Source of the DNA: Planctomycetota bacterium
Lineage (GTDB): Bacteria; Planctomycetota; B15-G4
Direction: 5' to 3'
Assembly (NCBI GenBank): GCA_038212275.1
Contig: JBBQUR010000027.1
Coordinates: forward strand, 1-60,389
DNA: 60,389 nt
Under the pieces are notes generated by a model. It saw nothing but the letters and a program-made list of their open reading frames with translations, did not search any database and was not told where the DNA came from. Each line of letters begins with the position of its first letter. Position 1 is the first letter of the stretch. This document shows positions 1 to 60,389 of this stretch, piece by piece. Made by a program: the position numbers and the translations under genes.

Positions 1-1280
<1,280 letters not shown>

Positions 1281-1389
1281 GATGTTTTTTAGTGCCTTTC
1301 TTGCTGGAAATCGTGGGAATGCGGCGCGCGAACACGCGCACCGCGCGGCGGGGTGAACCCGCCCGTCGGCTCGTCGTGCGGAGCCGGTG

Positions 1390-1719
1390 TCAGCTCACGA
1401 CGGCGAGGATCTCGTCCTCGCGGACGATGAGGTACTCGTTGCCCGCGTACTTGACCTCGGTGCCGGCGTACGACGAGAAGATCACGCGATCCTTCGGCTT
1501 GACCGCGACCGGGATGCGCTTGCCGTCCTCGGACAGGCGGCCCTCGCCGACGGCGATGACGATGCCCTCGCGCGGCTTCTCCTTGGCGCTGTCCGGCAGC
1601 ACGATGCCGCCCTTGGTCGTCTTCTGCGCCTCGAGGCGCTCGACGATCACGTTGTCGCCCAGGGGGGTGATGCTGTCCTTGCCGGACTTGGTCGGCTTGC
1701 TCTCGGTCTTGGTGGCCAT
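1390..1719 (-). CDS. groES: Co-chaperonin GroES
   Basis: PLGDNVIVE...[15 protein letters not shown]...VIAVGEG...YAGTEVK...EDEILAVV; directly upstream of groEL; ATG at 1719. Confidence 0.96.
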
Positions 1720-1808
1720 GTCTCGTGGTCCTTTCGTGACGCGTGGTGGAAAGAGGGATTGTCGAGGGAGCGCCGGGGCGCCCCTGCCCCGTGGGGCGAT
1801 GTCGATGC

Positions 1809-2243
1809 TCAGGAGCGGAAGCGCTCCGTCAGCAGGCGCTCGATGGCGAGGCGCATGTCGGCGGGCGCGAAGGGCTTGTCGAGGAACCAGCTGCCCGTGC
1901 TCGCGCAGAAGCTGCGGATCTCGGGCGTGGCTTCGCTGGACATGAAGATGGCCGCGAGGTTGCGCGGCTGCGGCGGTGTGGGCGCGCGGTCGGGACCCGC
2001 GATGAACGGGCCGCGCACGTATCGCTCGAACACCTCCATGCCGGTCATGTCCGGCATGTGGATGTCGAGGATCGAGAGGTCGATGCGCGTGCCGAGCAGG
2101 ATGCGCAGCGACTCGCTGCCCGTGGCCGCCAGGTGCACCTGGCACCCAAGGGGCGACACCAGCTCCGCGACGCACTCCCGCACCGACGAGTCGTCGTCGC
2201 CGATGAGCAGCGAGAGCGGGCGGTTGAAGCGGGGCGTGGTCAT
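1809..2243 (-). CDS. Single-domain response regulator (receiver)
   Basis: LLIGDDD...[10 protein letters not shown]...FMSS...FLDKPF receiver motifs; no output domain. Confidence 0.88.
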
Positions 2244-2311
2244 GATGCTCGGATCGGTGGGCGGATCGGCCTGCTGCGACGCGGGGACGCACCGCAGGGT
2301 GCCGGTGGAAG

Positions 2312-2328
2312 AGCAAACCCGGTGCCAA
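2312..2328 (-). promoter_or_regulatory. Putative sigma54 -24/-12 promoter for response regulator-groES-groEL
   Basis: Minus strand TTGGCACCGGGTTTGCT matches TGGCAC-N5-TTGC with exact GG-N10-GC spacing, ~70 bp upstream of the ATG. Confidence 0.72.
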
Positions 2329-2590
2329 AGGGGCCCACGGGCCCGTCACCCCGGCCGGCTGACGGGCCGCGGGACCCGCGCGCCAGACCTGCCATCTGCC
2401 CCGCCCGGGCCGTTCGCGCCGCTCCGGCGCACTCGGCGTCTCTCGGCCGGGCCCGCGCGACCGCATCGCCTGGCCGCTCAGCCCCGGGATTTCCGCACGA
2501 ATCGCACGGCTCTCGGGCCGTCGCGGGCTGGCATGCTCTGCCACATTGGCGCGCGCCAGCCCGCCTCCCCACCAAGGCACTGATGCCGAA

Positions 2591-3421
2591 ATGACAGCGC
2601 CCCGCACACCCCCCGAAGACCCGGACGCACCCCGGCCCGCCACGGCTCTGCAGGCCCGGCTGCTCGCCGTGCGCCTCTATCTCATCGCGACCTTTCCCAC
2701 GGACGAGGGCGGCGACGCTGCGCTCGACGCAGACCCTCCCGTGCCGGAGGGCCTCGCCTCACCCTTTGCAAACCGCGGCCCGCGGGCCGGGACGCCGCTG
2801 CATCCCGACGACCTCCCCGCCGAGAGCGTGCGCTGGACGTGGCGCGTGGCCGATGCGGTGCGCGGCGGTGCCGGCGCCGTGCAGGTGCGCGTGAAGTCCG
2901 CGACCGGCACCGCGCTGCGCCGCGAGCTGCTGCGCCGCCTGCGCGCCGTGCTGCCGCCGCAGACGCTGCTGCTCGTCAACGACGACCCCGAGGCGGTTCA
3001 CGACGAGCGCGGGGCGCAGCTTGCCGATGGCCTGCACCTGGGCCGCGAGGATGCGACTGCGCACGGCGGCCTGCTGCGCGTGCGCCGGCGATTCGGCGCG
3101 AACGTGCTGCTCGGCACGTCGACGCGCACGCTGAAGGAAGTCGCTGCGGCACGCGACGCCGGCGCCGACCACGCAGGCTTCGGCGCGATGTGCGCCAGCG
3201 CGACGAAGTCGGATACGCAGCTCGCGGATCCCGCGGAGCTGACGCGCGCGCTGAAGCGCCTCGGGGACTTTCCGCTCTTTCCGATCGGCGGGCTCGGGCC
3301 GGCAACACTGGAGCTGGTGCGTCGCGCAGGTGGCCGACGCGCGGCGATCGGCAGCGCGATCCTCGACGCGCCGGATCCGGCCGCCGCCGCGCGGGCGTGC
3401 CTCAAGGCGCTGGGTCCCTGA
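2591..3421 (+). CDS. thiE: Thiamine phosphate synthase (ThiE/TenI family)
   Basis: [48 protein letters not shown] motifs; N-terminal insertion. Confidence 0.8.
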
Positions 3422-3499
3422 GGATCGAGCGCAGCGCAAGCAGCACGCAGCCCGACCCGACCTGGCGCGGCCGCAGCAGAAGCTCGTGAGACATGCGGG

Positions 3500-4174
3500 C
3501 TACCGCTGCTGCGACACGGTGAGCACGAGGTCGGCGTCGCTCGCGATCTCACCCCACGTCAGGCCGCTGCGCGGATCGAGTTGCGCGCCGTAGAACGGCG
3601 ACTTCCGTACCGCCGCGTACGGTGTGACGACGTCCGCGCCGGCACCGAGCAGCGCCGCGGCCGAGCGCCCGGCGAGGTGGAGGTCGAACTCCGTGCCGGT
3701 GCCGCGGCGCCCGCGATCGTCCGCAGCCACCGTGGTCCAGAGCTGCGCGGACTGCAGCGAAAAACCGTGCAGCCGGAAGTCGTAGGCGGCGACGAGAAGT
3801 CGCTGCGCGGGGCTGCCCGGCGCGGGAGCCGAGCTCGGCCCCAGCACGATGAACGCCTCCAGCGTGACACCGTCCTCGAGCGGAAGGCTGGCCTGCTTGA
3901 CCACGCAGCCGTTGCCGATCGTCATGCCACCACCCGGCATCGCACCGGCTCCGCCGAGTGCGCTTGCGCCGCCTGGCACAGTCACGCCGCCAGGCCCCGG
4001 CGTGCCCCCCGCACCGCCCGCACCACGCACACTCGCCTCCGGCAACGCGGGCGAACCGGTCGCCATGAAGAGCGGGCCGTCCGGATCGACGGTGTGAGCC
4101 ACCAGCGCGACGACGCCGACGCCGCAGGCCGCCGCGAGCAGCGTGGTGAACACGATCGACTTCAGTCCGCTCAT
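3500..4174 (-). CDS. Hypothetical exported protein with Gly-rich linker
   Basis: Hydrophobic N-terminus, GGAGAG RBS, fills the gap between genes. Confidence 0.6.
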   Translation of the reverse strand: MSGLKSIVFTTLLAAACGVGVVALVAHTVDPDGPLFMATGSPALPEASVRGAGGAGGTPGPGGVTVPGGASALGGAGAMPGGGMTIGNGCVVKQASLPLEDGVTLEAFIVLGPSSAPAPGSPAQRLLVAAYDFRLHGFSLQSAQLWTTVAADDRGRRGTGTEFDLHLAGRSAAALLGAGADVVTPYAAVRKSPFYGAQLDPRSGLTWGEIASDADLVLTVSQQR

Positions 4175-4330
4175 GCCGCGCTCTCCGGAGTGAGCGCGTG
4201 GCGCGTCGAAGGCGCTGCGCTCACCGGCCCCCTAACATCGCGCATCGCACGCCACGCGTCCATGCCGACCCGATCGGCGCCCGCGTCGCACCGGAGCACC
4301 ACGACGCGGCGACTGCCCCCGCCTCCGGAC

Positions 4331-5293
4331 TCACGCGCGCCGCGCCCAGCGGGCTGCCAGCGCGCCGCACAGGACGAGCTGCAGCGGGTGGTAGATCATG
4401 AGCGGCAGCATGATGACGCTCAGCGCCGGGTTCCCGGCGAACAGGATCTGCGCCATCGGCACGCCCGAGGCCAGCGTCTTCTTGCTGCCGCAGAAGACCA
4501 CGGCCACGCGGTCGGCCTGCTCGAAACCCGCCGCGCGACAGATGCCGTTGACCAGCAGCAGCACCGTGAAGAAGAGCAGCCCGGCGCCGGCCAGGGTCGC
4601 GAGCAGCACGAGCGGGCCGTGCGTGGACCACGTGCGCTGCACGAACGAGTCGCAGAACGAGGTGTAGACCAGCACGAGGATCGTGAGCTTGTCCAGCGTG
4701 GCGAGGCGCTTGCGGTGCCGCGCGGCCCACGCGCCAAGCATCGGACGCGCCAGCTGCCCGAGCAGCAGCGGCAGCAGCAACCACTGCGCCAGCTCGAGCA
4801 TGACGCGCCCCACCGGCAGCGACTCGGCGCTGCCGGCCAGCGCGATGCCCATCCAGAGCGGCGTGAGGAAGACGCCGAGCAGGCTCGAAAGCGTCGCGTT
4901 GAAGACCGCCGCCGGCACGTTGCCTCGCGCCGCGGCCGTCAGCGCCACGGACGACGACACGGTGGACGGCAGCGCGCAGAGGAAGAAGAAGCCGAGACGC
5001 AACTCCGGCGGCAGTCCGTCGCCGACGAGCGCGAGCCCGGCCAGCCCGAGCAGCGGAAACAGCAGGAAGGTGCAGGACTGGATGACGACGTGCAGCGGCC
5101 AGCGCAGCGTGCCGGCCTTCAAGGCGGCGAACGACAGCAGCAGGCCGTGCACGAAGAAGATGAGCGCGACGCCCAGCCGGTTGAGCAGCTCCGGATGCAG
5201 TGCGCCGCCGTGCGCGCCCGGCCCGGGCGCCAGCCACGCGAGGCCGACGGCCAGCGCGAGTCCGAGAAGGAACCAGTCGAGGCCCAGCTTCAT
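4331..5293 (-). CDS. Bile acid:sodium symporter family (SBF-like/YfeH) transporter
   Basis: Multi-TM; IFFVHGL, LPSTVSSSV, FCGSKKTLASGVPM, PLMIYHPLQL motifs. Confidence 0.9.
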   Translation of the reverse strand: MKLGLDWFLLGLALAVGLAWLAPGPGAHGGALHPELLNRLGVALIFFVHGLLLSFAALKAGTLRWPLHVVIQSCTFLLFPLLGLAGLALVGDGLPPELRLGFFFLCALPSTVSSSVALTAAARGNVPAAVFNATLSSLLGVFLTPLWMGIALAGSAESLPVGRVMLELAQWLLLPLLLGQLARPMLGAWAARHRKRLATLDKLTILVLVYTSFCDSFVQRTWSTHGPLVLLATLAGAGLLFFTVLLLVNGICRAAGFEQADRVAVVFCGSKKTLASGVPMAQILFAGNPALSVIMLPLMIYHPLQLVLCGALAARWARRA

Positions 5294-5496
5294 GCGTGCG
5301 GGCAGCTCCCGGCGCCCGGCGGCATGCTAACCGGCGGCCGCGCGGCCCGACACGCCCGGCTCCGTCAGTGCGCCGTCGGTGTGCCACCACTGCGCTGCTC
5401 TTCCGCGGCACGACGACGGGACGGTGCGACGACGTGCCGGTGCGACGGTGCGGTTACGGCGCAGTGGCGTGGCAACGAGTTGGTGCGACGACGGAT

Positions 5497-5573
5497 TGAT
5501 CTTGCCCCGTTTGCGGAACGCCCTGAGAGGAGATGCTCCGAGAAGGAGTGCCCATCAATCGAGGGCAAGATCA
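5497..5573. mobile_element. 77-bp IS3-family-like ends-only element (MITE or remnant)
   Basis: TGATCTTGCCC...GGGCAAGATCA perfect 11-bp terminal IR extending imperfectly to ~25 bp; TG...CA termini; no ORF; no clear TSD. Confidence 0.6.
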
Positions 5574-5828
5574 CTGAAGGCTTCTCTCGTGGCTTCAGTC
5601 AATCATGGTGCAGCACGTCCAGCACGAAGTCGCGCTCGATCGCGCTTCCGGCGGTTGGCGATCACACTCACACCGATGACGGCAACTCGCGCTCGGCGCG
5701 TGGATGCGCCCGCCGTCGATGCGGAGCGCGCCCCACCGCGTGCCTGCGGTGGAGCGGCTCCGCTCGAGATCAACCGCGACCGCGACGCGGCGCCCCCCCA
5801 CGCGGAGGGGTCGCCGCGCCGCGCCGGT

Positions 5829-7553
5829 TCACGGCGTGATGGCCTTCAGTGCGTTGCTCAGCGCCACGCCCTGCACGGCCGCGACGTCTTGGACCGCGCA
5901 CTGGAAGTACAGCGACACGGCACTCGGCACGCCGGCCGGCCACGTGAAGGGCAGCACGATCGCGCCGCTGCCGTCCGTGGTCGTCGGCAGCGCCGCCGCG
6001 AGAGGCAGCGTCACCAGCACGCCGCCCTTGAAGGGCTGGGGCATGCTCGCCAGCGAGATGAAGAGCACCGCCGCCGAAGTGGGCTTTGCCGACGTCAGCG
6101 AGAGGTTGCCGGCGCTGCCCGCGGCCAGCGTCCCCGTGCCCGCGAGAGCCGGGACGCCGCTGGTGCCCGGCAGGCCCGAACCGAGGTCGCTCCAGGCCAG
6201 ACCGGAGGCGTCGATGTGCTGGTTCTCGAACACGCTGCCGCCCAGGTCAGCGTCGGTGAACGCGAAGACGTACACGACGCTGGGGCCGGCGATGTTCGGC
6301 ACGAAGTCGTTGTCGTTGGCGACATACAGGGTGTGGTTGGTCGTCCCGCCGATCTCGATGTCCGCACCGAAGGCAATGCCCTCGAGCTTGGCGGGCACTT
6401 CCGCCGCAACGATGCCGTGCGCGCCCAGAAGGGCCTTGAGGTCGAGGAAAAGGTGCTTGGTGACCGCGTAGGGCAGCAGGTTGGCCTCGCCGCTGATGCC
6501 CGCGCCGCCGTTGAGCGTGCCGATGTCCGTCGCACCCGCGAGGTCCACCCTGTAGATGCGCTTGACCACAGCATTGCTGCCGTCGCCCTTGCCCTTGCCG
6601 TCGCGCTCGACCACGAGGAACTCGTGGTTGTTCAGCGCGAGGATCTCGCTGCTGTTGTAGTTCTTGTTCGTGTCGGCAAGGTAGTTGTCGTAGACGTACT
6701 GGTGCACGCTGCCGTCCGCCACGTCGATCGTCACGATGCGGTTGGCGCGACCGCCGTCGCCGCCGTCCTGGATCAGGGGGCTCTGCTCGAAGCCCACGAG
6801 CATGCTGCCGTCGGGCGTGATGGCCAGGCCCTCCATGCCCTTGTTGGCGACGCGGCCGATGGTGTTGCCCGAGATCTCGGTGGCGCCCAGGCTGGAGAGG
6901 TTGGGGGCGGCGAAGTAGCCGGGCAGCGTGTAGGTGTGCAGCCGCTCGCCGGTGAGCCGGTCGAACTTGTAGACATACGGCCCGTATTCGTCGCTGATGT
7001 AGACGAATTTACCGTCGTTCGACACGCGCACGCCCTCGGGGTCCAGGCGCCCGTGGGTGTCGACGAGCGAATCGCCCGCGCCGAAGTTGTCCGAGCGGCC
7101 CGAGAAGTAGGACTTGCCGCCGCCGTTTTCCGACGGCGTGACCGCGCCGTAGCTCAGCGACCCGGTGCTGTAGAGCAGCGTCGTCTTCGAGAGCGTGGGC
7201 GTCAGCGTGAAGGGCAGTCCGCCCGAGGGCGTTTCCGTCAGCACGAGGTCGAGGGCGTGGAAGCGCGAGATGAAGCTCGTGGTGTTGTCGACTCCGGCGC
7301 CACCGGCCCAGGCGACGGCGTTCGGTCCGCGGTCGGGCAGAGCCAGAAATGTGGTCCCCCCGGCCCAGGCGAGGCCCGAACCGATCCCGCCGAACACGCT
7401 GGCGGGAAGACCGCTCTCCAGCGAGCCGGACAGACCGGACAGGTCCGTCGGCGGCGCGATCGCGCCGATGGCGATCAGGTCGGTGCCGGCGTGAGCCGCA
7501 GTAGCCGCAAGGGCGCCGGTGAACAGCGCGACAACCATTCGAAAACGATGCAT
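5829..7553 (-). CDS. Secreted phytase-like (esterase-like activity of phytase) protein with shared C-terminal domain
   Basis: Signal peptide; LPDRGPN, DPEG, ISDEYGP, NKGMEGL, ERD, KLEG, NDNDF motifs; C-terminal domain 5829-6194; GAGGAG RBS. Confidence 0.88.
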   Translation of the reverse strand: MHRFRMVVALFTGALAATAAHAGTDLIAIGAIAPPTDLSGLSGSLESGLPASVFGGIGSGLAWAGGTTFLALPDRGPNAVAWAGGAGVDNTTSFISRFHALDLVLTETPSGGLPFTLTPTLSKTTLLYSTGSLSYGAVTPSENGGGKSYFSGRSDNFGAGDSLVDTHGRLDPEGVRVSNDGKFVYISDEYGPYVYKFDRLTGERLHTYTLPGYFAAPNLSSLGATEISGNTIGRVANKGMEGLAITPDGSMLVGFEQSPLIQDGGDGGRANRIVTIDVADGSVHQYVYDNYLADTNKNYNSSEILALNNHEFLVVERDGKGKGDGSNAVVKRIYRVDLAGATDIGTLNGGAGISGEANLLPYAVTKHLFLDLKALLGAHGIVAAEVPAKLEGIAFGADIEIGGTTNHTLYVANDNDFVPNIAGPSVVYVFAFTDADLGGSVFENQHIDASGLAWSDLGSGLPGTSGVPALAGTGTLAAGSAGNLSLTSAKPTSAAVLFISLASMPQPFKGGVLVTLPLAAALPTTTDGSGAIVLPFTWPAGVPSAVSLYFQCAVQDVAAVQGVALSNALKAITP

Positions 7554-7776
7554 GGAAGAAACTCCTCGTGGAGAAAAAATGGAAGCGGGGAGGATTGAGA
7601 GCGCTGGTGAAGACTGAGGGCTGTTCCCACGAATTTCCGGTGTGGAGGCCGCAGCACACCGACGATTCACTCGCGCTTGACGCGCGTCTCACCGAGACAC
7701 TTCAGCCTGTCGTGACATTTCGTCCGCGAGTGCGCGGGCGGTGACATTTCACGACACGAACCATGGGAGATGCGCG

Positions 7777-10440
7777 GTGAAAGTTCATCCAGTCAGTCTC
7801 GCGATGCTTGCGATGCTCCTGTCAGCGGCCAGCGCCCAGGCCGCCGGCGACCTGTACTTCTCGGAATACGTCGAGGGCACCAGCAACAACAAGGCGCTCG
7901 AGATCTACAACGGCACGGGCGCCGGCGTCGATCTCTCGGCCTACCAGGTGCGCTACTACTTCAACGGCAGCGCGTCGGCCGGCACGACGATCAACCTCTC
8001 CGGCACGCTGGCCGACGGCGACGTCTTCGTGCTGGCACACGCCTCCGCCGAAGCCGCGATCCTCACGGTGGCAAACCAGACCTCCGCGGCGAGCTGGTAC
8101 AACGGCGACGACGCGATCGCGCTCGTGAAAAGCGGCGTCAACGTCGACGTCATCGGGCAGATCGGCTTCGACCCGGGAAGCGAGTGGGGCTCCGGCGACG
8201 CGAGCACTGCGGACAACACGCTGCGGCGCCTGCTCTCCGTCACTGGCGGCGACGGCAACGGCGGCGACGCATTCGTTCCGTCGGCGGAGTGGGCGGGATT
8301 CCCGACGAACACCTTCTCCGGGCTCGGTGCGTACCCGGACGGTGGCGTGGTGGCCATGGTGCTGACCATCCCCGAGATCCAGGGCGCGGGCCACGTGTCG
8401 CCCGTGAACGGCGAGCTGGTCGAGACGACGGGTGTCGTGACCGCCGTCGATTCCAACGGCTTCTACCTGCAGGACGCCGTCGGCGACGGCAACCCGGAGA
8501 CCTCGGACGGCCTCTTTGTTTTCACGTCTTCCGCGCCGGGAGTGTCGGTGGGCAACAGCGTCAAGGTCACAGCCTCGGTGTCCGAGTTCCAGCCGGGCGG
8601 CGCCTCCACGGGCAACCTCACGACGACGGAGCTGGGAGGCCCGACCGTCGAGCTGCTGCTCGCGTCGGTCGCGCTGCCGGCACCCGCGATCCTCGGCTCG
8701 GCGGGGAGCCTGCCGCCGGTGCTGACCATCGATGACGACAACTTCGCCGTCTTCGACCCGGCCTCGGACGGCATCGACTTCTACGAGGCGTTTGAAGGCA
8801 TGCGCGTGCAAGTGCAGTCGCCAGTGGCGGTGAGCTCACGCAACAAGTTCGGCGAAATCTACACGCTCACGGACGGCGGCGCTTTCGCGACGGGCCTCAA
8901 CGCGCGCTCGGGCATCACGATCACCGAGGCGGACGGCAACCCGGAGCGCATCCAGGTGCAGCTCGACGCGCAGATCCTGCCCGGCTTCGAGCCGCTGGTG
9001 AATACCGGCGACCTGCTCGGCGACATTGTCGGCGTGGTCAGCTACGACTTCGGCAACTTCGAGATCAAGCCGACGCAGCCCTTCGCGGTGAGCCCCACGG
9101 GCCTGCTGCCCGAGACGGCGGACGCCGTGCCGGCCGACGACCACCTCTCGATCGCGAGCTTCAACGTGCTGAATCTTGATCCGAAGATCGAGAGCCTTGC
9201 GTGGGTCAACAGCGCGGCGGACATCGATGACGACATCGGCGACCACCGCTTCGAGCGGCTCGGCGTGCAGATCGTCGCCAACCTGCTGTCACCCGACATC
9301 ATCGCGCTGCAGGAAGTGCAGGACAGCGACGGCGCCGAGCTGACCGGCGTCACCGACGCGAGCCTCACCTACCAGACGCTCGTCGCCGCCATCGAGGCCG
9401 CCGGTGGGCCGACCTACGAATACCGAGACATCCCGCCGGTAAACCTCGCCGACGGCGGCCAGCCCGGCGGCAACATCCGCGTGGGATTCCTCTTCAACCC
9501 GGCGCGCGTTTCCATCGACGAGTCGTCGCTCCAGAAGATCGTCGACCCGAACCTCGGCGACGGCGACGCCTTCGCGGACTCGCGCAAGCCGCTGGTGGCC
9601 GCCTTCGACTTTCAGGGCCGGCGCATCACGTTCATCGACAACCACTTCTCCTCGAAGGGCGGCAGCACGCCGCTCTTCGGGCTGGTGCAGCCGCCGGTCA
9701 ACGGCTCGGTGGCCAAGCGCGTGGCGCAGGCGCAGGTCGTGCACGACGTCGTCGCCGACCTGCTCGCCCTGGACCGCGACGCGAACGTCGTCGTCCTCGG
9801 CGACCTGAACGAGTTCGCGTTCAATGAGCCGCTCGCGGTGCTGAAGGGCGAGCCGACGCCGATCCTGTTCAACCTCACCGAGACGCTGCCCGAACTCGAG
9901 CGCTACAGCTACGTGTTCGACGGCAACGCGCAGAGCCTCGACCACATCCTGGTGAGCGCGTCGCTCGCGCCCATCGCGCAGGTCGACGCCGTGCACGTGA
10001 ACGCCGAGTTCCAGGAGCAGGCGAGCGACCACGACCCGCTGCTCGCGCGGCTCGCTTTCGCGCCGACCTGCCAGCCCGACCTCGGCTTTGGCGGCCCGGG
10101 TGCAGCGACACTCGCCGTGTGCGGAGATCCGCTCGGCCCGACGGGCATCGCAAACCTCGTGCTGTCCGGCCTGCCAGCGGGCACCGCGGGACTGCTGTTC
10201 TTCGGCCTGAACGCAGCGCCGCTCGCGACGCACGGCGGGCACTTCGTCCCGTTGCCGCTGCTCGGCAGCATCAGCCTGGTCGACGACGACCTCGATGGCG
10301 TCATCGACCTGCCGATTCCTGGAGTCCTGGTGGGTGTACCGGTCTCGGTCATCGTGCAGTTCGTTTATCCCGACGCGAGCCTGCAGCCGTTCGGCTTCGG
10401 CTTCTCGAACGCCCTCGGGATGGAGTTCCTTGGCGGCTGA
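7777..10440 (+). CDS. Secreted ExeM/NucH-like extracellular nuclease (lamin-tail + OB + EEP domains) with shared C-terminal domain
   Basis: FSEYVEGTSNNKALEIYNGTG (LTD), IPEIQG, GFYLQD, FNVLN, LQEVQD, NHFSSK, GDLNE, LDHILV, SDHDP; GTG start after GGGAGA. Confidence 0.92.
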   Translation: MKVHPVSLAMLAMLLSAASAQAAGDLYFSEYVEGTSNNKALEIYNGTGAGVDLSAYQVRYYFNGSASAGTTINLSGTLADGDVFVLAHASAEAAILTVANQTSAASWYNGDDAIALVKSGVNVDVIGQIGFDPGSEWGSGDASTADNTLRRLLSVTGGDGNGGDAFVPSAEWAGFPTNTFSGLGAYPDGGVVAMVLTIPEIQGAGHVSPVNGELVETTGVVTAVDSNGFYLQDAVGDGNPETSDGLFVFTSSAPGVSVGNSVKVTASVSEFQPGGASTGNLTTTELGGPTVELLLASVALPAPAILGSAGSLPPVLTIDDDNFAVFDPASDGIDFYEAFEGMRVQVQSPVAVSSRNKFGEIYTLTDGGAFATGLNARSGITITEADGNPERIQVQLDAQILPGFEPLVNTGDLLGDIVGVVSYDFGNFEIKPTQPFAVSPTGLLPETADAVPADDHLSIASFNVLNLDPKIESLAWVNSAADIDDDIGDHRFERLGVQIVANLLSPDIIALQEVQDSDGAELTGVTDASLTYQTLVAAIEAAGGPTYEYRDIPPVNLADGGQPGGNIRVGFLFNPARVSIDESSLQKIVDPNLGDGDAFADSRKPLVAAFDFQGRRITFIDNHFSSKGGSTPLFGLVQPPVNGSVAKRVAQAQVVHDVVADLLALDRDANVVVLGDLNEFAFNEPLAVLKGEPTPILFNLTETLPELERYSYVFDGNAQSLDHILVSASLAPIAQVDAVHVNAEFQEQASDHDPLLARLAFAPTCQPDLGFGGPGAATLAVCGDPLGPTGIANLVLSGLPAGTAGLLFFGLNAAPLATHGGHFVPLPLLGSISLVDDDLDGVIDLPIPGVLVGVPVSVIVQFVYPDASLQPFGFGFSNALGMEFLGG

Positions 10441-10463
10441 CGCCAGCGTTGCCGGTCATGCCC

Positions 10464-10514
10464 GTGAAGGGCCGGCGCCGCCCGAAGAGTGCGGCGCCGG
10501 CCCTTCACCTTTTC
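10464..10514 (+). terminator. Probable intrinsic terminator
   Basis: 18-bp perfect stem GTGAAGGGCCGGCGCCGC/GCGGCGCCGGCCCTTCAC followed by CTTTT, just after the nuclease stop. Confidence 0.75.
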
Positions 10515-10582
10515 GTGGCGCCGCGCTGCCGTGCGGCCGCTCGCCGAGGTCGCCTGTGAGGAGGCCGACGGCGGTCGTCCTG

Positions 10583-10612
10583 CTGATTCGCCTGAAGCTG
10601 ATTCGCCTGAAG
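10583..10612. repeat. Exact 15-bp tandem duplication
   Basis: CTGATTCGCCTGAAG x2. Confidence 0.9.
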
Positions 10613-11062
10613 ACCAGGACAGCGTGCCGATCGCCACACGAGAGTGAAAGTTACCTCCGGACGTTGCTGCGCGAGCAGGCGCGCAGCGGGCACGGGCGAG
10701 GCCCGGCCTGGCCGAAGCGGCCCGGCCTCGCCCGTGCCGCGCCTCGATGACTTGCTGCTCTTCATCACGACTAGTTCCAGGGATCTGCCCGGCTCAGGAG
10801 GCGGTGCTCTGCTCCATGCTCTGCACTTGGAAAGGCGAGGGATTTTCCTTACGCCTTACGAGGCCGGCCGCGAGGCCCCTGCGGCGCAGCACTCCTATCG
10901 TGCGACAGTGCGGCGGCGTGACTCCGGCACGTGGGCGCGCGGGGCGATTGTTAGACTCCGCGGCCTTCCTGCCGACCGCGACTCGACGCGCGCTTCGCAG
11001 GACGAGCCTCCGCAGCTCACGCACCTGAATAAATCGCCTCACTTGCCTCACTGGAGCACACC

Positions 11063-13183
11063 GTGAACCACTGCCGCTCGGCACTGCTGCTGGCCCTCAT
11101 CCCCGCCTGCGCCTCGTCGTCCACGCGAACGACGGAGGCGGCGTCCGCCAAGCCAACCGCTCCGGCGGCGCTGGTCGCGCGCGCGACGGCTTCGGGCAGC
11201 GCGACGCCGCTCGCCGGCAGCCACCCGTTCGGGATCATGGACATGCTGGCGATGGAGCGCATCTCGGAGCTCGCCGCGTCGCCCGACGGCACGACGGTCG
11301 CGTTCACGCTGCGTCGCACGGATCTGGAGGCCAACCGCGGCCGCACGGACCTCTGGCTGAGCCTGCCCGACGGCACGCTGCGCCAGCTCACCTCCGACCC
11401 GGCCGGCGACTCCGGCGCGCAGTGGTCACCCGCGGGCGATGCGCTCTACTTCCTCTCCACGCGCAGCGGCTCCTCGCAGGTGTGGCGCGTGCCGGCGGCC
11501 GGCGGTGACGCGACGCAGATCACCAGCTTTCCGCTCGACGTGAACGCCTTCGAACTCTTCGCCGACGGCAAGCGCCTCGCGCTGGCGATGGACGTCTACC
11601 CCGCGGCCGGCACGCTCGAGGACACCGCCGCCATGGATGCGGCCGCCGAGGCCAGCAAAGTGAAGGCGGCGATCTACGACGAACTCATGTTCCGCCACTG
11701 GGACACGTGGGAGGACGGCAAGCGCGGGCACCTCTTCACCTGGACGCCCGGCGGCGCCGCGCCGGTGGACCTCATGCGCGGCTGGGACGTGGACTGCCCC
11801 ACGCATCCCTTCGGCGGAGGCGAGGATTTCACCGTGTCGCCCGACGGCAGCCAGGTGGTCTTCGTCGCCAAACGCATGGGCCGCGAAAATGCGTGGTCCA
11901 CCAACATGGATCTGTGGGCCGCCCCGAGCGACGGCAGCCAGCCGCCGCGCTGCCTCACCGACGCCAACGACGGTTACGACGGCCTGCCGACGTTCTCGCC
12001 GGACGGCGCCACACTGGCGTATGTCTCGATGCCGCGCGCCGGCTACGAAGCCGATCGCCAGCAGGTCCTGCTCATGAACTGGAAGACCGGCGCGACGCAG
12101 CGCCTCGCGCCGGACTGGGACCGCTCGGCCGGCTCGCTCACGTGGAGCGCGGACGGCAGGCAGCTCCTCGTCGACGCCGATGATGTCGGCAATCACAATC
12201 TCTTTGCGCTGGGCCCCGCGCTGGACGCCGTGCAGCAGCTGACGACCACGGGCACCAACACCGACGCGGCGCCCACGGCGCAGGGCATCTTCTTCCTGCG
12301 CGACGACTTCACGCATCCGGCGGAGATTCACTTCCTGCTTCGAGGCAATCAGGTCGCGGTGCAGCGCACGCACATCAATGACGCGCGGCTCGCGCAGGTG
12401 CGCGTCGGCGCCTTCGAGCAGTTCAACTTCCGCGGCGCGCACGGCGACACGGTCTACGGCTGGCTCGTGAAGCCCGTGGACTTCGACCCGTCACGCAAGT
12501 ATCCGGTCGTACTGCTCATCCACGGCGGCCCGCAGGGTTCGTTCGGAAATCACTTCCACTACCGCTGGAACGCGGAGACCTATGCCGGCGCGGGCTTCGC
12601 CGCGGTGATGGTCGACTTCCACGGCTCGACCGGCTACGGACAGGCCTTCTGCGATGCGATCCGCGGCGACTGGGGCGGCGCTCCGTACGAGGACCTCATG
12701 ACCGGCCTCGATCACGCGCTGGACAAGTATCCCTTCCTCGACGGCGACCGCGCCGGCGCCGCGGGCGGCAGCTACGGCGGCTACATGATCAACTGGATCC
12801 AGGGCCAGACCACGCGCTTCAAGGCGCTGGTGGCACACTCCGGCAATCTCGACGAGCGCATGGCCTACTACGACACCGAGGAGCTGTGGTTCCCCGAGTG
12901 GGATCACGGCGGCCTGCCCTGGAACGAAGCCGAGCACTACGCGAAGCACAATCCCATCGAGTTCGTGAGCAAGTGGCAGACGCCGGAGCTCGTGATCCAC
13001 GGCGACCTCGACTACCGCGTCGTCGCCACGCAGGGCATGTCGGTCTTCACGGCGCTGCAGCGCATGGGCATCCCGTCGCGCTACCTGCGCTTCCCCGACG
13101 AGAACCACTGGATCCTCAAGCCGCAGAACAGCGTGCTCTGGCACGACACCGTGCTGGACTGGTTCCGGACTTACATGCGCTGA
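11063..13183 (+). CDS. S9 family peptidase (dipeptidyl aminopeptidase/acylaminoacyl peptidase), probable lipoprotein
   Basis: SPDG beta-propeller repeats, IHGGPQ, GGSYGG nucleophile motif, HGDLDYRV, FPDENHW; signal ending in PAC. Confidence 0.93.
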   Translation: MNHCRSALLLALIPACASSSTRTTEAASAKPTAPAALVARATASGSATPLAGSHPFGIMDMLAMERISELAASPDGTTVAFTLRRTDLEANRGRTDLWLSLPDGTLRQLTSDPAGDSGAQWSPAGDALYFLSTRSGSSQVWRVPAAGGDATQITSFPLDVNAFELFADGKRLALAMDVYPAAGTLEDTAAMDAAAEASKVKAAIYDELMFRHWDTWEDGKRGHLFTWTPGGAAPVDLMRGWDVDCPTHPFGGGEDFTVSPDGSQVVFVAKRMGRENAWSTNMDLWAAPSDGSQPPRCLTDANDGYDGLPTFSPDGATLAYVSMPRAGYEADRQQVLLMNWKTGATQRLAPDWDRSAGSLTWSADGRQLLVDADDVGNHNLFALGPALDAVQQLTTTGTNTDAAPTAQGIFFLRDDFTHPAEIHFLLRGNQVAVQRTHINDARLAQVRVGAFEQFNFRGAHGDTVYGWLVKPVDFDPSRKYPVVLLIHGGPQGSFGNHFHYRWNAETYAGAGFAAVMVDFHGSTGYGQAFCDAIRGDWGGAPYEDLMTGLDHALDKYPFLDGDRAGAAGGSYGGYMINWIQGQTTRFKALVAHSGNLDERMAYYDTEELWFPEWDHGGLPWNEAEHYAKHNPIEFVSKWQTPELVIHGDLDYRVVATQGMSVFTALQRMGIPSRYLRFPDENHWILKPQNSVLWHDTVLDWFRTYMR

Positions 13184-13186
13184 AGC

Positions 13187-14491
13187 TCAGCGCGCGGAAA
13201 GCGGCACGAAGGCGCGCTTGGTCGGCCCGGTGTAGATCTGGCGCGGGCGGTTGATGCGCGTCGTCGTGTCGTCGCGCATTTCCTTGAGGTGCGCGATCCA
13301 GCCCGGCAGGCGTCCCAGCGCGAACATCACCGTGAACATGTCGGTCGGGATGCCCAGCGCGCGATAGATGATGCCGCTGTAGAAGTCCACGTTCGGGTAG
13401 AGCTTGCGACTGACGAAGTACTCGTCACGCAGCGCGACCTCCTCGAGGTTCTTGGCGATGTCCAGCGTCGGGTCCTTCACGCCCAGAGCCTTCAGCACGT
13501 CGTCGGCGGCCTGCTTGAGGATCTTTGCGCGCGGGTCGAAGTTCTTGTAGACGCGGTGGCCGAAGCCCATGAGCTTGAAGTTGCTGCCGTGGTCCTTGGC
13601 CATCGCCACGAACTTCTGGTGGTCGCCGCCGTCGGCGCGGATGGTCTCGAGCATCTCGATGACCTCCTGGTTGGCGCCGCCGTGCAGCGGGCCGGACAAC
13701 GCGGAAATGCCGGCGGCAATCGTCGCGAAGAGGTTCGCCTGGCTGCTGCCCACCATGCGCACCGTGGACGTGGAGCAGTTCTGCTCGTGATCCGCGTGCA
13801 GGATGAGCAGCATGTTCAGCGCCTTCTCGACCTCGGGCGCGACCTTGTAGGGCTCGGTGGGCACCGAGAACATCATGTTGAGGAAGTTGCCGCCGTAGGG
13901 CAGGTCGTTGCGCGGATACACGAAGGGCTGGCCGACGCTCTTCTTGTAGGAGAACGCAGCGATGGTCGGCAGCTTGGCCAGCAGGCGCGTGATGTTGATG
14001 TCCGACGTCGGGCCGGTCGTCTCCGGGTAGTACGTGGACAGCGAGGCCACCATCGCGGCGAGGATCGCCATCGGGTGCGCGTTGCTCGGGTAGCCCTCGA
14101 AGAACTTCTTCATGTCTTCGTGGATGAGCGTGTGCTGCGTGATCGCACCGGAGAAGTCGGCCCACTCCTGCTTGTCGGGCAGCTTGCCGTAGATGAGCAG
14201 GTACGCGACCTCGAGGAAGGACGCGCCGCGCGCGAGCTCCTCGATCGGGTAGCCGCGGTACTGCAGGATGCCCTTGTCGCCGTCGATGAAGGTGATCGCG
14301 CTGCTGCACGCGCCGGTGTTGCCGTAGCCCGGGTCGTACGTGACCGCGCCGCTCGCGTCGCGGAACTTGCGGACGTCCACCGCCGTCTCGCCTTCCGTCC
14401 CCACGATCACCGGCAGCTCGTAGTCCTTGCCGTTGAATGTGAGCTTTGCCGCTGCCTGGGTCGCCTTCGTGGTCGTCGCCTGGGTGCTCAT
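13187..14491 (-). CDS. gltA: Citrate synthase (type I)
   Basis: DPGYGNT, IDGDKGILQYRGYPIE, LHADHEQNCSTSTVR, GPLHGGAN, MGFGHRVYKNFDPR, YPNVDFYSG. Confidence 0.97.
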   Translation of the reverse strand: MSTQATTTKATQAAAKLTFNGKDYELPVIVGTEGETAVDVRKFRDASGAVTYDPGYGNTGACSSAITFIDGDKGILQYRGYPIEELARGASFLEVAYLLIYGKLPDKQEWADFSGAITQHTLIHEDMKKFFEGYPSNAHPMAILAAMVASLSTYYPETTGPTSDINITRLLAKLPTIAAFSYKKSVGQPFVYPRNDLPYGGNFLNMMFSVPTEPYKVAPEVEKALNMLLILHADHEQNCSTSTVRMVGSSQANLFATIAAGISALSGPLHGGANQEVIEMLETIRADGGDHQKFVAMAKDHGSNFKLMGFGHRVYKNFDPRAKILKQAADDVLKALGVKDPTLDIAKNLEEVALRDEYFVSRKLYPNVDFYSGIIYRALGIPTDMFTVMFALGRLPGWIAHLKEMRDDTTTRINRPRQIYTGPTKRAFVPLSAR

Positions 14492-14947
14492 GCCTGCTGA
14501 TCTGCCTTCCTGTATCGATGCCTGTCCGGCCCCGCGGGCCCGACTCGGCAATCGTAGCAAGGCACGTTCCACCGAGGCCACCCGACGCCCGTGCGTTTCC
14601 CGCCGGGCAGTGGTCGCGGGCTCGACCGGCGGGCACCTGTCCCGGCGCCCGCGCCGGATTTCCCGAGGGTCATCCCCAGCGTCTCGCCCTGTCGCCGCGC
14701 GGCAGCGTCCCGCCCCTCGGCCAGTCTCTCCCTCCCTCGGCAGGCCTGCGCGGGGCGGCAGCGACCGCGCTTCTCGCCCTGCTCGGCGGCCCCGCTGCCG
14801 TCGGCCAGCAGCAGCTCTTCAACGTTCAGGGCGACCTGCTTCGCGATCCGTCGTCCCTGGCGGGCACGAAGGCCTTCAGATCAACGACCTGGCTCGGCTC
14901 CATCTGCCTTCTCCCTGCGCACGCATCCTGCTGGGACCGGAGCGCGT

Positions 14948-15340
14948 TCAGCGGGGGCGCTCTGCACTGGCCATCAGCGCTCCGGCTGCAAGCCACTCCA
15001 GCAAGTCCACCGTGTACAGGCGCTGTACCGACCAGACGAAGAGCGCAAGCACGACCGGTGCGGCGACGCGCACCCAGGCGCGCTGCCTCGTGATCATCGC
15101 GAGCAGGCAGGTCACGCCGCACGCCGCGACCGCGACGGCGATCCACCACTCCCCGAGAGCGTCGCTGGTGGACATGAGCGGCGATAAGGGCGCGTGAAAG
15201 CGCGTGGACAGTTGTCGAACGGCGGCCACCGCCCTGAACATCCCCACGCCCGACACTCCGATGACGACGAGCGCCGGCACCGTGAGTGCCCAGCCGATGC
15301 CTTCAGCACGGGTCATTCGATGGGTCCACCAGGTCTTCAT
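14948..15340 (-). CDS. Small membrane protein (about 3 TM)
   Basis: ATG at 15340; three hydrophobic segments. Confidence 0.55.
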   Translation of the reverse strand: MKTWWTHRMTRAEGIGWALTVPALVVIGVSGVGMFRAVAAVRQLSTRFHAPLSPLMSTSDALGEWWIAVAVAACGVTCLLAMITRQRAWVRVAAPVVLALFVWSVQRLYTVDLLEWLAAGALMASAERPR

Positions 15341-15556
15341 TGAAGGATCCCCTTGCCTGCGCCTCGCGAGACGGGTCTTCATCGGCCGGACGCAGGCCGG
15401 TGCCGTCCCTTCCGGCGCGGTGGGCAGCATGGTAGCGCCGCGCTTGTCGCGGGGCACGCCCATCCCGCACGCTGTCTGCGACCACCTTCCCCGCGGAGAG
15501 GATCCATGCCGGTGCCGGCCCCGACGCGCGACGGCCCGCTTCGCGACACGCTCCAT

Positions 15557-15621
15557 CGCGACGCGACCGAGCCACATCGGGCCAGGCGCGACGCGACCGA
15601 GCCACAGCGGGCCAGGCGCGA
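15557..15621. repeat. 30-bp tandem repeat (2 copies plus partial)
   Basis: CGCGACGCGACCGAGCCACA(T/G)CGGGCCAGG x2. Confidence 0.85.
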
Positions 15622-15729
15622 TACGGTCGAGCGCGGACCGGCCAGCCGCGAGCGCTTCGCGCGCCGCTCCTCGTCCGACGGACCCCGCGCGCCGTTCCGC
15701 GCTCCCGACATCGCCGCCCCGGAGGCAGC

Positions 15730-18700
15730 ATGGCCTCGCGTCCGCCCGTCGCACTGAACGACCTGCTCGCGCAGTGCATCGACGCGCTGGAATCGCGGGG
15801 CGACGCGGCGGTCGACGCGATGGCGGACGCGCATCCCGAGCACGCCGCCTCGTTGCGTGCGCACGTCGCGCGGCTGCGTGACGTCGGCCTGCTGCCGCCC
15901 GCATCGGGCGCGGCGGGGCTTCTGGCGGCGACCGTGCCCGAGCGCCTCGGCGAGTTCCGCCTGCTCGCGAAGCTCGGCGCGGGCGGCATGGGCGTCGTGT
16001 ACGCCGCCGAGCAGAGCACGCTGGGGCGCCTCGTGGCGCTCAAGCTCGTGCGCCCGGAACACCTGTATTTTCCGGGCGCTCGCGAACGCTTCCGGCGCGA
16101 GGTCAGCGCCGTCGCGCGGCTGCAGCACGCCGGCATCGTCCCCGTGCACAGCGTCGGCGAGGACGGCGGCATCCCGTACTTCGCGATGGACCTCGTGCGC
16201 GGCGCGTCGCTGGACGAGGTCGTGCGCGAACTGTCCGAGCGCCGCCCCGAGGAGCTGACGGGCCGCGACCTGCGCGCCGCCGTGACGGCCATCACCTCGC
16301 GCCGCGACGACCAGCTCGACGCCGCGCGCCAGGCCATGCCGGCTGGCGCGGCCGACGCAGCTGCTCCCACGGCTGCCACCTCGCGAGGCCGCGGCACGCG
16401 ACATTCCACCGGCAACGCGGCTCCACGCGCTGCGCCCGAGGCGGCGCTCCTCGCCGCGCCGCACGCCGCGCGCGACTCCGCGGGCGACACGGAGGCCAGC
16501 GACCGGATCTTCGGCGGCAGCTGGGCCGACGCCTGCACCGGCATCGTGCGCGCGGTCGCCGAGGCGCTGTCGCACGCCCATGAGCGCGGCGTGCTGCACC
16601 GCGATGTCAAGCCGAGCAACATCATGCTGACGCCGCAGGGACGCGTGCTGCTGCTCGACTTCGGCCTCGCCGCATCCGAGGGCAGCGCGCGCCTCACGGC
16701 CAGCGGCAGCCAGCTCGGCTCGCTCGCGTGGATGTCGCCGGAGCAGGTGCGCGGCGAACACGATGCGATCGACGCGCGCAGCGACGTGTACTCGCTGGGC
16801 GCCACGCTCTACGAGCTGCTCACGCTGCGCGCGGCCTACGCGAGCACGACGATCGAGGGCACGCGCCGCAACATCCTCCTCGCCGCGCCCGTTGCTCCAC
16901 GCGCGCTCAATGGCGCCGTGCCGCACGACCTGCAGACCGTCTGCCTGGCGGCCATGGAGCCCGACCGGCAGCGGCGCTACGCCGGCGCGGCCGCCTTCGC
17001 GGAGGACCTGGCGCGCGTCGCCGGGCACCGCCCCATCGCGGCGCGCGCCGTCTCGCCTCTGCTGCGCGCGCGCCGCTGGACGCAACGCCACCCGGCCGCC
17101 GCCGTGGGCGTCGCGATGGGCCTGCTCCTCGTCGTCGGCGGGCCGCTGGTTTACGCGATGCAGCAGCGCGACAAGCGCCTCGCGGTGGAGGAGCAGCGCG
17201 CGGTGGCCGAGGAGCAGCGCCGCGTCGCCGATGAACTGCGTCACGTCGCCGACGAGCAACGCGCCCTCGCGGAGGCCAACCTCTCCGCGGCGCTCGACGC
17301 CGTGGAGCAGATGCTCACGCGCGTCGGCGACAAGACGCTGCAGAACGTGCCGCAGATGGAGACGGTGCGCCGCGCGCTGCTCGAGGATGCCACGCGCTTC
17401 TACGACGACTTCCTCGGCCGGCACGGCGAGTCCCCGGAACTGCGCCTGCTCGCCGGGCGTGCGCAGCAGCGCGTCGGACGCCTGCACGCGCTGCTCGGCG
17501 ACCCGGCGCGAGCCGAGACCGCCTATCTGCAATCCATCCGCCTGCTCGACGAGCCTGCCACCCGCCTGCGCGCCGACTACGCGCGCGGCGACCTGGCCGA
17601 GCTGCTGCTCACGCAGCCCGGTCGACTGCGCGACGCGGAGCCGCTGCTCGTCCGCGCCCTCGACGACCTGCAGGCGGTTGCCCCCGACTCGCCGGACCAC
17701 GACGAGGCCTTCAACGCCGTCGCGGTCTACCGCCACGACCTCGCCTTTCTCCAGCAACTCACCGGGCGGCCGGACGAGGCGCTCGCCAACTACGAGACGG
17801 CGCTGCGCCTGCAGCGCGAGCTCTTCGCGCGCTCACCGGAGGATCCGGGCGTGCGCAACGGCCTCTCCACGACGCTGCTCGAGCTGGCGCAGCTGCTGCT
17901 CGCGGCCGGCGACGGCACGCGCGCCAATGCCTTGCAGGCCGAGGGCGTGGACCTGCTGCGCGATCTCGTCGCCGAACAACCCGGCGACGCGGAGCTGCGC
18001 GAACGCCTCGCCATCGCCCTGTGCCAGCTGGGCATGGCCCGCTTCGGCGAGGGCCAGCGCGCGCACGCCGAGGACGACGTGCGCGCATCGCTCGAGCTCA
18101 CGCAGACCCTGGGCCGCGACTTCCCCGCTATCTCGCGCTACCGCTTGACCGAAGCGGGCCTCGACAACGCGCTGGCCGTGATCCTCGCCGCCGACGATCG
18201 CCTCGAAGAGGCCGAGGAAGCCTACGTGCACACGCTGGATCTGCTGACGGAGGTCGCGCGCACCAACCCCGACGTCCCCGGCCTGCTCTCGCAGCGCGCG
18301 GCGGCGCTGCTCAATCTCGCCGACGTGCGCGAACGCCTCGGCCGCTGGGACGAGGTCGCCGCGCCGCTGCTGCAATCCGTGGAGCTGCGCAACGAACTGC
18401 ATCGCGACAACCCGCAGGATCCGCTTGTCGCCGGCCTGATCGACCTGCAGGTGTATGTGCTGGAAGCGCTGCTTCCGTACTGGACCGATGCATCCGCGCT
18501 GGCGGCGCTGGCGCTGGAGATCCCCGAGCAGGCGCCGCGCGACGATCCCCAGTGGTGCCACAAGCCGGCGCTCATGCTGATGCGCTGCGCGGCGCTTGCC
18601 GACGCCGCGGGCGATGCGGCCGCCGCGGCTGCGTGGCGCAGCCAGGCGCTGGACCTGCTCGAAGCGGCCGCCGCGCGCGGATGGCGCGCCGTCGGCGCCC

Positions 18701-18780
18701 TTCGCGACGAGCCGGTGTGGTCGTCGCTGCACGCGGACCCGCGTTTCGAAGCGCTCCTGCAGGCCATGGGCGGCGAGTGA
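15730..18780 (+). CDS. Ser/Thr protein kinase with TM segment and TPR repeats
   Basis: LGAGGMGVVY, VALK, HRDVKPSN, DFGLA, MSPEQ, DVYSLG; C-terminal TPR helices. Confidence 0.94.
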   Translation: MASRPPVALNDLLAQCIDALESRGDAAVDAMADAHPEHAASLRAHVARLRDVGLLPPASGAAGLLAATVPERLGEFRLLAKLGAGGMGVVYAAEQSTLGRLVALKLVRPEHLYFPGARERFRREVSAVARLQHAGIVPVHSVGEDGGIPYFAMDLVRGASLDEVVRELSERRPEELTGRDLRAAVTAITSRRDDQLDAARQAMPAGAADAAAPTAATSRGRGTRHSTGNAAPRAAPEAALLAAPHAARDSAGDTEASDRIFGGSWADACTGIVRAVAEALSHAHERGVLHRDVKPSNIMLTPQGRVLLLDFGLAASEGSARLTASGSQLGSLAWMSPEQVRGEHDAIDARSDVYSLGATLYELLTLRAAYASTTIEGTRRNILLAAPVAPRALNGAVPHDLQTVCLAAMEPDRQRRYAGAAAFAEDLARVAGHRPIAARAVSPLLRARRWTQRHPAAAVGVAMGLLLVVGGPLVYAMQQRDKRLAVEEQRAVAEEQRRVADELRHVADEQRALAEANLSAALDAVEQMLTRVGDKTLQNVPQMETVRRALLEDATRFYDDFLGRHGESPELRLLAGRAQQRVGRLHALLGDPARAETAYLQSIRLLDEPATRLRADYARGDLAELLLTQPGRLRDAEPLLVRALDDLQAVAPDSPDHDEAFNAVAVYRHDLAFLQQLTGRPDEALANYETALRLQRELFARSPEDPGVRNGLSTTLLELAQLLLAAGDGTRANALQAEGVDLLRDLVAEQPGDAELRERLAIALCQLGMARFGEGQRAHAEDDVRASLELTQTLGRDFPAISRYRLTEAGLDNALAVILAADDRLEEAEEAYVHTLDLLTEVARTNPDVPGLLSQRAAALLNLADVRERLGRWDEVAAPLLQSVELRNELHRDNPQDPLVAGLIDLQVYVLEALLPYWTDASALAALALEIPEQAPRDDPQWCHKPALMLMRCAALADAAGDAAAAAAWRSQALDLLEAAAARGWRAVGALRDEPVWSSLHADPRFEALLQAMGGE

Positions 18781-18825
18781 CCGCGCGCCGGCGGCGATGC
18801 CCCTCGGCTCCGGCGCGCGAAGGCC

Positions 18826-20508
18826 TCATTCCGGAATCAGGTAGCCGCGGGCCAGCGCCTGGAAATCGCGCACCTGCGCGGTGCTCCACGCAGCGTCGCG
18901 GTGCAGCTCCGTGGCGAGCAGCGCCGCGACGGCCGGCGCCATCGCGGCTGCGGCGCGCGCATCGAGGAAAAGCGCGCGCGTGCGGCGTGCCAGCACGTCT
19001 TCCACGCTCCGCGCCATTTCGTGCCGCGCCGCCCACACGACCTCCGCGCCGGTGTACGGCAGCTTCGCGTGCAGCGCCCGGGAAAGTTCGGGGCGCGTGC
19101 GCTGCAACTCGCGCAACGCAGGCGCGTCGGCACCGTAGATCGCCAGCGGGTCGTCGCCGAAGGGATCGTGCACGGCGTGGTCGTCGCGCGTCGGACCCTG
19201 GTCAGCTGCATCAGCTGCATCGCGCGTCGGGCCGGCGACATCGCGAGTCGCCTTGCGGCTCGGCCTGGCCACCCAGCCGTGCACGTCCAGCTCCTTCGTG
19301 CGGCACGGGCGCTCGGGGAGCTGGCCCAGCAGCGCGGCCTGGTCCACGCAGTCCTCGGCCATGTGGCGATACGTCGTCCACTTGCCGCCCGCAATCGTGA
19401 GCAATCCGCTGGCATCGATGTGAATCACGTGGTCGCGCGAGAGCGACGCCGTGCTGCCGCCCGCGCGCTCTCCGGTGGCGCCGAGGTGGCGCGCCAGCGG
19501 ACGGATGCCGGCGAAGACGGCGCGCACGTCGGCGCGCGTCGGCGCGCGATTCAGGTACAGCGCCGCCGTCTGCAGGATGAATTCGATCTCCTGCGCCTGC
19601 GCGCGCGGCTCAAGCGCCGGGCCGTCCAGCTCCGTGTCCGTCGTGCCGACGAGCGTGCGGCCGTGCCACGGGATCGCGAACAGCACGCGGCCATCGCTCG
19701 TGTGCGGCACCATGATTGCGGACTGCCCCGGCAGGAAGTCCCGGTCGAAGACGAGGTGCACGCCCTGGCTCGGCGCGATGAGCGGCGCGGCGGCAGGTTC
19801 CGCAAGGCGCCGCACGCCGTCGGCGAAGGCGCCCGTGGCATTGATGACCACGCGCGCCTCGACGCGCAGCTCCGTGCCGCTCTCGTCGTCGCGCGCGACG
19901 ACGCCGTGCACGAGGCCCTCCGCGTCGCGCAGCAGCGCCGTCACCGGCGCGCGGTTGAGCAGCGCGGCACCCTGCTCGGCCGCGGTCTGCGCGAGGTTCA
20001 CGAGCAGGCGGCTGTCGTCGAACTGGCCGTCGTAGTAGACGACGCCGCCGCGCAGGCCTTCGAGCTTCAGCGTCGGGATGCGGGCCAGCGCCTCCTCGCG
20101 CGAGAGCAGCGTGCTTGGCCCGAAGCCGTAGCGGCCCGCGAGCAGGTTGTAGAGCTTCAACCCGAGGCCGTAGAAAGGCGTCTCCCACCAGTCGTACGTC
20201 GGCACGACGAAGGCGAGGTCATGCACGAGGTGCGGCGCGTTGCGGCGCATGAGGCCGCGCTCCTTGAGCGCCTCCATGACCAGCGGAATGTTGCCTTGCT
20301 CCAGGTAGCGCACGCCGCCGTGCGCGAGCTTGGTGCTGCGGCTGGACGTGCCCTTGCCGAAGTCGTGCGCCTCGAGCAGCAGCACGTCGTACCCGCGCGA
20401 GGCGGCATCGAGCGCAACGCCCACACCCGTGGCGCCGCCGCCGATGACGATCAGGTCCCATGCGCCACGTTGCGCCGCGACGCGCGCGAGCATGGCCTCG
20501 CGGTTCAT
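18826..20508 (-). CDS. glpD: FAD-dependent glycerol-3-phosphate dehydrogenase
   Basis: [50 protein letters not shown]; overlaps the glpK stop. Confidence 0.94.
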
Positions 20509-22049
20509 GCGCCCGAGGGCTCGCCGTGCGCCCAGTGGCCGGCGCGCAGCAGGGCGTCCTGCCAGCGTTCGCGGCGTGCAGCCACCTCCGCGCGCGCCAT
20601 CGACGGGAGGAAGCGATGTTCCTCGCGCCCCGGCGTGGCGAGCGCCGCCTCGTCGGCCCAGGTGCCGGCCGCGAGGCCCGCGAGGTAGGCGGCGCCCAGC
20701 GCCGTCGTCTCCGTGACGACGGGACGCACCACGGGGACGCCGAGCAGGTCGGCCTGGAGCTGCATGAGCAGGTCGTTGCGTGCGGCGCCGCCATCCACGC
20801 GCAGCTCCGTGAGGGGCGCGCCGGCATCGGCGTTCATGGCGGCCACGAGGTCCGCGACCTGGTGCGCGATGCCCTCCAGCGCGGCCCGCGCGAGGTGCCC
20901 GCGACTCGTACCGCGCGTGATGCCGAGCAGCGTGCCGCGTGCGTCCGCGTCCCACGTCGGCGCGCCGAGACCCGTGAGCGCCGGCACGAGCACGACGCCG
21001 CCGCTGTCCGGCACGGACCGCGCGAGCGGCTCGACCTCCTCGGCCGACTCGATGATGCCCAGCCCGTCGCGCAACCACTGCACGACGGCGCCGCCCGTGA
21101 ACACGCTGCCCTCCAGCGCCCACGTCGTGCGGCCGGCCACCGTCCACGCCACCGTGGAAAGCAGGCGGTTGCGCGACATCACGGGTTGCGCGCCGGTGCA
21201 GCGCAGCAGGAAGCAGCCGGTGCCATAGGTGTTCTTGGTGAGGCCCGGCGTCGTGCAACGCTGCCCGAAGAGCGCGGCCTGCTGGTCGCCCGCGATGCCG
21301 AGCACGTGCAGGCCGGCCAGCGCGTGCGGCGCGACGATCTCGCCGAAGTCGCCGCTGCTGGCGCGCACCTCGGGCAGCACCGCGCGCGGCACGTTCAGCA
21401 GCGCGAGCAAGTCGTCATCCCAGTCCAGCGTGCGCAGGCCGAAGAGCAGCGTGCGGCTGGCATTGGAAGGATCGGTGGCGTGCACCGCGCCGCCGGTGAG
21501 CTTCCAGAGCAACCAGGTGTCGATGGTGCCGAAGGCCAGCTCGCCGGCCTCGGCGCGTGCCCGCGCGCCGGGTACGTGGTCGAGGATCCAGGCCAGCTTG
21601 GTGCCGGAGAAATAGGAATCGAGCAGCAGGCCGGTGCGCTCGCGGATGGCCGGCTCGTGGCCCGCCGCGCGCAACGCCTCGCAGGCCGGCGCCGTGCGGC
21701 GGTCCTGCCAGACCAGGGCGCGGTGGATCGGCCGCCCCGTCGCGCGCTCCCACACCACGGTGGTCTCGCGCTGGTTGGTGATGCCGACGCCGCCGAGCTC
21801 GCGCGCCGTCAGCCCCGCGGCCGCCAGCGCCTCGGTCGCGACGGCGGCCTGGGCTTCCCAGAGCTCCAGCGCGTCGTGCTCCACCTGGCCAGACTGCGGG
21901 AAATGCTGCGTGAACTCGCGCTGCGCTGTCCCCAGCGCGCGCCCGTCGGCGGCGAAGACGATGGCGCGCGCGCTGGACGTTCCCTCGTCGAGCGCGAGGA
22001 TGGGACGTCCCGAGGCGCCGCGCGATGGGCCCGCGAGGGCCGCGCTCAC
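20505..22049 (-). CDS. glpK: Glycerol kinase
   Basis: [65 protein letters not shown] overlaps the upstream stop. Confidence 0.95.
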
Positions 22050-22684
22050 CAGCCGCGGTCCTTGCGCAGCTTCGCGATGGCCTCCAGATGGTGCGACCCG
22101 TGCCACGCGTAGATGTCGAGCAGATCGGCCAGCGTGATGTCGCCGCGCTCGGGATGCAGGGCGCGGCGCGCGAAGGACGCGGACGGCTGTGCACCGAGCA
22201 GGAGCGCCATCCGCGCGTGCAGGCCGTCGAGGATGAGCAGCGAGTCGTCCACCGGCGCGGAGACGGCGTCGGCCTGGTTGGCCCAGACGTTCTCGTTGAA
22301 GGGCTTGACCGTCGGGTGCTCCTCGGCGAGCACGAACTTCATGCGCGTGAACGCCACGAGGTGACTGTCCGCGATGTGGTGGATGACCTGCGCGATCGTC
22401 CAGCCGCCGGCGCGGTAGGCCGTGTTCAGTTGCTCGGCCGACAGTCCGGCGATGGCCTGCCGTGCCTGCTTCGGGAAGAGCGCGATCGCCGCGATGCGGT
22501 CCGCGTTGCATCCTTGAAACCGCGGCTGCTGCGCGGTGTGCTCGTCGCCTGCATGGCGCGCAGCGGTCGGGGCAGCGGTCGGTGCAGCAGCCGGGGCCGA
22601 GGTCTGGAGCTGGGGCGGTGTTGCGGAAGGCGCGGGCGCAGGGATGTGCGGCTGCGCAGGCTGCGGCGAGGAGGCGTGGCTCAT
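22046..22684 (-). CDS. YfiT/BstA-like DinB-superfamily thiol S-transferase
   Basis: [27 protein letters not shown] metal motif; Pro/Ala-rich N-terminal extension. Confidence 0.88.
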
Positions 22685-22815
22685 GACGGTTCGCTCCGGT
22701 CGTGGGTTGGTGGCCCACGATAGCGCGCCGCGGCGCCACGCGCCCTGATCGCCCGGCTGGCGGATGCTCGCCGGCACGTGCGGCCTGTCCGCGCCCGACG
22801 CAGCCCGCACGAACG

Positions 22816-24744
22816 CTACTGGATGTCCAGCACCTCGTCCATCGCGGGGACGCGCGCGCGGTAGTTGTTGTTCGCCGAGAGCCGCGCGTTCCATGGCAGG
22901 TTCGAGGACTCACAAAGGCGGCCGAGGGCCACGCAGGCGAAGGCACGTGTGATCGGCGGCTTGCCCGTGTCCCGCGCGAGCGCCACCAGCGGCTCGATCG
23001 CCGCGCCGTCGCCGATCAGCCCCAGCGCGCGGGCCACCGCGGAGCTCACGCTCAGCGTCTCGGCATCCTGCAGCACCGTGATGAGCGTCTGCACCGCCTG
23101 CACGTCGCCCAGGAGTCCGAGCGCCGTGGCCAGCTGCAGGCGGAACGTGGGCACCTGACTGCGCGCCGCGCACTGGGTGCGCAGCGTGTCGGCCGCCTCG
23201 GAATAGCCGAGAAAGCCCAGTGCCAGCGCGGTGTAGCCGCGATGATCCTGATCGCGCGACTCCTTGAAGTCCGCAAGCAGCGCTTCGCTCATCACCTTGA
23301 CGTCGAGCAGGCCGAGCGCCAGCGCGAAGGCGCTCTTGAAGGACGGGTCCTTCTCGCGTTCCCACGCATCCATGAGGCGCGGCTGGAAGGCCGCCGCGGC
23401 CTCGGTGTCCGCTCGCCCGAGGATGGCGGCCGCGAGCGCCGCCCATGAACGGTGTCCCGGGCTCGACTGCCTGGACAGCTCGCCGCCGAGGAACTTCACG
23501 AGCGCGCGACGCGCCTCGGCCTGCGTGTCGTCCTCGCCGTCGCGTGCCGCGATCTGCGCCAGGCTGATGAAGCAGAAGTGCCGGGTCTGCTGGTCGCGGC
23601 CCTCGCGGATGTATTCCTCGAGTGCCGTGATCACGCGCTCCTGCCCGAGGCTCGCAAGCTGCCCGAGCCCGAGCACCGCGCTCTGGCGCACCATCGAGTC
23701 GGTGTCGCGCGAGGTGAAGACGTCGAGCAGCGGCTCCAGGGCCTCGGCGCATCCGAGACGGCCCAGCGCGATGGGCACATAACTCGCGATGATCGCGTCG
23801 AGCTTGCTGTCCTGCAGCTTCTGCAGCAGCCAGCGCGAGGCCGGACCGCCCTCGCTCTCGCTCATCAGGCTCAGCGACACGATGGCCGTCACCTTCATGT
23901 CGCGCTCGCTGTCCTTCGTGTGTTCGAGCAGATCGATGAGGCGCGGCACCGAGGCCTCGTCGTCGAGCAGCCCGATGGAGAGCGTGGCGAACGCGGCAAC
24001 CAGCGTCGGCACCGGACCGCCGCCCATGAGGCGACGACCCTCCGCGGAGCCCGTCATGAGCGCCTGGAGCAACGGCACGGCATCGGCCTGTCCCGCGATG
24101 CCGAGCGCCAGCGCCGCCGCCGACTGCACGGACAGTTCCTTGTTGTCGAGCAGCGCCGCCGCGAGTCCGACCACGTCGCCGCGCGAACCTCGATCGCCGG
24201 CACGCGCCAGCGCCACGATGGCCGAGTCGAGGATGTCGCGATCGCTCGACGTGCGCAGCAGCTCCTGAAGCATCGGCACCACCGTGGCGTGGATCTCTTC
24301 GTACGACGGCCGGCGCGAGCCTGCATCCCCGGTGTGCCGCCCCTTCCCGGTGAGCGCCGTGACACCCGACGTGGCCCCTGCGCCGCGGACCAGTCGGTGC
24401 TTCAGGTCGAGAAAGGAGTCCTTGTTGGCTTCCCACCAGAATTCCCAGCTTTCATAGGCCGTTGTGAAATCGCCGCTGCCCGTGAGAGCCGCTGTCCGGG
24501 AGTCGCCGCGGCCGGCATGTCCGCGGCCCGTGCCGGTCGTCCCCGGCGAACTCCCGGGCGACGTCGACGGGGCACCGGGGCCCGGCGCCGGAGCACCACC
24601 CGGCGATGCGGGCGGCGCCGAGTTGCCACCGCCGGCACTGTTGCCACCTCCGGCATCGGCGGGTCCCCAGTACTGGCCCCCGTGCGCATGCAGCGGCGCG
24701 AGCAGGCACACGAACGACAAGACGACCATTCCCGCATGACGCAT
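22816..24744 (-). CDS. Secreted HEAT-repeat protein
   Basis: Signal peptide then HGGQYWGP, Gly/Pro linker, [10 protein letters not shown], many ALALG helical repeats. Confidence 0.85.
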
Positions 24745-24908
24745 GAGTCCCCTCCGGATCCGGGTGGAGTCGGACGCGGCCCACACCCATCACGCACCGC
24801 GCCGCGATCTCGGGGACCTGCCCGCCCGATGTCAGCGCGGAAGTCGCGGTGACGATCGGCGCGCAGGGAAACGCCGGGCAGCAACTCGCCGGATGACCGA
24901 CCTCTCGA

Positions 24909-25394
24909 TCACTGCGCGCGGATGCGCACCACGAGATCTTCGGCGAGCGCGTTCGGGACCGGCAGCGCGAGGTTGTACTGCGCGATGCGCCAGCCATGCG
25001 GGCCGGTCACGAGCACGCCGCTGCCGCGCACCTCGCCATACTTGTCGTTGTGCAGACGTTCGTCGAACCACGCGACCTCGCCGCTGTCCGACAGGAACAG
25101 GTGCCGCTCCATCGGCACGTACGTCCAGCCCTGGCCCCGGCTGAAAGACGGCATGGCGTAGGCGCGGAATTGCTCGATGTTCCAGCGTTCGGTGGCGTCG
25201 GTGCCGAGGAAGATGGCGCCCGGCGCGAACAGCGCGAAGTAGGCCTCGCCGTCGGCTCGCGAGGCCGCCGCGTGCAGCGAGTCGACGACCGCCGCGGCCT
25301 GTCGCTCGGAATCGGCAGCGGTCCCCTCGAATCTGCCGGGGCCGGTGCAGGCGGCCAGCAGGAGGGAGAGGGCGAGCAGACGCCAGTCGTTCAA
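24909..25394 (-). CDS. SnoaL/NTF2-like lipoprotein
   Basis: LLAAC lipobox; FLGTDATERW, VAWFDERL, RGSGVL, WRIAQYNL; TTG start coupled to upstream stop. Confidence 0.85.
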   Translation of the reverse strand: MNDWRLLALSLLLAACTGPGRFEGTAADSERQAAAVVDSLHAAASRADGEAYFALFAPGAIFLGTDATERWNIEQFRAYAMPSFSRGQGWTYVPMERHLFLSDSGEVAWFDERLHNDKYGEVRGSGVLVTGPHGWRIAQYNLALPVPNALAEDLVVRIRAQ

Positions 25395-28045
25395 CGGTCG
25401 TCTCCGAGGCTCTGGAAGGCGGCGAGCGCCATGGCGGTTCCGTAGGCGCGGCCCAGCGCGGGCATGTCCGCATACGCGCCTTCCGCGTCACGGACATCGA
25501 GGATGTCCTGCAGCAGCGCGCGGCGGAAGCTCTGCTGGTGGTGACGCGGCAGTTGCGCGACAGCCTGCGCCGCGAAGGCCCAGTCGAAGAGCAGGTAGTG
25601 CGCGCCCTGGCCCTCGGGCCCGGTGTGGCAGGTGTCCTTGCCCCACTCGCGCTTGAGCGCGGCGCGTTGCGCGTCGAAGCGCTGCAGCGAGGTGCTCAGC
25701 TCATCCAGCGTGCCGGAGCCGCCGCGCAGCAGCGCCAGCGCGCACACGGGCCCGCGCCCTGCGGCCTCCGGGTTGTCCTCCGGCTCCGGTGCATCGCGCA
25801 TGTAGCGGAAGCTGCCGTCCGCGTGGCGCAGCCTGGAAAGGAAGACCTGGCCGCGATCGAGCGGGAGCTGCGGCACGCCGATCCCTGCCGCGCGCACGTC
25901 CAGCAGCGCGAGCAGAACGCCCGCCGTGAGAAAGCTGGTCGAGGGATCGAAGCCCGTCGTGCTCGTACTGCTCGCCAGCGAGATGTATGGCCAGCCTCCT
26001 CCCGCGTGCTGGCTGCCGAGCACGGATTGCAGCAGATCGTCGAGCGCATCCGTCAGCCGTTCGTCGCCGCCGATGTGCGCGTGACGGCACTGCGCGAGGA
26101 AGCGCAGCGTGTACAGCCGTCCCCAGATGGAGTAGACGCCCGCAAGCGTCTCGCCTGCGCGGAGCCCGCCCGCAGCGTGCACCGACACCAGGTATTCCTC
26201 GGCGCGATGCACGGCATCCCTCACGACGTCGTTCTTTTCCGCGAAGGGCAGCAGGCTGCTGCCACAGAGTCCGGTGATCGCAAAGGTGTAGCCGCCGGGC
26301 TGCGCGCCTAAGGCGTCCATCGGCGCGAGCCACGAGCCGTCGGGGCGCTGCGCGGAGAGCAGGTACGCGATCGCGTCGCGGCGCGCGCGTTCGAGCTGAC
26401 CGAGCGGCAGCCGCGCGACAGGCGGGCGCTCGATCGCGTGGAAGGTCGCCGCATCGGGCCAGTCCAGGCGCTCGCCGCCATTCACGAAACTGCCCTGCCC
26501 CGCGAGGTTGGCGGCGGCCTTCCAGGCCCAGCGATTCTCCGGGTGTTTCGCGACCAGCGTGCGCCATCGCTCCCTGCCCTGCGGGTCACCCTGCTGCAGC
26601 ATCTCGAGCGCGCCCAGCCAGAACAGTGCCTCGGGAGCGCGGCGGCCGTCCGGCGTCGCGGCGACCGCTCCCTGCAGCGACTGATGCGCGTCGGCGAAGC
26701 GACCCATGCGCATCTGCAGCACACCGCCTTCGACGGTGAGATCCGCGAGCAGCGCGGCGTCCGCGCCGCGGCGCGCGATGGCGAGTTCCGCGAGCGCCTC
26801 GTCGCCGCGTCGCTGCAGGGCCAGGAGCATCACGCGCAGCGCGTGACCGGCCGGCGTGTCGGGATGATCGAGCGTCACGCGCGCGGCCTGAAGCTCGCCA
26901 CGACGAAGCTGCCTTGCGGCGAATTCGAGGCGAGCCTTCGCATCGCGCGGTGTCGCCTCACGCGGCGCGGGTACGGCGGGCCCGCCGCGCGCCAGCACGC
27001 GCCGCGCCGCGTCGATCACGGGAAAGGCGTGGGGCACGCCCAGTTCCTCCAGCACCTCGCCCTCCGCGGACACGAACAGGATCGAGCCGCCCCACGAGTG
27101 ACTTCCCATGCCCCGCGCATCGGCCGCGCGGAACGGCGCCGGGTCGTCGACGCCCAGGCGCAGCGGCACGAAGCGCTCGGCCAGCAGCGCGACGAGGTCG
27201 GTGTCCATGAGCGCGCCCGAGTCGATGGTGTGCGGTATCTCGAGCACCGTGTAGTGCTCGAAGACCACGCACACCGGCTTGCCCTCGGCCCTGGCGCGAG
27301 CCGACGCAGCCGCCCAGTCGGTGGCCCACGGAAGCTCGCTGCCGCAGCGTGCAGCCAGCGCCGCAAGCTGCTCGGCGGCCTCGTCGCGCACGGGCAGCTT
27401 CGGTGCGGACAGCTCGAACGAGGCAACGATCGCATCCAGCACCGCGTCGGGCCGCGGTCCCTCCGCGGCCCAACTGCACTGCACGGCGTACACGAAGGGC
27501 GGCACGACGAGGTAGCGCAGCTCGGCGACGTACTCGCCTTGTCCGTCCGCGCGCTTCGCCCGGCAGCGCAGCAGCGCGGCAGGCCGGCCGGCAAGCGTCG
27601 TGTCGCTCTGCTCCAGCACCTGCTCGCCGTGCTGGACGAGCGTGGCAGCAGCGCTCGCGCGCACCTCCTCCGCCGACGTCTTGCCGTCGTGATCCGCGAC
27701 GTACACGACGACGGACGGCAGGTAGGGCGTGTCGCGCTCGTAGAGCGTCAGCGTGTACGAGGCGTTGTCGGCCCCGGCCTCCGCCGCGTAGCTGATCCAC
27801 TGCGCGCCCGGACGAACGATGCGGAAGCCGAAGCGCTCCTCGAAGAGTGCGAGCTCGTCACCCTGCGGTGCGCCCTGTGCGCTGCCTGCCGCCTGCGCAT
27901 CGCCCGCGTTGGCCGCGGCGCCCGCATCGGCCGCAGTTTGCGCGCTCGCCGGCGCTTCGCCGGCCGGAGAGGACTGCGCGCCGAGCGATGCGGCGCAGAA
28001 CAGCCAGGCGGATACGCACATCACGATCCTTCGCGGCGGCATCAT
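25391..28045 (-). CDS. Secreted multidomain protein: thioredoxin-like + TPR + prenyltransferase/terpene-cyclase-like alpha barrel
   Basis: [20 protein letters not shown] (Trx-like, no CxxC), APEALFWLG TPR, YLLSAQRPDGSW, QHAGGGWPY, DGSFRY QW-like repeats. Confidence 0.75.
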   Translation of the reverse strand: MMPPRRIVMCVSAWLFCAASLGAQSSPAGEAPASAQTAADAGAAANAGDAQAAGSAQGAPQGDELALFEERFGFRIVRPGAQWISYAAEAGADNASYTLTLYERDTPYLPSVVVYVADHDGKTSAEEVRASAAATLVQHGEQVLEQSDTTLAGRPAALLRCRAKRADGQGEYVAELRYLVVPPFVYAVQCSWAAEGPRPDAVLDAIVASFELSAPKLPVRDEAAEQLAALAARCGSELPWATDWAAASARARAEGKPVCVVFEHYTVLEIPHTIDSGALMDTDLVALLAERFVPLRLGVDDPAPFRAADARGMGSHSWGGSILFVSAEGEVLEELGVPHAFPVIDAARRVLARGGPAVPAPREATPRDAKARLEFAARQLRRGELQAARVTLDHPDTPAGHALRVMLLALQRRGDEALAELAIARRGADAALLADLTVEGGVLQMRMGRFADAHQSLQGAVAATPDGRRAPEALFWLGALEMLQQGDPQGRERWRTLVAKHPENRWAWKAAANLAGQGSFVNGGERLDWPDAATFHAIERPPVARLPLGQLERARRDAIAYLLSAQRPDGSWLAPMDALGAQPGGYTFAITGLCGSSLLPFAEKNDVVRDAVHRAEEYLVSVHAAGGLRAGETLAGVYSIWGRLYTLRFLAQCRHAHIGGDERLTDALDDLLQSVLGSQHAGGGWPYISLASSTSTTGFDPSTSFLTAGVLLALLDVRAAGIGVPQLPLDRGQVFLSRLRHADGSFRYMRDAPEPEDNPEAAGRGPVCALALLRGGSGTLDELSTSLQRFDAQRAALKREWGKDTCHTGPEGQGAHYLLFDWAFAAQAVAQLPRHHQQSFRRALLQDILDVRDAEGAYADMPALGRAYGTAMALAAFQSLGDDR

Positions 28046-28259
28046 GCTGGGCTCCCGGCGCGACACGTCGACCACGCATCACGCGACCGGCCAGCGACGG
28101 GGCCGTCGGATGCGCGACGCGCGGCCACCGTATCACTTCCGGTGCGCGCCACGCCCGCAGGCGCAAGGGGCCATGCTCGCCCACGCAACGCTCGCCATGC
28201 TATGACCATTCCTCCAGGGCTCCACTCCCGGGAGCTGTCATCCATCAGGAGGAATTTCC

Positions 28260-28799
28260 ATGCGTCTCACTTTCCGTCGTTCCGTGTTGTGTGCCTGCCT
28301 TGCCCTCGTCGCGGGTTGCGGTGATGAAGGCTCTGGCGCAGGCCTCGGCAAGCTCGGCTCCGACCTCAAGACCGTCGGCGACAAGGCCGCGACCGAGGCG
28401 AAGGATGCCGGCGGCAAGATGGCGGAGCAGGCCAAGGGCGCAGGCGCCGCGATGAGCACGCAACTCGCCGAAGCCGGCAGCTCGCTGTCGAAGCTCGCCT
28501 CGGATGCGGCCGCGGGCATGAGCATGAAGGGCGACGAGCTCTCCAAGATGCTGTCGGCCAAGCTGCCCGAGCTCAACAAGGTGGTTGCCACGGTGAAGGA
28601 GCAGCTGGCCGCGAAGGGCGGCGCGCTCAAGGACATGATCCCGGGACTGACGACCAAGCAGGATGGTTTCGCCAAGTCGCTCGAGGCGCTCACCAAGAGC
28701 GGCGCGAACGCGGGCGCGGACCTCAAGAAGTCCGCGCTGGACGCCTTCTCGTCGCTCACGGCCGGCCTCAACGACGCGATGGCCAAGCTCAAGGGCTGA
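28260..28799 (+). CDS. Ala/Lys-rich helical lipoprotein of unknown function
   Basis: AGGAGG RBS, LVAGC lipobox. Confidence 0.8.
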   Translation: MRLTFRRSVLCACLALVAGCGDEGSGAGLGKLGSDLKTVGDKAATEAKDAGGKMAEQAKGAGAAMSTQLAEAGSSLSKLASDAAAGMSMKGDELSKMLSAKLPELNKVVATVKEQLAAKGGALKDMIPGLTTKQDGFAKSLEALTKSGANAGADLKKSALDAFSSLTAGLNDAMAKLKG

Positions 28800-28903
28800 T
28801 CGCCCGCATCGCTCTCACGAGCGACCCGGCAAGCACGACGCCCGGCGCGGGAACACTCGCGCCGGGCGTCGTCGCGTGAAAGGCGAAGCGCGCGGCGCCC
28901 GCG

Positions 28904-29458
28904 TCAGCCTGCGTCGGCGCGCAGCAGATCCTTTCTCAGGCACCAGCGGCGCGAGCGCGAGACGAGCGCCACCGCGCACAGCACGATGAGCGCGCCGTTC
29001 TGCGCCAGCTTGTTGCAGGCATTCACCACGCCGCCGCCGCAGCCGCAATCGAAGGCGACGCTGCACGCCGCGATGTGGCCTGCTGCCGCGAGCTCGGACG
29101 TGCGCAGCGCGATGGCCACGGTGAAGACGAGCATGAGTCCCAGCAGGAAGAGCGCCGTGCCGCGCACGGCGGCGCCGGCCAGCAGCAGGGCACCGCACAG
29201 CAGCTCCGCAAAGGGCAGCGCCGCCGCCGTCGCGTTCATGAGCCACGGCTGTCCGGGCGGAAACATGTCGTACTCGCGCAGCGCCTTGAGGAAGGCCACC
29301 GGATCCGACAGCTTGTTCCAGCCCATCGCCACGAAGGTGATGCCGACGGCGAGACGCGCGACGAGCAGCGGCACGCCGCTGGCGTCGAGGCGCGCCAGGC
29401 CGCGCGGCGCCTCGGACGGCTGCGCTACGGCCGGGCGAGGTGCGCCGGTCTCAACCAT
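28904..29458 (-). CDS. MauE/DoxX family membrane protein
   Basis: ARLAVG..F...GWNKL.DP, LPFAELLCG, DCGCG motif, 4 TM; overlaps the rhodanese gene end. Confidence 0.85.
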   Translation of the reverse strand: MVETGAPRPAVAQPSEAPRGLARLDASGVPLLVARLAVGITFVAMGWNKLSDPVAFLKALREYDMFPPGQPWLMNATAAALPFAELLCGALLLAGAAVRGTALFLLGLMLVFTVAIALRTSELAAAGHIAACSVAFDCGCGGGVVNACNKLAQNGALIVLCAVALVSRSRRWCLRKDLLRADAG

Positions 29459-30122
29459 CGCCGCCGCCTCGCGCGCCTTTTTCCACGGGCAGGCCGGCTG
29501 CGGACCACGCGGTCCAGCCGCCGACGTAGACGTAGACCGCATTCGGATCGATGCCGAAGGCCGGAAGGTCCTGCGCCGCCATCTCGGAGTCCTCGCAGTT
29601 CACGCCGATGCAGTAGACGATGACCTTCAGCGCGCCGGCGCACGCGGCTTGCACGGCCTCGACGTGCCGATCGAGGTGGTAGCGATCGAACTGCACGGCG
29701 CCCGGCACGTGCCCCGCGCGATACGCGTCGTCGCCGCGTGCATCCACGAAGACGTAGGCGCCGGCCGCGAAGGCGGGATCCTCGAAGAGTTCGCGCGCCT
29801 CCTCGTGAGTCACCACCTTGAGGCCGCGCTCGCGCAGGCGCTCCGCCACCGCGGCATCGGCCCCCGCGACGGCCGCGACCGACTCACCCGACTCGGTGCT
29901 CGTGCTGCCCGGCGCGGCCTCATGCCCAGCTGCCGCCTCGTGCCCGGGCGTCGCGGTCGGCGCCGGGCCGGGCAGATCCGGTCGAGCCGGCGTGCTCGTG
30001 CGGAAGTGGTCGCGTGTCAGCGACAAGCCGTCGCGATTCAGCTCGTTCGCCACCAGCCCCGCGCCCAGCGCCACGGCGCCGACGACGAGAGCTTCGAGGC
30101 AGGTGCGGGCTGGTTCTTTCAT
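29451..30122 (-). CDS. Membrane-anchored rhodanese-like domain protein
   Basis: FVDAR...YRAGHVPGA, IVYCIGVNCEDS, YVGGWTAW...GLPVE. Confidence 0.9.
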   Translation of the reverse strand: MKEPARTCLEALVVGAVALGAGLVANELNRDGLSLTRDHFRTSTPARPDLPGPAPTATPGHEAAAGHEAAPGSTSTESGESVAAVAGADAAVAERLRERGLKVVTHEEARELFEDPAFAAGAYVFVDARGDDAYRAGHVPGAVQFDRYHLDRHVEAVQAACAGALKVIVYCIGVNCEDSEMAAQDLPAFGIDPNAVYVYVGGWTAWSAAGLPVEKGARGGGDG

Positions 30123-30185
30123 GGTTCGGGCACGCCCTACGCAGCGGCCGGGCCGGATGATAGCCAGCAGGGCTCCGGCCGCCTA

Positions 30186-30749
30186 TCACGCCGTTGCTGC
30201 TCCGCCGAAGTCTCGTCGCCTCAGCCAAAGCGACACCGACACGAGGCCGATGAGCACCGGCACCTCCACCAGCGGACCCACCACCGTGGCGAAGGCCACG
30301 CCCGAGTCGATGCCGAAGACCGAGATGGCCACTGCGATGGCCAGCTCGAAGTTGTTGCCGGTGGCGGTGAAAGCCAGCGAGGCGGCGCGCGGATAGTCGG
30401 CGCCGACGCGCCTGGCCATGAAGAAGCTGGCGAAGAACATCAGCACGAAATAGATCGTCAGCGGCAGCGCGATGCGCAGGATGTCCAGCGGCAGCGCGAG
30501 GATGCGGTCGCCCTTGAGGCTGAACATGACCATGATCGTGAACAGCAGCGCGACAAGCGTGATCGGCGCGATGCGCGGGATGAACGTGCCCGAGTACCAG
30601 GCCTCGCCCTTGAGCCGGCGCAGCACGAAACGCGTCGCCATGCCGCCGAAGAACGGGATGCCGAGGTAGATCATGACGCTGGTGAAGATCTGGCCGATGG
30701 ACACGTCCACGGCCGCGCCCGGCAGCCCGAGCAGCGGCGGCAGCGCGGC
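30186..30749 (-). pseudogene. acr3: 5'-truncated Acr3 arsenite efflux transporter
   Basis: Only the C-terminal half is present ([48 protein letters not shown]); upstream sequence is unrelated. Confidence 0.85.
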
Positions 30750-30773
30750 GGTGCGGCGGTGCGGCGGTGCGGC
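30750..30773. repeat. 8-bp tandem repeat x3 at the acr3 breakpoint
   Basis: GGTGCGGC x3. Confidence 0.8.
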
Positions 30774-30853
30774 TCGTCGTGCCCACGGACAGAAACGCGA
30801 ACCGAGCGGCCCGGCTGCTAGCATGCCCGCCGATCGCCCCGGGAGACGGATGC

Positions 30854-33454
30854 ATGCAGGCCTGCCTCGATGTGTCTCGTGACGCGCGCCTCGTGCGCCC
30901 GGCTCGCGTGTCCTTGCTGCTGCTGCTGCTGGCGGCGTTGCCCGCCTGCGACACGCACGCGACTCCGGCCGCTGGCGCGGGAGCCGCGCCTGTCGCCGGC
31001 GCCAGGTCGACGGACGTCGCTGCGGTGCATCTGGCCGACGCCCTCGCCTCCGCCCGCATCAAGGCCGCGCCCGCCGCTTCCGCCGAGCGCGCGCCGCGCG
31101 TGTGGACCTTCGACGAACCGCGGCCCGACTGGACCGTGCAGGACCATGCGCAGACCGCGCGCCTCGCGGCCGTGACCACGGCGCAGCAGCCCGACTCCCT
31201 GCGGCTCGCGCTGCACGCCGCGGACGGCGTCACCGGCATGCTCATGGGCGGACTCGTCGGCCTGGTCGACGGCGGACCGCTGTCCAGCTGGGCCGGCGTG
31301 CGCGTGCGCGCCCGCACGCACGAACGCCTCTCGGGCGTGTCGGTCGGCTACAACCTGGACGAGGACGGAGCACTGCCCCAGCGCTGGGCGTTCATGATGG
31401 CCGGCGAGGGCACCGCGCCGGTCTTCGGCGACGGCTCGGTGCAGGACTACATGCTGCCGCTGCGCCCCCGCGAAACCGGCGCGCCGGCCACCGCTTCAGC
31501 CACCGCGTCGGGCGAGAGCGGCGCCGTGCTGCGCTCGCTCGGCATCTTCATCGGCGCGCCGGGCGAGGGCAGCCTCGACATCCTCTCCATCACGCTCGTG
31601 CCGCGCGGCGCCGAGTTCGAGCACGACACCGGCACGCTGGCCGTCGCGCGCGGCGGCGAATCGCGCCACTCGCTCTACGCCCACGCGCCGGCCGAGCTGG
31701 CCTTTCCGCTGCGCGTGCCCGTCGGCGGTCGGCTGGATGTCGGCCTGTCGGGCCTCGCGGGCGAATCCGTGACGCACGTCATCTCGGTGCGCGCCGACGG
31801 CGTGACCAGCGTGCTGCTCGACGAGCCGATCGACAGCAGCGACGCCTGGGCGCAGCGTTCGCTTGACCTCTCCCCCTGGGCCGGGCGCGACATCGAGCTG
31901 CTGCTGCAGGCGCACGCCGACGAGCCCGATGCCGTGGCGCTCTGGGGCGCGCCGATCGTCGGCGGCACCGCGCGCGACGCACGTCCCAACGTGCTCTTCT
32001 ACGTGATCGATGGCGGCGGCGCGGACCAGATGTCCGTCTTCGGTTACGACCGACCCACCACGCCCTTCCTGTCCGAACTGGCGAAGCAGGGCATCGTCTT
32101 CGAGCGCGCCTTCTCCAGCGCGACGTGGACGCAACCCTCCACCGCGGCCTTCATGACGGGCCTGCACCACAGCGTGCTCGGCGGACTGCGTCGCGGCCTG
32201 CACAGCACGCCGGTGCCCGACGCCGCGACCACGATGGCCGAGCATTTCCGCCGCGGCGGCTGGTTCACCACGTCGCTCACCACCAATCCCAACTGCGCAC
32301 GCGTCATCGGCCTGCAGCGTGGCGTGGACGTGATGGACGACTCGGTCGAGGAGACCGAGGAATTGCCCTCGTCGCTCGCGCTGCAGCAGCGCTTCCTGGA
32401 ACTGCGCGCTCAATACCCGCAGTCGCCGTGGTGGGCGCACATCCAGACCACCGACGTGCACGAGCCCAACCACCCCACGGAGCGCTTCGAGGGACACTTC
32501 GTGCCCGAGGCGGACCGCGAGGAGCTCGAGCAGTGGGACGATGCGCTGCACGAAGCCGGCAAGGGACTCTTCGGCGCGACGAGCATGCTGCACTTCTACG
32601 ATGAGGCGCTCTCGCGCGCGGGCCTGGACCGCCACGCCTACTACGACCGCCGCCGCGGTCTGTACGACGAGACGATGATGCAGCAGGACGAGTCGCTGCG
32701 CCTCTTCGTGCAGCAGTTGAAGGACGCGGGCGAGTGGGAGAACACCATCCTCGTCATCGGCGCGGACCACGGACATCCGGCCGGCACCTTCGCGCGCTGG
32801 GGTCGCGGCCTGTTCGAGCCCAAACCGCCGGAGTGGGAAGGCGCGCTCTTTGATTCCTACTCGACGCGCGTGCCGCTCATCGTGGTGTGGCCTGCGCAGC
32901 TCAAGGGCGGCCGCCGCATCGCGGAAGCCGTGTCCATGATCGACGTGCTCCCCACCGTGCTCGACCTGGCGGGACTGCCGCAGCCCGAGGTCTGCCAGGG
33001 CCGCTCGCTCGCTCCGGCGCTGCGCGGTGCCGCGCTGCCCGCGCAGCCGGTGCTCTTCGACGAAGTGCGCGTGGACGAGGCCAGCGGGCAGTTCATCGGC
33101 AACATCGAGGCCATCGACGGCCGCTGGGGCGCGTCGCTGGAGGTCGGCCCGGGCGCGCCCGGCAGCGATGGCGTGCACGGCCGTTACGCGGTGCCCTCCG
33201 GCGGACGCTGGGCCGCGGTGCATCCGTGGTTCGCCGACACGCCGCGCCTGCTGCTGTACGACCTGCAGGACGACCGCTTCGTGCGCCACGCGGTGAACGA
33301 CGAGCACCCGGATCTGGTCGCGAAGTACGAGAAGCTCCTGCGCGAACGCTGGCAGGCCCACCAGCTTCTCGGCCAGCGCTACGGTCAGGCGGCGAGCGCG
33401 GAGCTCTCGGCCGAACAGCTCGAACAACTCAAGGCCCTGGGATACGTCCGATGA
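30854..33454 (+). CDS. Sulfatase-like (alkaline phosphatase superfamily) hydrolase, probable lipoprotein
   Basis: [56 protein letters not shown]; start uncertain. Confidence 0.88.
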
Positions 33455-33738
33455 GCCTCATCAACTGGATCTTCGACATCTACCAGCACACGCAGATCTC
33501 GCGGGCCCGCGAGGAGACCTCGCGCATGCAGTCGGAGCTTGCCGCCGTGCGCAGCAGCGGGGGCGGCGTCGACGTCGCGCGGCTTCAGGTCACGCTCGAG
33601 GAGCTGGCGCTCGCGGTCAAGACGCTGCAGCGCACGATGATCGAGAAGGGCGTGTGCACGTCGGAGGAATTCGACCGCACGCTGCGCAGGATCGACCTCG
33701 AGGACGGCACCGCGGACGGCCGCAGTCGCCTGCGCTGA
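33451..33738 (+). CDS. Small coiled-coil hypothetical protein
   Basis: ATGA overlap with the sulfatase stop; MSLINWIFD...IDLEDGTADG. Confidence 0.75.
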   Translation: MSLINWIFDIYQHTQISRAREETSRMQSELAAVRSSGGGVDVARLQVTLEELALAVKTLQRTMIEKGVCTSEEFDRTLRRIDLEDGTADGRSRLR

Positions 33739-33776
33739 AGACCTCCGTCGCGTCGGCGCGCGACGGAGCGGGCGGC

Positions 33777-34322
33777 TCAGAGCCCGCTCTGCGCCGTCGC
33801 GGACACGGAGATCGCGGAGTAGAGCTCCCTGTTCGAGGTGTCGAAGCGATAGCCGTCGGCGGCCGTGAAGCCGACCATCCGCTCGGCGCCGCCCTCGAGC
33901 CAGATGATGACCGCCCACTCGTTCTGCAGGTCGCCGTTCATCTGGCGCCAGACCACGCTGCGGATCGCGCGCGTCGGGATGGTCAGCGATTCCGACTCGG
34001 AGCTGTACACGATCGCGTCGCTGCCGACGAGCAGCGTGCCCATGGCGCTGAACGGGATGTGATTGTCGGGCTGGATGTCGGCCCGGTACCAGACGTTGGC
34101 CAGCGTGCGCGGGAGCGTCACGCTGCGGTCCACGTCGTCGGAGCTGGTGGGCCGCGTCGAGCGCGCGGTGGTCTGGCAGCCGGCGCTGAGCAGCGCGAGC
34201 GTCGCGACGCAGGCGAGCGACATCGCGGCGAAGCGCGGCCGGCGCACGGCATGCGCGCCACTCGGATGGCCACCATGGCCGAGGCTGGAGCTCCTGTTCG
34301 GGCTTGCGTCGATCAGCTTCAT
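33777..34322 (-). CDS. Hypothetical lipoprotein (beta-rich, PH-like pattern)
   Basis: GAAGGA RBS; LSAGC lipobox; GTLLVGSDAIVY...LTIP..AIRSV. Confidence 0.65.
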   Translation of the reverse strand: MKLIDASPNRSSSLGHGGHPSGAHAVRRPRFAAMSLACVATLALLSAGCQTTARSTRPTSSDDVDRSVTLPRTLANVWYRADIQPDNHIPFSAMGTLLVGSDAIVYSSESESLTIPTRAIRSVVWRQMNGDLQNEWAVIIWLEGGAERMVGFTAADGYRFDTSNRELYSAISVSATAQSGL

Positions 34323-34549
34323 GCGAGTGTCCTTCTCGTGCAGGGTGGCGGCGCGTCCCCCGAAGGGTGCCGGCCGGGAGCGCATCGTGCGAAATGCGAC
34401 GCCTGTCAACCAGCGGGAGGCGCGCCCTCGGGGCAGCGCACTGTGATCCGCGGCGACCTTCCACGACAATGCTCCGGGGCGGCGTGCTCGGCGAACCACG
34501 GACCTCCCCGGACGCGCCGCACGCACCCCTCGAGCCCGCCTGCACAGCC

Positions 34550-36790
34550 ATGAGTTCCAGCTCCGCACAGTCCGCATCTGCCCAGCCCGGGCCCGGGGGC
34601 ACCCGCGCCGAGCTGGAAGCCGGCCTGAAGCGCCTCGGCTACGAGGGCTTCCGGCCCGGGCAGCGCGAGGCCATCGAGACGCTGCTCTCCGTCGGGCGGC
34701 TGCTGCTCGTGGCCCCCACCGGCGGCGGCAAGAGTCTCACCTTTCAATTGCCGGCGACGCTCCTGCCGGGCACGACGCTGGTCGTCTCGCCGCTCGTGTC
34801 GCTCATGGCCGACCAGGTCGCGGCGCTGGCGGCGCGCGGTGTGGCGGCCAGCTACCTCGCGGCCACGCTGCCGGCCGACGAGGTCCGCTCCCGCATGCGC
34901 GCGATGGGCCGCGGCGAGCTGCAGATCCTGTACGTCGCGCCCGAGCGGCTGGCCTTCGAGGGCTTCCGCTCGCTGCTGGCCGACATGCGCTGCCCGCTCA
35001 TCGCCGTGGACGAGGCGCACTGCATCAGCGAGTGGGGCCACGACTTCCGGCCGGAGTACATGCAGATCGGCGACCTGATCGCGTCGCTGCCGCAGGCGCG
35101 CGTGCTGGCCTGCACGGCCACGGCGACGCCGGTCGTGCGCGACGAGATCCTCGCCCGCCTCGGCCTGCCGCCGGACACGCCGCAGGTCGTGCACGGCTTC
35201 GCGCGCCCGAACCTCGCGCTGCGCGTGCGCGAGGTCGAGAGCGCCGCCGAGAAAGTGGACGCCGTGGACGACGCGCTGGCCGAGGCGCTCGGCCGACCGC
35301 GTGCGCGGCGTGCGCCGCAGACGGGGCGAGGCCCGGGCATGGCCATCATCTACGCGCCGACGCGACGCAGCACGGACGCCGAGGCGGCGCGTCTCGCGAA
35401 GCTCGGCTGGCTGGCGCAGGCCTATCACGCCGGCATGTCCGGCGCCGATCGCGAGGCGGTGCAGCAGACGTTCGCTGCGGGCGGCCTGGAGGTCGTCGTC
35501 GCGACGAATGCCTTCGGCATGGGCATCGACCGGCCCGACGTGCGGCTCGTCGCGCACCTCGCGCCGCCGGGATCCATCGAGGCCTACTACCAGGAGGTTG
35601 GGCGCGCGGGCCGGGACGGCGAGCCGGCGATCGGCCAATTGCTCGTGTCGCCGGGTGATCTCGCGCTGCGCCGCTCGCTCATGGAGCGCGATGGCGATCC
35701 GGACAGCGAGATCGCGAAGCACAAGTGGAACATGTACCTCGAGCTCATGCGCTGGGCCGAAGGCGGGAGTTGCCGGCACGACACGATCCTGCGCTACTTC
35801 GGCGACGAGGCCGAGACGCTCTCGGGCTGCGGCCGCTGCGACGTCTGCGTCGCGCTGGGCGAGTTCGACGACGGCGGCGAGCCGGGCGGGAGCCGCAGCG
35901 CGGACGGCGGCGATCGCGGCGAGGGAGGCACGCGCGTCGGCCGCGGCAGTGCGCGCCCCGATGCCGAAGAAACGACGCTCGTCGTGCGCAAGGCGCTTTC
36001 CGGCGTGGCACGCGTGCACGGCCGCTACGGCATGGGGCTCGCCGCCAGGCTGCTGAAAGGACTCGCGGACGACCGGCTGCAGGGCGCCGGGCTCTGCAAC
36101 ACGAGCACCTTCGGCGTGCTCTCGGAGCGCAGCGAGGACTGGTTGCTGCGACTGCTGCGCCGTTGCGTCACCGCCGGCTGGGTGGACTTCCGCGGCGGCG
36201 ACCGACCGGTCGTCGTGCTCACGGAGGAGGGCGGGCAGGTCATGTATGGCAAGCGGCCCGTGCGGCTTCTGCTCCCGGCGGAGCAACGAGCCTCCCGGCG
36301 CGCCACGAAGCGTCCGCACGAGCGACGTACGCGGGCACGCCCGCCGCGCGCGCTCGGCGACGACGGCGACCTCGTCCCGCCGGGCATCGACAGCGAGAGC
36401 GAGGCGGAGGTGGGCGGCGATGTCGTCGGCCGCCGCTGGCGCCGCGGTGCCAGCGGCGAGGACGACGGCTCGGCCGAAGCACTCGGTGACCGCAGCGGCC
36501 GCAGTCGCGGGCGCGGCCGCGGATCGGTCGCACCGGACGACGAGGAGATGCTCGACGAGGCCGCGACGGAGTTGTTCGAAGCCTTGCGCCACCATCGGCT
36601 CGTCGTGTCGCGCGCCGAATCCGTCCCGCCCTACGTCGTGGCCAGCGACCGCACGCTGCGCGACATCGCGCGCCGCCGCCCGGCGACGCTGGCGGAGTTG
36701 CAGGCAGTCCACGGCATCGGCCCCGCCAAGGCGGAGCGCTTCGGGCCCGGCCTGCTGGGCGTGGTGACCGGCGAGGCAGCGGCCGAGTGA
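34550..36790 (+). CDS. recQ: RecQ family ATP-dependent DNA helicase
   Basis: FRPGQ, PTGGGKS, DEAHCISEWGHDFRP, TATA, YHAG, AFGMGID, QEVGRAGRDG, Zn motif CR..CGRCDVC, RQC and HRDC domains. Confidence 0.96.
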   Translation: MSSSSAQSASAQPGPGGTRAELEAGLKRLGYEGFRPGQREAIETLLSVGRLLLVAPTGGGKSLTFQLPATLLPGTTLVVSPLVSLMADQVAALAARGVAASYLAATLPADEVRSRMRAMGRGELQILYVAPERLAFEGFRSLLADMRCPLIAVDEAHCISEWGHDFRPEYMQIGDLIASLPQARVLACTATATPVVRDEILARLGLPPDTPQVVHGFARPNLALRVREVESAAEKVDAVDDALAEALGRPRARRAPQTGRGPGMAIIYAPTRRSTDAEAARLAKLGWLAQAYHAGMSGADREAVQQTFAAGGLEVVVATNAFGMGIDRPDVRLVAHLAPPGSIEAYYQEVGRAGRDGEPAIGQLLVSPGDLALRRSLMERDGDPDSEIAKHKWNMYLELMRWAEGGSCRHDTILRYFGDEAETLSGCGRCDVCVALGEFDDGGEPGGSRSADGGDRGEGGTRVGRGSARPDAEETTLVVRKALSGVARVHGRYGMGLAARLLKGLADDRLQGAGLCNTSTFGVLSERSEDWLLRLLRRCVTAGWVDFRGGDRPVVVLTEEGGQVMYGKRPVRLLLPAEQRASRRATKRPHERRTRARPPRALGDDGDLVPPGIDSESEAEVGGDVVGRRWRRGASGEDDGSAEALGDRSGRSRGRGRGSVAPDDEEMLDEAATELFEALRHHRLVVSRAESVPPYVVASDRTLRDIARRRPATLAELQAVHGIGPAKAERFGPGLLGVVTGEAAAE

Positions 36791-36806
36791 TGCGGCGCCT
36801 TCGCTG

Positions 36807-38837
36807 ATGTCAGCACGCCGATGGACAGCGACGCTGTGGCTTGCGGCGGGACTCATGCTCGCAGGCCCCGCGCGCGGCGCAGAGGAGCTGGTACTCCGCG
36901 TGTCGCCGTCGGAGACCTCGCTGGCGGAAGCCGTGCAGCGCGCGACGAAAGCGGCGGAGGATCCGGACGTGCTGCGCGTGCGACTCGTGCTGCTGCCTGG
37001 CGTGCACGGCGTCGGGCAGCCGGTCTCGCTGAGCGGCGTGCGCGTGCCGCTCGAGATCGTTGCGGCCGGGCCGGGCGTGCGCGTCGTCGGCGGCGCGGTG
37101 CTGCGCGATCCCGGGTTCGTACCCGTCACGGAGCGCGCGTTGCTCGAGCGGCTGCCGGCCGCAAGCCGCGGGCACGTGCGCGGCCTCGTCCTGCCGCCGG
37201 AGGTGGCCATCGGACTGGCCGGCATCACGCATCGAGGCATGGCGGTGCCGGTCGAGCCGGTCGAGAGCGAGTTCATTCTCGACGGCGTGCTGCTGCGACT
37301 CGCGCGCTGGCCCGATGCGGGCTTCGCGCCGGTCGCCGAGGTGCTCGACCGCGGCTCGGTGCCGCGCGACCGCGAGCCGGATGTCGCGCCGGAGAAGCGC
37401 GAGACTGGCCCCGCACGCGGCGGCGTCTTCCGCCCCGCCGACACGTCGCGGCTCGCGGCGTGGGCCGCCGAATCAGGGCTCTGGGCGCAGGGCTACTGGT
37501 TCAACGACTGGGCCGACGAGCTGCTCCCTGTCGCCGGCATCGACGTCGCCGCCCGCACGCTGACGCTCGGCCTCCCGCACCGCTACGGCCTCGGGCCGGA
37601 GGGACGCTTCGCCATCGTCGGCGCGCTGTGCGAACTGGACGCGCCCGGTGAAGCATGGTTCGACCCGCCGACGGGCACCCTCGTGCTGTGGCCGCCCGAC
37701 GGCGCGCCGTGCAGGGAGCTGCTCGTCACGCGCGCGACCGGACCGCTGCTGTCTCTCGACGGCATGCACGACGTGACCGTCTCGGGCATCAGCTTCGAGG
37801 CTTGCCGCGGTTCCGCGATCGAGGCTCGACAGGCGGAGCGACTCCTCATCGAGCACTGCAGCTTCCGCAACCTGGGCACGCACGCCATCGTGCTCGACGG
37901 CCTGCAGTGCTCCGTCCGCAACTGCCTGTTCGAGGACGTCGGCGCGAGCGGCGTGCGCCTGTCCGGCGGCGACCGTGTCACCCTGCGGCCCGCCGGCAAC
38001 GACGTGACGAACTGCCTGCTGCGCCGCTGCGGGCGATTGTTCCGCACCTACCAGCCTGCGGTGCACCTGTCGGGCGTCGGCCAGCGCGTCGCGCACTGCC
38101 TGCTCACCGACCTGCCGCATGCCGCGATCCTCTTCGAAGGGAATGATCACGTCATCGAGGCCAACCGCATCGAACGCGTCGTGACCGAAACCGGTGACGC
38201 CGGCGCGGTCTACTGCGGCCGCGACTGGACGGCGCAGGGCACGACCATCCGCGGCAACGTCTTCCGCGATGTCGGCAGCGCCGGCCGGCGCTACGAGAAC
38301 GCCATCTACCTGGACGACATGGCCAGCGGCATCCGGGTGCAGGGCAACCTGATCGTCGGCGGCCACTGGGGCATGCTCATCGGCGGCGGACGCGACGTGG
38401 AGGTGACCGGAAACGTGCTGCTCGGTTGCCGGCTCGGGCTGTCCTTCGATGCGCGCGGCACCGGCTGGATGGCCGGCGCGCTGGCCGACCCGGAGCACTC
38501 GACCCTGCGTCAGCGCTGGCGCGCGATGCCTGTCGCCAACGCGCTCTGGCGCGCGCGCTACCCGTCGCTGCCGGACTACGAGTCCGATCGCATGGGCCGT
38601 CCGGTCGGCAGCGTCGTGGCCGGCAACCTCTTCGTGGCGACGCCCTTCGGCCGCGTGAGCGACGCCGAGGTCATGCGCGTCGAAGACAACCTGCTGCGCG
38701 AGGCGAGCGACACGCTGGCACCCGACCGGCCGCTGCCAGGGCGCATCACCTGTCCCGGACTGGCGAACTTCGTGCCAATCGAGGTCGACGCGGCAGGGCC
38801 CGGAAGCGCCGACGTCGGCGCCGCGCGAGGAGAGTGA
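36807..38837 (+). CDS. Secreted right-handed parallel beta-helix (pectin lyase-like) protein
   Basis: Signal peptide; LARWP, GYWFNDW, ELDAPGE, GNDHVIE.N, DAGAVY.GRDW, IYLDD. Confidence 0.88.
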   Translation: MSARRWTATLWLAAGLMLAGPARGAEELVLRVSPSETSLAEAVQRATKAAEDPDVLRVRLVLLPGVHGVGQPVSLSGVRVPLEIVAAGPGVRVVGGAVLRDPGFVPVTERALLERLPAASRGHVRGLVLPPEVAIGLAGITHRGMAVPVEPVESEFILDGVLLRLARWPDAGFAPVAEVLDRGSVPRDREPDVAPEKRETGPARGGVFRPADTSRLAAWAAESGLWAQGYWFNDWADELLPVAGIDVAARTLTLGLPHRYGLGPEGRFAIVGALCELDAPGEAWFDPPTGTLVLWPPDGAPCRELLVTRATGPLLSLDGMHDVTVSGISFEACRGSAIEARQAERLLIEHCSFRNLGTHAIVLDGLQCSVRNCLFEDVGASGVRLSGGDRVTLRPAGNDVTNCLLRRCGRLFRTYQPAVHLSGVGQRVAHCLLTDLPHAAILFEGNDHVIEANRIERVVTETGDAGAVYCGRDWTAQGTTIRGNVFRDVGSAGRRYENAIYLDDMASGIRVQGNLIVGGHWGMLIGGGRDVEVTGNVLLGCRLGLSFDARGTGWMAGALADPEHSTLRQRWRAMPVANALWRARYPSLPDYESDRMGRPVGSVVAGNLFVATPFGRVSDAEVMRVEDNLLREASDTLAPDRPLPGRITCPGLANFVPIEVDAAGPGSADVGAARGE

Positions 38838-38970
38838 CGCCGGACATGCGGCGCGCGCCGTGCTCGTCGCGCCTCCCCCTGCCGGCCTTCCCTCCCGAGC
38901 AGGCGCTTTGGTGCAATGTTCGCCCACCAGCCGGATCCCGGGCGCCGCACCGCGCCAGAAGGAGCAAAAC

Positions 38971-39684
38971 GTGTCGAAGGACAAGGATCGTCCCAAGGTC
39001 GGAACCGATGGCCGCGCATTGCCCGTGCTGCCGCCGGAGCGCGACGTGCGCGTGTGGGCCAAGCTCGTCCGCATCATGTTCTACACGCCGGGATTCATGG
39101 CGCTGCTGCTGCTCAAGACCGGCGAGCCGACCAGCTTCGGCATCACGGTGGAACTGCTCATGCTGTCCACCGCGGCGGCCATCGTCGGTGGGCTGTTCGT
39201 CGGCACGCAGTCCGACGGCAAGGGCGCCAATCAGTCCTCGCGGACGGGCATCTGGTGCGGCTCGCTGGTGATGGAACTGCTCGCCGCCGTGCCCTTCCTC
39301 TGCGCCGTGCCACCGCTGTTTCACGAACTGGCCAGCAGCACGCTGCTGCACGCCAAGGCGCCGGAAGCCGTGAACGTTTCGCTGGGCCTCTCCGAGCTGC
39401 TGCCCGCCGTGGCCATCCTCCCGTTCATGATCTACCAGCTGGCCGGCTTCGGGACGCTGCATTACGTCGTGCCGCGCCTGGTGAACTGGACGATCAACTT
39501 CGGCATCCTCGGCCTCATCGTGGCTTCGTACCTGTCGAACCACTCGGGCAACTACGCCATGGAGAAGACCTTCGTCGCCGTGCTGGTGGTGGCGATGGCT
39601 GTCATCACCTTCTACGGCATCCTCAAGCTGCGCAGCATGCAGGCGGACTTCGACCGGCGCTGCCCGGTCAAGGAACCCAAGTAG
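38971..39684 (+). CDS. Hypothetical integral membrane protein (about 6 TM)
   Basis: AAGGAG RBS before GTG; multiple hydrophobic helices. Confidence 0.75.
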   Translation: MSKDKDRPKVGTDGRALPVLPPERDVRVWAKLVRIMFYTPGFMALLLLKTGEPTSFGITVELLMLSTAAAIVGGLFVGTQSDGKGANQSSRTGIWCGSLVMELLAAVPFLCAVPPLFHELASSTLLHAKAPEAVNVSLGLSELLPAVAILPFMIYQLAGFGTLHYVVPRLVNWTINFGILGLIVASYLSNHSGNYAMEKTFVAVLVVAMAVITFYGILKLRSMQADFDRRCPVKEPK

Positions 39685-39694
39685 GCCGAGGCCG

Positions 39695-40297
39695 CTACCG
39701 CAACGCCGCGAGCTCCGCCTCGAGCGCGGTGATGCGCGTCTGCAGCGACTCGATGAGCGGCGCGACCTCGCTCGCCGCAAAGCGCGGGTGGATGTGCTGC
39801 TGGCAGTTGACGTCCCACGCTTCGATCGTGATGACGATCGCGCGCTCGGGGCGGCCGCTGTAACTGCTGTCGTGCAGGCGCTCGAGCAGCGCCGGGTCGT
39901 CCGTGACGACGCGCGCGGTGCCCCACACCTTCACGCGTCGCTGGTTGGCGTAGTCCATGAGGAAGACGAACACGCGCGGGTTCTCGGTGAGATTGCCCCA
40001 GCTGATGTACTGGCGGTTGCCGCCGAAGTCCGCGAAGGCCAGCGTGTGCTCGTCGAGCACCTTGAGAAAGCCCTTCGGACCGCCGCGGTACTGGATGTAC
40101 GGCTGACCTGCCGCGTTCGCCGTCCCGAGATAGAACATGTCCAGCTCGGCGAGGAAGCCGGAGAGGTCGGGCGTGGCCTGCGTGCTCCAGCCGCCTTCCG
40201 CTTCCATGCGTGCGTACTGCCTGCGCGAGCCGCGCGCCGCCTGCAGGGCCTTGACCGCGGGCGTGAAGGCGATGTCGCTCGGCACCGGATGCGTCAT
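39695..40297 (-). CDS. Pyridoxamine 5'-phosphate oxidase-like FMN-binding protein
   Basis: DIAFTPAVK..Q...GSR..Y, PYIQYRGGPKGFL, ADFGGNRQYIS.GNL, WDVNCQQHI; AAGGAG RBS. Confidence 0.92.
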   Translation of the reverse strand: MTHPVPSDIAFTPAVKALQAARGSRRQYARMEAEGGWSTQATPDLSGFLAELDMFYLGTANAAGQPYIQYRGGPKGFLKVLDEHTLAFADFGGNRQYISWGNLTENPRVFVFLMDYANQRRVKVWGTARVVTDDPALLERLHDSSYSGRPERAIVITIEAWDVNCQQHIHPRFAASEVAPLIESLQTRITALEAELAALR

Positions 40298-40371
40298 GAC
40301 GAATACTCCTTGGACATCGACCGATCGCGCTGCAACGGAGTGCAGCCGACGACTGCACCGGCGCGACACGC

Positions 40372-40677
40372 TCAGGGTGCGACACGTTCCGCGAGGAAGC
40401 TGCGCATCTTCTCCGCGATGACCTGGCCCTGCGCCGGCACGACGGCGGGAGGCGCCGTCGCTGCCGGTGCAGCGCGAACCGTCGCTGCATCGGATGCTCC
40501 GCTCCGGACAGCTTGCTGCAGCGCGGCGGCCGCCTCGTCGGGTGGTGTGTCCCCGACAAGGCCGCCGACCGCCTGTTTGAGCGCCGACACACCTGGCACG
40601 TCCCCGCTTGCGACCCCGCCGAGCATGGCTCCGGTCAGGCTGAGGCCGAGCAGCGAACTGAGCATGAGCTGGTGCAT
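40372..40677 (-). CDS. Small exported hypothetical protein
   Basis: Hydrophobic N-terminus; lies inside the CMD-PNPOx operon on the same strand. Confidence 0.5.
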   Translation of the reverse strand: MHQLMLSSLLGLSLTGAMLGGVASGDVPGVSALKQAVGGLVGDTPPDEAAAALQQAVRSGASDAATVRAAPAATAPPAVVPAQGQVIAEKMRSFLAERVAP

Positions 40678-40748
40678 CGAGAGTCCGTCCTGTTCGTGGT
40701 GGAGACGACCGGGGCGCGGTGCCCCGCGTGCTGTCCGGTGCGCTGCGG

Positions 40749-41288
40749 TCAGAGCGCCGGGGCCGCCGGGAAGTCCACCGCCGGGTCGGCGACGTGGTTG
40801 AAGTAGTTGGTGAACAGATTCAGCGCGACGTTGGCGACGACCTCGGCGATGGCGTCATCACCGAAGCCCGCGGCGCGGACCGCGCCGAGATCGGACTCGC
40901 TCACGCGACCGCGCTTCTCCACCACGGCGGAAGCGAAGTGCAGCAGCGCGTTCGTGCTCGCATCGGCCGCATGGCCCTTGCGCGCCGCGAGGATCTGCTC
41001 CGGCGCCAGGCCGGACTTGCCGCCGATGAGCGTGTGCGCCGCGAGGCAGTAGTTGCAGTTGCTCGCCTGCCCGACCGTGAGCGCAATCAGCTCGCGGGTC
41101 TTGGCAGGCAGCGCACCCTTGGCCAGCGCGCCACTCATCTGCAGATAGGCGTCGAGAGCCGACGGGGCGCGCGCCATGGCGCGCATCATGTTCGGGACGA
41201 CACCCAGCTTCGCCTTCACGGCGCCGAGCAGTTCCTTGGCGCGGGCATCTTCGGTGGTGTCGGGGGCAACGAGAGTGAACGTGGACAT
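40749..41288 (-). CDS. Carboxymuconolactone decarboxylase/AhpD-family peroxidase-like protein
   Basis: LGVVPNM, RELIALTV...CNYCLAAH (ExxxxxxxxxxxCxxCxxxH), NLFTNYFNH...DFP. Confidence 0.92.
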   Translation of the reverse strand: MSTFTLVAPDTTEDARAKELLGAVKAKLGVVPNMMRAMARAPSALDAYLQMSGALAKGALPAKTRELIALTVGQASNCNYCLAAHTLIGGKSGLAPEQILAARKGHAADASTNALLHFASAVVEKRGRVSESDLGAVRAAGFGDDAIAEVVANVALNLFTNYFNHVADPAVDFPAAPAL

Positions 41289-41352
41289 GGCTCGGTTCCT
41301 TGCTTCTTGAGGTGGGTGGCACACCGACTGGTGCGCCCTTGCCCCCTACCAA

Positions 41353-41369
41353 GGCACACGCCGTGCCGA
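41353..41369 (-). promoter_or_regulatory. Putative sigma54 promoter of the CMD operon
   Basis: Minus strand TCGGCACGGCGTGTGCC, GG-N10-GC, ~65 bp upstream of the CMD ATG and next to a sigma54 activator gene. Confidence 0.72.
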
Positions 41370-41437
41370 ACTCGCACACTTGCTGCAAGTTCATGCGTGA
41401 AATGGACTTGCATCCAGGAAGCCACCCGGACGACTCT

Positions 41438-41490
41438 CACGACATGTCGTGGTTGCACGACTTTTCGTGACGGCTCCACGATATTTCGTG
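41438..41490. promoter_or_regulatory. Three palindromic CACGA-N4-TCGTG boxes (putative upstream activator sites)
   Basis: 41438-41451 CACGACATGTCGTG; 41456-41469 CACGACTTTTCGTG; 41477-41490 CACGATATTTCGTG. Confidence 0.8.
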
Positions 41491-41502
41491 GATGCTGGGC
41501 CC

Positions 41503-43194
41503 ATGGATTGCAACACGCCCTCCCCGCTGTTCCTCGACCCGAAGCAGATCCTGCTCGACCTGGCCCACGAACGCTCGCTGCCTGCGCTGCTCGAGCTCAT
41601 CGTGCAGCGCCTCGCCGCGTCGCCGCGCATCGCGCTGGCCCGGGTCTGGCTCCGCGGACCCGGTGACTCCTGCGACACCTGCGCCTTCCGGAAGGACTGC
41701 CCCGACCAGGCCGCCTGCCTTCACCTCGCCGCAAGCGCCGGCAGTTCGCAGGCCGAGCCGGGCCGGACATGGACCGGCATCGAGGGCGATTTCCGCCGCA
41801 TCCCGCTCGGCGTGCGCAAGGTCGGCCTCATCGCCTCCTCCGGTCAGGCCATCGAGGTGCGCGAGGAGGTGGCGGCCAGCCAGTGGATCGTCCACCCGGT
41901 CTGGGCCGTGGCCGAGGGCATCGACGGCTTCGCCGGTCAGCCGCTCGTGCATCACGGCGAGGTGCTCGGCGTCCTTGCGGTGTTTGCGCGCGGCGCGATC
42001 GGCGACGGCTGCATGGACTGGTTGCGGATGATCGCCGACCACGTGGCCGTGGCGCTGGTGAACGCGCGCGCCTTCGAGGAGATCGAGGCGCTGCGCTCGC
42101 GCCTGCAATGGGAGAACGACTACCTCAAGGAGGAGGTGGCCGAGGCCCACGCTCTCGGCGAGCTGCTCGGCACCAGCCCCGCACTGGAGGCCGTGGGCCG
42201 CAAGATCAACCTCGTCGCGCCGACGGACTCGGCCGTGCTCATCCTTGGTGAAAGCGGCACGGGCAAGGAGCTGGTGGCGCGGGAGATCCACCGCCGCAGC
42301 CGGCGCGCGGAGCACCCGCTCATCAAGGTCAATTGCGCCGCGATTCCCCGCGAGCTGTTCGAAAGCGAGTTCTTCGGCCATGCCCGCGGCGCCTTCACCG
42401 GCGCCCTGCGCGACCGGGTCGGCCGCTTCGAGCTGGCGCACGGCGGCACGCTGCTGCTCGACGAAGTGGGCGAGATCCCGCTGGAGCTGCAGGCCAAGCT
42501 GCTGCGCGTGCTGCAGGAAGGCGAGCTGGAGCGCGTCGGCGAGGAGCGCACGCGCAAGGTGGACGTGCGCGTGCTCGCCGCGACGCACCGCGACCTGCGC
42601 AGCGATGCGGAGGCCGGCCGCTTCCGCGCCGACCTCTACTACCGCCTCTCGGTCTTCCCCATCGAAGTGCCTCCGCTGCGCGAGCGCACCGAAGACATCC
42701 CGTTGCTGGCGGAGGCCTTCCTTGCCAGCGCCGCCCGCAAGCTCCAGCGCCGGCCGCCTCGACTCACGCGCGCCGTCGTGCAGCGCCTTTCAGCCTACGC
42801 GTGGCCCGGCAACGTGCGCGAGCTGCAGCACGTCATCGAACGCGCGGTGCTGACCTCGCCCGGAGCGGCGCTTGACGTCGAGCTGCTCGAGTCGGCCTCC
42901 CCGGTGGCGGCCGCGTCCTCCCCGGCGGCCCGCGCCATCGCCGCGGGGCCTCCGGGCAGGCCCGAAGACGGCGGCACCGCCGGCCGAGCGGCTGCTCCAC
43001 CGATTCTCACCGAGGCCGAGATCCGGCAGCTCGAGATCGAGAACCTGCGCGCCGCGCTGGCTGCAGCCGACGGCAGGGTCTACGGCGCGAGCGGTGCTGC
43101 GGAGCTGCTCGGCATGCGGCCGACGACGCTCGCCTCTCGCATGAAAACGCTGGGCCTGGACACGCGCAGCCTGCGCCGCGGCGCCAGACGATGA
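41503..43194 (+). CDS. GAF-AAA+-HTH sigma54-dependent transcriptional activator (FhlA-like)
   Basis: GESGTGKE, ESEFFGH, GAFTGA, LLDEVGE, FRADLYYRL, WPGNVREL, GAAELLG HTH; Cys-rich GAF (CDTC...C....CLH). Confidence 0.95.
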   Translation: MDCNTPSPLFLDPKQILLDLAHERSLPALLELIVQRLAASPRIALARVWLRGPGDSCDTCAFRKDCPDQAACLHLAASAGSSQAEPGRTWTGIEGDFRRIPLGVRKVGLIASSGQAIEVREEVAASQWIVHPVWAVAEGIDGFAGQPLVHHGEVLGVLAVFARGAIGDGCMDWLRMIADHVAVALVNARAFEEIEALRSRLQWENDYLKEEVAEAHALGELLGTSPALEAVGRKINLVAPTDSAVLILGESGTGKELVAREIHRRSRRAEHPLIKVNCAAIPRELFESEFFGHARGAFTGALRDRVGRFELAHGGTLLLDEVGEIPLELQAKLLRVLQEGELERVGEERTRKVDVRVLAATHRDLRSDAEAGRFRADLYYRLSVFPIEVPPLRERTEDIPLLAEAFLASAARKLQRRPPRLTRAVVQRLSAYAWPGNVRELQHVIERAVLTSPGAALDVELLESASPVAAASSPAARAIAAGPPGRPEDGGTAGRAAAPPILTEAEIRQLEIENLRAALAAADGRVYGASGAAELLGMRPTTLASRMKTLGLDTRSLRRGARR

Positions 43195-43351
43195 GGCGCG
43201 GGCCGGGAGCCATCCCGTCCGATCGCAGCTCCCGGCCTGACGGCCTGCCCCCCAGCGGCCCCTCATTTGCTCTGGGATGGGAGCAGCGACCCAGCAGCCG
43301 CCACGCACGCTCGTAGGCAGCGGGCACCCCAACTCCCTAGACTCGGACGAC

Positions 43352-44716
43352 ATGAAGACTGCGCACGAGGCCCTTTCGGGGCCGATTTCCCCCATCGCGC
43401 CGAGCCGTTCCCGCCGACGTCCGGCACGCTCCCCGGTGGCCTCGCTGGCGACGAACCTCCTCGCGATCCTGGCTCTCGGCGGCGCCCTGCCTGGCTGCGG
43501 CGGCAGCGACTCCGGCGTGAGCCGGCTGGAGAGCTCGCGCGCCTACGAGCCGGTCGGCCGGCGCATCCGCTGGAACGCCCCGGCCGCCGAACGCTTCGGC
43601 ATCTCGGCGCGGGATTTTTCGGGTGGGTCCCCGGGTGGGTCCCCGGGGGGATCCCCGGGGGGATCCAGGGGTGGATCCATCGGTGGCTCCCCGGCGGGCG
43701 CCTCCGGCATGCCCGATGATGACACGGGAGTCACGGCGCTCCACTGGGCTGCTCCGGCAGGCTGGAAGGAGAGGCCGGCCGCGATGTTCCGCGAGGCCAA
43801 CTTCTACGTGGCAGGCGATGAGCGCGCCGAGTGCTACCTGACCACGCTCGGCGGAGATGCCGGCGGATTGGAGGCGAACATCAATCGCTGGCGCACACAG
43901 CTCTCGCTGCCGCCGCTCGGACCGGCGGAGATCGCCGCCCTTCCGACGCTGCCGTGGCTCGGCGGCTCGGGTGTACTCGTGGACTTCCACGGCCAGTGGA
44001 AGGGCATGTCGGGCGATCAGGCCGAGTCCGACTACCGGCTCGTCGGGCTCGCACTCGTGCAGCCCGACCGCTCGCGCTTCCTCAAGATGGTCGGCCCGGC
44101 CGACGTCATCGGGCGTGAGGTGGCGGCCTTCCGCGGATTGGCGGCGTCCTTCCACGAGGGCAGCGGCCACGCACACGATGCCGGCGACGACGCGGCCTCC
44201 CCGCCGCCTTCCATGCCGCCACAGGAACTGCCTCCCGACCATCCGACGATCGGCCTCGGCGCGCAGGGCAACGGCGCGCAGCAGGGCAACGCCTCGCTGA
44301 CGTGGCGCGCCCCCGCCGGCTGGACCCTCGGCCCCGAGAAGGCCATGCGCGAGGTGACGTACTTCGCCGGCGCGGACAACGCGGTGGAGTGCTACGTCAC
44401 GCTGCTGGCCGGCAACGGCGGCGGCCTGCTCGCCAACATCAATCGCTGGTGCGGGCAGATGGGCGCGCCGACGCTGAGCGAGGCGGACCTCGCGCCGCTG
44501 CAGCGCGTGCCGATGGCCGGCGCCGAGGGCGTCATCGTGCGCCTGGCGCGCGGCCCCGCAGCGACAGCGCCCGCAGGACAGGACCTGCTGCTCGGCGCGC
44601 TCTGCCTGCTCCCCGATCGCGCACTCTTCGTGAAGCTCACCGGCCCCGCCGAAGCAGTGCTGGCTCAGCGCGATGCGCTCATCGAGTTCTCCAGGTCTCT
44701 CCAGGTCGTGAGGTGA
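43352..44716 (+). CDS. Lipoprotein with two repeated domains, upstream of cytochrome c maturation genes
   Basis: LPGC lipobox; duplicated W.AP.GW...MR/FRE...ECY.T.L.G.GG.L.ANINRW..Q...F.K..GP module; His-rich linker. Confidence 0.8.
   Translation: MKTAHEALSGPISPIAPSRSRRRPARSPVASLATNLLAILALGGALPGCGGSDSGVSRLESSRAYEPVGRRIRWNAPAAERFGISARDFSGGSPGGSPGGSPGGSRGGSIGGSPAGASGMPDDDTGVTALHWAAPAGWKERPAAMFREANFYVAGDERAECYLTTLGGDAGGLEANINRWRTQLSLPPLGPAEIAALPTLPWLGGSGVLVDFHGQWKGMSGDQAESDYRLVGLALVQPDRSRFLKMVGPADVIGREVAAFRGLAASFHEGSGHAHDAGDDAASPPPSMPPQELPPDHPTIGLGAQGNGAQQGNASLTWRAPAGWTLGPEKAMREVTYFAGADNAVECYVTLLAGNGGGLLANINRWCGQMGAPTLSEADLAPLQRVPMAGAEGVIVRLARGPAATAPAGQDLLLGALCLLPDRALFVKLTGPAEAVLAQRDALIEFSRSLQVVR
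43622..43693. repeat. 12-bp coding tandem repeat (GGSP)n
   Basis: GG(T/G)GG(G/A/C)TCCCCG-type units x6 encoding GGSPGGSPGGSPGGSRGGSIGGSP. Confidence 0.85.
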
Positions 44717-45885
44717 TGGCGATGCGCCTGGTCCACCGTGTCATCGACGTGCTCTCGTCGCTCGGCCTGAGCTGCACGCTGCTCATCTTCCTCGCGCTGC
44801 TCACGTGGCTCGGCACGCTCGAGCAGGTGAACACCGGGCTGTTCGAGGTACAGAAGCGCTACTTCGAGTCGCTCTACGTGGTCCACCACGTCGGGCCGAT
44901 CGGCATTCCGCTGCCGGGCGCGATGCTCGTCATGGCGGTGCTCTTCGTGAACCTGATCCTGGGCGGCCTCGTGCGCATCCGCAAGGGCGCGGCCACGGCC
45001 GGCATCATCGTCACGCACGTCGGCATCCTGCTGCTGCTCGCCGCGGGCTACGTGAAGGCCTACCACTCGGTGGACGGACACACGACGCTGTACGAGGGCC
45101 AGGCCAGCGACACCTTCGACAGCTACAACCGCTGGGAACTCGCGATCCTCGAGAAGCTCGACGACGGCCGCGTGCGCGAGACCGTCGCGCCGCAGGAGAA
45201 CTTCGAGCGCCACGAGGACGTCGCGCCCGCAACGCTCGTCTCCGACGCTCTGCCGTTCTCGGTGGAGCTCTGGTACTACGCGCCGAATGCGCGCGTGCTG
45301 CCCAAGGGCCCGATGGTCAAGACGAGCATGCCCGTCATCGACGGCTTCTTCATCGATCCGTTGCCCATCGAAATGCAGAACGAGCAGAACGTCGCAGCCG
45401 TGTGCGCCGCGGTGACCGACAAGGCCAGCGGCACGCGGCAGGAGTCCATCCTGTACGGGCTGGGACGCCAGCCGTGGACCTTCGAGGCCGGCGGCCGGAC
45501 CTGGGGCCTGGAGCTGCGCCGCGAGCAGTACCAGATGCCGTTCACCGTCGCTCTCGACGACTTCACCAAGGAAGACTATCCGCGCCTCAACATGCCGAAG
45601 GCCTTCTCGAGCGACGTGACCGTGCTGCAGGCCGGCAGCAAGCGCCCCGTGAAGATCTCGATGAACGAGCCGCTGCGCAAGGACGGGCTCGTGCTCTACC
45701 AGGCGTCGTGGGGTCCGTCCAATGCGCGGCCCGGCGACCCGCTGTTCTCGACGCTGGCCGTCGTGCGCAACCCTGCCGACCAGTATCCGCTCTACGCCTG
45801 CATCGTGATCGCGATCGGGCTCGTGCTCCACTTCTCGCGCAAGCTCGGCAAACACATCCGCTCCCAGGCGCAGAGGACCCCATGA
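44716..45885 (+). CDS. ResB/CcsB-like cytochrome c biogenesis protein
   Basis: LSSLGLS..LL..L..LTWLGTLEQ, HVGILLLL, PFTVALDDF...YP....KAFSSDV, ISMNEPL...G..LYQASW. Confidence 0.85.
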   Translation: MAMRLVHRVIDVLSSLGLSCTLLIFLALLTWLGTLEQVNTGLFEVQKRYFESLYVVHHVGPIGIPLPGAMLVMAVLFVNLILGGLVRIRKGAATAGIIVTHVGILLLLAAGYVKAYHSVDGHTTLYEGQASDTFDSYNRWELAILEKLDDGRVRETVAPQENFERHEDVAPATLVSDALPFSVELWYYAPNARVLPKGPMVKTSMPVIDGFFIDPLPIEMQNEQNVAAVCAAVTDKASGTRQESILYGLGRQPWTFEAGGRTWGLELRREQYQMPFTVALDDFTKEDYPRLNMPKAFSSDVTVLQAGSKRPVKISMNEPLRKDGLVLYQASWGPSNARPGDPLFSTLAVVRNPADQYPLYACIVIAIGLVLHFSRKLGKHIRSQAQRTP

Positions 45886-47918
45886 AGATCACCGCCCGAT
45901 TCCTCGCCTCCGTCCTCGGCCTGATGCTCGCGCTGCAGGTCTCCGCGTCCGCCCAGTTGCCGGACGGCATGCCGCGTCGCGCCGCGCCGTGGTCGGAGCG
46001 CGCCATCGCGCTGGCCGAGTCGCTGCCCATCCAGGACGGCGGCCGCATCAAGCCGCTGCGCACCTACGCCAATTTCACGCTGCTGCGCTTCAACGGAAAG
46101 TCCTCGCTGAGCCTGCCGGACGGCATCGCGTCGGACGGCTCGGTGGTCAAGGGCGGCAAGCTGGAGGCGCTGCCCTGGCTGCTCGACACGCTCTTCTACC
46201 CGGAACAGGCCGCGGACTACGCGATGTTCAAGGTGGACGACATCCAGGCCGTCGAGGCCATCGGGCTGAAGTTCGACGGCAAGCAGAAGCGCGACCGCTA
46301 CAGCTACAACGAACTGAAGCCTGGCATCGGCAAGCTGTTCGAACTGGCGCGCCAGTACGGCCGCAAGGAGGAGAAGGAACGCTCCACCGTCGAACAGCAG
46401 GTCTACACGCTGGCGACATCCATGGACGACTACCTCCGCCTGCGGACGCACTTCGACTTCGCGCGCTTCTCGCAGGACGTCAGCGCGAGTCCCGCACTCG
46501 CGGGAGTCTTCGGCGGCGACGAGGCTGCCTTCAGCCAGGTCGTCGCGAAGCTGCCGGAGCTGCTCGCGCTGCAGGCGACGTGGCGCGCGGATCCGGCGCA
46601 CGTGAAGGACGGCGGCGAACTGAATCGCGTGCTGCAGACGGCGGCGCAGCTCACGGACGGCACCGAGGTCCTGGCGCTCATCCCGCCGACCGGCACGCTG
46701 GAGGCCGAGCCGGAATGGCACTCGCCCGGAGATCTCTTCGGTCTTGCCGCGGCCGGCAGCGCGATCGAGCCGGCCTACCTCAGGACTCTGGAGCAGTTCG
46801 AGACGCTCTCACGCTCGATCGAGGAGCCCGCCCGCTTCGAGCAGTCGCTCGCCGTGCTGCACGACAACGTCGTCGCGGCGGCCACCGCGCGCGGCGAGCT
46901 CGAGAAGCTGGGCCTCGAGCTCACCTACTACAAGTCGGACCTCATCGCGAACTCGCTCGCGGTGTACATCCTGGGCTTCGTGCTCTGCGCCGTGCTGTGG
47001 ATGGCGCCGCGCAACAAGCTGCTCTACCGCGGCGCCGCGCTCGCGGCCGTCGTCGCCACCAGCCTGCTCATCGCGGCCATCGTCATCCGCTGCATGATCC
47101 GCGGGCGCCCACCTGTGTCGACGCTCTACGAGACGATGCTCTTCGTCACCGCGGTGGGCTCGGTCCTGCTGCTGGTCACGGAGTGGATCAGCAGGCAGCG
47201 CATGGCGCTCTCGGTGAACACCGCGCTGGGCATGATCGGCCTGTTCCTCGCCAACGGCTACGAGACGCTGGACAAGAAGGACACCATGCCGCAGCTCGTC
47301 GCGGTGCTGGACACGAACTTCTGGCTGGCGACGCACGTCACCGCCATCACCGTGGGCTACGCGGCGGGCATGGTCGCGGCGGCCATCGCCACCGTCTATC
47401 TCATCGCGCGGCTCTTCGGCATCAAGAAGAACGAGCCGGCCTTCGGGAAGAACCTCATCCGCATGACCTACGGTGCGCTGTGCTTCGGCCTCATCTTCTC
47501 GGTGGTCGGCACGATCCTCGGCGGCATCTGGGCCAACGAAAGCTGGGGCCGCTTCTGGGGCTGGGACCCCAAGGAAAACGGCGCGATGCTCATCTGCCTC
47601 GCGCAGATCATCATCCTGCACGGCCGCATGGGCGGATTCCTGCGCGACTTCGGCACCGCCGCCGCGGTCGCCTTCCAGGGCACGGTCATCGCCTTCTCGT
47701 GGTTCGGCGTGAACCTGCTGGGCGTCGGCCTGCACAGCTACGGCTTCACCAGCGGCATCCACACCGCGCTGTGGTCCTACTACCTCTTCCAGTGGGGACT
47801 CATCACCGTATGCAGCGTGCAGTACTACCTGCAGCGCACGCGCGAACAGGCGGTGAAGGATGCGGCGAAGGCTCAGGGTGCCAAGCCGGCTCGCGCCGCG
47901 CGGGCCAACAGCAGGTGA
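45882..47918 (+). CDS. ccsA: CcsA/ResC cytochrome c assembly protein with large periplasmic N-terminal domain
   Basis: LPIQDGGRIKP, GRPPVSTLYE, FWLATHV, WWD domain WANESWGRFWGWDPKENG, GVGLHSYG. Confidence 0.92.
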   Translation: MKITARFLASVLGLMLALQVSASAQLPDGMPRRAAPWSERAIALAESLPIQDGGRIKPLRTYANFTLLRFNGKSSLSLPDGIASDGSVVKGGKLEALPWLLDTLFYPEQAADYAMFKVDDIQAVEAIGLKFDGKQKRDRYSYNELKPGIGKLFELARQYGRKEEKERSTVEQQVYTLATSMDDYLRLRTHFDFARFSQDVSASPALAGVFGGDEAAFSQVVAKLPELLALQATWRADPAHVKDGGELNRVLQTAAQLTDGTEVLALIPPTGTLEAEPEWHSPGDLFGLAAAGSAIEPAYLRTLEQFETLSRSIEEPARFEQSLAVLHDNVVAAATARGELEKLGLELTYYKSDLIANSLAVYILGFVLCAVLWMAPRNKLLYRGAALAAVVATSLLIAAIVIRCMIRGRPPVSTLYETMLFVTAVGSVLLLVTEWISRQRMALSVNTALGMIGLFLANGYETLDKKDTMPQLVAVLDTNFWLATHVTAITVGYAAGMVAAAIATVYLIARLFGIKKNEPAFGKNLIRMTYGALCFGLIFSVVGTILGGIWANESWGRFWGWDPKENGAMLICLAQIIILHGRMGGFLRDFGTAAAVAFQGTVIAFSWFGVNLLGVGLHSYGFTSGIHTALWSYYLFQWGLITVCSVQYYLQRTREQAVKDAAKAQGAKPARAARANSR

Positions 47919-48179
47919 GCTGAAGCCGCAGCCCGCCCGGGGCGTGCCAGGAGGCCAGCGTGGACCGGGAAGCCGTGCGGGGAGCACCCTCCCGTTCCTT
48001 GCTGCCCCGGAACTGCCCCTGATCCTTGACCGGATCGGTGCAGGCCTCCCGTTCGCGCGCCTCCCCGCTTCGTCGCGAAGCGCAACACCGCTTAGGATGG
48101 CGACCATCGGGGCGCGGACGCTGGCTTGATGCTCCGCCGCCGCGATGCCGTCGCAACACACGACAGCGGGAGCAATCCG

Positions 48180-50117
<1,938 letters not shown>

Positions 50118-50125
50118 GAGCCCGC

Positions 50126-50737
50126 GTGACCAGGCCGACCGATCTCACGTTGACGCTCGACCTGCTGCGGCGCGCCCAGGGCGGCGAGAAGCTGGCGCTC
50201 GAACGACTGCTCGAACGCTACTACGAGCGCGTGCGTCGCATCGTGCGGTTGCGGCTCGGCTCAGCGCTGCGCCGCCGGCTCGATTCCGGCGACATCCTGC
50301 AGGACACCTTCCTTGCGGCCGTGCGCAACTTCGCGCGCTTCGAGGTGCGCGACGAAGCGTCCTTCATCAACTGGCTGTCGGTGCTCGCGGAGAACCAGAT
50401 CCGCGATGCGGCCGATCATCACGGCGCGCAGAAGCGCGACGTGGGACGCCAGGTGCCGCTGGAATTCACGGACAAAAGCGGCGCCATCGGCATCGACCCG
50501 GTGGCCAGCGGACTCGCGCCGCCGGGACTGGCCAGCAAGGCCGAGGAGATCGCGCGCATCGAAGATGCCATCGACAAGCTGCCGCCCGAGCTTCGCGAGC
50601 TGATCATCCTGCGCGACTATGCCGGAGCGTCCTGGGAGACGATCGCAGAGCAGACGGGCCGCCCGAGCCCCGACGCCGCGCGCATGATGCACGCCAAGGC
50701 GATGGTGCTGCTCACACGGCTCGCCCGGCAGAGCTGA
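50126..50737 (+). CDS. ECF sigma-70 factor, planctomycete kinase-associated type
   Basis: LLRRAQGG..ALERLLERY...LRLG..LRRRLDSGDILQ, WL..LAEN.IRD...HHGAQKRD, LP...RELIILR. Confidence 0.92.
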   Translation: MTRPTDLTLTLDLLRRAQGGEKLALERLLERYYERVRRIVRLRLGSALRRRLDSGDILQDTFLAAVRNFARFEVRDEASFINWLSVLAENQIRDAADHHGAQKRDVGRQVPLEFTDKSGAIGIDPVASGLAPPGLASKAEEIARIEDAIDKLPPELRELIILRDYAGASWETIAEQTGRPSPDAARMMHAKAMVLLTRLARQS

Positions 50738-50755
50738 GCGACCGAGCGGACGGCC

Positions 50756-50840
50756 TGCGCCGCACCGGGTCGCACCGCGTCGCACCGCGTCACGCTGCGC
50801 CGCGCTGCGCCGCGCCACGTCGTACCGCGTCACGCTGCAC
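50756..50840. repeat. Array of 17 degenerate YRYRY pentamers between convergent genes
   Basis: tgcgc cgcac cgggt cgcac cgcgt cgcac cgcgt cacgc tgcgc cgcgc tgcgc cgcgc cacgt cgtac cgcgt cacgc tgcac. Confidence 0.75.
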
Positions 50841-50854
50841 TCCGCCGCGGGCGC

Positions 50855-52366
50855 TCAGCGCTTCTTGCAGTAGGCGATGAAGGCCTTTTCGAGACCGTCG
50901 AGATCCACCTGATAGACGCGCCGCGTGGCGGCCTCGATGGAGGACACGTCGTTGCTGCGCGTGACACCGACGGCGTGGAGCCAGTCCAGGAAGCCGGCCT
51001 TGCCGAACTTGCTCTCGCGCAGGAACTCGATGAGCAGCGCCGCCTGCTTGTACTGGTCGCCCGCCGTGTCGCCGGTCTTCTCGTTCGTCGGCGAAGAGAA
51101 GATCAGGCTCTCCTTGCGCATGAACTCACCCAGCGGAACGGCCTGGCCCTTCTCCACGGCGCGCGCCGCCATGCCGCGCTCGTTCGGCTTGGAGGACACG
51201 TACTCCGCAAGCCCTTCCTGGAACCACGAGCCGCCTCCGCCGAGTCCCAGCCGGTTCCTGATGATCTGGTGCGTGGCCTCGTGAATGTGCACCGGATCGC
51301 CCGGCGCCTCGTACCACGAGGTGTAGAAATCCGAGTAGGCGATGCCCGCGGTGCGCCTGGCGTCCTCGATCGACATCCCGAAGGTCTTCCCGAGGAAGGC
51401 GTAGTACTGGTCGTTCGTGCGGAACAGGAACATCGGCATGAGGCGGCGCTCGGCGACCTCGTCGAAGGGATAGATCTTGCGGATGGCCGCGTAGCACTCC
51501 TCCATCTTCTTGGCGAAGGTCTTCCCGCCCGAAGAGTTGGTCAAGATGATGTAGTGCGGCGTGCGCAGCACATCGCCGAGCTCGTCCTTCAGCTCGTCAG
51601 GCATGGCGGATTCCCAGCGTTCCTGCGCCTCCGCCTTCGTCCACCTGGCATCGCGCTCCGGGCCGTCGCTCAGCACGCCCTTCGCGAAGAAGGCATTCAC
51701 CAGCTTGAGATCCGCGGCGGAGAGCGCCGGCTGCGCGCGGAGCTCCAGCACGTAGCCCCCGTCCTGCAGCAGGCCGGTCAGGCGCAGCACCTGGCTCGGG
51801 CCGGCCTCGCCCTTTTCCGTGGAGCGCGCGACCGTCGCGTAGGCCGCGTAGCCGAAGCGGCCCGAGAGATAGCTGATGTCGTCGAAGTGAAAGGTCGGGT
51901 CGCCGCCGTTGTCGGGGTCCTTGAGGTTGGAACCGACGACGTCCATCACCTCGCTCGGCTCCTCGAAGCCGAACTCGTTCATCGGGAGCACCAGCAGTTG
52001 CATGCGCACGGCCGACGCGCCGAGGGTGCCGGCCCACGTGGCGCGCACCTGAGGATCCTTGGAGGCCACCTGCTCGGTGAGCGAGAGGCCCTCCGGAAAG
52101 CGCAGCGTGAGCGTGAGATCGTCGAAGCGCCGCTCCTTCGGTGCCGCCGAACCACCGGCCATTGCCGCGGCGCCTCCCGCGCCGTCGGCGCCCTTCGCGC
52201 CGTCGGTGCTCTTCGCGCCGTCGGTGCTCTTCGCGCCGTCGGTGCCGGGCGCGTTGCCCTTGCCGGACTGGGCGCTGACGGGCAGCGCCAGGGCCAGCGC
52301 GAAGGACAGCCCCCATGGCACGACGAAGAGCGGATGCAGCGGGCGCCAGCGAGTTGAACGATGCAT
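50855..52366 (-). CDS. Secreted DUF1570/peptidase MA-like zinc metalloprotease
   Basis: Signal peptide, TDGAKS repeats, TPHYIILTN, HEATHQ...WFQEGLAEY gluzincin motif. Confidence 0.82.
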   Translation of the reverse strand: MHRSTRWRPLHPLFVVPWGLSFALALALPVSAQSGKGNAPGTDGAKSTDGAKSTDGAKGADGAGGAAAMAGGSAAPKERRFDDLTLTLRFPEGLSLTEQVASKDPQVRATWAGTLGASAVRMQLLVLPMNEFGFEEPSEVMDVVGSNLKDPDNGGDPTFHFDDISYLSGRFGYAAYATVARSTEKGEAGPSQVLRLTGLLQDGGYVLELRAQPALSAADLKLVNAFFAKGVLSDGPERDARWTKAEAQERWESAMPDELKDELGDVLRTPHYIILTNSSGGKTFAKKMEECYAAIRKIYPFDEVAERRLMPMFLFRTNDQYYAFLGKTFGMSIEDARRTAGIAYSDFYTSWYEAPGDPVHIHEATHQIIRNRLGLGGGGSWFQEGLAEYVSSKPNERGMAARAVEKGQAVPLGEFMRKESLIFSSPTNEKTGDTAGDQYKQAALLIEFLRESKFGKAGFLDWLHAVGVTRSNDVSSIEAATRRVYQVDLDGLEKAFIAYCKKR

Positions 52367-52592
52367 GTCGGAAGCTCCGCGCCGAGGTGGCGCAGAGTCT
52401 AGTCCCCGCAGGTCATTCACGCGACTCGTGGCGAAGCATCGGTGCAGCCGTTGGCCGCTGCGTGCCCGGGCCGATCAGCCCGCGGCCACCGGGGCTCACT
52501 CGACGGCGCGCAGCGCGCGCTCGACGGCGCACGGCCCGAGCCGTGACTCGAGCCGCGCGAAGCCTGCACGTCGTGCCGGGAACAGCGAGGCC

Positions 52593-53336
52593 TTACTGCG
52601 TCACTCCCTGCAAGCCGTTGCTCGCCGAGTAGCCGTAGGGCGCTCCGGCGTCCTCGATCCAGTACTGGAGGCGCAGCGGCACGCCTGGGCCAGCGCCTGC
52701 CGGGAGGATGAACGGGACGCTCAGCGAGCCCGAGGCATTCGTGACGAGGTAGATCAGCAGGTCGGGCGCCGGCACCAGGATGCCGCCTTTGACCGGCATG
52801 TTGAGGAGCGTGACGCTCGAGACGAGGATCGCCGTCGAGGCAGGATTCGCGTTCGCGAGCGTGAACTGGTTGGACGAGTTGACACTCAACGGCCCGCTGC
52901 CGACGAGGAGCGGCACGCCGGACGAGCCGGGCTTCCCGAAGCCGAGGTTGGACCAGCTGCTCACTTCGGGCGGCAGCACGGAGGTCCACGTCGTGCCCAC
53001 GCGGATCTCGTCGGTGGTGAAGCCGGTCCCGTTGTCGATCGACAGAGACGTCGGCAGCGCGGAGACCGCGTTCACGCCGTACTGCACCGCGGGGAAGCCG
53101 GGCTCCGGCGAACCGATGACCGGGTCGAGGTACATGCGGTAGGTGAGGCCTTGCGTCGGCGTGGTCTTCGAGATCTTCACGACCACGAGCGTCGTCTGGC
53201 CCTGGAGGAGCGGTTTGCTCGCGGCATCACCAGCGCCCTCGCTCAGCATGAGGCCGTAGGTGTACCAGCCGAGTGGCGAACCTCACGCTGAGATGACTAC
53301 GAGCTTCCGAAGGTCAGCGTGGCGGGAGAGGGTCAT
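52593..53336 (-). pseudogene. Disrupted secreted protein carrying the shared C-terminal domain
   Basis: ATG 53336 gives MTLSRHADLRKLVVISA, then in-frame TGA (53285-53283), then GSPLGWY...DEIRVGTTW and the C-terminal domain 52593-52955. Confidence 0.7.
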
Positions 53337-53370
53337 GGCCTCGTGCCTGGCACGCTTGCAACCAGCTTTG

Positions 53371-53387
53371 TGCACGTCGCGTGCCAA
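53371..53387 (-). promoter_or_regulatory. Putative sigma54 promoter
   Basis: Minus strand TTGGCACGCGACGTGCA, GG-N10-GC, ~35 bp upstream of ATG 53336. Confidence 0.68.
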
Positions 53388-53634
53388 GGCCTGCGCCGCG
53401 GCCACGGCATTCCCTGCTCGATTCAAAGGCCGCATGCGGAGCGCGTGCTCCACGCATGCGGATCATGGCGCGCGACGTCGCTCGATCTTCCGTGACCCAT
53501 GACCGATTGCTCACTTGCTGCATGAGCGCACCGCGCATCGCGCATCGCGCATCGCGGCGCACCGCGGCGCATCACCGCGCATCAGCCGCCGAGTGCCGAT
53601 GCCCGTGCCCATGCATGGTCAGGCGCTTCGGCTG

Positions 53635-55005
53635 CTACGGCGTGATGCCCTGCAAGCCGTTGCTCGCGGACAGCCCTTTGCTCGCGCCTGCATCCTGGAT
53701 CCAGAACTGGAAGATCGCCGTGAGACCCGGGCCCACTCCAGTCGGCCAGGTGAAGGGCAGGCTCATGGCTCCTGCGGCGTTCGTCATGAGCGGAAGCACC
53801 ACGAGCGGCGTCGGTACCAGCGTGCCGCCCTTGAACGGCGCATTGAGAGCCGTCGTGCCGAACATCAGCGTCGCGGCCGAGAACGGTCTGGCGCTCGTGA
53901 GGTTGATCTGGTTGGCCGATCCGTCCGTCAGCGGTCCGCTGCCGACGAGGTGCGGGGTGCCGCCGGTGCCGGCCTTCGCATGGCCGAGGTCGGTCCACGT
54001 CACGGGAGCGGCGCCGGTGTCGAGGCGCTCGACCGTGGCCGTCGGGCCGCTGTCCGTCACGCCGCCGATCACGTAGATGTATCCGTCGGAGCCGAGCGTG
54101 ACGCCGAAGTCGTAGCGCGCGATGTTCAGCGACGGACCGATCGTGAGCTTCGGCTCGAAGCCGCTCTGGTCGAGCACGTAGACCGTCGGCGTGATCACGC
54201 CCGCACCGATCGGGCCGATGTTGCCGCCGATGACATACACGCGGCCGTCGGCGCCGGTCACCGCCTTGCTGTCGCTGGTCTGCACCGGCAGGAACAGCGC
54301 GCCCATGGTCTCCCATGTGTTGGTCGAGACCGTGTACCTGATCGTGTCGTAAAGACGGGACCCGCCAAAGGACGTGTAGCCGCCGAAGCCCCAGATGTGG
54401 CCCTGCCCGTCGTAGGTGGAAGCGATGGACGAGCGCGAGTACGGGAGATAGGCGATCGGCTGCCACGTGTCCGTGATGCCGTCGTAGCGGCTGCAGACGC
54501 CCGAGTTGAAGATGCACGCGTCGCAACCGCCGCCGAGCCGGTAGATGCGCTGGTTGCCGTCCACCGCGAGGCCGAAGTTCTGCGGCGGGTGGACGTTGGA
54601 GACATCAGCCGGCGTGAGGTAAGTGCTGTTGACGGGGTCATAAGCGCGCGGCTCCGCAAGGTCGCCGGTCGCCTGAATGAGGCCGCCGAACACGATGATG
54701 CGATGGAGAGCGTCCACGCCTCCGCCCTGACCGACGGCCGGCCCGATGCCTTCGAGCGAGGCCGCCGAGGTCCATGCACCGTTGGCGAACTTGTAGACGG
54801 AGCCGTCCTGGTCGGTGCCGTTCTGCCAGGGTGACCCGCCCACCATGTAAATCGCGCCGTTGTAGGTCACGGCGAAGGTGTTCACCTTGGGAGCCGGCAT
54901 CGAGGGCGCCAGTTCCCAATCGGCAGCGCGGACGGGAATCGCCCACGTCGCGAGAATGAGCAACACGGAGGCGGCCTCTCGAACGAACGCTGCATGCTGG
55001 AGCAT
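53635..55005 (-). CDS. Secreted Kelch-repeat protein with shared C-terminal domain
   Basis: Signal peptide; IYMVGG, IIVFGG, IYRLGG, IWGFGG, VYVIGG, IYVIGG kelch blades; C-terminal domain 53635-53997. Confidence 0.9.
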   Translation of the reverse strand: MLQHAAFVREAASVLLILATWAIPVRAADWELAPSMPAPKVNTFAVTYNGAIYMVGGSPWQNGTDQDGSVYKFANGAWTSAASLEGIGPAVGQGGGVDALHRIIVFGGLIQATGDLAEPRAYDPVNSTYLTPADVSNVHPPQNFGLAVDGNQRIYRLGGGCDACIFNSGVCSRYDGITDTWQPIAYLPYSRSSIASTYDGQGHIWGFGGYTSFGGSRLYDTIRYTVSTNTWETMGALFLPVQTSDSKAVTGADGRVYVIGGNIGPIGAGVITPTVYVLDQSGFEPKLTIGPSLNIARYDFGVTLGSDGYIYVIGGVTDSGPTATVERLDTGAAPVTWTDLGHAKAGTGGTPHLVGSGPLTDGSANQINLTSARPFSAATLMFGTTALNAPFKGGTLVPTPLVVLPLMTNAAGAMSLPFTWPTGVGPGLTAIFQFWIQDAGASKGLSASNGLQGITP

Positions 55006-55140
55006 CGTGGTGGTTCCTGGGGCGAGGGAAGCAGCGTCGCGAGACGTTCCGCGCGCTGCCGCACAGGGTCTACATGGCGCCAGGTCACAGAGACAGTGAC
55101 CGGTCCGACATGCGCAGCGCACAATCCCCCAGTTCGGATT

Positions 55141-56598
55141 TCACGCCCGCGGCATGAACTCGGTCGAGCCGTGATCCTCGGGCGCCTGCGGCGGAAGCGG
55201 CGCGCGTGGCGATTGCATGCGCACCGACGGCAGGCGGATCTTTTCCCGCGGCAGCAGCTCCCGGGCACGACGAGCCGCCTGGAGCAGTGCGGAGGCGGCG
55301 AGAATGAGCAGCAGCGGCTCGATCACCGAGCGGAAGCGTCCCGAGCCGTAGAAGACGAGCGAGCCGGCCAGCGTGAGCAGCGCCGTCAGCACGAGTGCCG
55401 ATGCGCCGGTGCGTGCGGTGGACGCATCGAGGCCGCGCGTCGCGGGCGACTTCTCCCGCGTGAGCCTCAGCAGTCCGAGCAGCATGAAGGGCAGCAGCAA
55501 TCCGTAGGACAGGCCGACGACCCAGTTGAACAACGCATGCGGCGTCCTGCTGAACGGCGTCCAGAATGCGAGGAAGCGGTACGCGAGCAGGCGCGGCAGC
55601 GCCAGCGGGTTGTCCGCGAGGAACTGCCGGCCGAACTGCCACTCGAGCCTGTCGCGATCGACCTCATCCGGGAGCGCCATGACCTGCGCCTTCTGTTCGA
55701 GCATGGCGCTGGTGGTCACCCAGCCGCCGCGCAACGACTCGTCGTCCAGCACGAGCTGGTTCGTGGCGCCCCAGAACGTGGAGCCGCCGTTGGTGGCGAC
55801 GAGAACGAAGCGGTCGTGCACGAACCAGTTGCGAGCTGTCCAAGGCGCCACCGGCACGACCGCCGCCACGAAGAAGAGCAGCGCGCCCGCCGTCGCGAAC
55901 CGGGGCCGCCGTCTCGCGGCGACAAGGACCAGCAACGCGAGGCAGGGCACGAAGTAGACGGCCAGCGGGCGCGTGAGTACCGCGTAACCGAGCAGGAGTC
56001 CCGCGAGCGACTGGTCCGTCAGGCTTCCGCAGCGCAGCCCGCGGAGCAGCAACCACAGCGACGTGGTCAGCAGCAGCGTGTACAGCGGCTCGCTGGAGAA
56101 GTGCATGCACCAGTACAGCAGGTTGGGATACACGGCCACGAGGAGGCTCGCCAGCAGCGCGGTGGCCTCGTCGGTGATTTCGAGCGCGAGCTTCCAGGTC
56201 GCCAGCGTGAGCAGCGCGCCGATCAGGCAGAACATCACGTGCGCCGCGACATGGTTGCCGGTGCCGAACACCAGGTACACGCTGGCGAGCAGGAAGGGAA
56301 AGCCGGGCGCGCGGAACGACGACAGGCCCTCCGGGTCGATCACGTAGCGACCCTGCTCCACCAGGTTCACCGCGGCGGAGTCGAACTCCACCCCGTCGAA
56401 GAAGGCGCCAGGATCGGGGCCGGAGTCCAGCGGCTCGAAGGCCACGTTGCCCAGCAGGCGGAGCCCGAACGCGAGCACGAAGACGAAGGCGAGCCGACGC
56501 CCCCAGCGCGGTCCGCTTGCAGGCCGGGCCTGCGAGTCGGACGCACCGCCCTGCGCGGCACCTCGCGTCGCGGCGCTGCCGGAAGCCTGGGAGGACAC
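55141..56598 (-). CDS. GT-C (family 39, ArnT/PMT-like) membrane glycosyltransferase
   Basis: D..EF...[41 protein letters not shown]; start uncertain. Confidence 0.88.
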
Positions 56599-56867
56599 GT
56601 GCACCTTCCGTTCACGGCATCGGCGGTCCGTTCGGCCGAACCGCAGGCGGGATGTGCAAGCCATGCCGCCCCGGCGGAAGCACGCAGCATCGGCGCCTAT
56701 CGAACATCCGCGGAATGAACTTCACCGGAAGTCGCGCGCCGCCGGAGCCCGCGCGCTCGCGGCAGGCACCGTCGCCCGGTAGCATCCGCGCTCCTCATGT
56801 CGCTTCCCGTGCGCCTTCATGCGCACAGCGCGGCGGCAGGTCCCCGACGACAGCAAAGCGAGACGGC

Positions 56868-58544
56868 ATGCCCTCCGACATCGACATCGCCCAGCAGGCC
56901 CGCATGAAGCGCATCACGCCCCTCGCGGCAGAGCGACTCGGGATCTCCGAGGAACACCTCGAACCCTACGGCCACTACAAGGCCAAGATCTCGCTGGACT
57001 ATCTGCAGTCGCTGGAGGGCCGCCCCGACGGCAAGCTCATCCTCGTCACCGCCATCTCGCCGACGCCCGCGGGCGAGGGCAAGACGACGATGACCGTGGG
57101 CCTCGGCGACGCGCTGGCGCGCATCGGCAAAAAGGCGCTCATCTGCCTGCGCGAACCGTCGCTCGGGCCGGTCTTCGGCATGAAGGGCGGCGCGGCCGGC
57201 GGCGGCTACGCGCAGGTCGTGCCGATGGAGGACATCAATCTCCACTTCACCGGCGACTTCGGCGCCATCCAGCTCGCGAACAACCTGCTCGCGGCGCTGC
57301 TCGACAATCACATCCATCACGGCAACGAGCTGAACCTCGACGTGCGCCGCATCAGCTGGAAGCGCGTGCTGGACATGAACGACCGCGCGCTGCGCGAACT
57401 CGTCGTGTCGCTGGGCGGCGCGACCAATGGCTTTCCGCGCCAGGACGGCTTCGACATCGTGGTCGCGTCCGAGGTCATGGCCATCTTCTGCCTGGCCACG
57501 TCGCTCGCGGACCTCAAGCAGCGCCTCGGCAACATCGTCGTCGGCGAGACGCGCGACAGGAAGCGCGTGACGGCGCGCGACCTCCAGGCCCACGGTGCGA
57601 TGACCGTGCTGCTCAAGGACGCGCTGAAGCCCAATCTGGTGCAGACGCTGGAGAACAACCCGGCCTTCATCCATGGCGGCCCCTTCGCCAACATCGCGCA
57701 CGGCTGCAACTCGGTCATCGCGACGCGCGGCGCGCTCAAGCTCGCGGACTACGTCGTCACCGAAGCAGGCTTCGGCGCGGACCTCGGCGCCGAGAAGTTC
57801 ATCGACATCAAGTGCCGCAAGTCGGGCCTGCGCCCGGCGGCGTGCGTGCTCGTCGCCACGCTGCGCGCGATCAAGTTTCACGGCGGCGCGGACGCCAAGC
57901 AGCTGAACACCGAGGACCTCGGCGCGCTGGAGCGCGGCCTGGCGAACCTCGAGCGCCACGTGCACAACATCCGCACGCACTACGGCCTGCCCTGCGTGGT
58001 GGCGGTGAATCACTTCACGCACGACACCGCCGCGGAGCACGCGCTGCTCGCCTCGCGCCTCGCGAAGCTGGGCGTGCAGGCCATCGTCGCGCGGCACTGG
58101 GCCGAGGGCGGCAAGGGCGCCGAAGACGTGGCGCGCGCGGTCGTCGCGCTGGCCGATGCGCCGGCGGGCGGCATGAAGTTCGTCTACGAGGACAGCCTGC
58201 CGCTCTGGGACAAGCTCGAGACCGTCGCGCGCAGGATTCACGGCGCCGCGGGCATTTCCGCGGACAGCAAGGTGCGCGCGCAGCTCGCGCGCCTGCAGGC
58301 CGACGGCTTCGGCCACTACCCCGTCTGCATCGCCAAGACGCAATACTCGTTCTCGACCGACCCCACCGTGCGCGGCGCGCCGAGCGGCCACGTCATCGAC
58401 ATCCGCGAGGTCCGCCTCGCCGCCGGCGCGGAGTTCATCGTCGCAGTCTGCGGCGACATCATGACCATGCCCGGCCTGCCGAAAACGCCGGCCGCCACGA
58501 AGATCGACATCACCGCGGACGGCAAGGTCGTCGGGCTGTTCTGA
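56868..58544 (+). CDS. fhs: Formate--tetrahydrofolate ligase
   Basis: [81 protein letters not shown]. Confidence 0.97.
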
Positions 58545-58571
58545 GGGGCGCTTGGGGCGCGGTTCCGCTGG

Positions 58572-58850
58572 GCCGGGTGCTGCCCCTCTGTGGCGAGGTG
58601 GTCGGGGGTCGCATGCAGCGGGAGAGCGCGGCTCGGGAGGCTTGCCCGGCGCTGCGCCCCTGGGACGAATGAACGCGCAGCCATTCCGGGAGCGGCGCCC
58701 TTCGCGCCGGACAAGCCTCCCGATCCGCGCTCGCCGAGGCACGAGTCTCCGTGCCATGCGAAGCGGGGCAGCGCCCGGCTGACGCTACACCGCGCGTGAA
58801 GCGCGTCCCTGGTTTGGAACGCATCCTCCGCAACCCGATAGCGGTGTAGC
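58572..58850. other. Nested inverted-repeat region (structured RNA or palindromic repeat element)
   Basis: Stems 58572-58586/58765-58779, 58609-58615/58755-58761, 58624-58652/58704-58732 and 58784-58793/58841-58850. Confidence 0.6.
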
Positions 58851-58965
58851 CGCAACACGGTCAAGCAACGCGTGATCGGGGATGAGGAAGGGTGGGCGGC
58901 GTGACGCATGCGCTCCACCGTGCGGGATGGACGTTGACGCCGCGCCGCCGCACGTGCGGGCCAGC

Positions 58966-59265
58966 ATGAATGGCCTGGAGCGATTGAAGGTCTCCGCGGA
59001 CGTCCTGGCAGCGCTCTGCCGCGAGTTCGGTGTCGTGGAGTTGAGTGCGTTCGGTTCGGTGCTGCGCCCCGACTTCGGGGCCGAGAGCGACGTGGATCTG
59101 CTCGTCGTCTTCGAACCGGGCAGGGCTGTCGGATTGTTTCACCTGCTGCGCCTGCAGCACCGACTCACCACGCTCATCGGACGACCCGTTGATCTCGTAC
59201 CCAAAGCCGGCCTGAAGCCCCTCATCCTGGAGCAGGTCCTGGCCAGCGCCCGGCCACTCTACTGA
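58966..59265 (+). CDS. Minimal nucleotidyltransferase (MNT/MntA-like antitoxin), C-terminus clipped by IS630
   Basis: FGSVLR.DF...SDVDLLV (GSX10DXD), GRPVDLV; the stop codon lies inside the IS left end. Confidence 0.9.
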   Translation: MNGLERLKVSADVLAALCREFGVVELSAFGSVLRPDFGAESDVDLLVVFEPGRAVGLFHLLRLQHRLTTLIGRPVDLVPKAGLKPLILEQVLASARPLY

Positions 59266-60387
59266 GTCCGGCGTTACTTTGGGATGATCTCTGCGTCAGG
59301 TCTGTATGATCACCCTGATGAAGCGTCGCGATGCCCGCAGCCTGGACCACGACACATTGGAGGAGCTGCGCCGGTTGTCGGTGCGACGCGTGCAGGCGGG
59401 CGAGCGGATCAAGGACGTCGCTGCGAGCATCGAGCAGCATCCCAATACCGTCAGCAAGTGGATGGCGGCCTTTCGCGAGGGTGGCGAGGCTGCGCTGGCA
59501 AGCACCAAGGCTCCAGGAGCGCCGACCAAGCTGAATGGGGCGCAAGCGAAGCGGCTGGCACGCATCGTGATCGGCAAGAATCCGCGACAGCTCAGCTTCG
59601 GACCGGCCTTGTGGACACTTCCGTTGGTCGGGCAGCTCATCACTCAGTTGTTCAACGTGGTGCTGCACGAGACCACCGTTTCGAGGGTCCTCCACAAGCT
59701 GGGCATCACGCCCCAGAAGCCGGTGCGCCGCGCCTTTCAGCGCGACGACGATGAGGTCAGGCGTTGGGTCACGACGACGTTTCCCGCCATCGTGCGCGCC
59801 TCCAGGCGTCGTCAATCGACGCTGCTTTTCTCGGACGAAACCGGTGTGCAGGAAGATCACGCGTTGGCCACGACGTGGGGGTTGGCGGGCAAGACACCGG
59901 TGGTCGACGTCACGGGCAGTCGGCGCCGCATCAACGTGATCTCGGCCATCAGCGTGCGCGGGCGTCTGTGGTTCCGCTGCTACAAGGGCACGCTGACCGC
60001 GACGCTCTTCATCGCGTTCCTGCGCGACCTCCTGCACGACACATCCAAGCCTATCGACCTGGTGCTGGATCGCCACCCCGCACACACCGCCGCGGCCACC
60101 ATGCGCTTCATCCACGAACATCGCGATCGGCTGCGCGTGCACTGGCTGCCTGGCTACGCTCCCAATCTCAATCCCAGCGAGCACGTCTGGTCTCTGCTCA
60201 AGGGCTTCTTCCGCCGCAATCCACTTGATGCGCGTGAGGATCTCAAGCAGGCGGTCGAGGACGAGCTTGCCAACGTCAAGAGTGACCGCGAACGTGTGCG
60301 CGCTTTCTTCGGCCACCCCGAAGTGAGCTACATCCGCGAGGCACTCGGATGGTGACACGTTCACTCCCTATCCAATGCAAGACTCAG
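59262..60387 (+). mobile_element. IS630-family insertion sequence, 1126 bp, TA target duplication
   Basis: TA|CTGAGTC...GACTCAG|TA; imperfect IR of ~14 bp; single transposase ORF; lower GC than flanks. Confidence 0.93.
59318..60355 (+). CDS. IS630 family DDE transposase
   Basis: HTH region, LGITPQKP, FSDETG, VLDRHPAH, PGYAPNLNPSEHVW; alternative ATG at 59306. Confidence 0.93.
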   Translation: MKRRDARSLDHDTLEELRRLSVRRVQAGERIKDVAASIEQHPNTVSKWMAAFREGGEAALASTKAPGAPTKLNGAQAKRLARIVIGKNPRQLSFGPALWTLPLVGQLITQLFNVVLHETTVSRVLHKLGITPQKPVRRAFQRDDDEVRRWVTTTFPAIVRASRRRQSTLLFSDETGVQEDHALATTWGLAGKTPVVDVTGSRRRINVISAISVRGRLWFRCYKGTLTATLFIAFLRDLLHDTSKPIDLVLDRHPAHTAAATMRFIHEHRDRLRVHWLPGYAPNLNPSEHVWSLLKGFFRRNPLDAREDLKQAVEDELANVKSDRERVRAFFGHPEVSYIREALGW

Positions 60388-60389
60388 TA

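Follow-up and report, generated by a model that had tools for sequence, protein, structure and literature searches.

Four proteins with different cargo, encoded in a 60,389-nt stretch of a Planctomycetota genome (the window), end in the same module of about 121 amino acids, and the question raised by this locus is what such a shared tail does for its carriers. The earlier note on this DNA had taken the module as a mark for an uncharacterised outer-membrane export or anchoring pathway, after the pattern of T9SS CTDs. The presence of the module on all four proteins was borne out by BLASTP and by profile searches, and its coordinates had been placed correctly to within 3 nt (Table 1). A stop codon directly follows the 3' end of the module in all four copies. 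In pairwise BLASTP the Kelch copy matched that of the 5'-truncated gene (53% over 120 aa, E 3e-43) and that of the phytase-like protein (48% over 121 aa, E 1e-34), and the latter two matched each other at 40% over 121 aa (E 2.5e-25). The nuclease copy was described from the start as more diverged, and it aligned to the phytase-like copy at 35% over 119 aa (E 8e-6), to the 5'-truncated gene at 30% (E 6e-4) and to the Kelch copy at 32% over 79 aa (E 0.005). With a profile of the remaining three window copies alone, it was reached at E 0.0046. Further support for its relationship is provided by a leave-out profile of the genome's copies, from which this copy and the 15 closest to it were removed (16 of 137); the nuclease tail was still recovered along the entire domain (E 1.3e-7). 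Judged by these alignments, it is a genuine, if diverged, family member.

Table 1. Tail-domain copies and their genes, in window positions
Feature	Position	Strand	Remarks
Phytase-like (PF13449) exported protein	5829..7670	(-)	Phytase-like match E 5.5e-48, residues 93-456
Probable start of phytase-like gene	about 7553	(-)	M40 of printed frame
Tail domain of phytase-like protein	5832-6197	(-)	Residues 498-619 of 619-aa open frame, profile E 2.5e-52
Stop codon of phytase-like gene	5829-5831	(-)	
ExeM/NucH-type extracellular nuclease	7741..10440	(+)	LTD 1e-16, Exo_endo_phos 4e-12, NF033681 5e-56
Nuclease tail domain	10066-10437	(+)	Diverged two-cysteine variant, leave-out profile E 1.3e-7
5'-truncated gene without signal peptide	52593..53249	(-)	Aligns only to residues 140-368 of P0157 (368 aa)
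Tail domain of 5'-truncated gene	52596-52958	(-)	Intact
Kelch beta-propeller exported protein	53635..55122	(-)	Kelch families; database form P0154, 456 aa, 100% identity
Start of Kelch gene in database form	about 55005	(-)	M40
Tail domain of Kelch protein	53638-54000	(-)	Structure model built from this copy

Signal-peptide-like N-termini, as claimed for the three intact genes, can be read in the translations. They start at M40 of the printed frames of the phytase-like and Kelch proteins and occupy residues 13-35 of the printed nuclease frame. The nuclease cargo consists of a lamin-tail domain and an EEP nuclease domain. In other lineages, ExeM-type/NucH nucleases bear other sorting tails (GlyGly-CTERM, LPXTG), which suggests that the new domain stands here in place of a known anchor. 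The fourth gene had been called disrupted, and the disruption is real. Its syntenic relative P0157 has a signal peptide, and the first 139 residues of P0157 have no match in any frame of positions 52401-53700; the window gene has therefore lost its 5' end and is probably a pseudogene.

A profile search of the 4.65-Mb genome (91% complete) found the domain in 137 reading frames, never twice in the same frame, and the many genome-wide copies predicted from the window are thus present. In 132 of the 137 copies the domain ends no more than 9 residues from the stop, and it ends within 10 aa of the C-terminus in 147/149 and 113/114 database relatives. The last residue is Pro in 87/133 genome copies and in 172/260 database relatives. 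The strictly terminal position proposed earlier therefore describes nearly all copies, but not every one: three lie directly behind a signal peptide, in two Kelch/TIG/GSDH giants (contig C4) and in a metallo-beta-lactamase-fold protein (C7), and one is internal (C28). Copies away from the C-terminus number only 4/137, too few to exclude a reading as a C-terminal signal. A further copy ends a polytopic inner-membrane PMT_2 glycosyltransferase (C20), to which it is joined via a Gly-Ala tether. This fusion is also present in genome G010; at full length it was found, in a search of reduced sensitivity, in only 2 of the 42 class genomes, this genome included.

In one Planctomycetota class the domain is carried by 42 of 42 genomes, and it recurs patchily elsewhere in the phylum; of 301 Planctomycetota genomes sampled, 59 carry it in total. 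The proposed lineage restriction therefore holds, and the family is massively expanded; in public data the domain defines 21,425 protein clusters world-wide. Among the families listed, the domain is all-or-none, present throughout some (f1 7/7, f2 6/6, f9 7/7, f16 5/5) and absent from others (f8 0/15, f17 0/15, f26 0/10, f29 0/10).

The cargo of 115 carriers fell into 60 clusters. Comparison of the tails shows that the domain has been shuffled between unrelated cargo, and in the class it has come to sit on a large share of the Sec-exported proteins. For 60 of 97 tail domains the closest tail belonged to another cargo cluster, and mean tail-domain identity was 41.0% within a cargo cluster versus 37.1% between clusters. 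Pfam searches with 60 carriers gave FG-GAP in 18 and no family in 28, the remainder of the cargo comprising sulfatase, DUF642, DUF7948, CHRD, NHL, PD40, LTD+EEP and Kelch. A signal-peptide-like N-terminus was scored in 77 of 100 database relatives (M start, at least 250 aa) and, in this genome, in 95/127 carriers versus 615/1826 background frames, both counts coming from a home-made heuristic with a high background. The notion of an independent domain on signal-peptide proteins with diverse cargo is thereby upheld.

An AlphaFold model of the Kelch copy (pLDDT 97.9, pTM 0.90) is all-beta, and the domain, about 120 residues long, is predicted to fold by itself into an Ig/FN3-like beta-sandwich of roughly 11 strands. 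The structural comparison suggested earlier gave no clear sign of a special likeness to T9SS CTDs. Foldseek returned no hit at E<=1e-3 with the domain model. VIA-align gave generic Ig-like matches only, the top one being a macroglobulin domain (7s62_A, Z 8.6), and Z values of about 8 are in the range common by chance. The PorU CTD (6za2_B 1054-1156) appeared at rank 39 among these generic hits (Z 6.8, rmsd 3.2, 93 aligned). The family was rightly regarded as unnamed: Pfam and NCBIfam scans of the four window tail domains gave 0 families at E<=10 for 4/4, a PDB profile search gave chance RecA rows only (E 0.025 and above), and the ESM Atlas contained only unnamed Planctomycetota clusters. No description of the domain emerged from full-text literature searches, covered as listings and abstracts, or from passages of bioRxiv 10.1101/817700.

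Identity between paralogues is roughly 35-45%. Several positions are nevertheless held: Q98 (100%), G77 (99%), S/T113 (97%), P86 (95%), D103 (90%), N114 (81%) and K57 (77%). Retention of polar positions despite this divergence would be expected of a shared binding surface. The glycines and prolines among the conserved residues may have a structural role only.

We favour, at about even odds (a probability of roughly 0.5), a role of the folded tail as a common handle that binds one shared cell-envelope partner. Sec export of the carrier across the inner membrane would come first. The folded domain would then bind the partner, either a receptor protein or an envelope polymer, and this binding would retain, display or hand on cargo as unrelated as propellers, nucleases, sulfatases and phytase-like enzymes. 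It is from the properties of the domain that we infer a partner common to all carriers, its location in the envelope and retention or display as the outcome. The three copies behind signal peptides, the internal copy and the PMT_2 fusion are easier to reconcile with a handle that binds in folded form than with a translocation signal confined to the C-terminus.

By analogy, the dockerin/cohesin pair would be the closest counterpart of such a handle. Dockerins are likewise small modules, mostly but not always C-terminal and carried by many different secreted proteins, that bind a shared receptor non-covalently. Dockerins (PF00404) are calcium-binding helical repeats, however, while the planctomycete domain is modelled as a beta-sandwich and has no Pfam match. 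In contrast to cellulosomes, a crude self-BLAST of the 39 frames with 1300 aa or more showed no scaffold with internal, receptor-like repeats, and the cargo is not a cellulase set.

The tail could instead be a true secretion signal for a dedicated outer-membrane translocon, a functional analogue of the T9SS, with cleavage or exchange for a lipid or glycan anchor as possible steps. Its near-exclusive position at the extreme C-terminus, where the chain ends at the same structural point and mostly on Pro, argues for this reading, as does its all-or-none occurrence by family (f1 and f2 against f8 and f17, among the families listed). As with T9SS cargo, the carriers are numerous (roughly 137 per genome), have signal peptides and a single copy each, and are very diverse. 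The T9SS CTDs of Bacteroidota (type A TIGR04183/PF18962, type B TIGR04131) are also C-terminal beta-sandwiches on Sec-exported unrelated cargo, one per protein, lineage-restricted and with tens to hundreds of carriers per genome. The planctomycete domain differs from them in having no sequence match at E<=10 to the type A, type B or CHU_C models, in its greater length (about 121 aa, roughly 11 strands), in belonging to another phylum and in being at times N-terminal, internal or inner-membrane-fused. Copies behind signal peptides, inside proteins and on the inner-membrane enzyme are unreadable as a free C-terminal export signal; in the non-terminal copies the "terminal" Pro or Ser precedes more protein, so that this residue belongs to the fold. 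Together with the lack of any known T9SS part in the genome and of candidate machinery from the neighbourhood and barrel searches described below, this makes a secretion signal unlikely.

Membership of the T9SS itself was rejected: searches of the 91%-complete genome for a type A tail, SprA_N, GldM, PorV and peptidase C25 all came back empty. TIGR04183 (Por_Secre_tail) gave 0 matches in the whole genome, with silent controls, and PF14349, PF12081, PF19572 and PF01364 gave 0 matches each in this genome; of their controls, PorV rang in Bacteroides thetaiotaomicron and those for SprA_N and C25 were silent. With neither a tail-model nor a machinery match, the T9SS analogy drawn in the earlier note did not extend to membership of that system.

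No export or anchoring machinery and no partner was found via gene neighbourhood, PMT_2, exosortase or one barrel candidate. Neighbourhood enrichment was weak and uncorrected for multiple tests, both for ECF sigma factors (7/20, p 0.013) and for Ser/Thr kinases (10/41, p 0.044). A PMT_2 gene adjoins the Kelch gene in the window. A general link to PMT_2 was discarded: of 29 matches in the genome, 6 have a tail domain no more than 5 kb away, versus 6.5 expected at random. Exosortase/PEP-CTERM was likewise dismissed, both as a route and as a complementary system, exosortase being present in 25/59 carrier versus 106/242 non-carrier genomes. In this genome exosortase (PF09721) was not found, and PEP-CTERM (PF07589) gave 0 matches, with silent controls. 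As candidate barrels, 36 frames were chosen by their C-terminal beta-signal and 16 of them scanned in Pfam; these were mostly TonB receptors, porins or DUF481. The barrel L071 was abandoned as a conserved partner, a single-sequence query having found it in only 2/101 phylum genomes. Among the other frames picked as barrels, L065, L066 and L074 had no Pfam name, and L070 and L072 had weak Phenol_MetA_deg matches. Of the pathway proposed for the tail, then, the machinery was not found and outer-membrane export stays conjectural.

It is more improbable still that the tail is a ligand-binding module, CBM- or adhesin-like, that holds secreted enzymes on a polymer or particle outside the cell and not on the cell's own envelope. 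A beta-sandwich of this size (~120 aa) in which polar and aromatic positions are conserved would suit such a function, N-terminal and internal positions are tolerated, and structural neighbours include the Ig-like N-terminal domains of dextranases, CITases and the pectate lyase PelI (Z 7.1-8.2), but matches at Z about 8 fall in the chance-common range. Carbohydrate-active enzymes are not the core of the cargo, which comprises propellers, nucleases, phytase-like proteins, sulfatases and many unknowns. No catalogued CBM family was matched in Pfam at E<=10, and most carriers are not carbohydrate-active. The module is also single and nearly always last, and the copy fused to an inner-membrane glycosyltransferase speaks for a partner located at the cell.

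That the tail is a passive structural domain (a spacer or an aid to solubility or folding) spread by gene duplication without any shared partner is very improbable: the generic Ig/FN3/macroglobulin-like sandwich without a specific structural relative would agree with it, and bacterial surface proteins often contain Ig-like spacers, but spacers are usually internal and tandem where the tail domain is single and terminal, and its shuffling between unrelated cargo, the invariant Gln and other polar residues kept across 137 paralogues and the same architecture kept in 21,425 clusters all speak against it.

The domain also differs from other C-terminal modules of exported proteins. The tails of the PEP-CTERM/exosortase, GlyGly-CTERM/rhombosortase and LPXTG/sortase systems are likewise C-terminal tags on diverse exported proteins, but they consist of a short motif, a TM helix and a basic tail, whereas the planctomycete domain is a soluble module of 120 aa. 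As recognised earlier, it lacks a TM helix and basic tail; its sequences end in a soluble beta-strand, mostly with Pro, and do not have the form of PEP-CTERM. PPC (PF04151) and PKD/Ig-like domains resemble it as C-terminal beta-sandwiches of secreted enzymes, and are sometimes removed after secretion. They occur on few enzyme classes per genome, in contrast to ~137 proteins in at least 60 cargo groups here, and the planctomycete domain, unlike PPC, has no Pfam match.

Little is understood of how Planctomycetota proteins pass the outer membrane or become attached to it, and debate over the envelope of this phylum is long-standing. It is possible, if somewhat doubtful, that the domain is the cargo tag of a new Planctomycetota-specific secretion or display system, a functional T9SS counterpart made of unrelated parts, which would route roughly 3-4% of the encoded proteins to the surface. 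This uncatalogued domain marks some 137 exported proteins in a genome, no sampled genome of the class lacks it, and it defines more than 21,000 clusters in public data. It could be used as bait for the partner, to predict the surface or secreted proteome of these bacteria, most of them uncultured, and perhaps as a display tag. The family deserves a Pfam/NCBIfam model, which would give thousands of "hypothetical proteins" a meaningful annotation.

Four proteins of the window were said in the earlier note to share one C-terminal module on differing cargo. Alignment of the four tails bore this out (127 columns, 18 invariant). Three tails are mutually 40-53% identical (pairwise E 2.5e-25 to 3e-43), and the nuclease tail matches these more weakly (E 8e-6 to 0.005). 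A profile lacking the nuclease copy and its 15 nearest relatives still recovered the nuclease tail over the full domain length (E 1.3e-7), so this copy is more diverged yet the same module, as noted. The cargo parts are named by Pfam and NCBIfam. When the last ~121 residues were scanned alone in both libraries at E<=10, none of the four tails matched a family. The short frame, noted before as a disrupted gene, is a 5'-truncated gene: it aligns only to residues 140-368 of a signal-peptide-bearing relative of 368 aa. This relative shares one contig of another genome with the closest relative of the Kelch protein, whose closest named relatives are MAGs labelled Phycisphaerales or Phycisphaerae.

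Features of the window, contig C27, and of two further contigs (C4, C20) of the same genome
Feature	Position	Strand	Remarks
Phytase-like protein with tail domain	5829-7670	minus	
ExeM/NucH-type nuclease with lamin-tail domain and tail domain	7741-10440	plus	
894-aa frame	25391-28075	minus	coding-like composition; no Pfam match at E<=1e-5
274-aa frame	38860-39684	plus	as above
479-aa frame	43277-44716	plus	as above
Ser/Thr kinase	48126-50117	plus	adjoins ECF sigma factor gene
ECF sigma factor	50126-50737	plus	adjoins Ser/Thr kinase gene
521-aa protein	50855-52420	minus	directly downstream of two tail-domain genes, same strand
Short frame with tail domain	52593-53249	minus	
Kelch propeller protein with tail domain	53635-55122	minus	
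PMT_2 (GT-C) membrane glycosyltransferase	55141-56664	minus	19 bp upstream of Kelch gene, same strand
Two giant proteins	G000:C4:144061-155149 (locus L043)	minus	open frames of 1301 and 1771 aa
PMT_2-tail fusion	G000:C20:72769-75138 (locus L058:4300-6669)	plus	

An iterated profile was run against the six-frame open frames of >=60 aa, 38,109 in all, in the genome (4.65 Mb, 70% G+C, 40 contigs, 91% complete). It converged at 137 frames (rounds of 117, 133, 136 and 137), and the expectation of many copies genome-wide thus held. Carriers make up ~3-4% of an estimated 3,500-4,000 genes, a number derived from genome size (a rough gene call found just 2,596). In 132 of the 137 frames no more than 9 residues separate the end of the domain from the stop; no frame carries two copies, and the final residue is proline in 87/133 copies.

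The domain is present in all 21 nearest genomes and in 42/42 sampled genomes of the class (five families of a single order); each of the 42 has between 6 and >100 matches, counts being capped at 103. Across the phylum it was found in 59 of 301 sampled genomes (E<=1e-5). Among the families listed, presence is all-or-none (7/7, 6/6, 2/2, 1/1, 7/7, 5/5 and 2/2; largest negative families 0/15, 0/15, 0/10 and 0/10); 68 further families are pooled as 28/187. Searching 1.84 billion cluster representatives yielded 21,425 proteins at E<=1e-3, 8,984 at 1e-10 and 304 at 1e-30. In two sets of listed relatives the domain lies within 10 residues of the C-terminus (147/149 and 113/114); one listed relative carries it N-terminally. 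Proline is the last residue in 172/260 listed relatives. Sources name these proteins 'hypothetical', with no precomputed Pfam family over the tail, and ESM Atlas neighbours are Planctomycetota clusters without a name. No description of the domain was found in the literature searched or in Pfam and NCBIfam.

AlphaFold2, run on a 38-row alignment of diverse copies, predicted a domain of ~11 strands (pLDDT 97.9, pTM 0.90). Foldseek against the PDB gave nothing at E<=1e-3, and the tail profile matched PDB sequences in chance rows only. The best VIA-align match was the alpha-2-macroglobulin macroglobulin domain (Z 8.6, 101 aligned, rmsd 3.0), followed by MG domains from complement proteins, Ig domains from LILR and the Ig-like domains found in dextranases and pectate lyase; the PorU T9SS tail ranked 39th (Z 6.8). 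According to the tool's notes, unrelated sandwiches often score in this range. Conservation over the 137 copies is highest at Q98 (100%), G77 (99%), S/T113 (97%) and P86 (95%), then at D103 and G58 (90% each), N114 (81%) and K57 (77%).

Cargo was surveyed with Pfam in 60 of the 137 frames, those inside 20 regions of the genome. FG-GAP propellers occur in 18 carriers; sulfatases, DUF642, DUF7948/SBBP and Kelch giants in two each; LTD+EEP nuclease, CHRD, NHL/Vgb-lyase, PD40, metallo-beta-lactamase and PMT_2 in one each; 28 have no match. Clustering the 115 gene-set carriers by similarity, after masking of the tail, gave 60 groups. The closest tail belongs to a different cargo cluster in 60/97 cases. 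Tail similarity does not track cargo, and the module has therefore moved between genes. A simple heuristic assigned signal peptides to 77/100 database relatives (M start, >=250 aa), and several of the 23 misses have a visible hydrophobic N-terminus. In the genome, 95/127 carriers compared to 615/1826 background frames scored positive at one setting, with starts uncertain; other settings gave similar ratios (2- to 2.4-fold).

The five copies outside the C-terminal rule are informative. The terminal position proposed earlier stands for most copies and fails for three that follow a signal peptide and one that is internal. Two neighbouring giants on C4 (TIG, GSDH-like and Kelch domains in both, malectin in one) carry a 'YGxGC' variant immediately behind the signal peptide and not at the protein end. 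A metallo-beta-lactamase-fold protein on contig C7 has the same arrangement, a protein on C28 continues for ~175 residues after its internal copy, and the fifth is a fragment frame on C15. In addition, a polytopic PMT_2 glycosyltransferase on C20 bears a C-terminal copy on a long Gly-Ala repeat tether. Its full-length counterpart in another genome of the class (G010, 824-aa frame) is 43% identical; a search of reduced sensitivity detected no such counterpart in the remaining 40 genomes of the class.

No partner of the domain was found in the neighbourhoods, in one barrel candidate (not conserved) or as a scaffold with repeats (none seen in a crude self-BLAST of 39 frames of >=1300 aa), nor was any component of the export or anchoring pathway suggested earlier. 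Gene neighbours genome-wide showed weak enrichment of paralogue clusters of ECF sigma factors (7/20, p 0.013) and Ser/Thr kinases (10/41, p 0.044; both uncorrected), and such a pair (48126-50737) adjoins the tail-domain genes of the window. The 521-aa protein has a hydrophobic N-terminal stretch, a Gly/Ala/Lys-rich low-complexity stretch and an HExxH motif (HEATH) in its C-terminal half. No Pfam family matches it at E<=1e-3, and it is possibly a metalloprotease outside the catalogued families. PMT_2 enzymes are strikingly expanded (29 matches in the genome); these show no excess in the vicinity of tail-domain genes, and a tie to them was rejected. That the module is a T9SS tail was also rejected: there is no sequence match, and SprA_N, GldM, PorV and peptidase C25 were not found in the genome, in searches whose control genome matched for PorV and GldM only. 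A PEP-CTERM-type tail was rejected as well. That the domain is a dedicated outer-membrane export signal is somewhat unlikely.

Among the less likely readings, a module binding external ligands is doubtful, and a passive structural domain very improbable. We favor, at a probability of about 0.5, a handle through which cargo binds a single common partner in the envelope, because the domain is predicted to be self-folding, keeps a polar signature across divergent paralogues, is shuffled among unrelated exported cargo and is nearly always last, and because it is also placed behind signal peptides, internally and on an inner-membrane enzyme. It would fold independently and bind its partner in a dockerin-like manner, and this binding would retain or display the cargo. 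A dedicated outer-membrane export signal, if true, would be the most interesting outcome.
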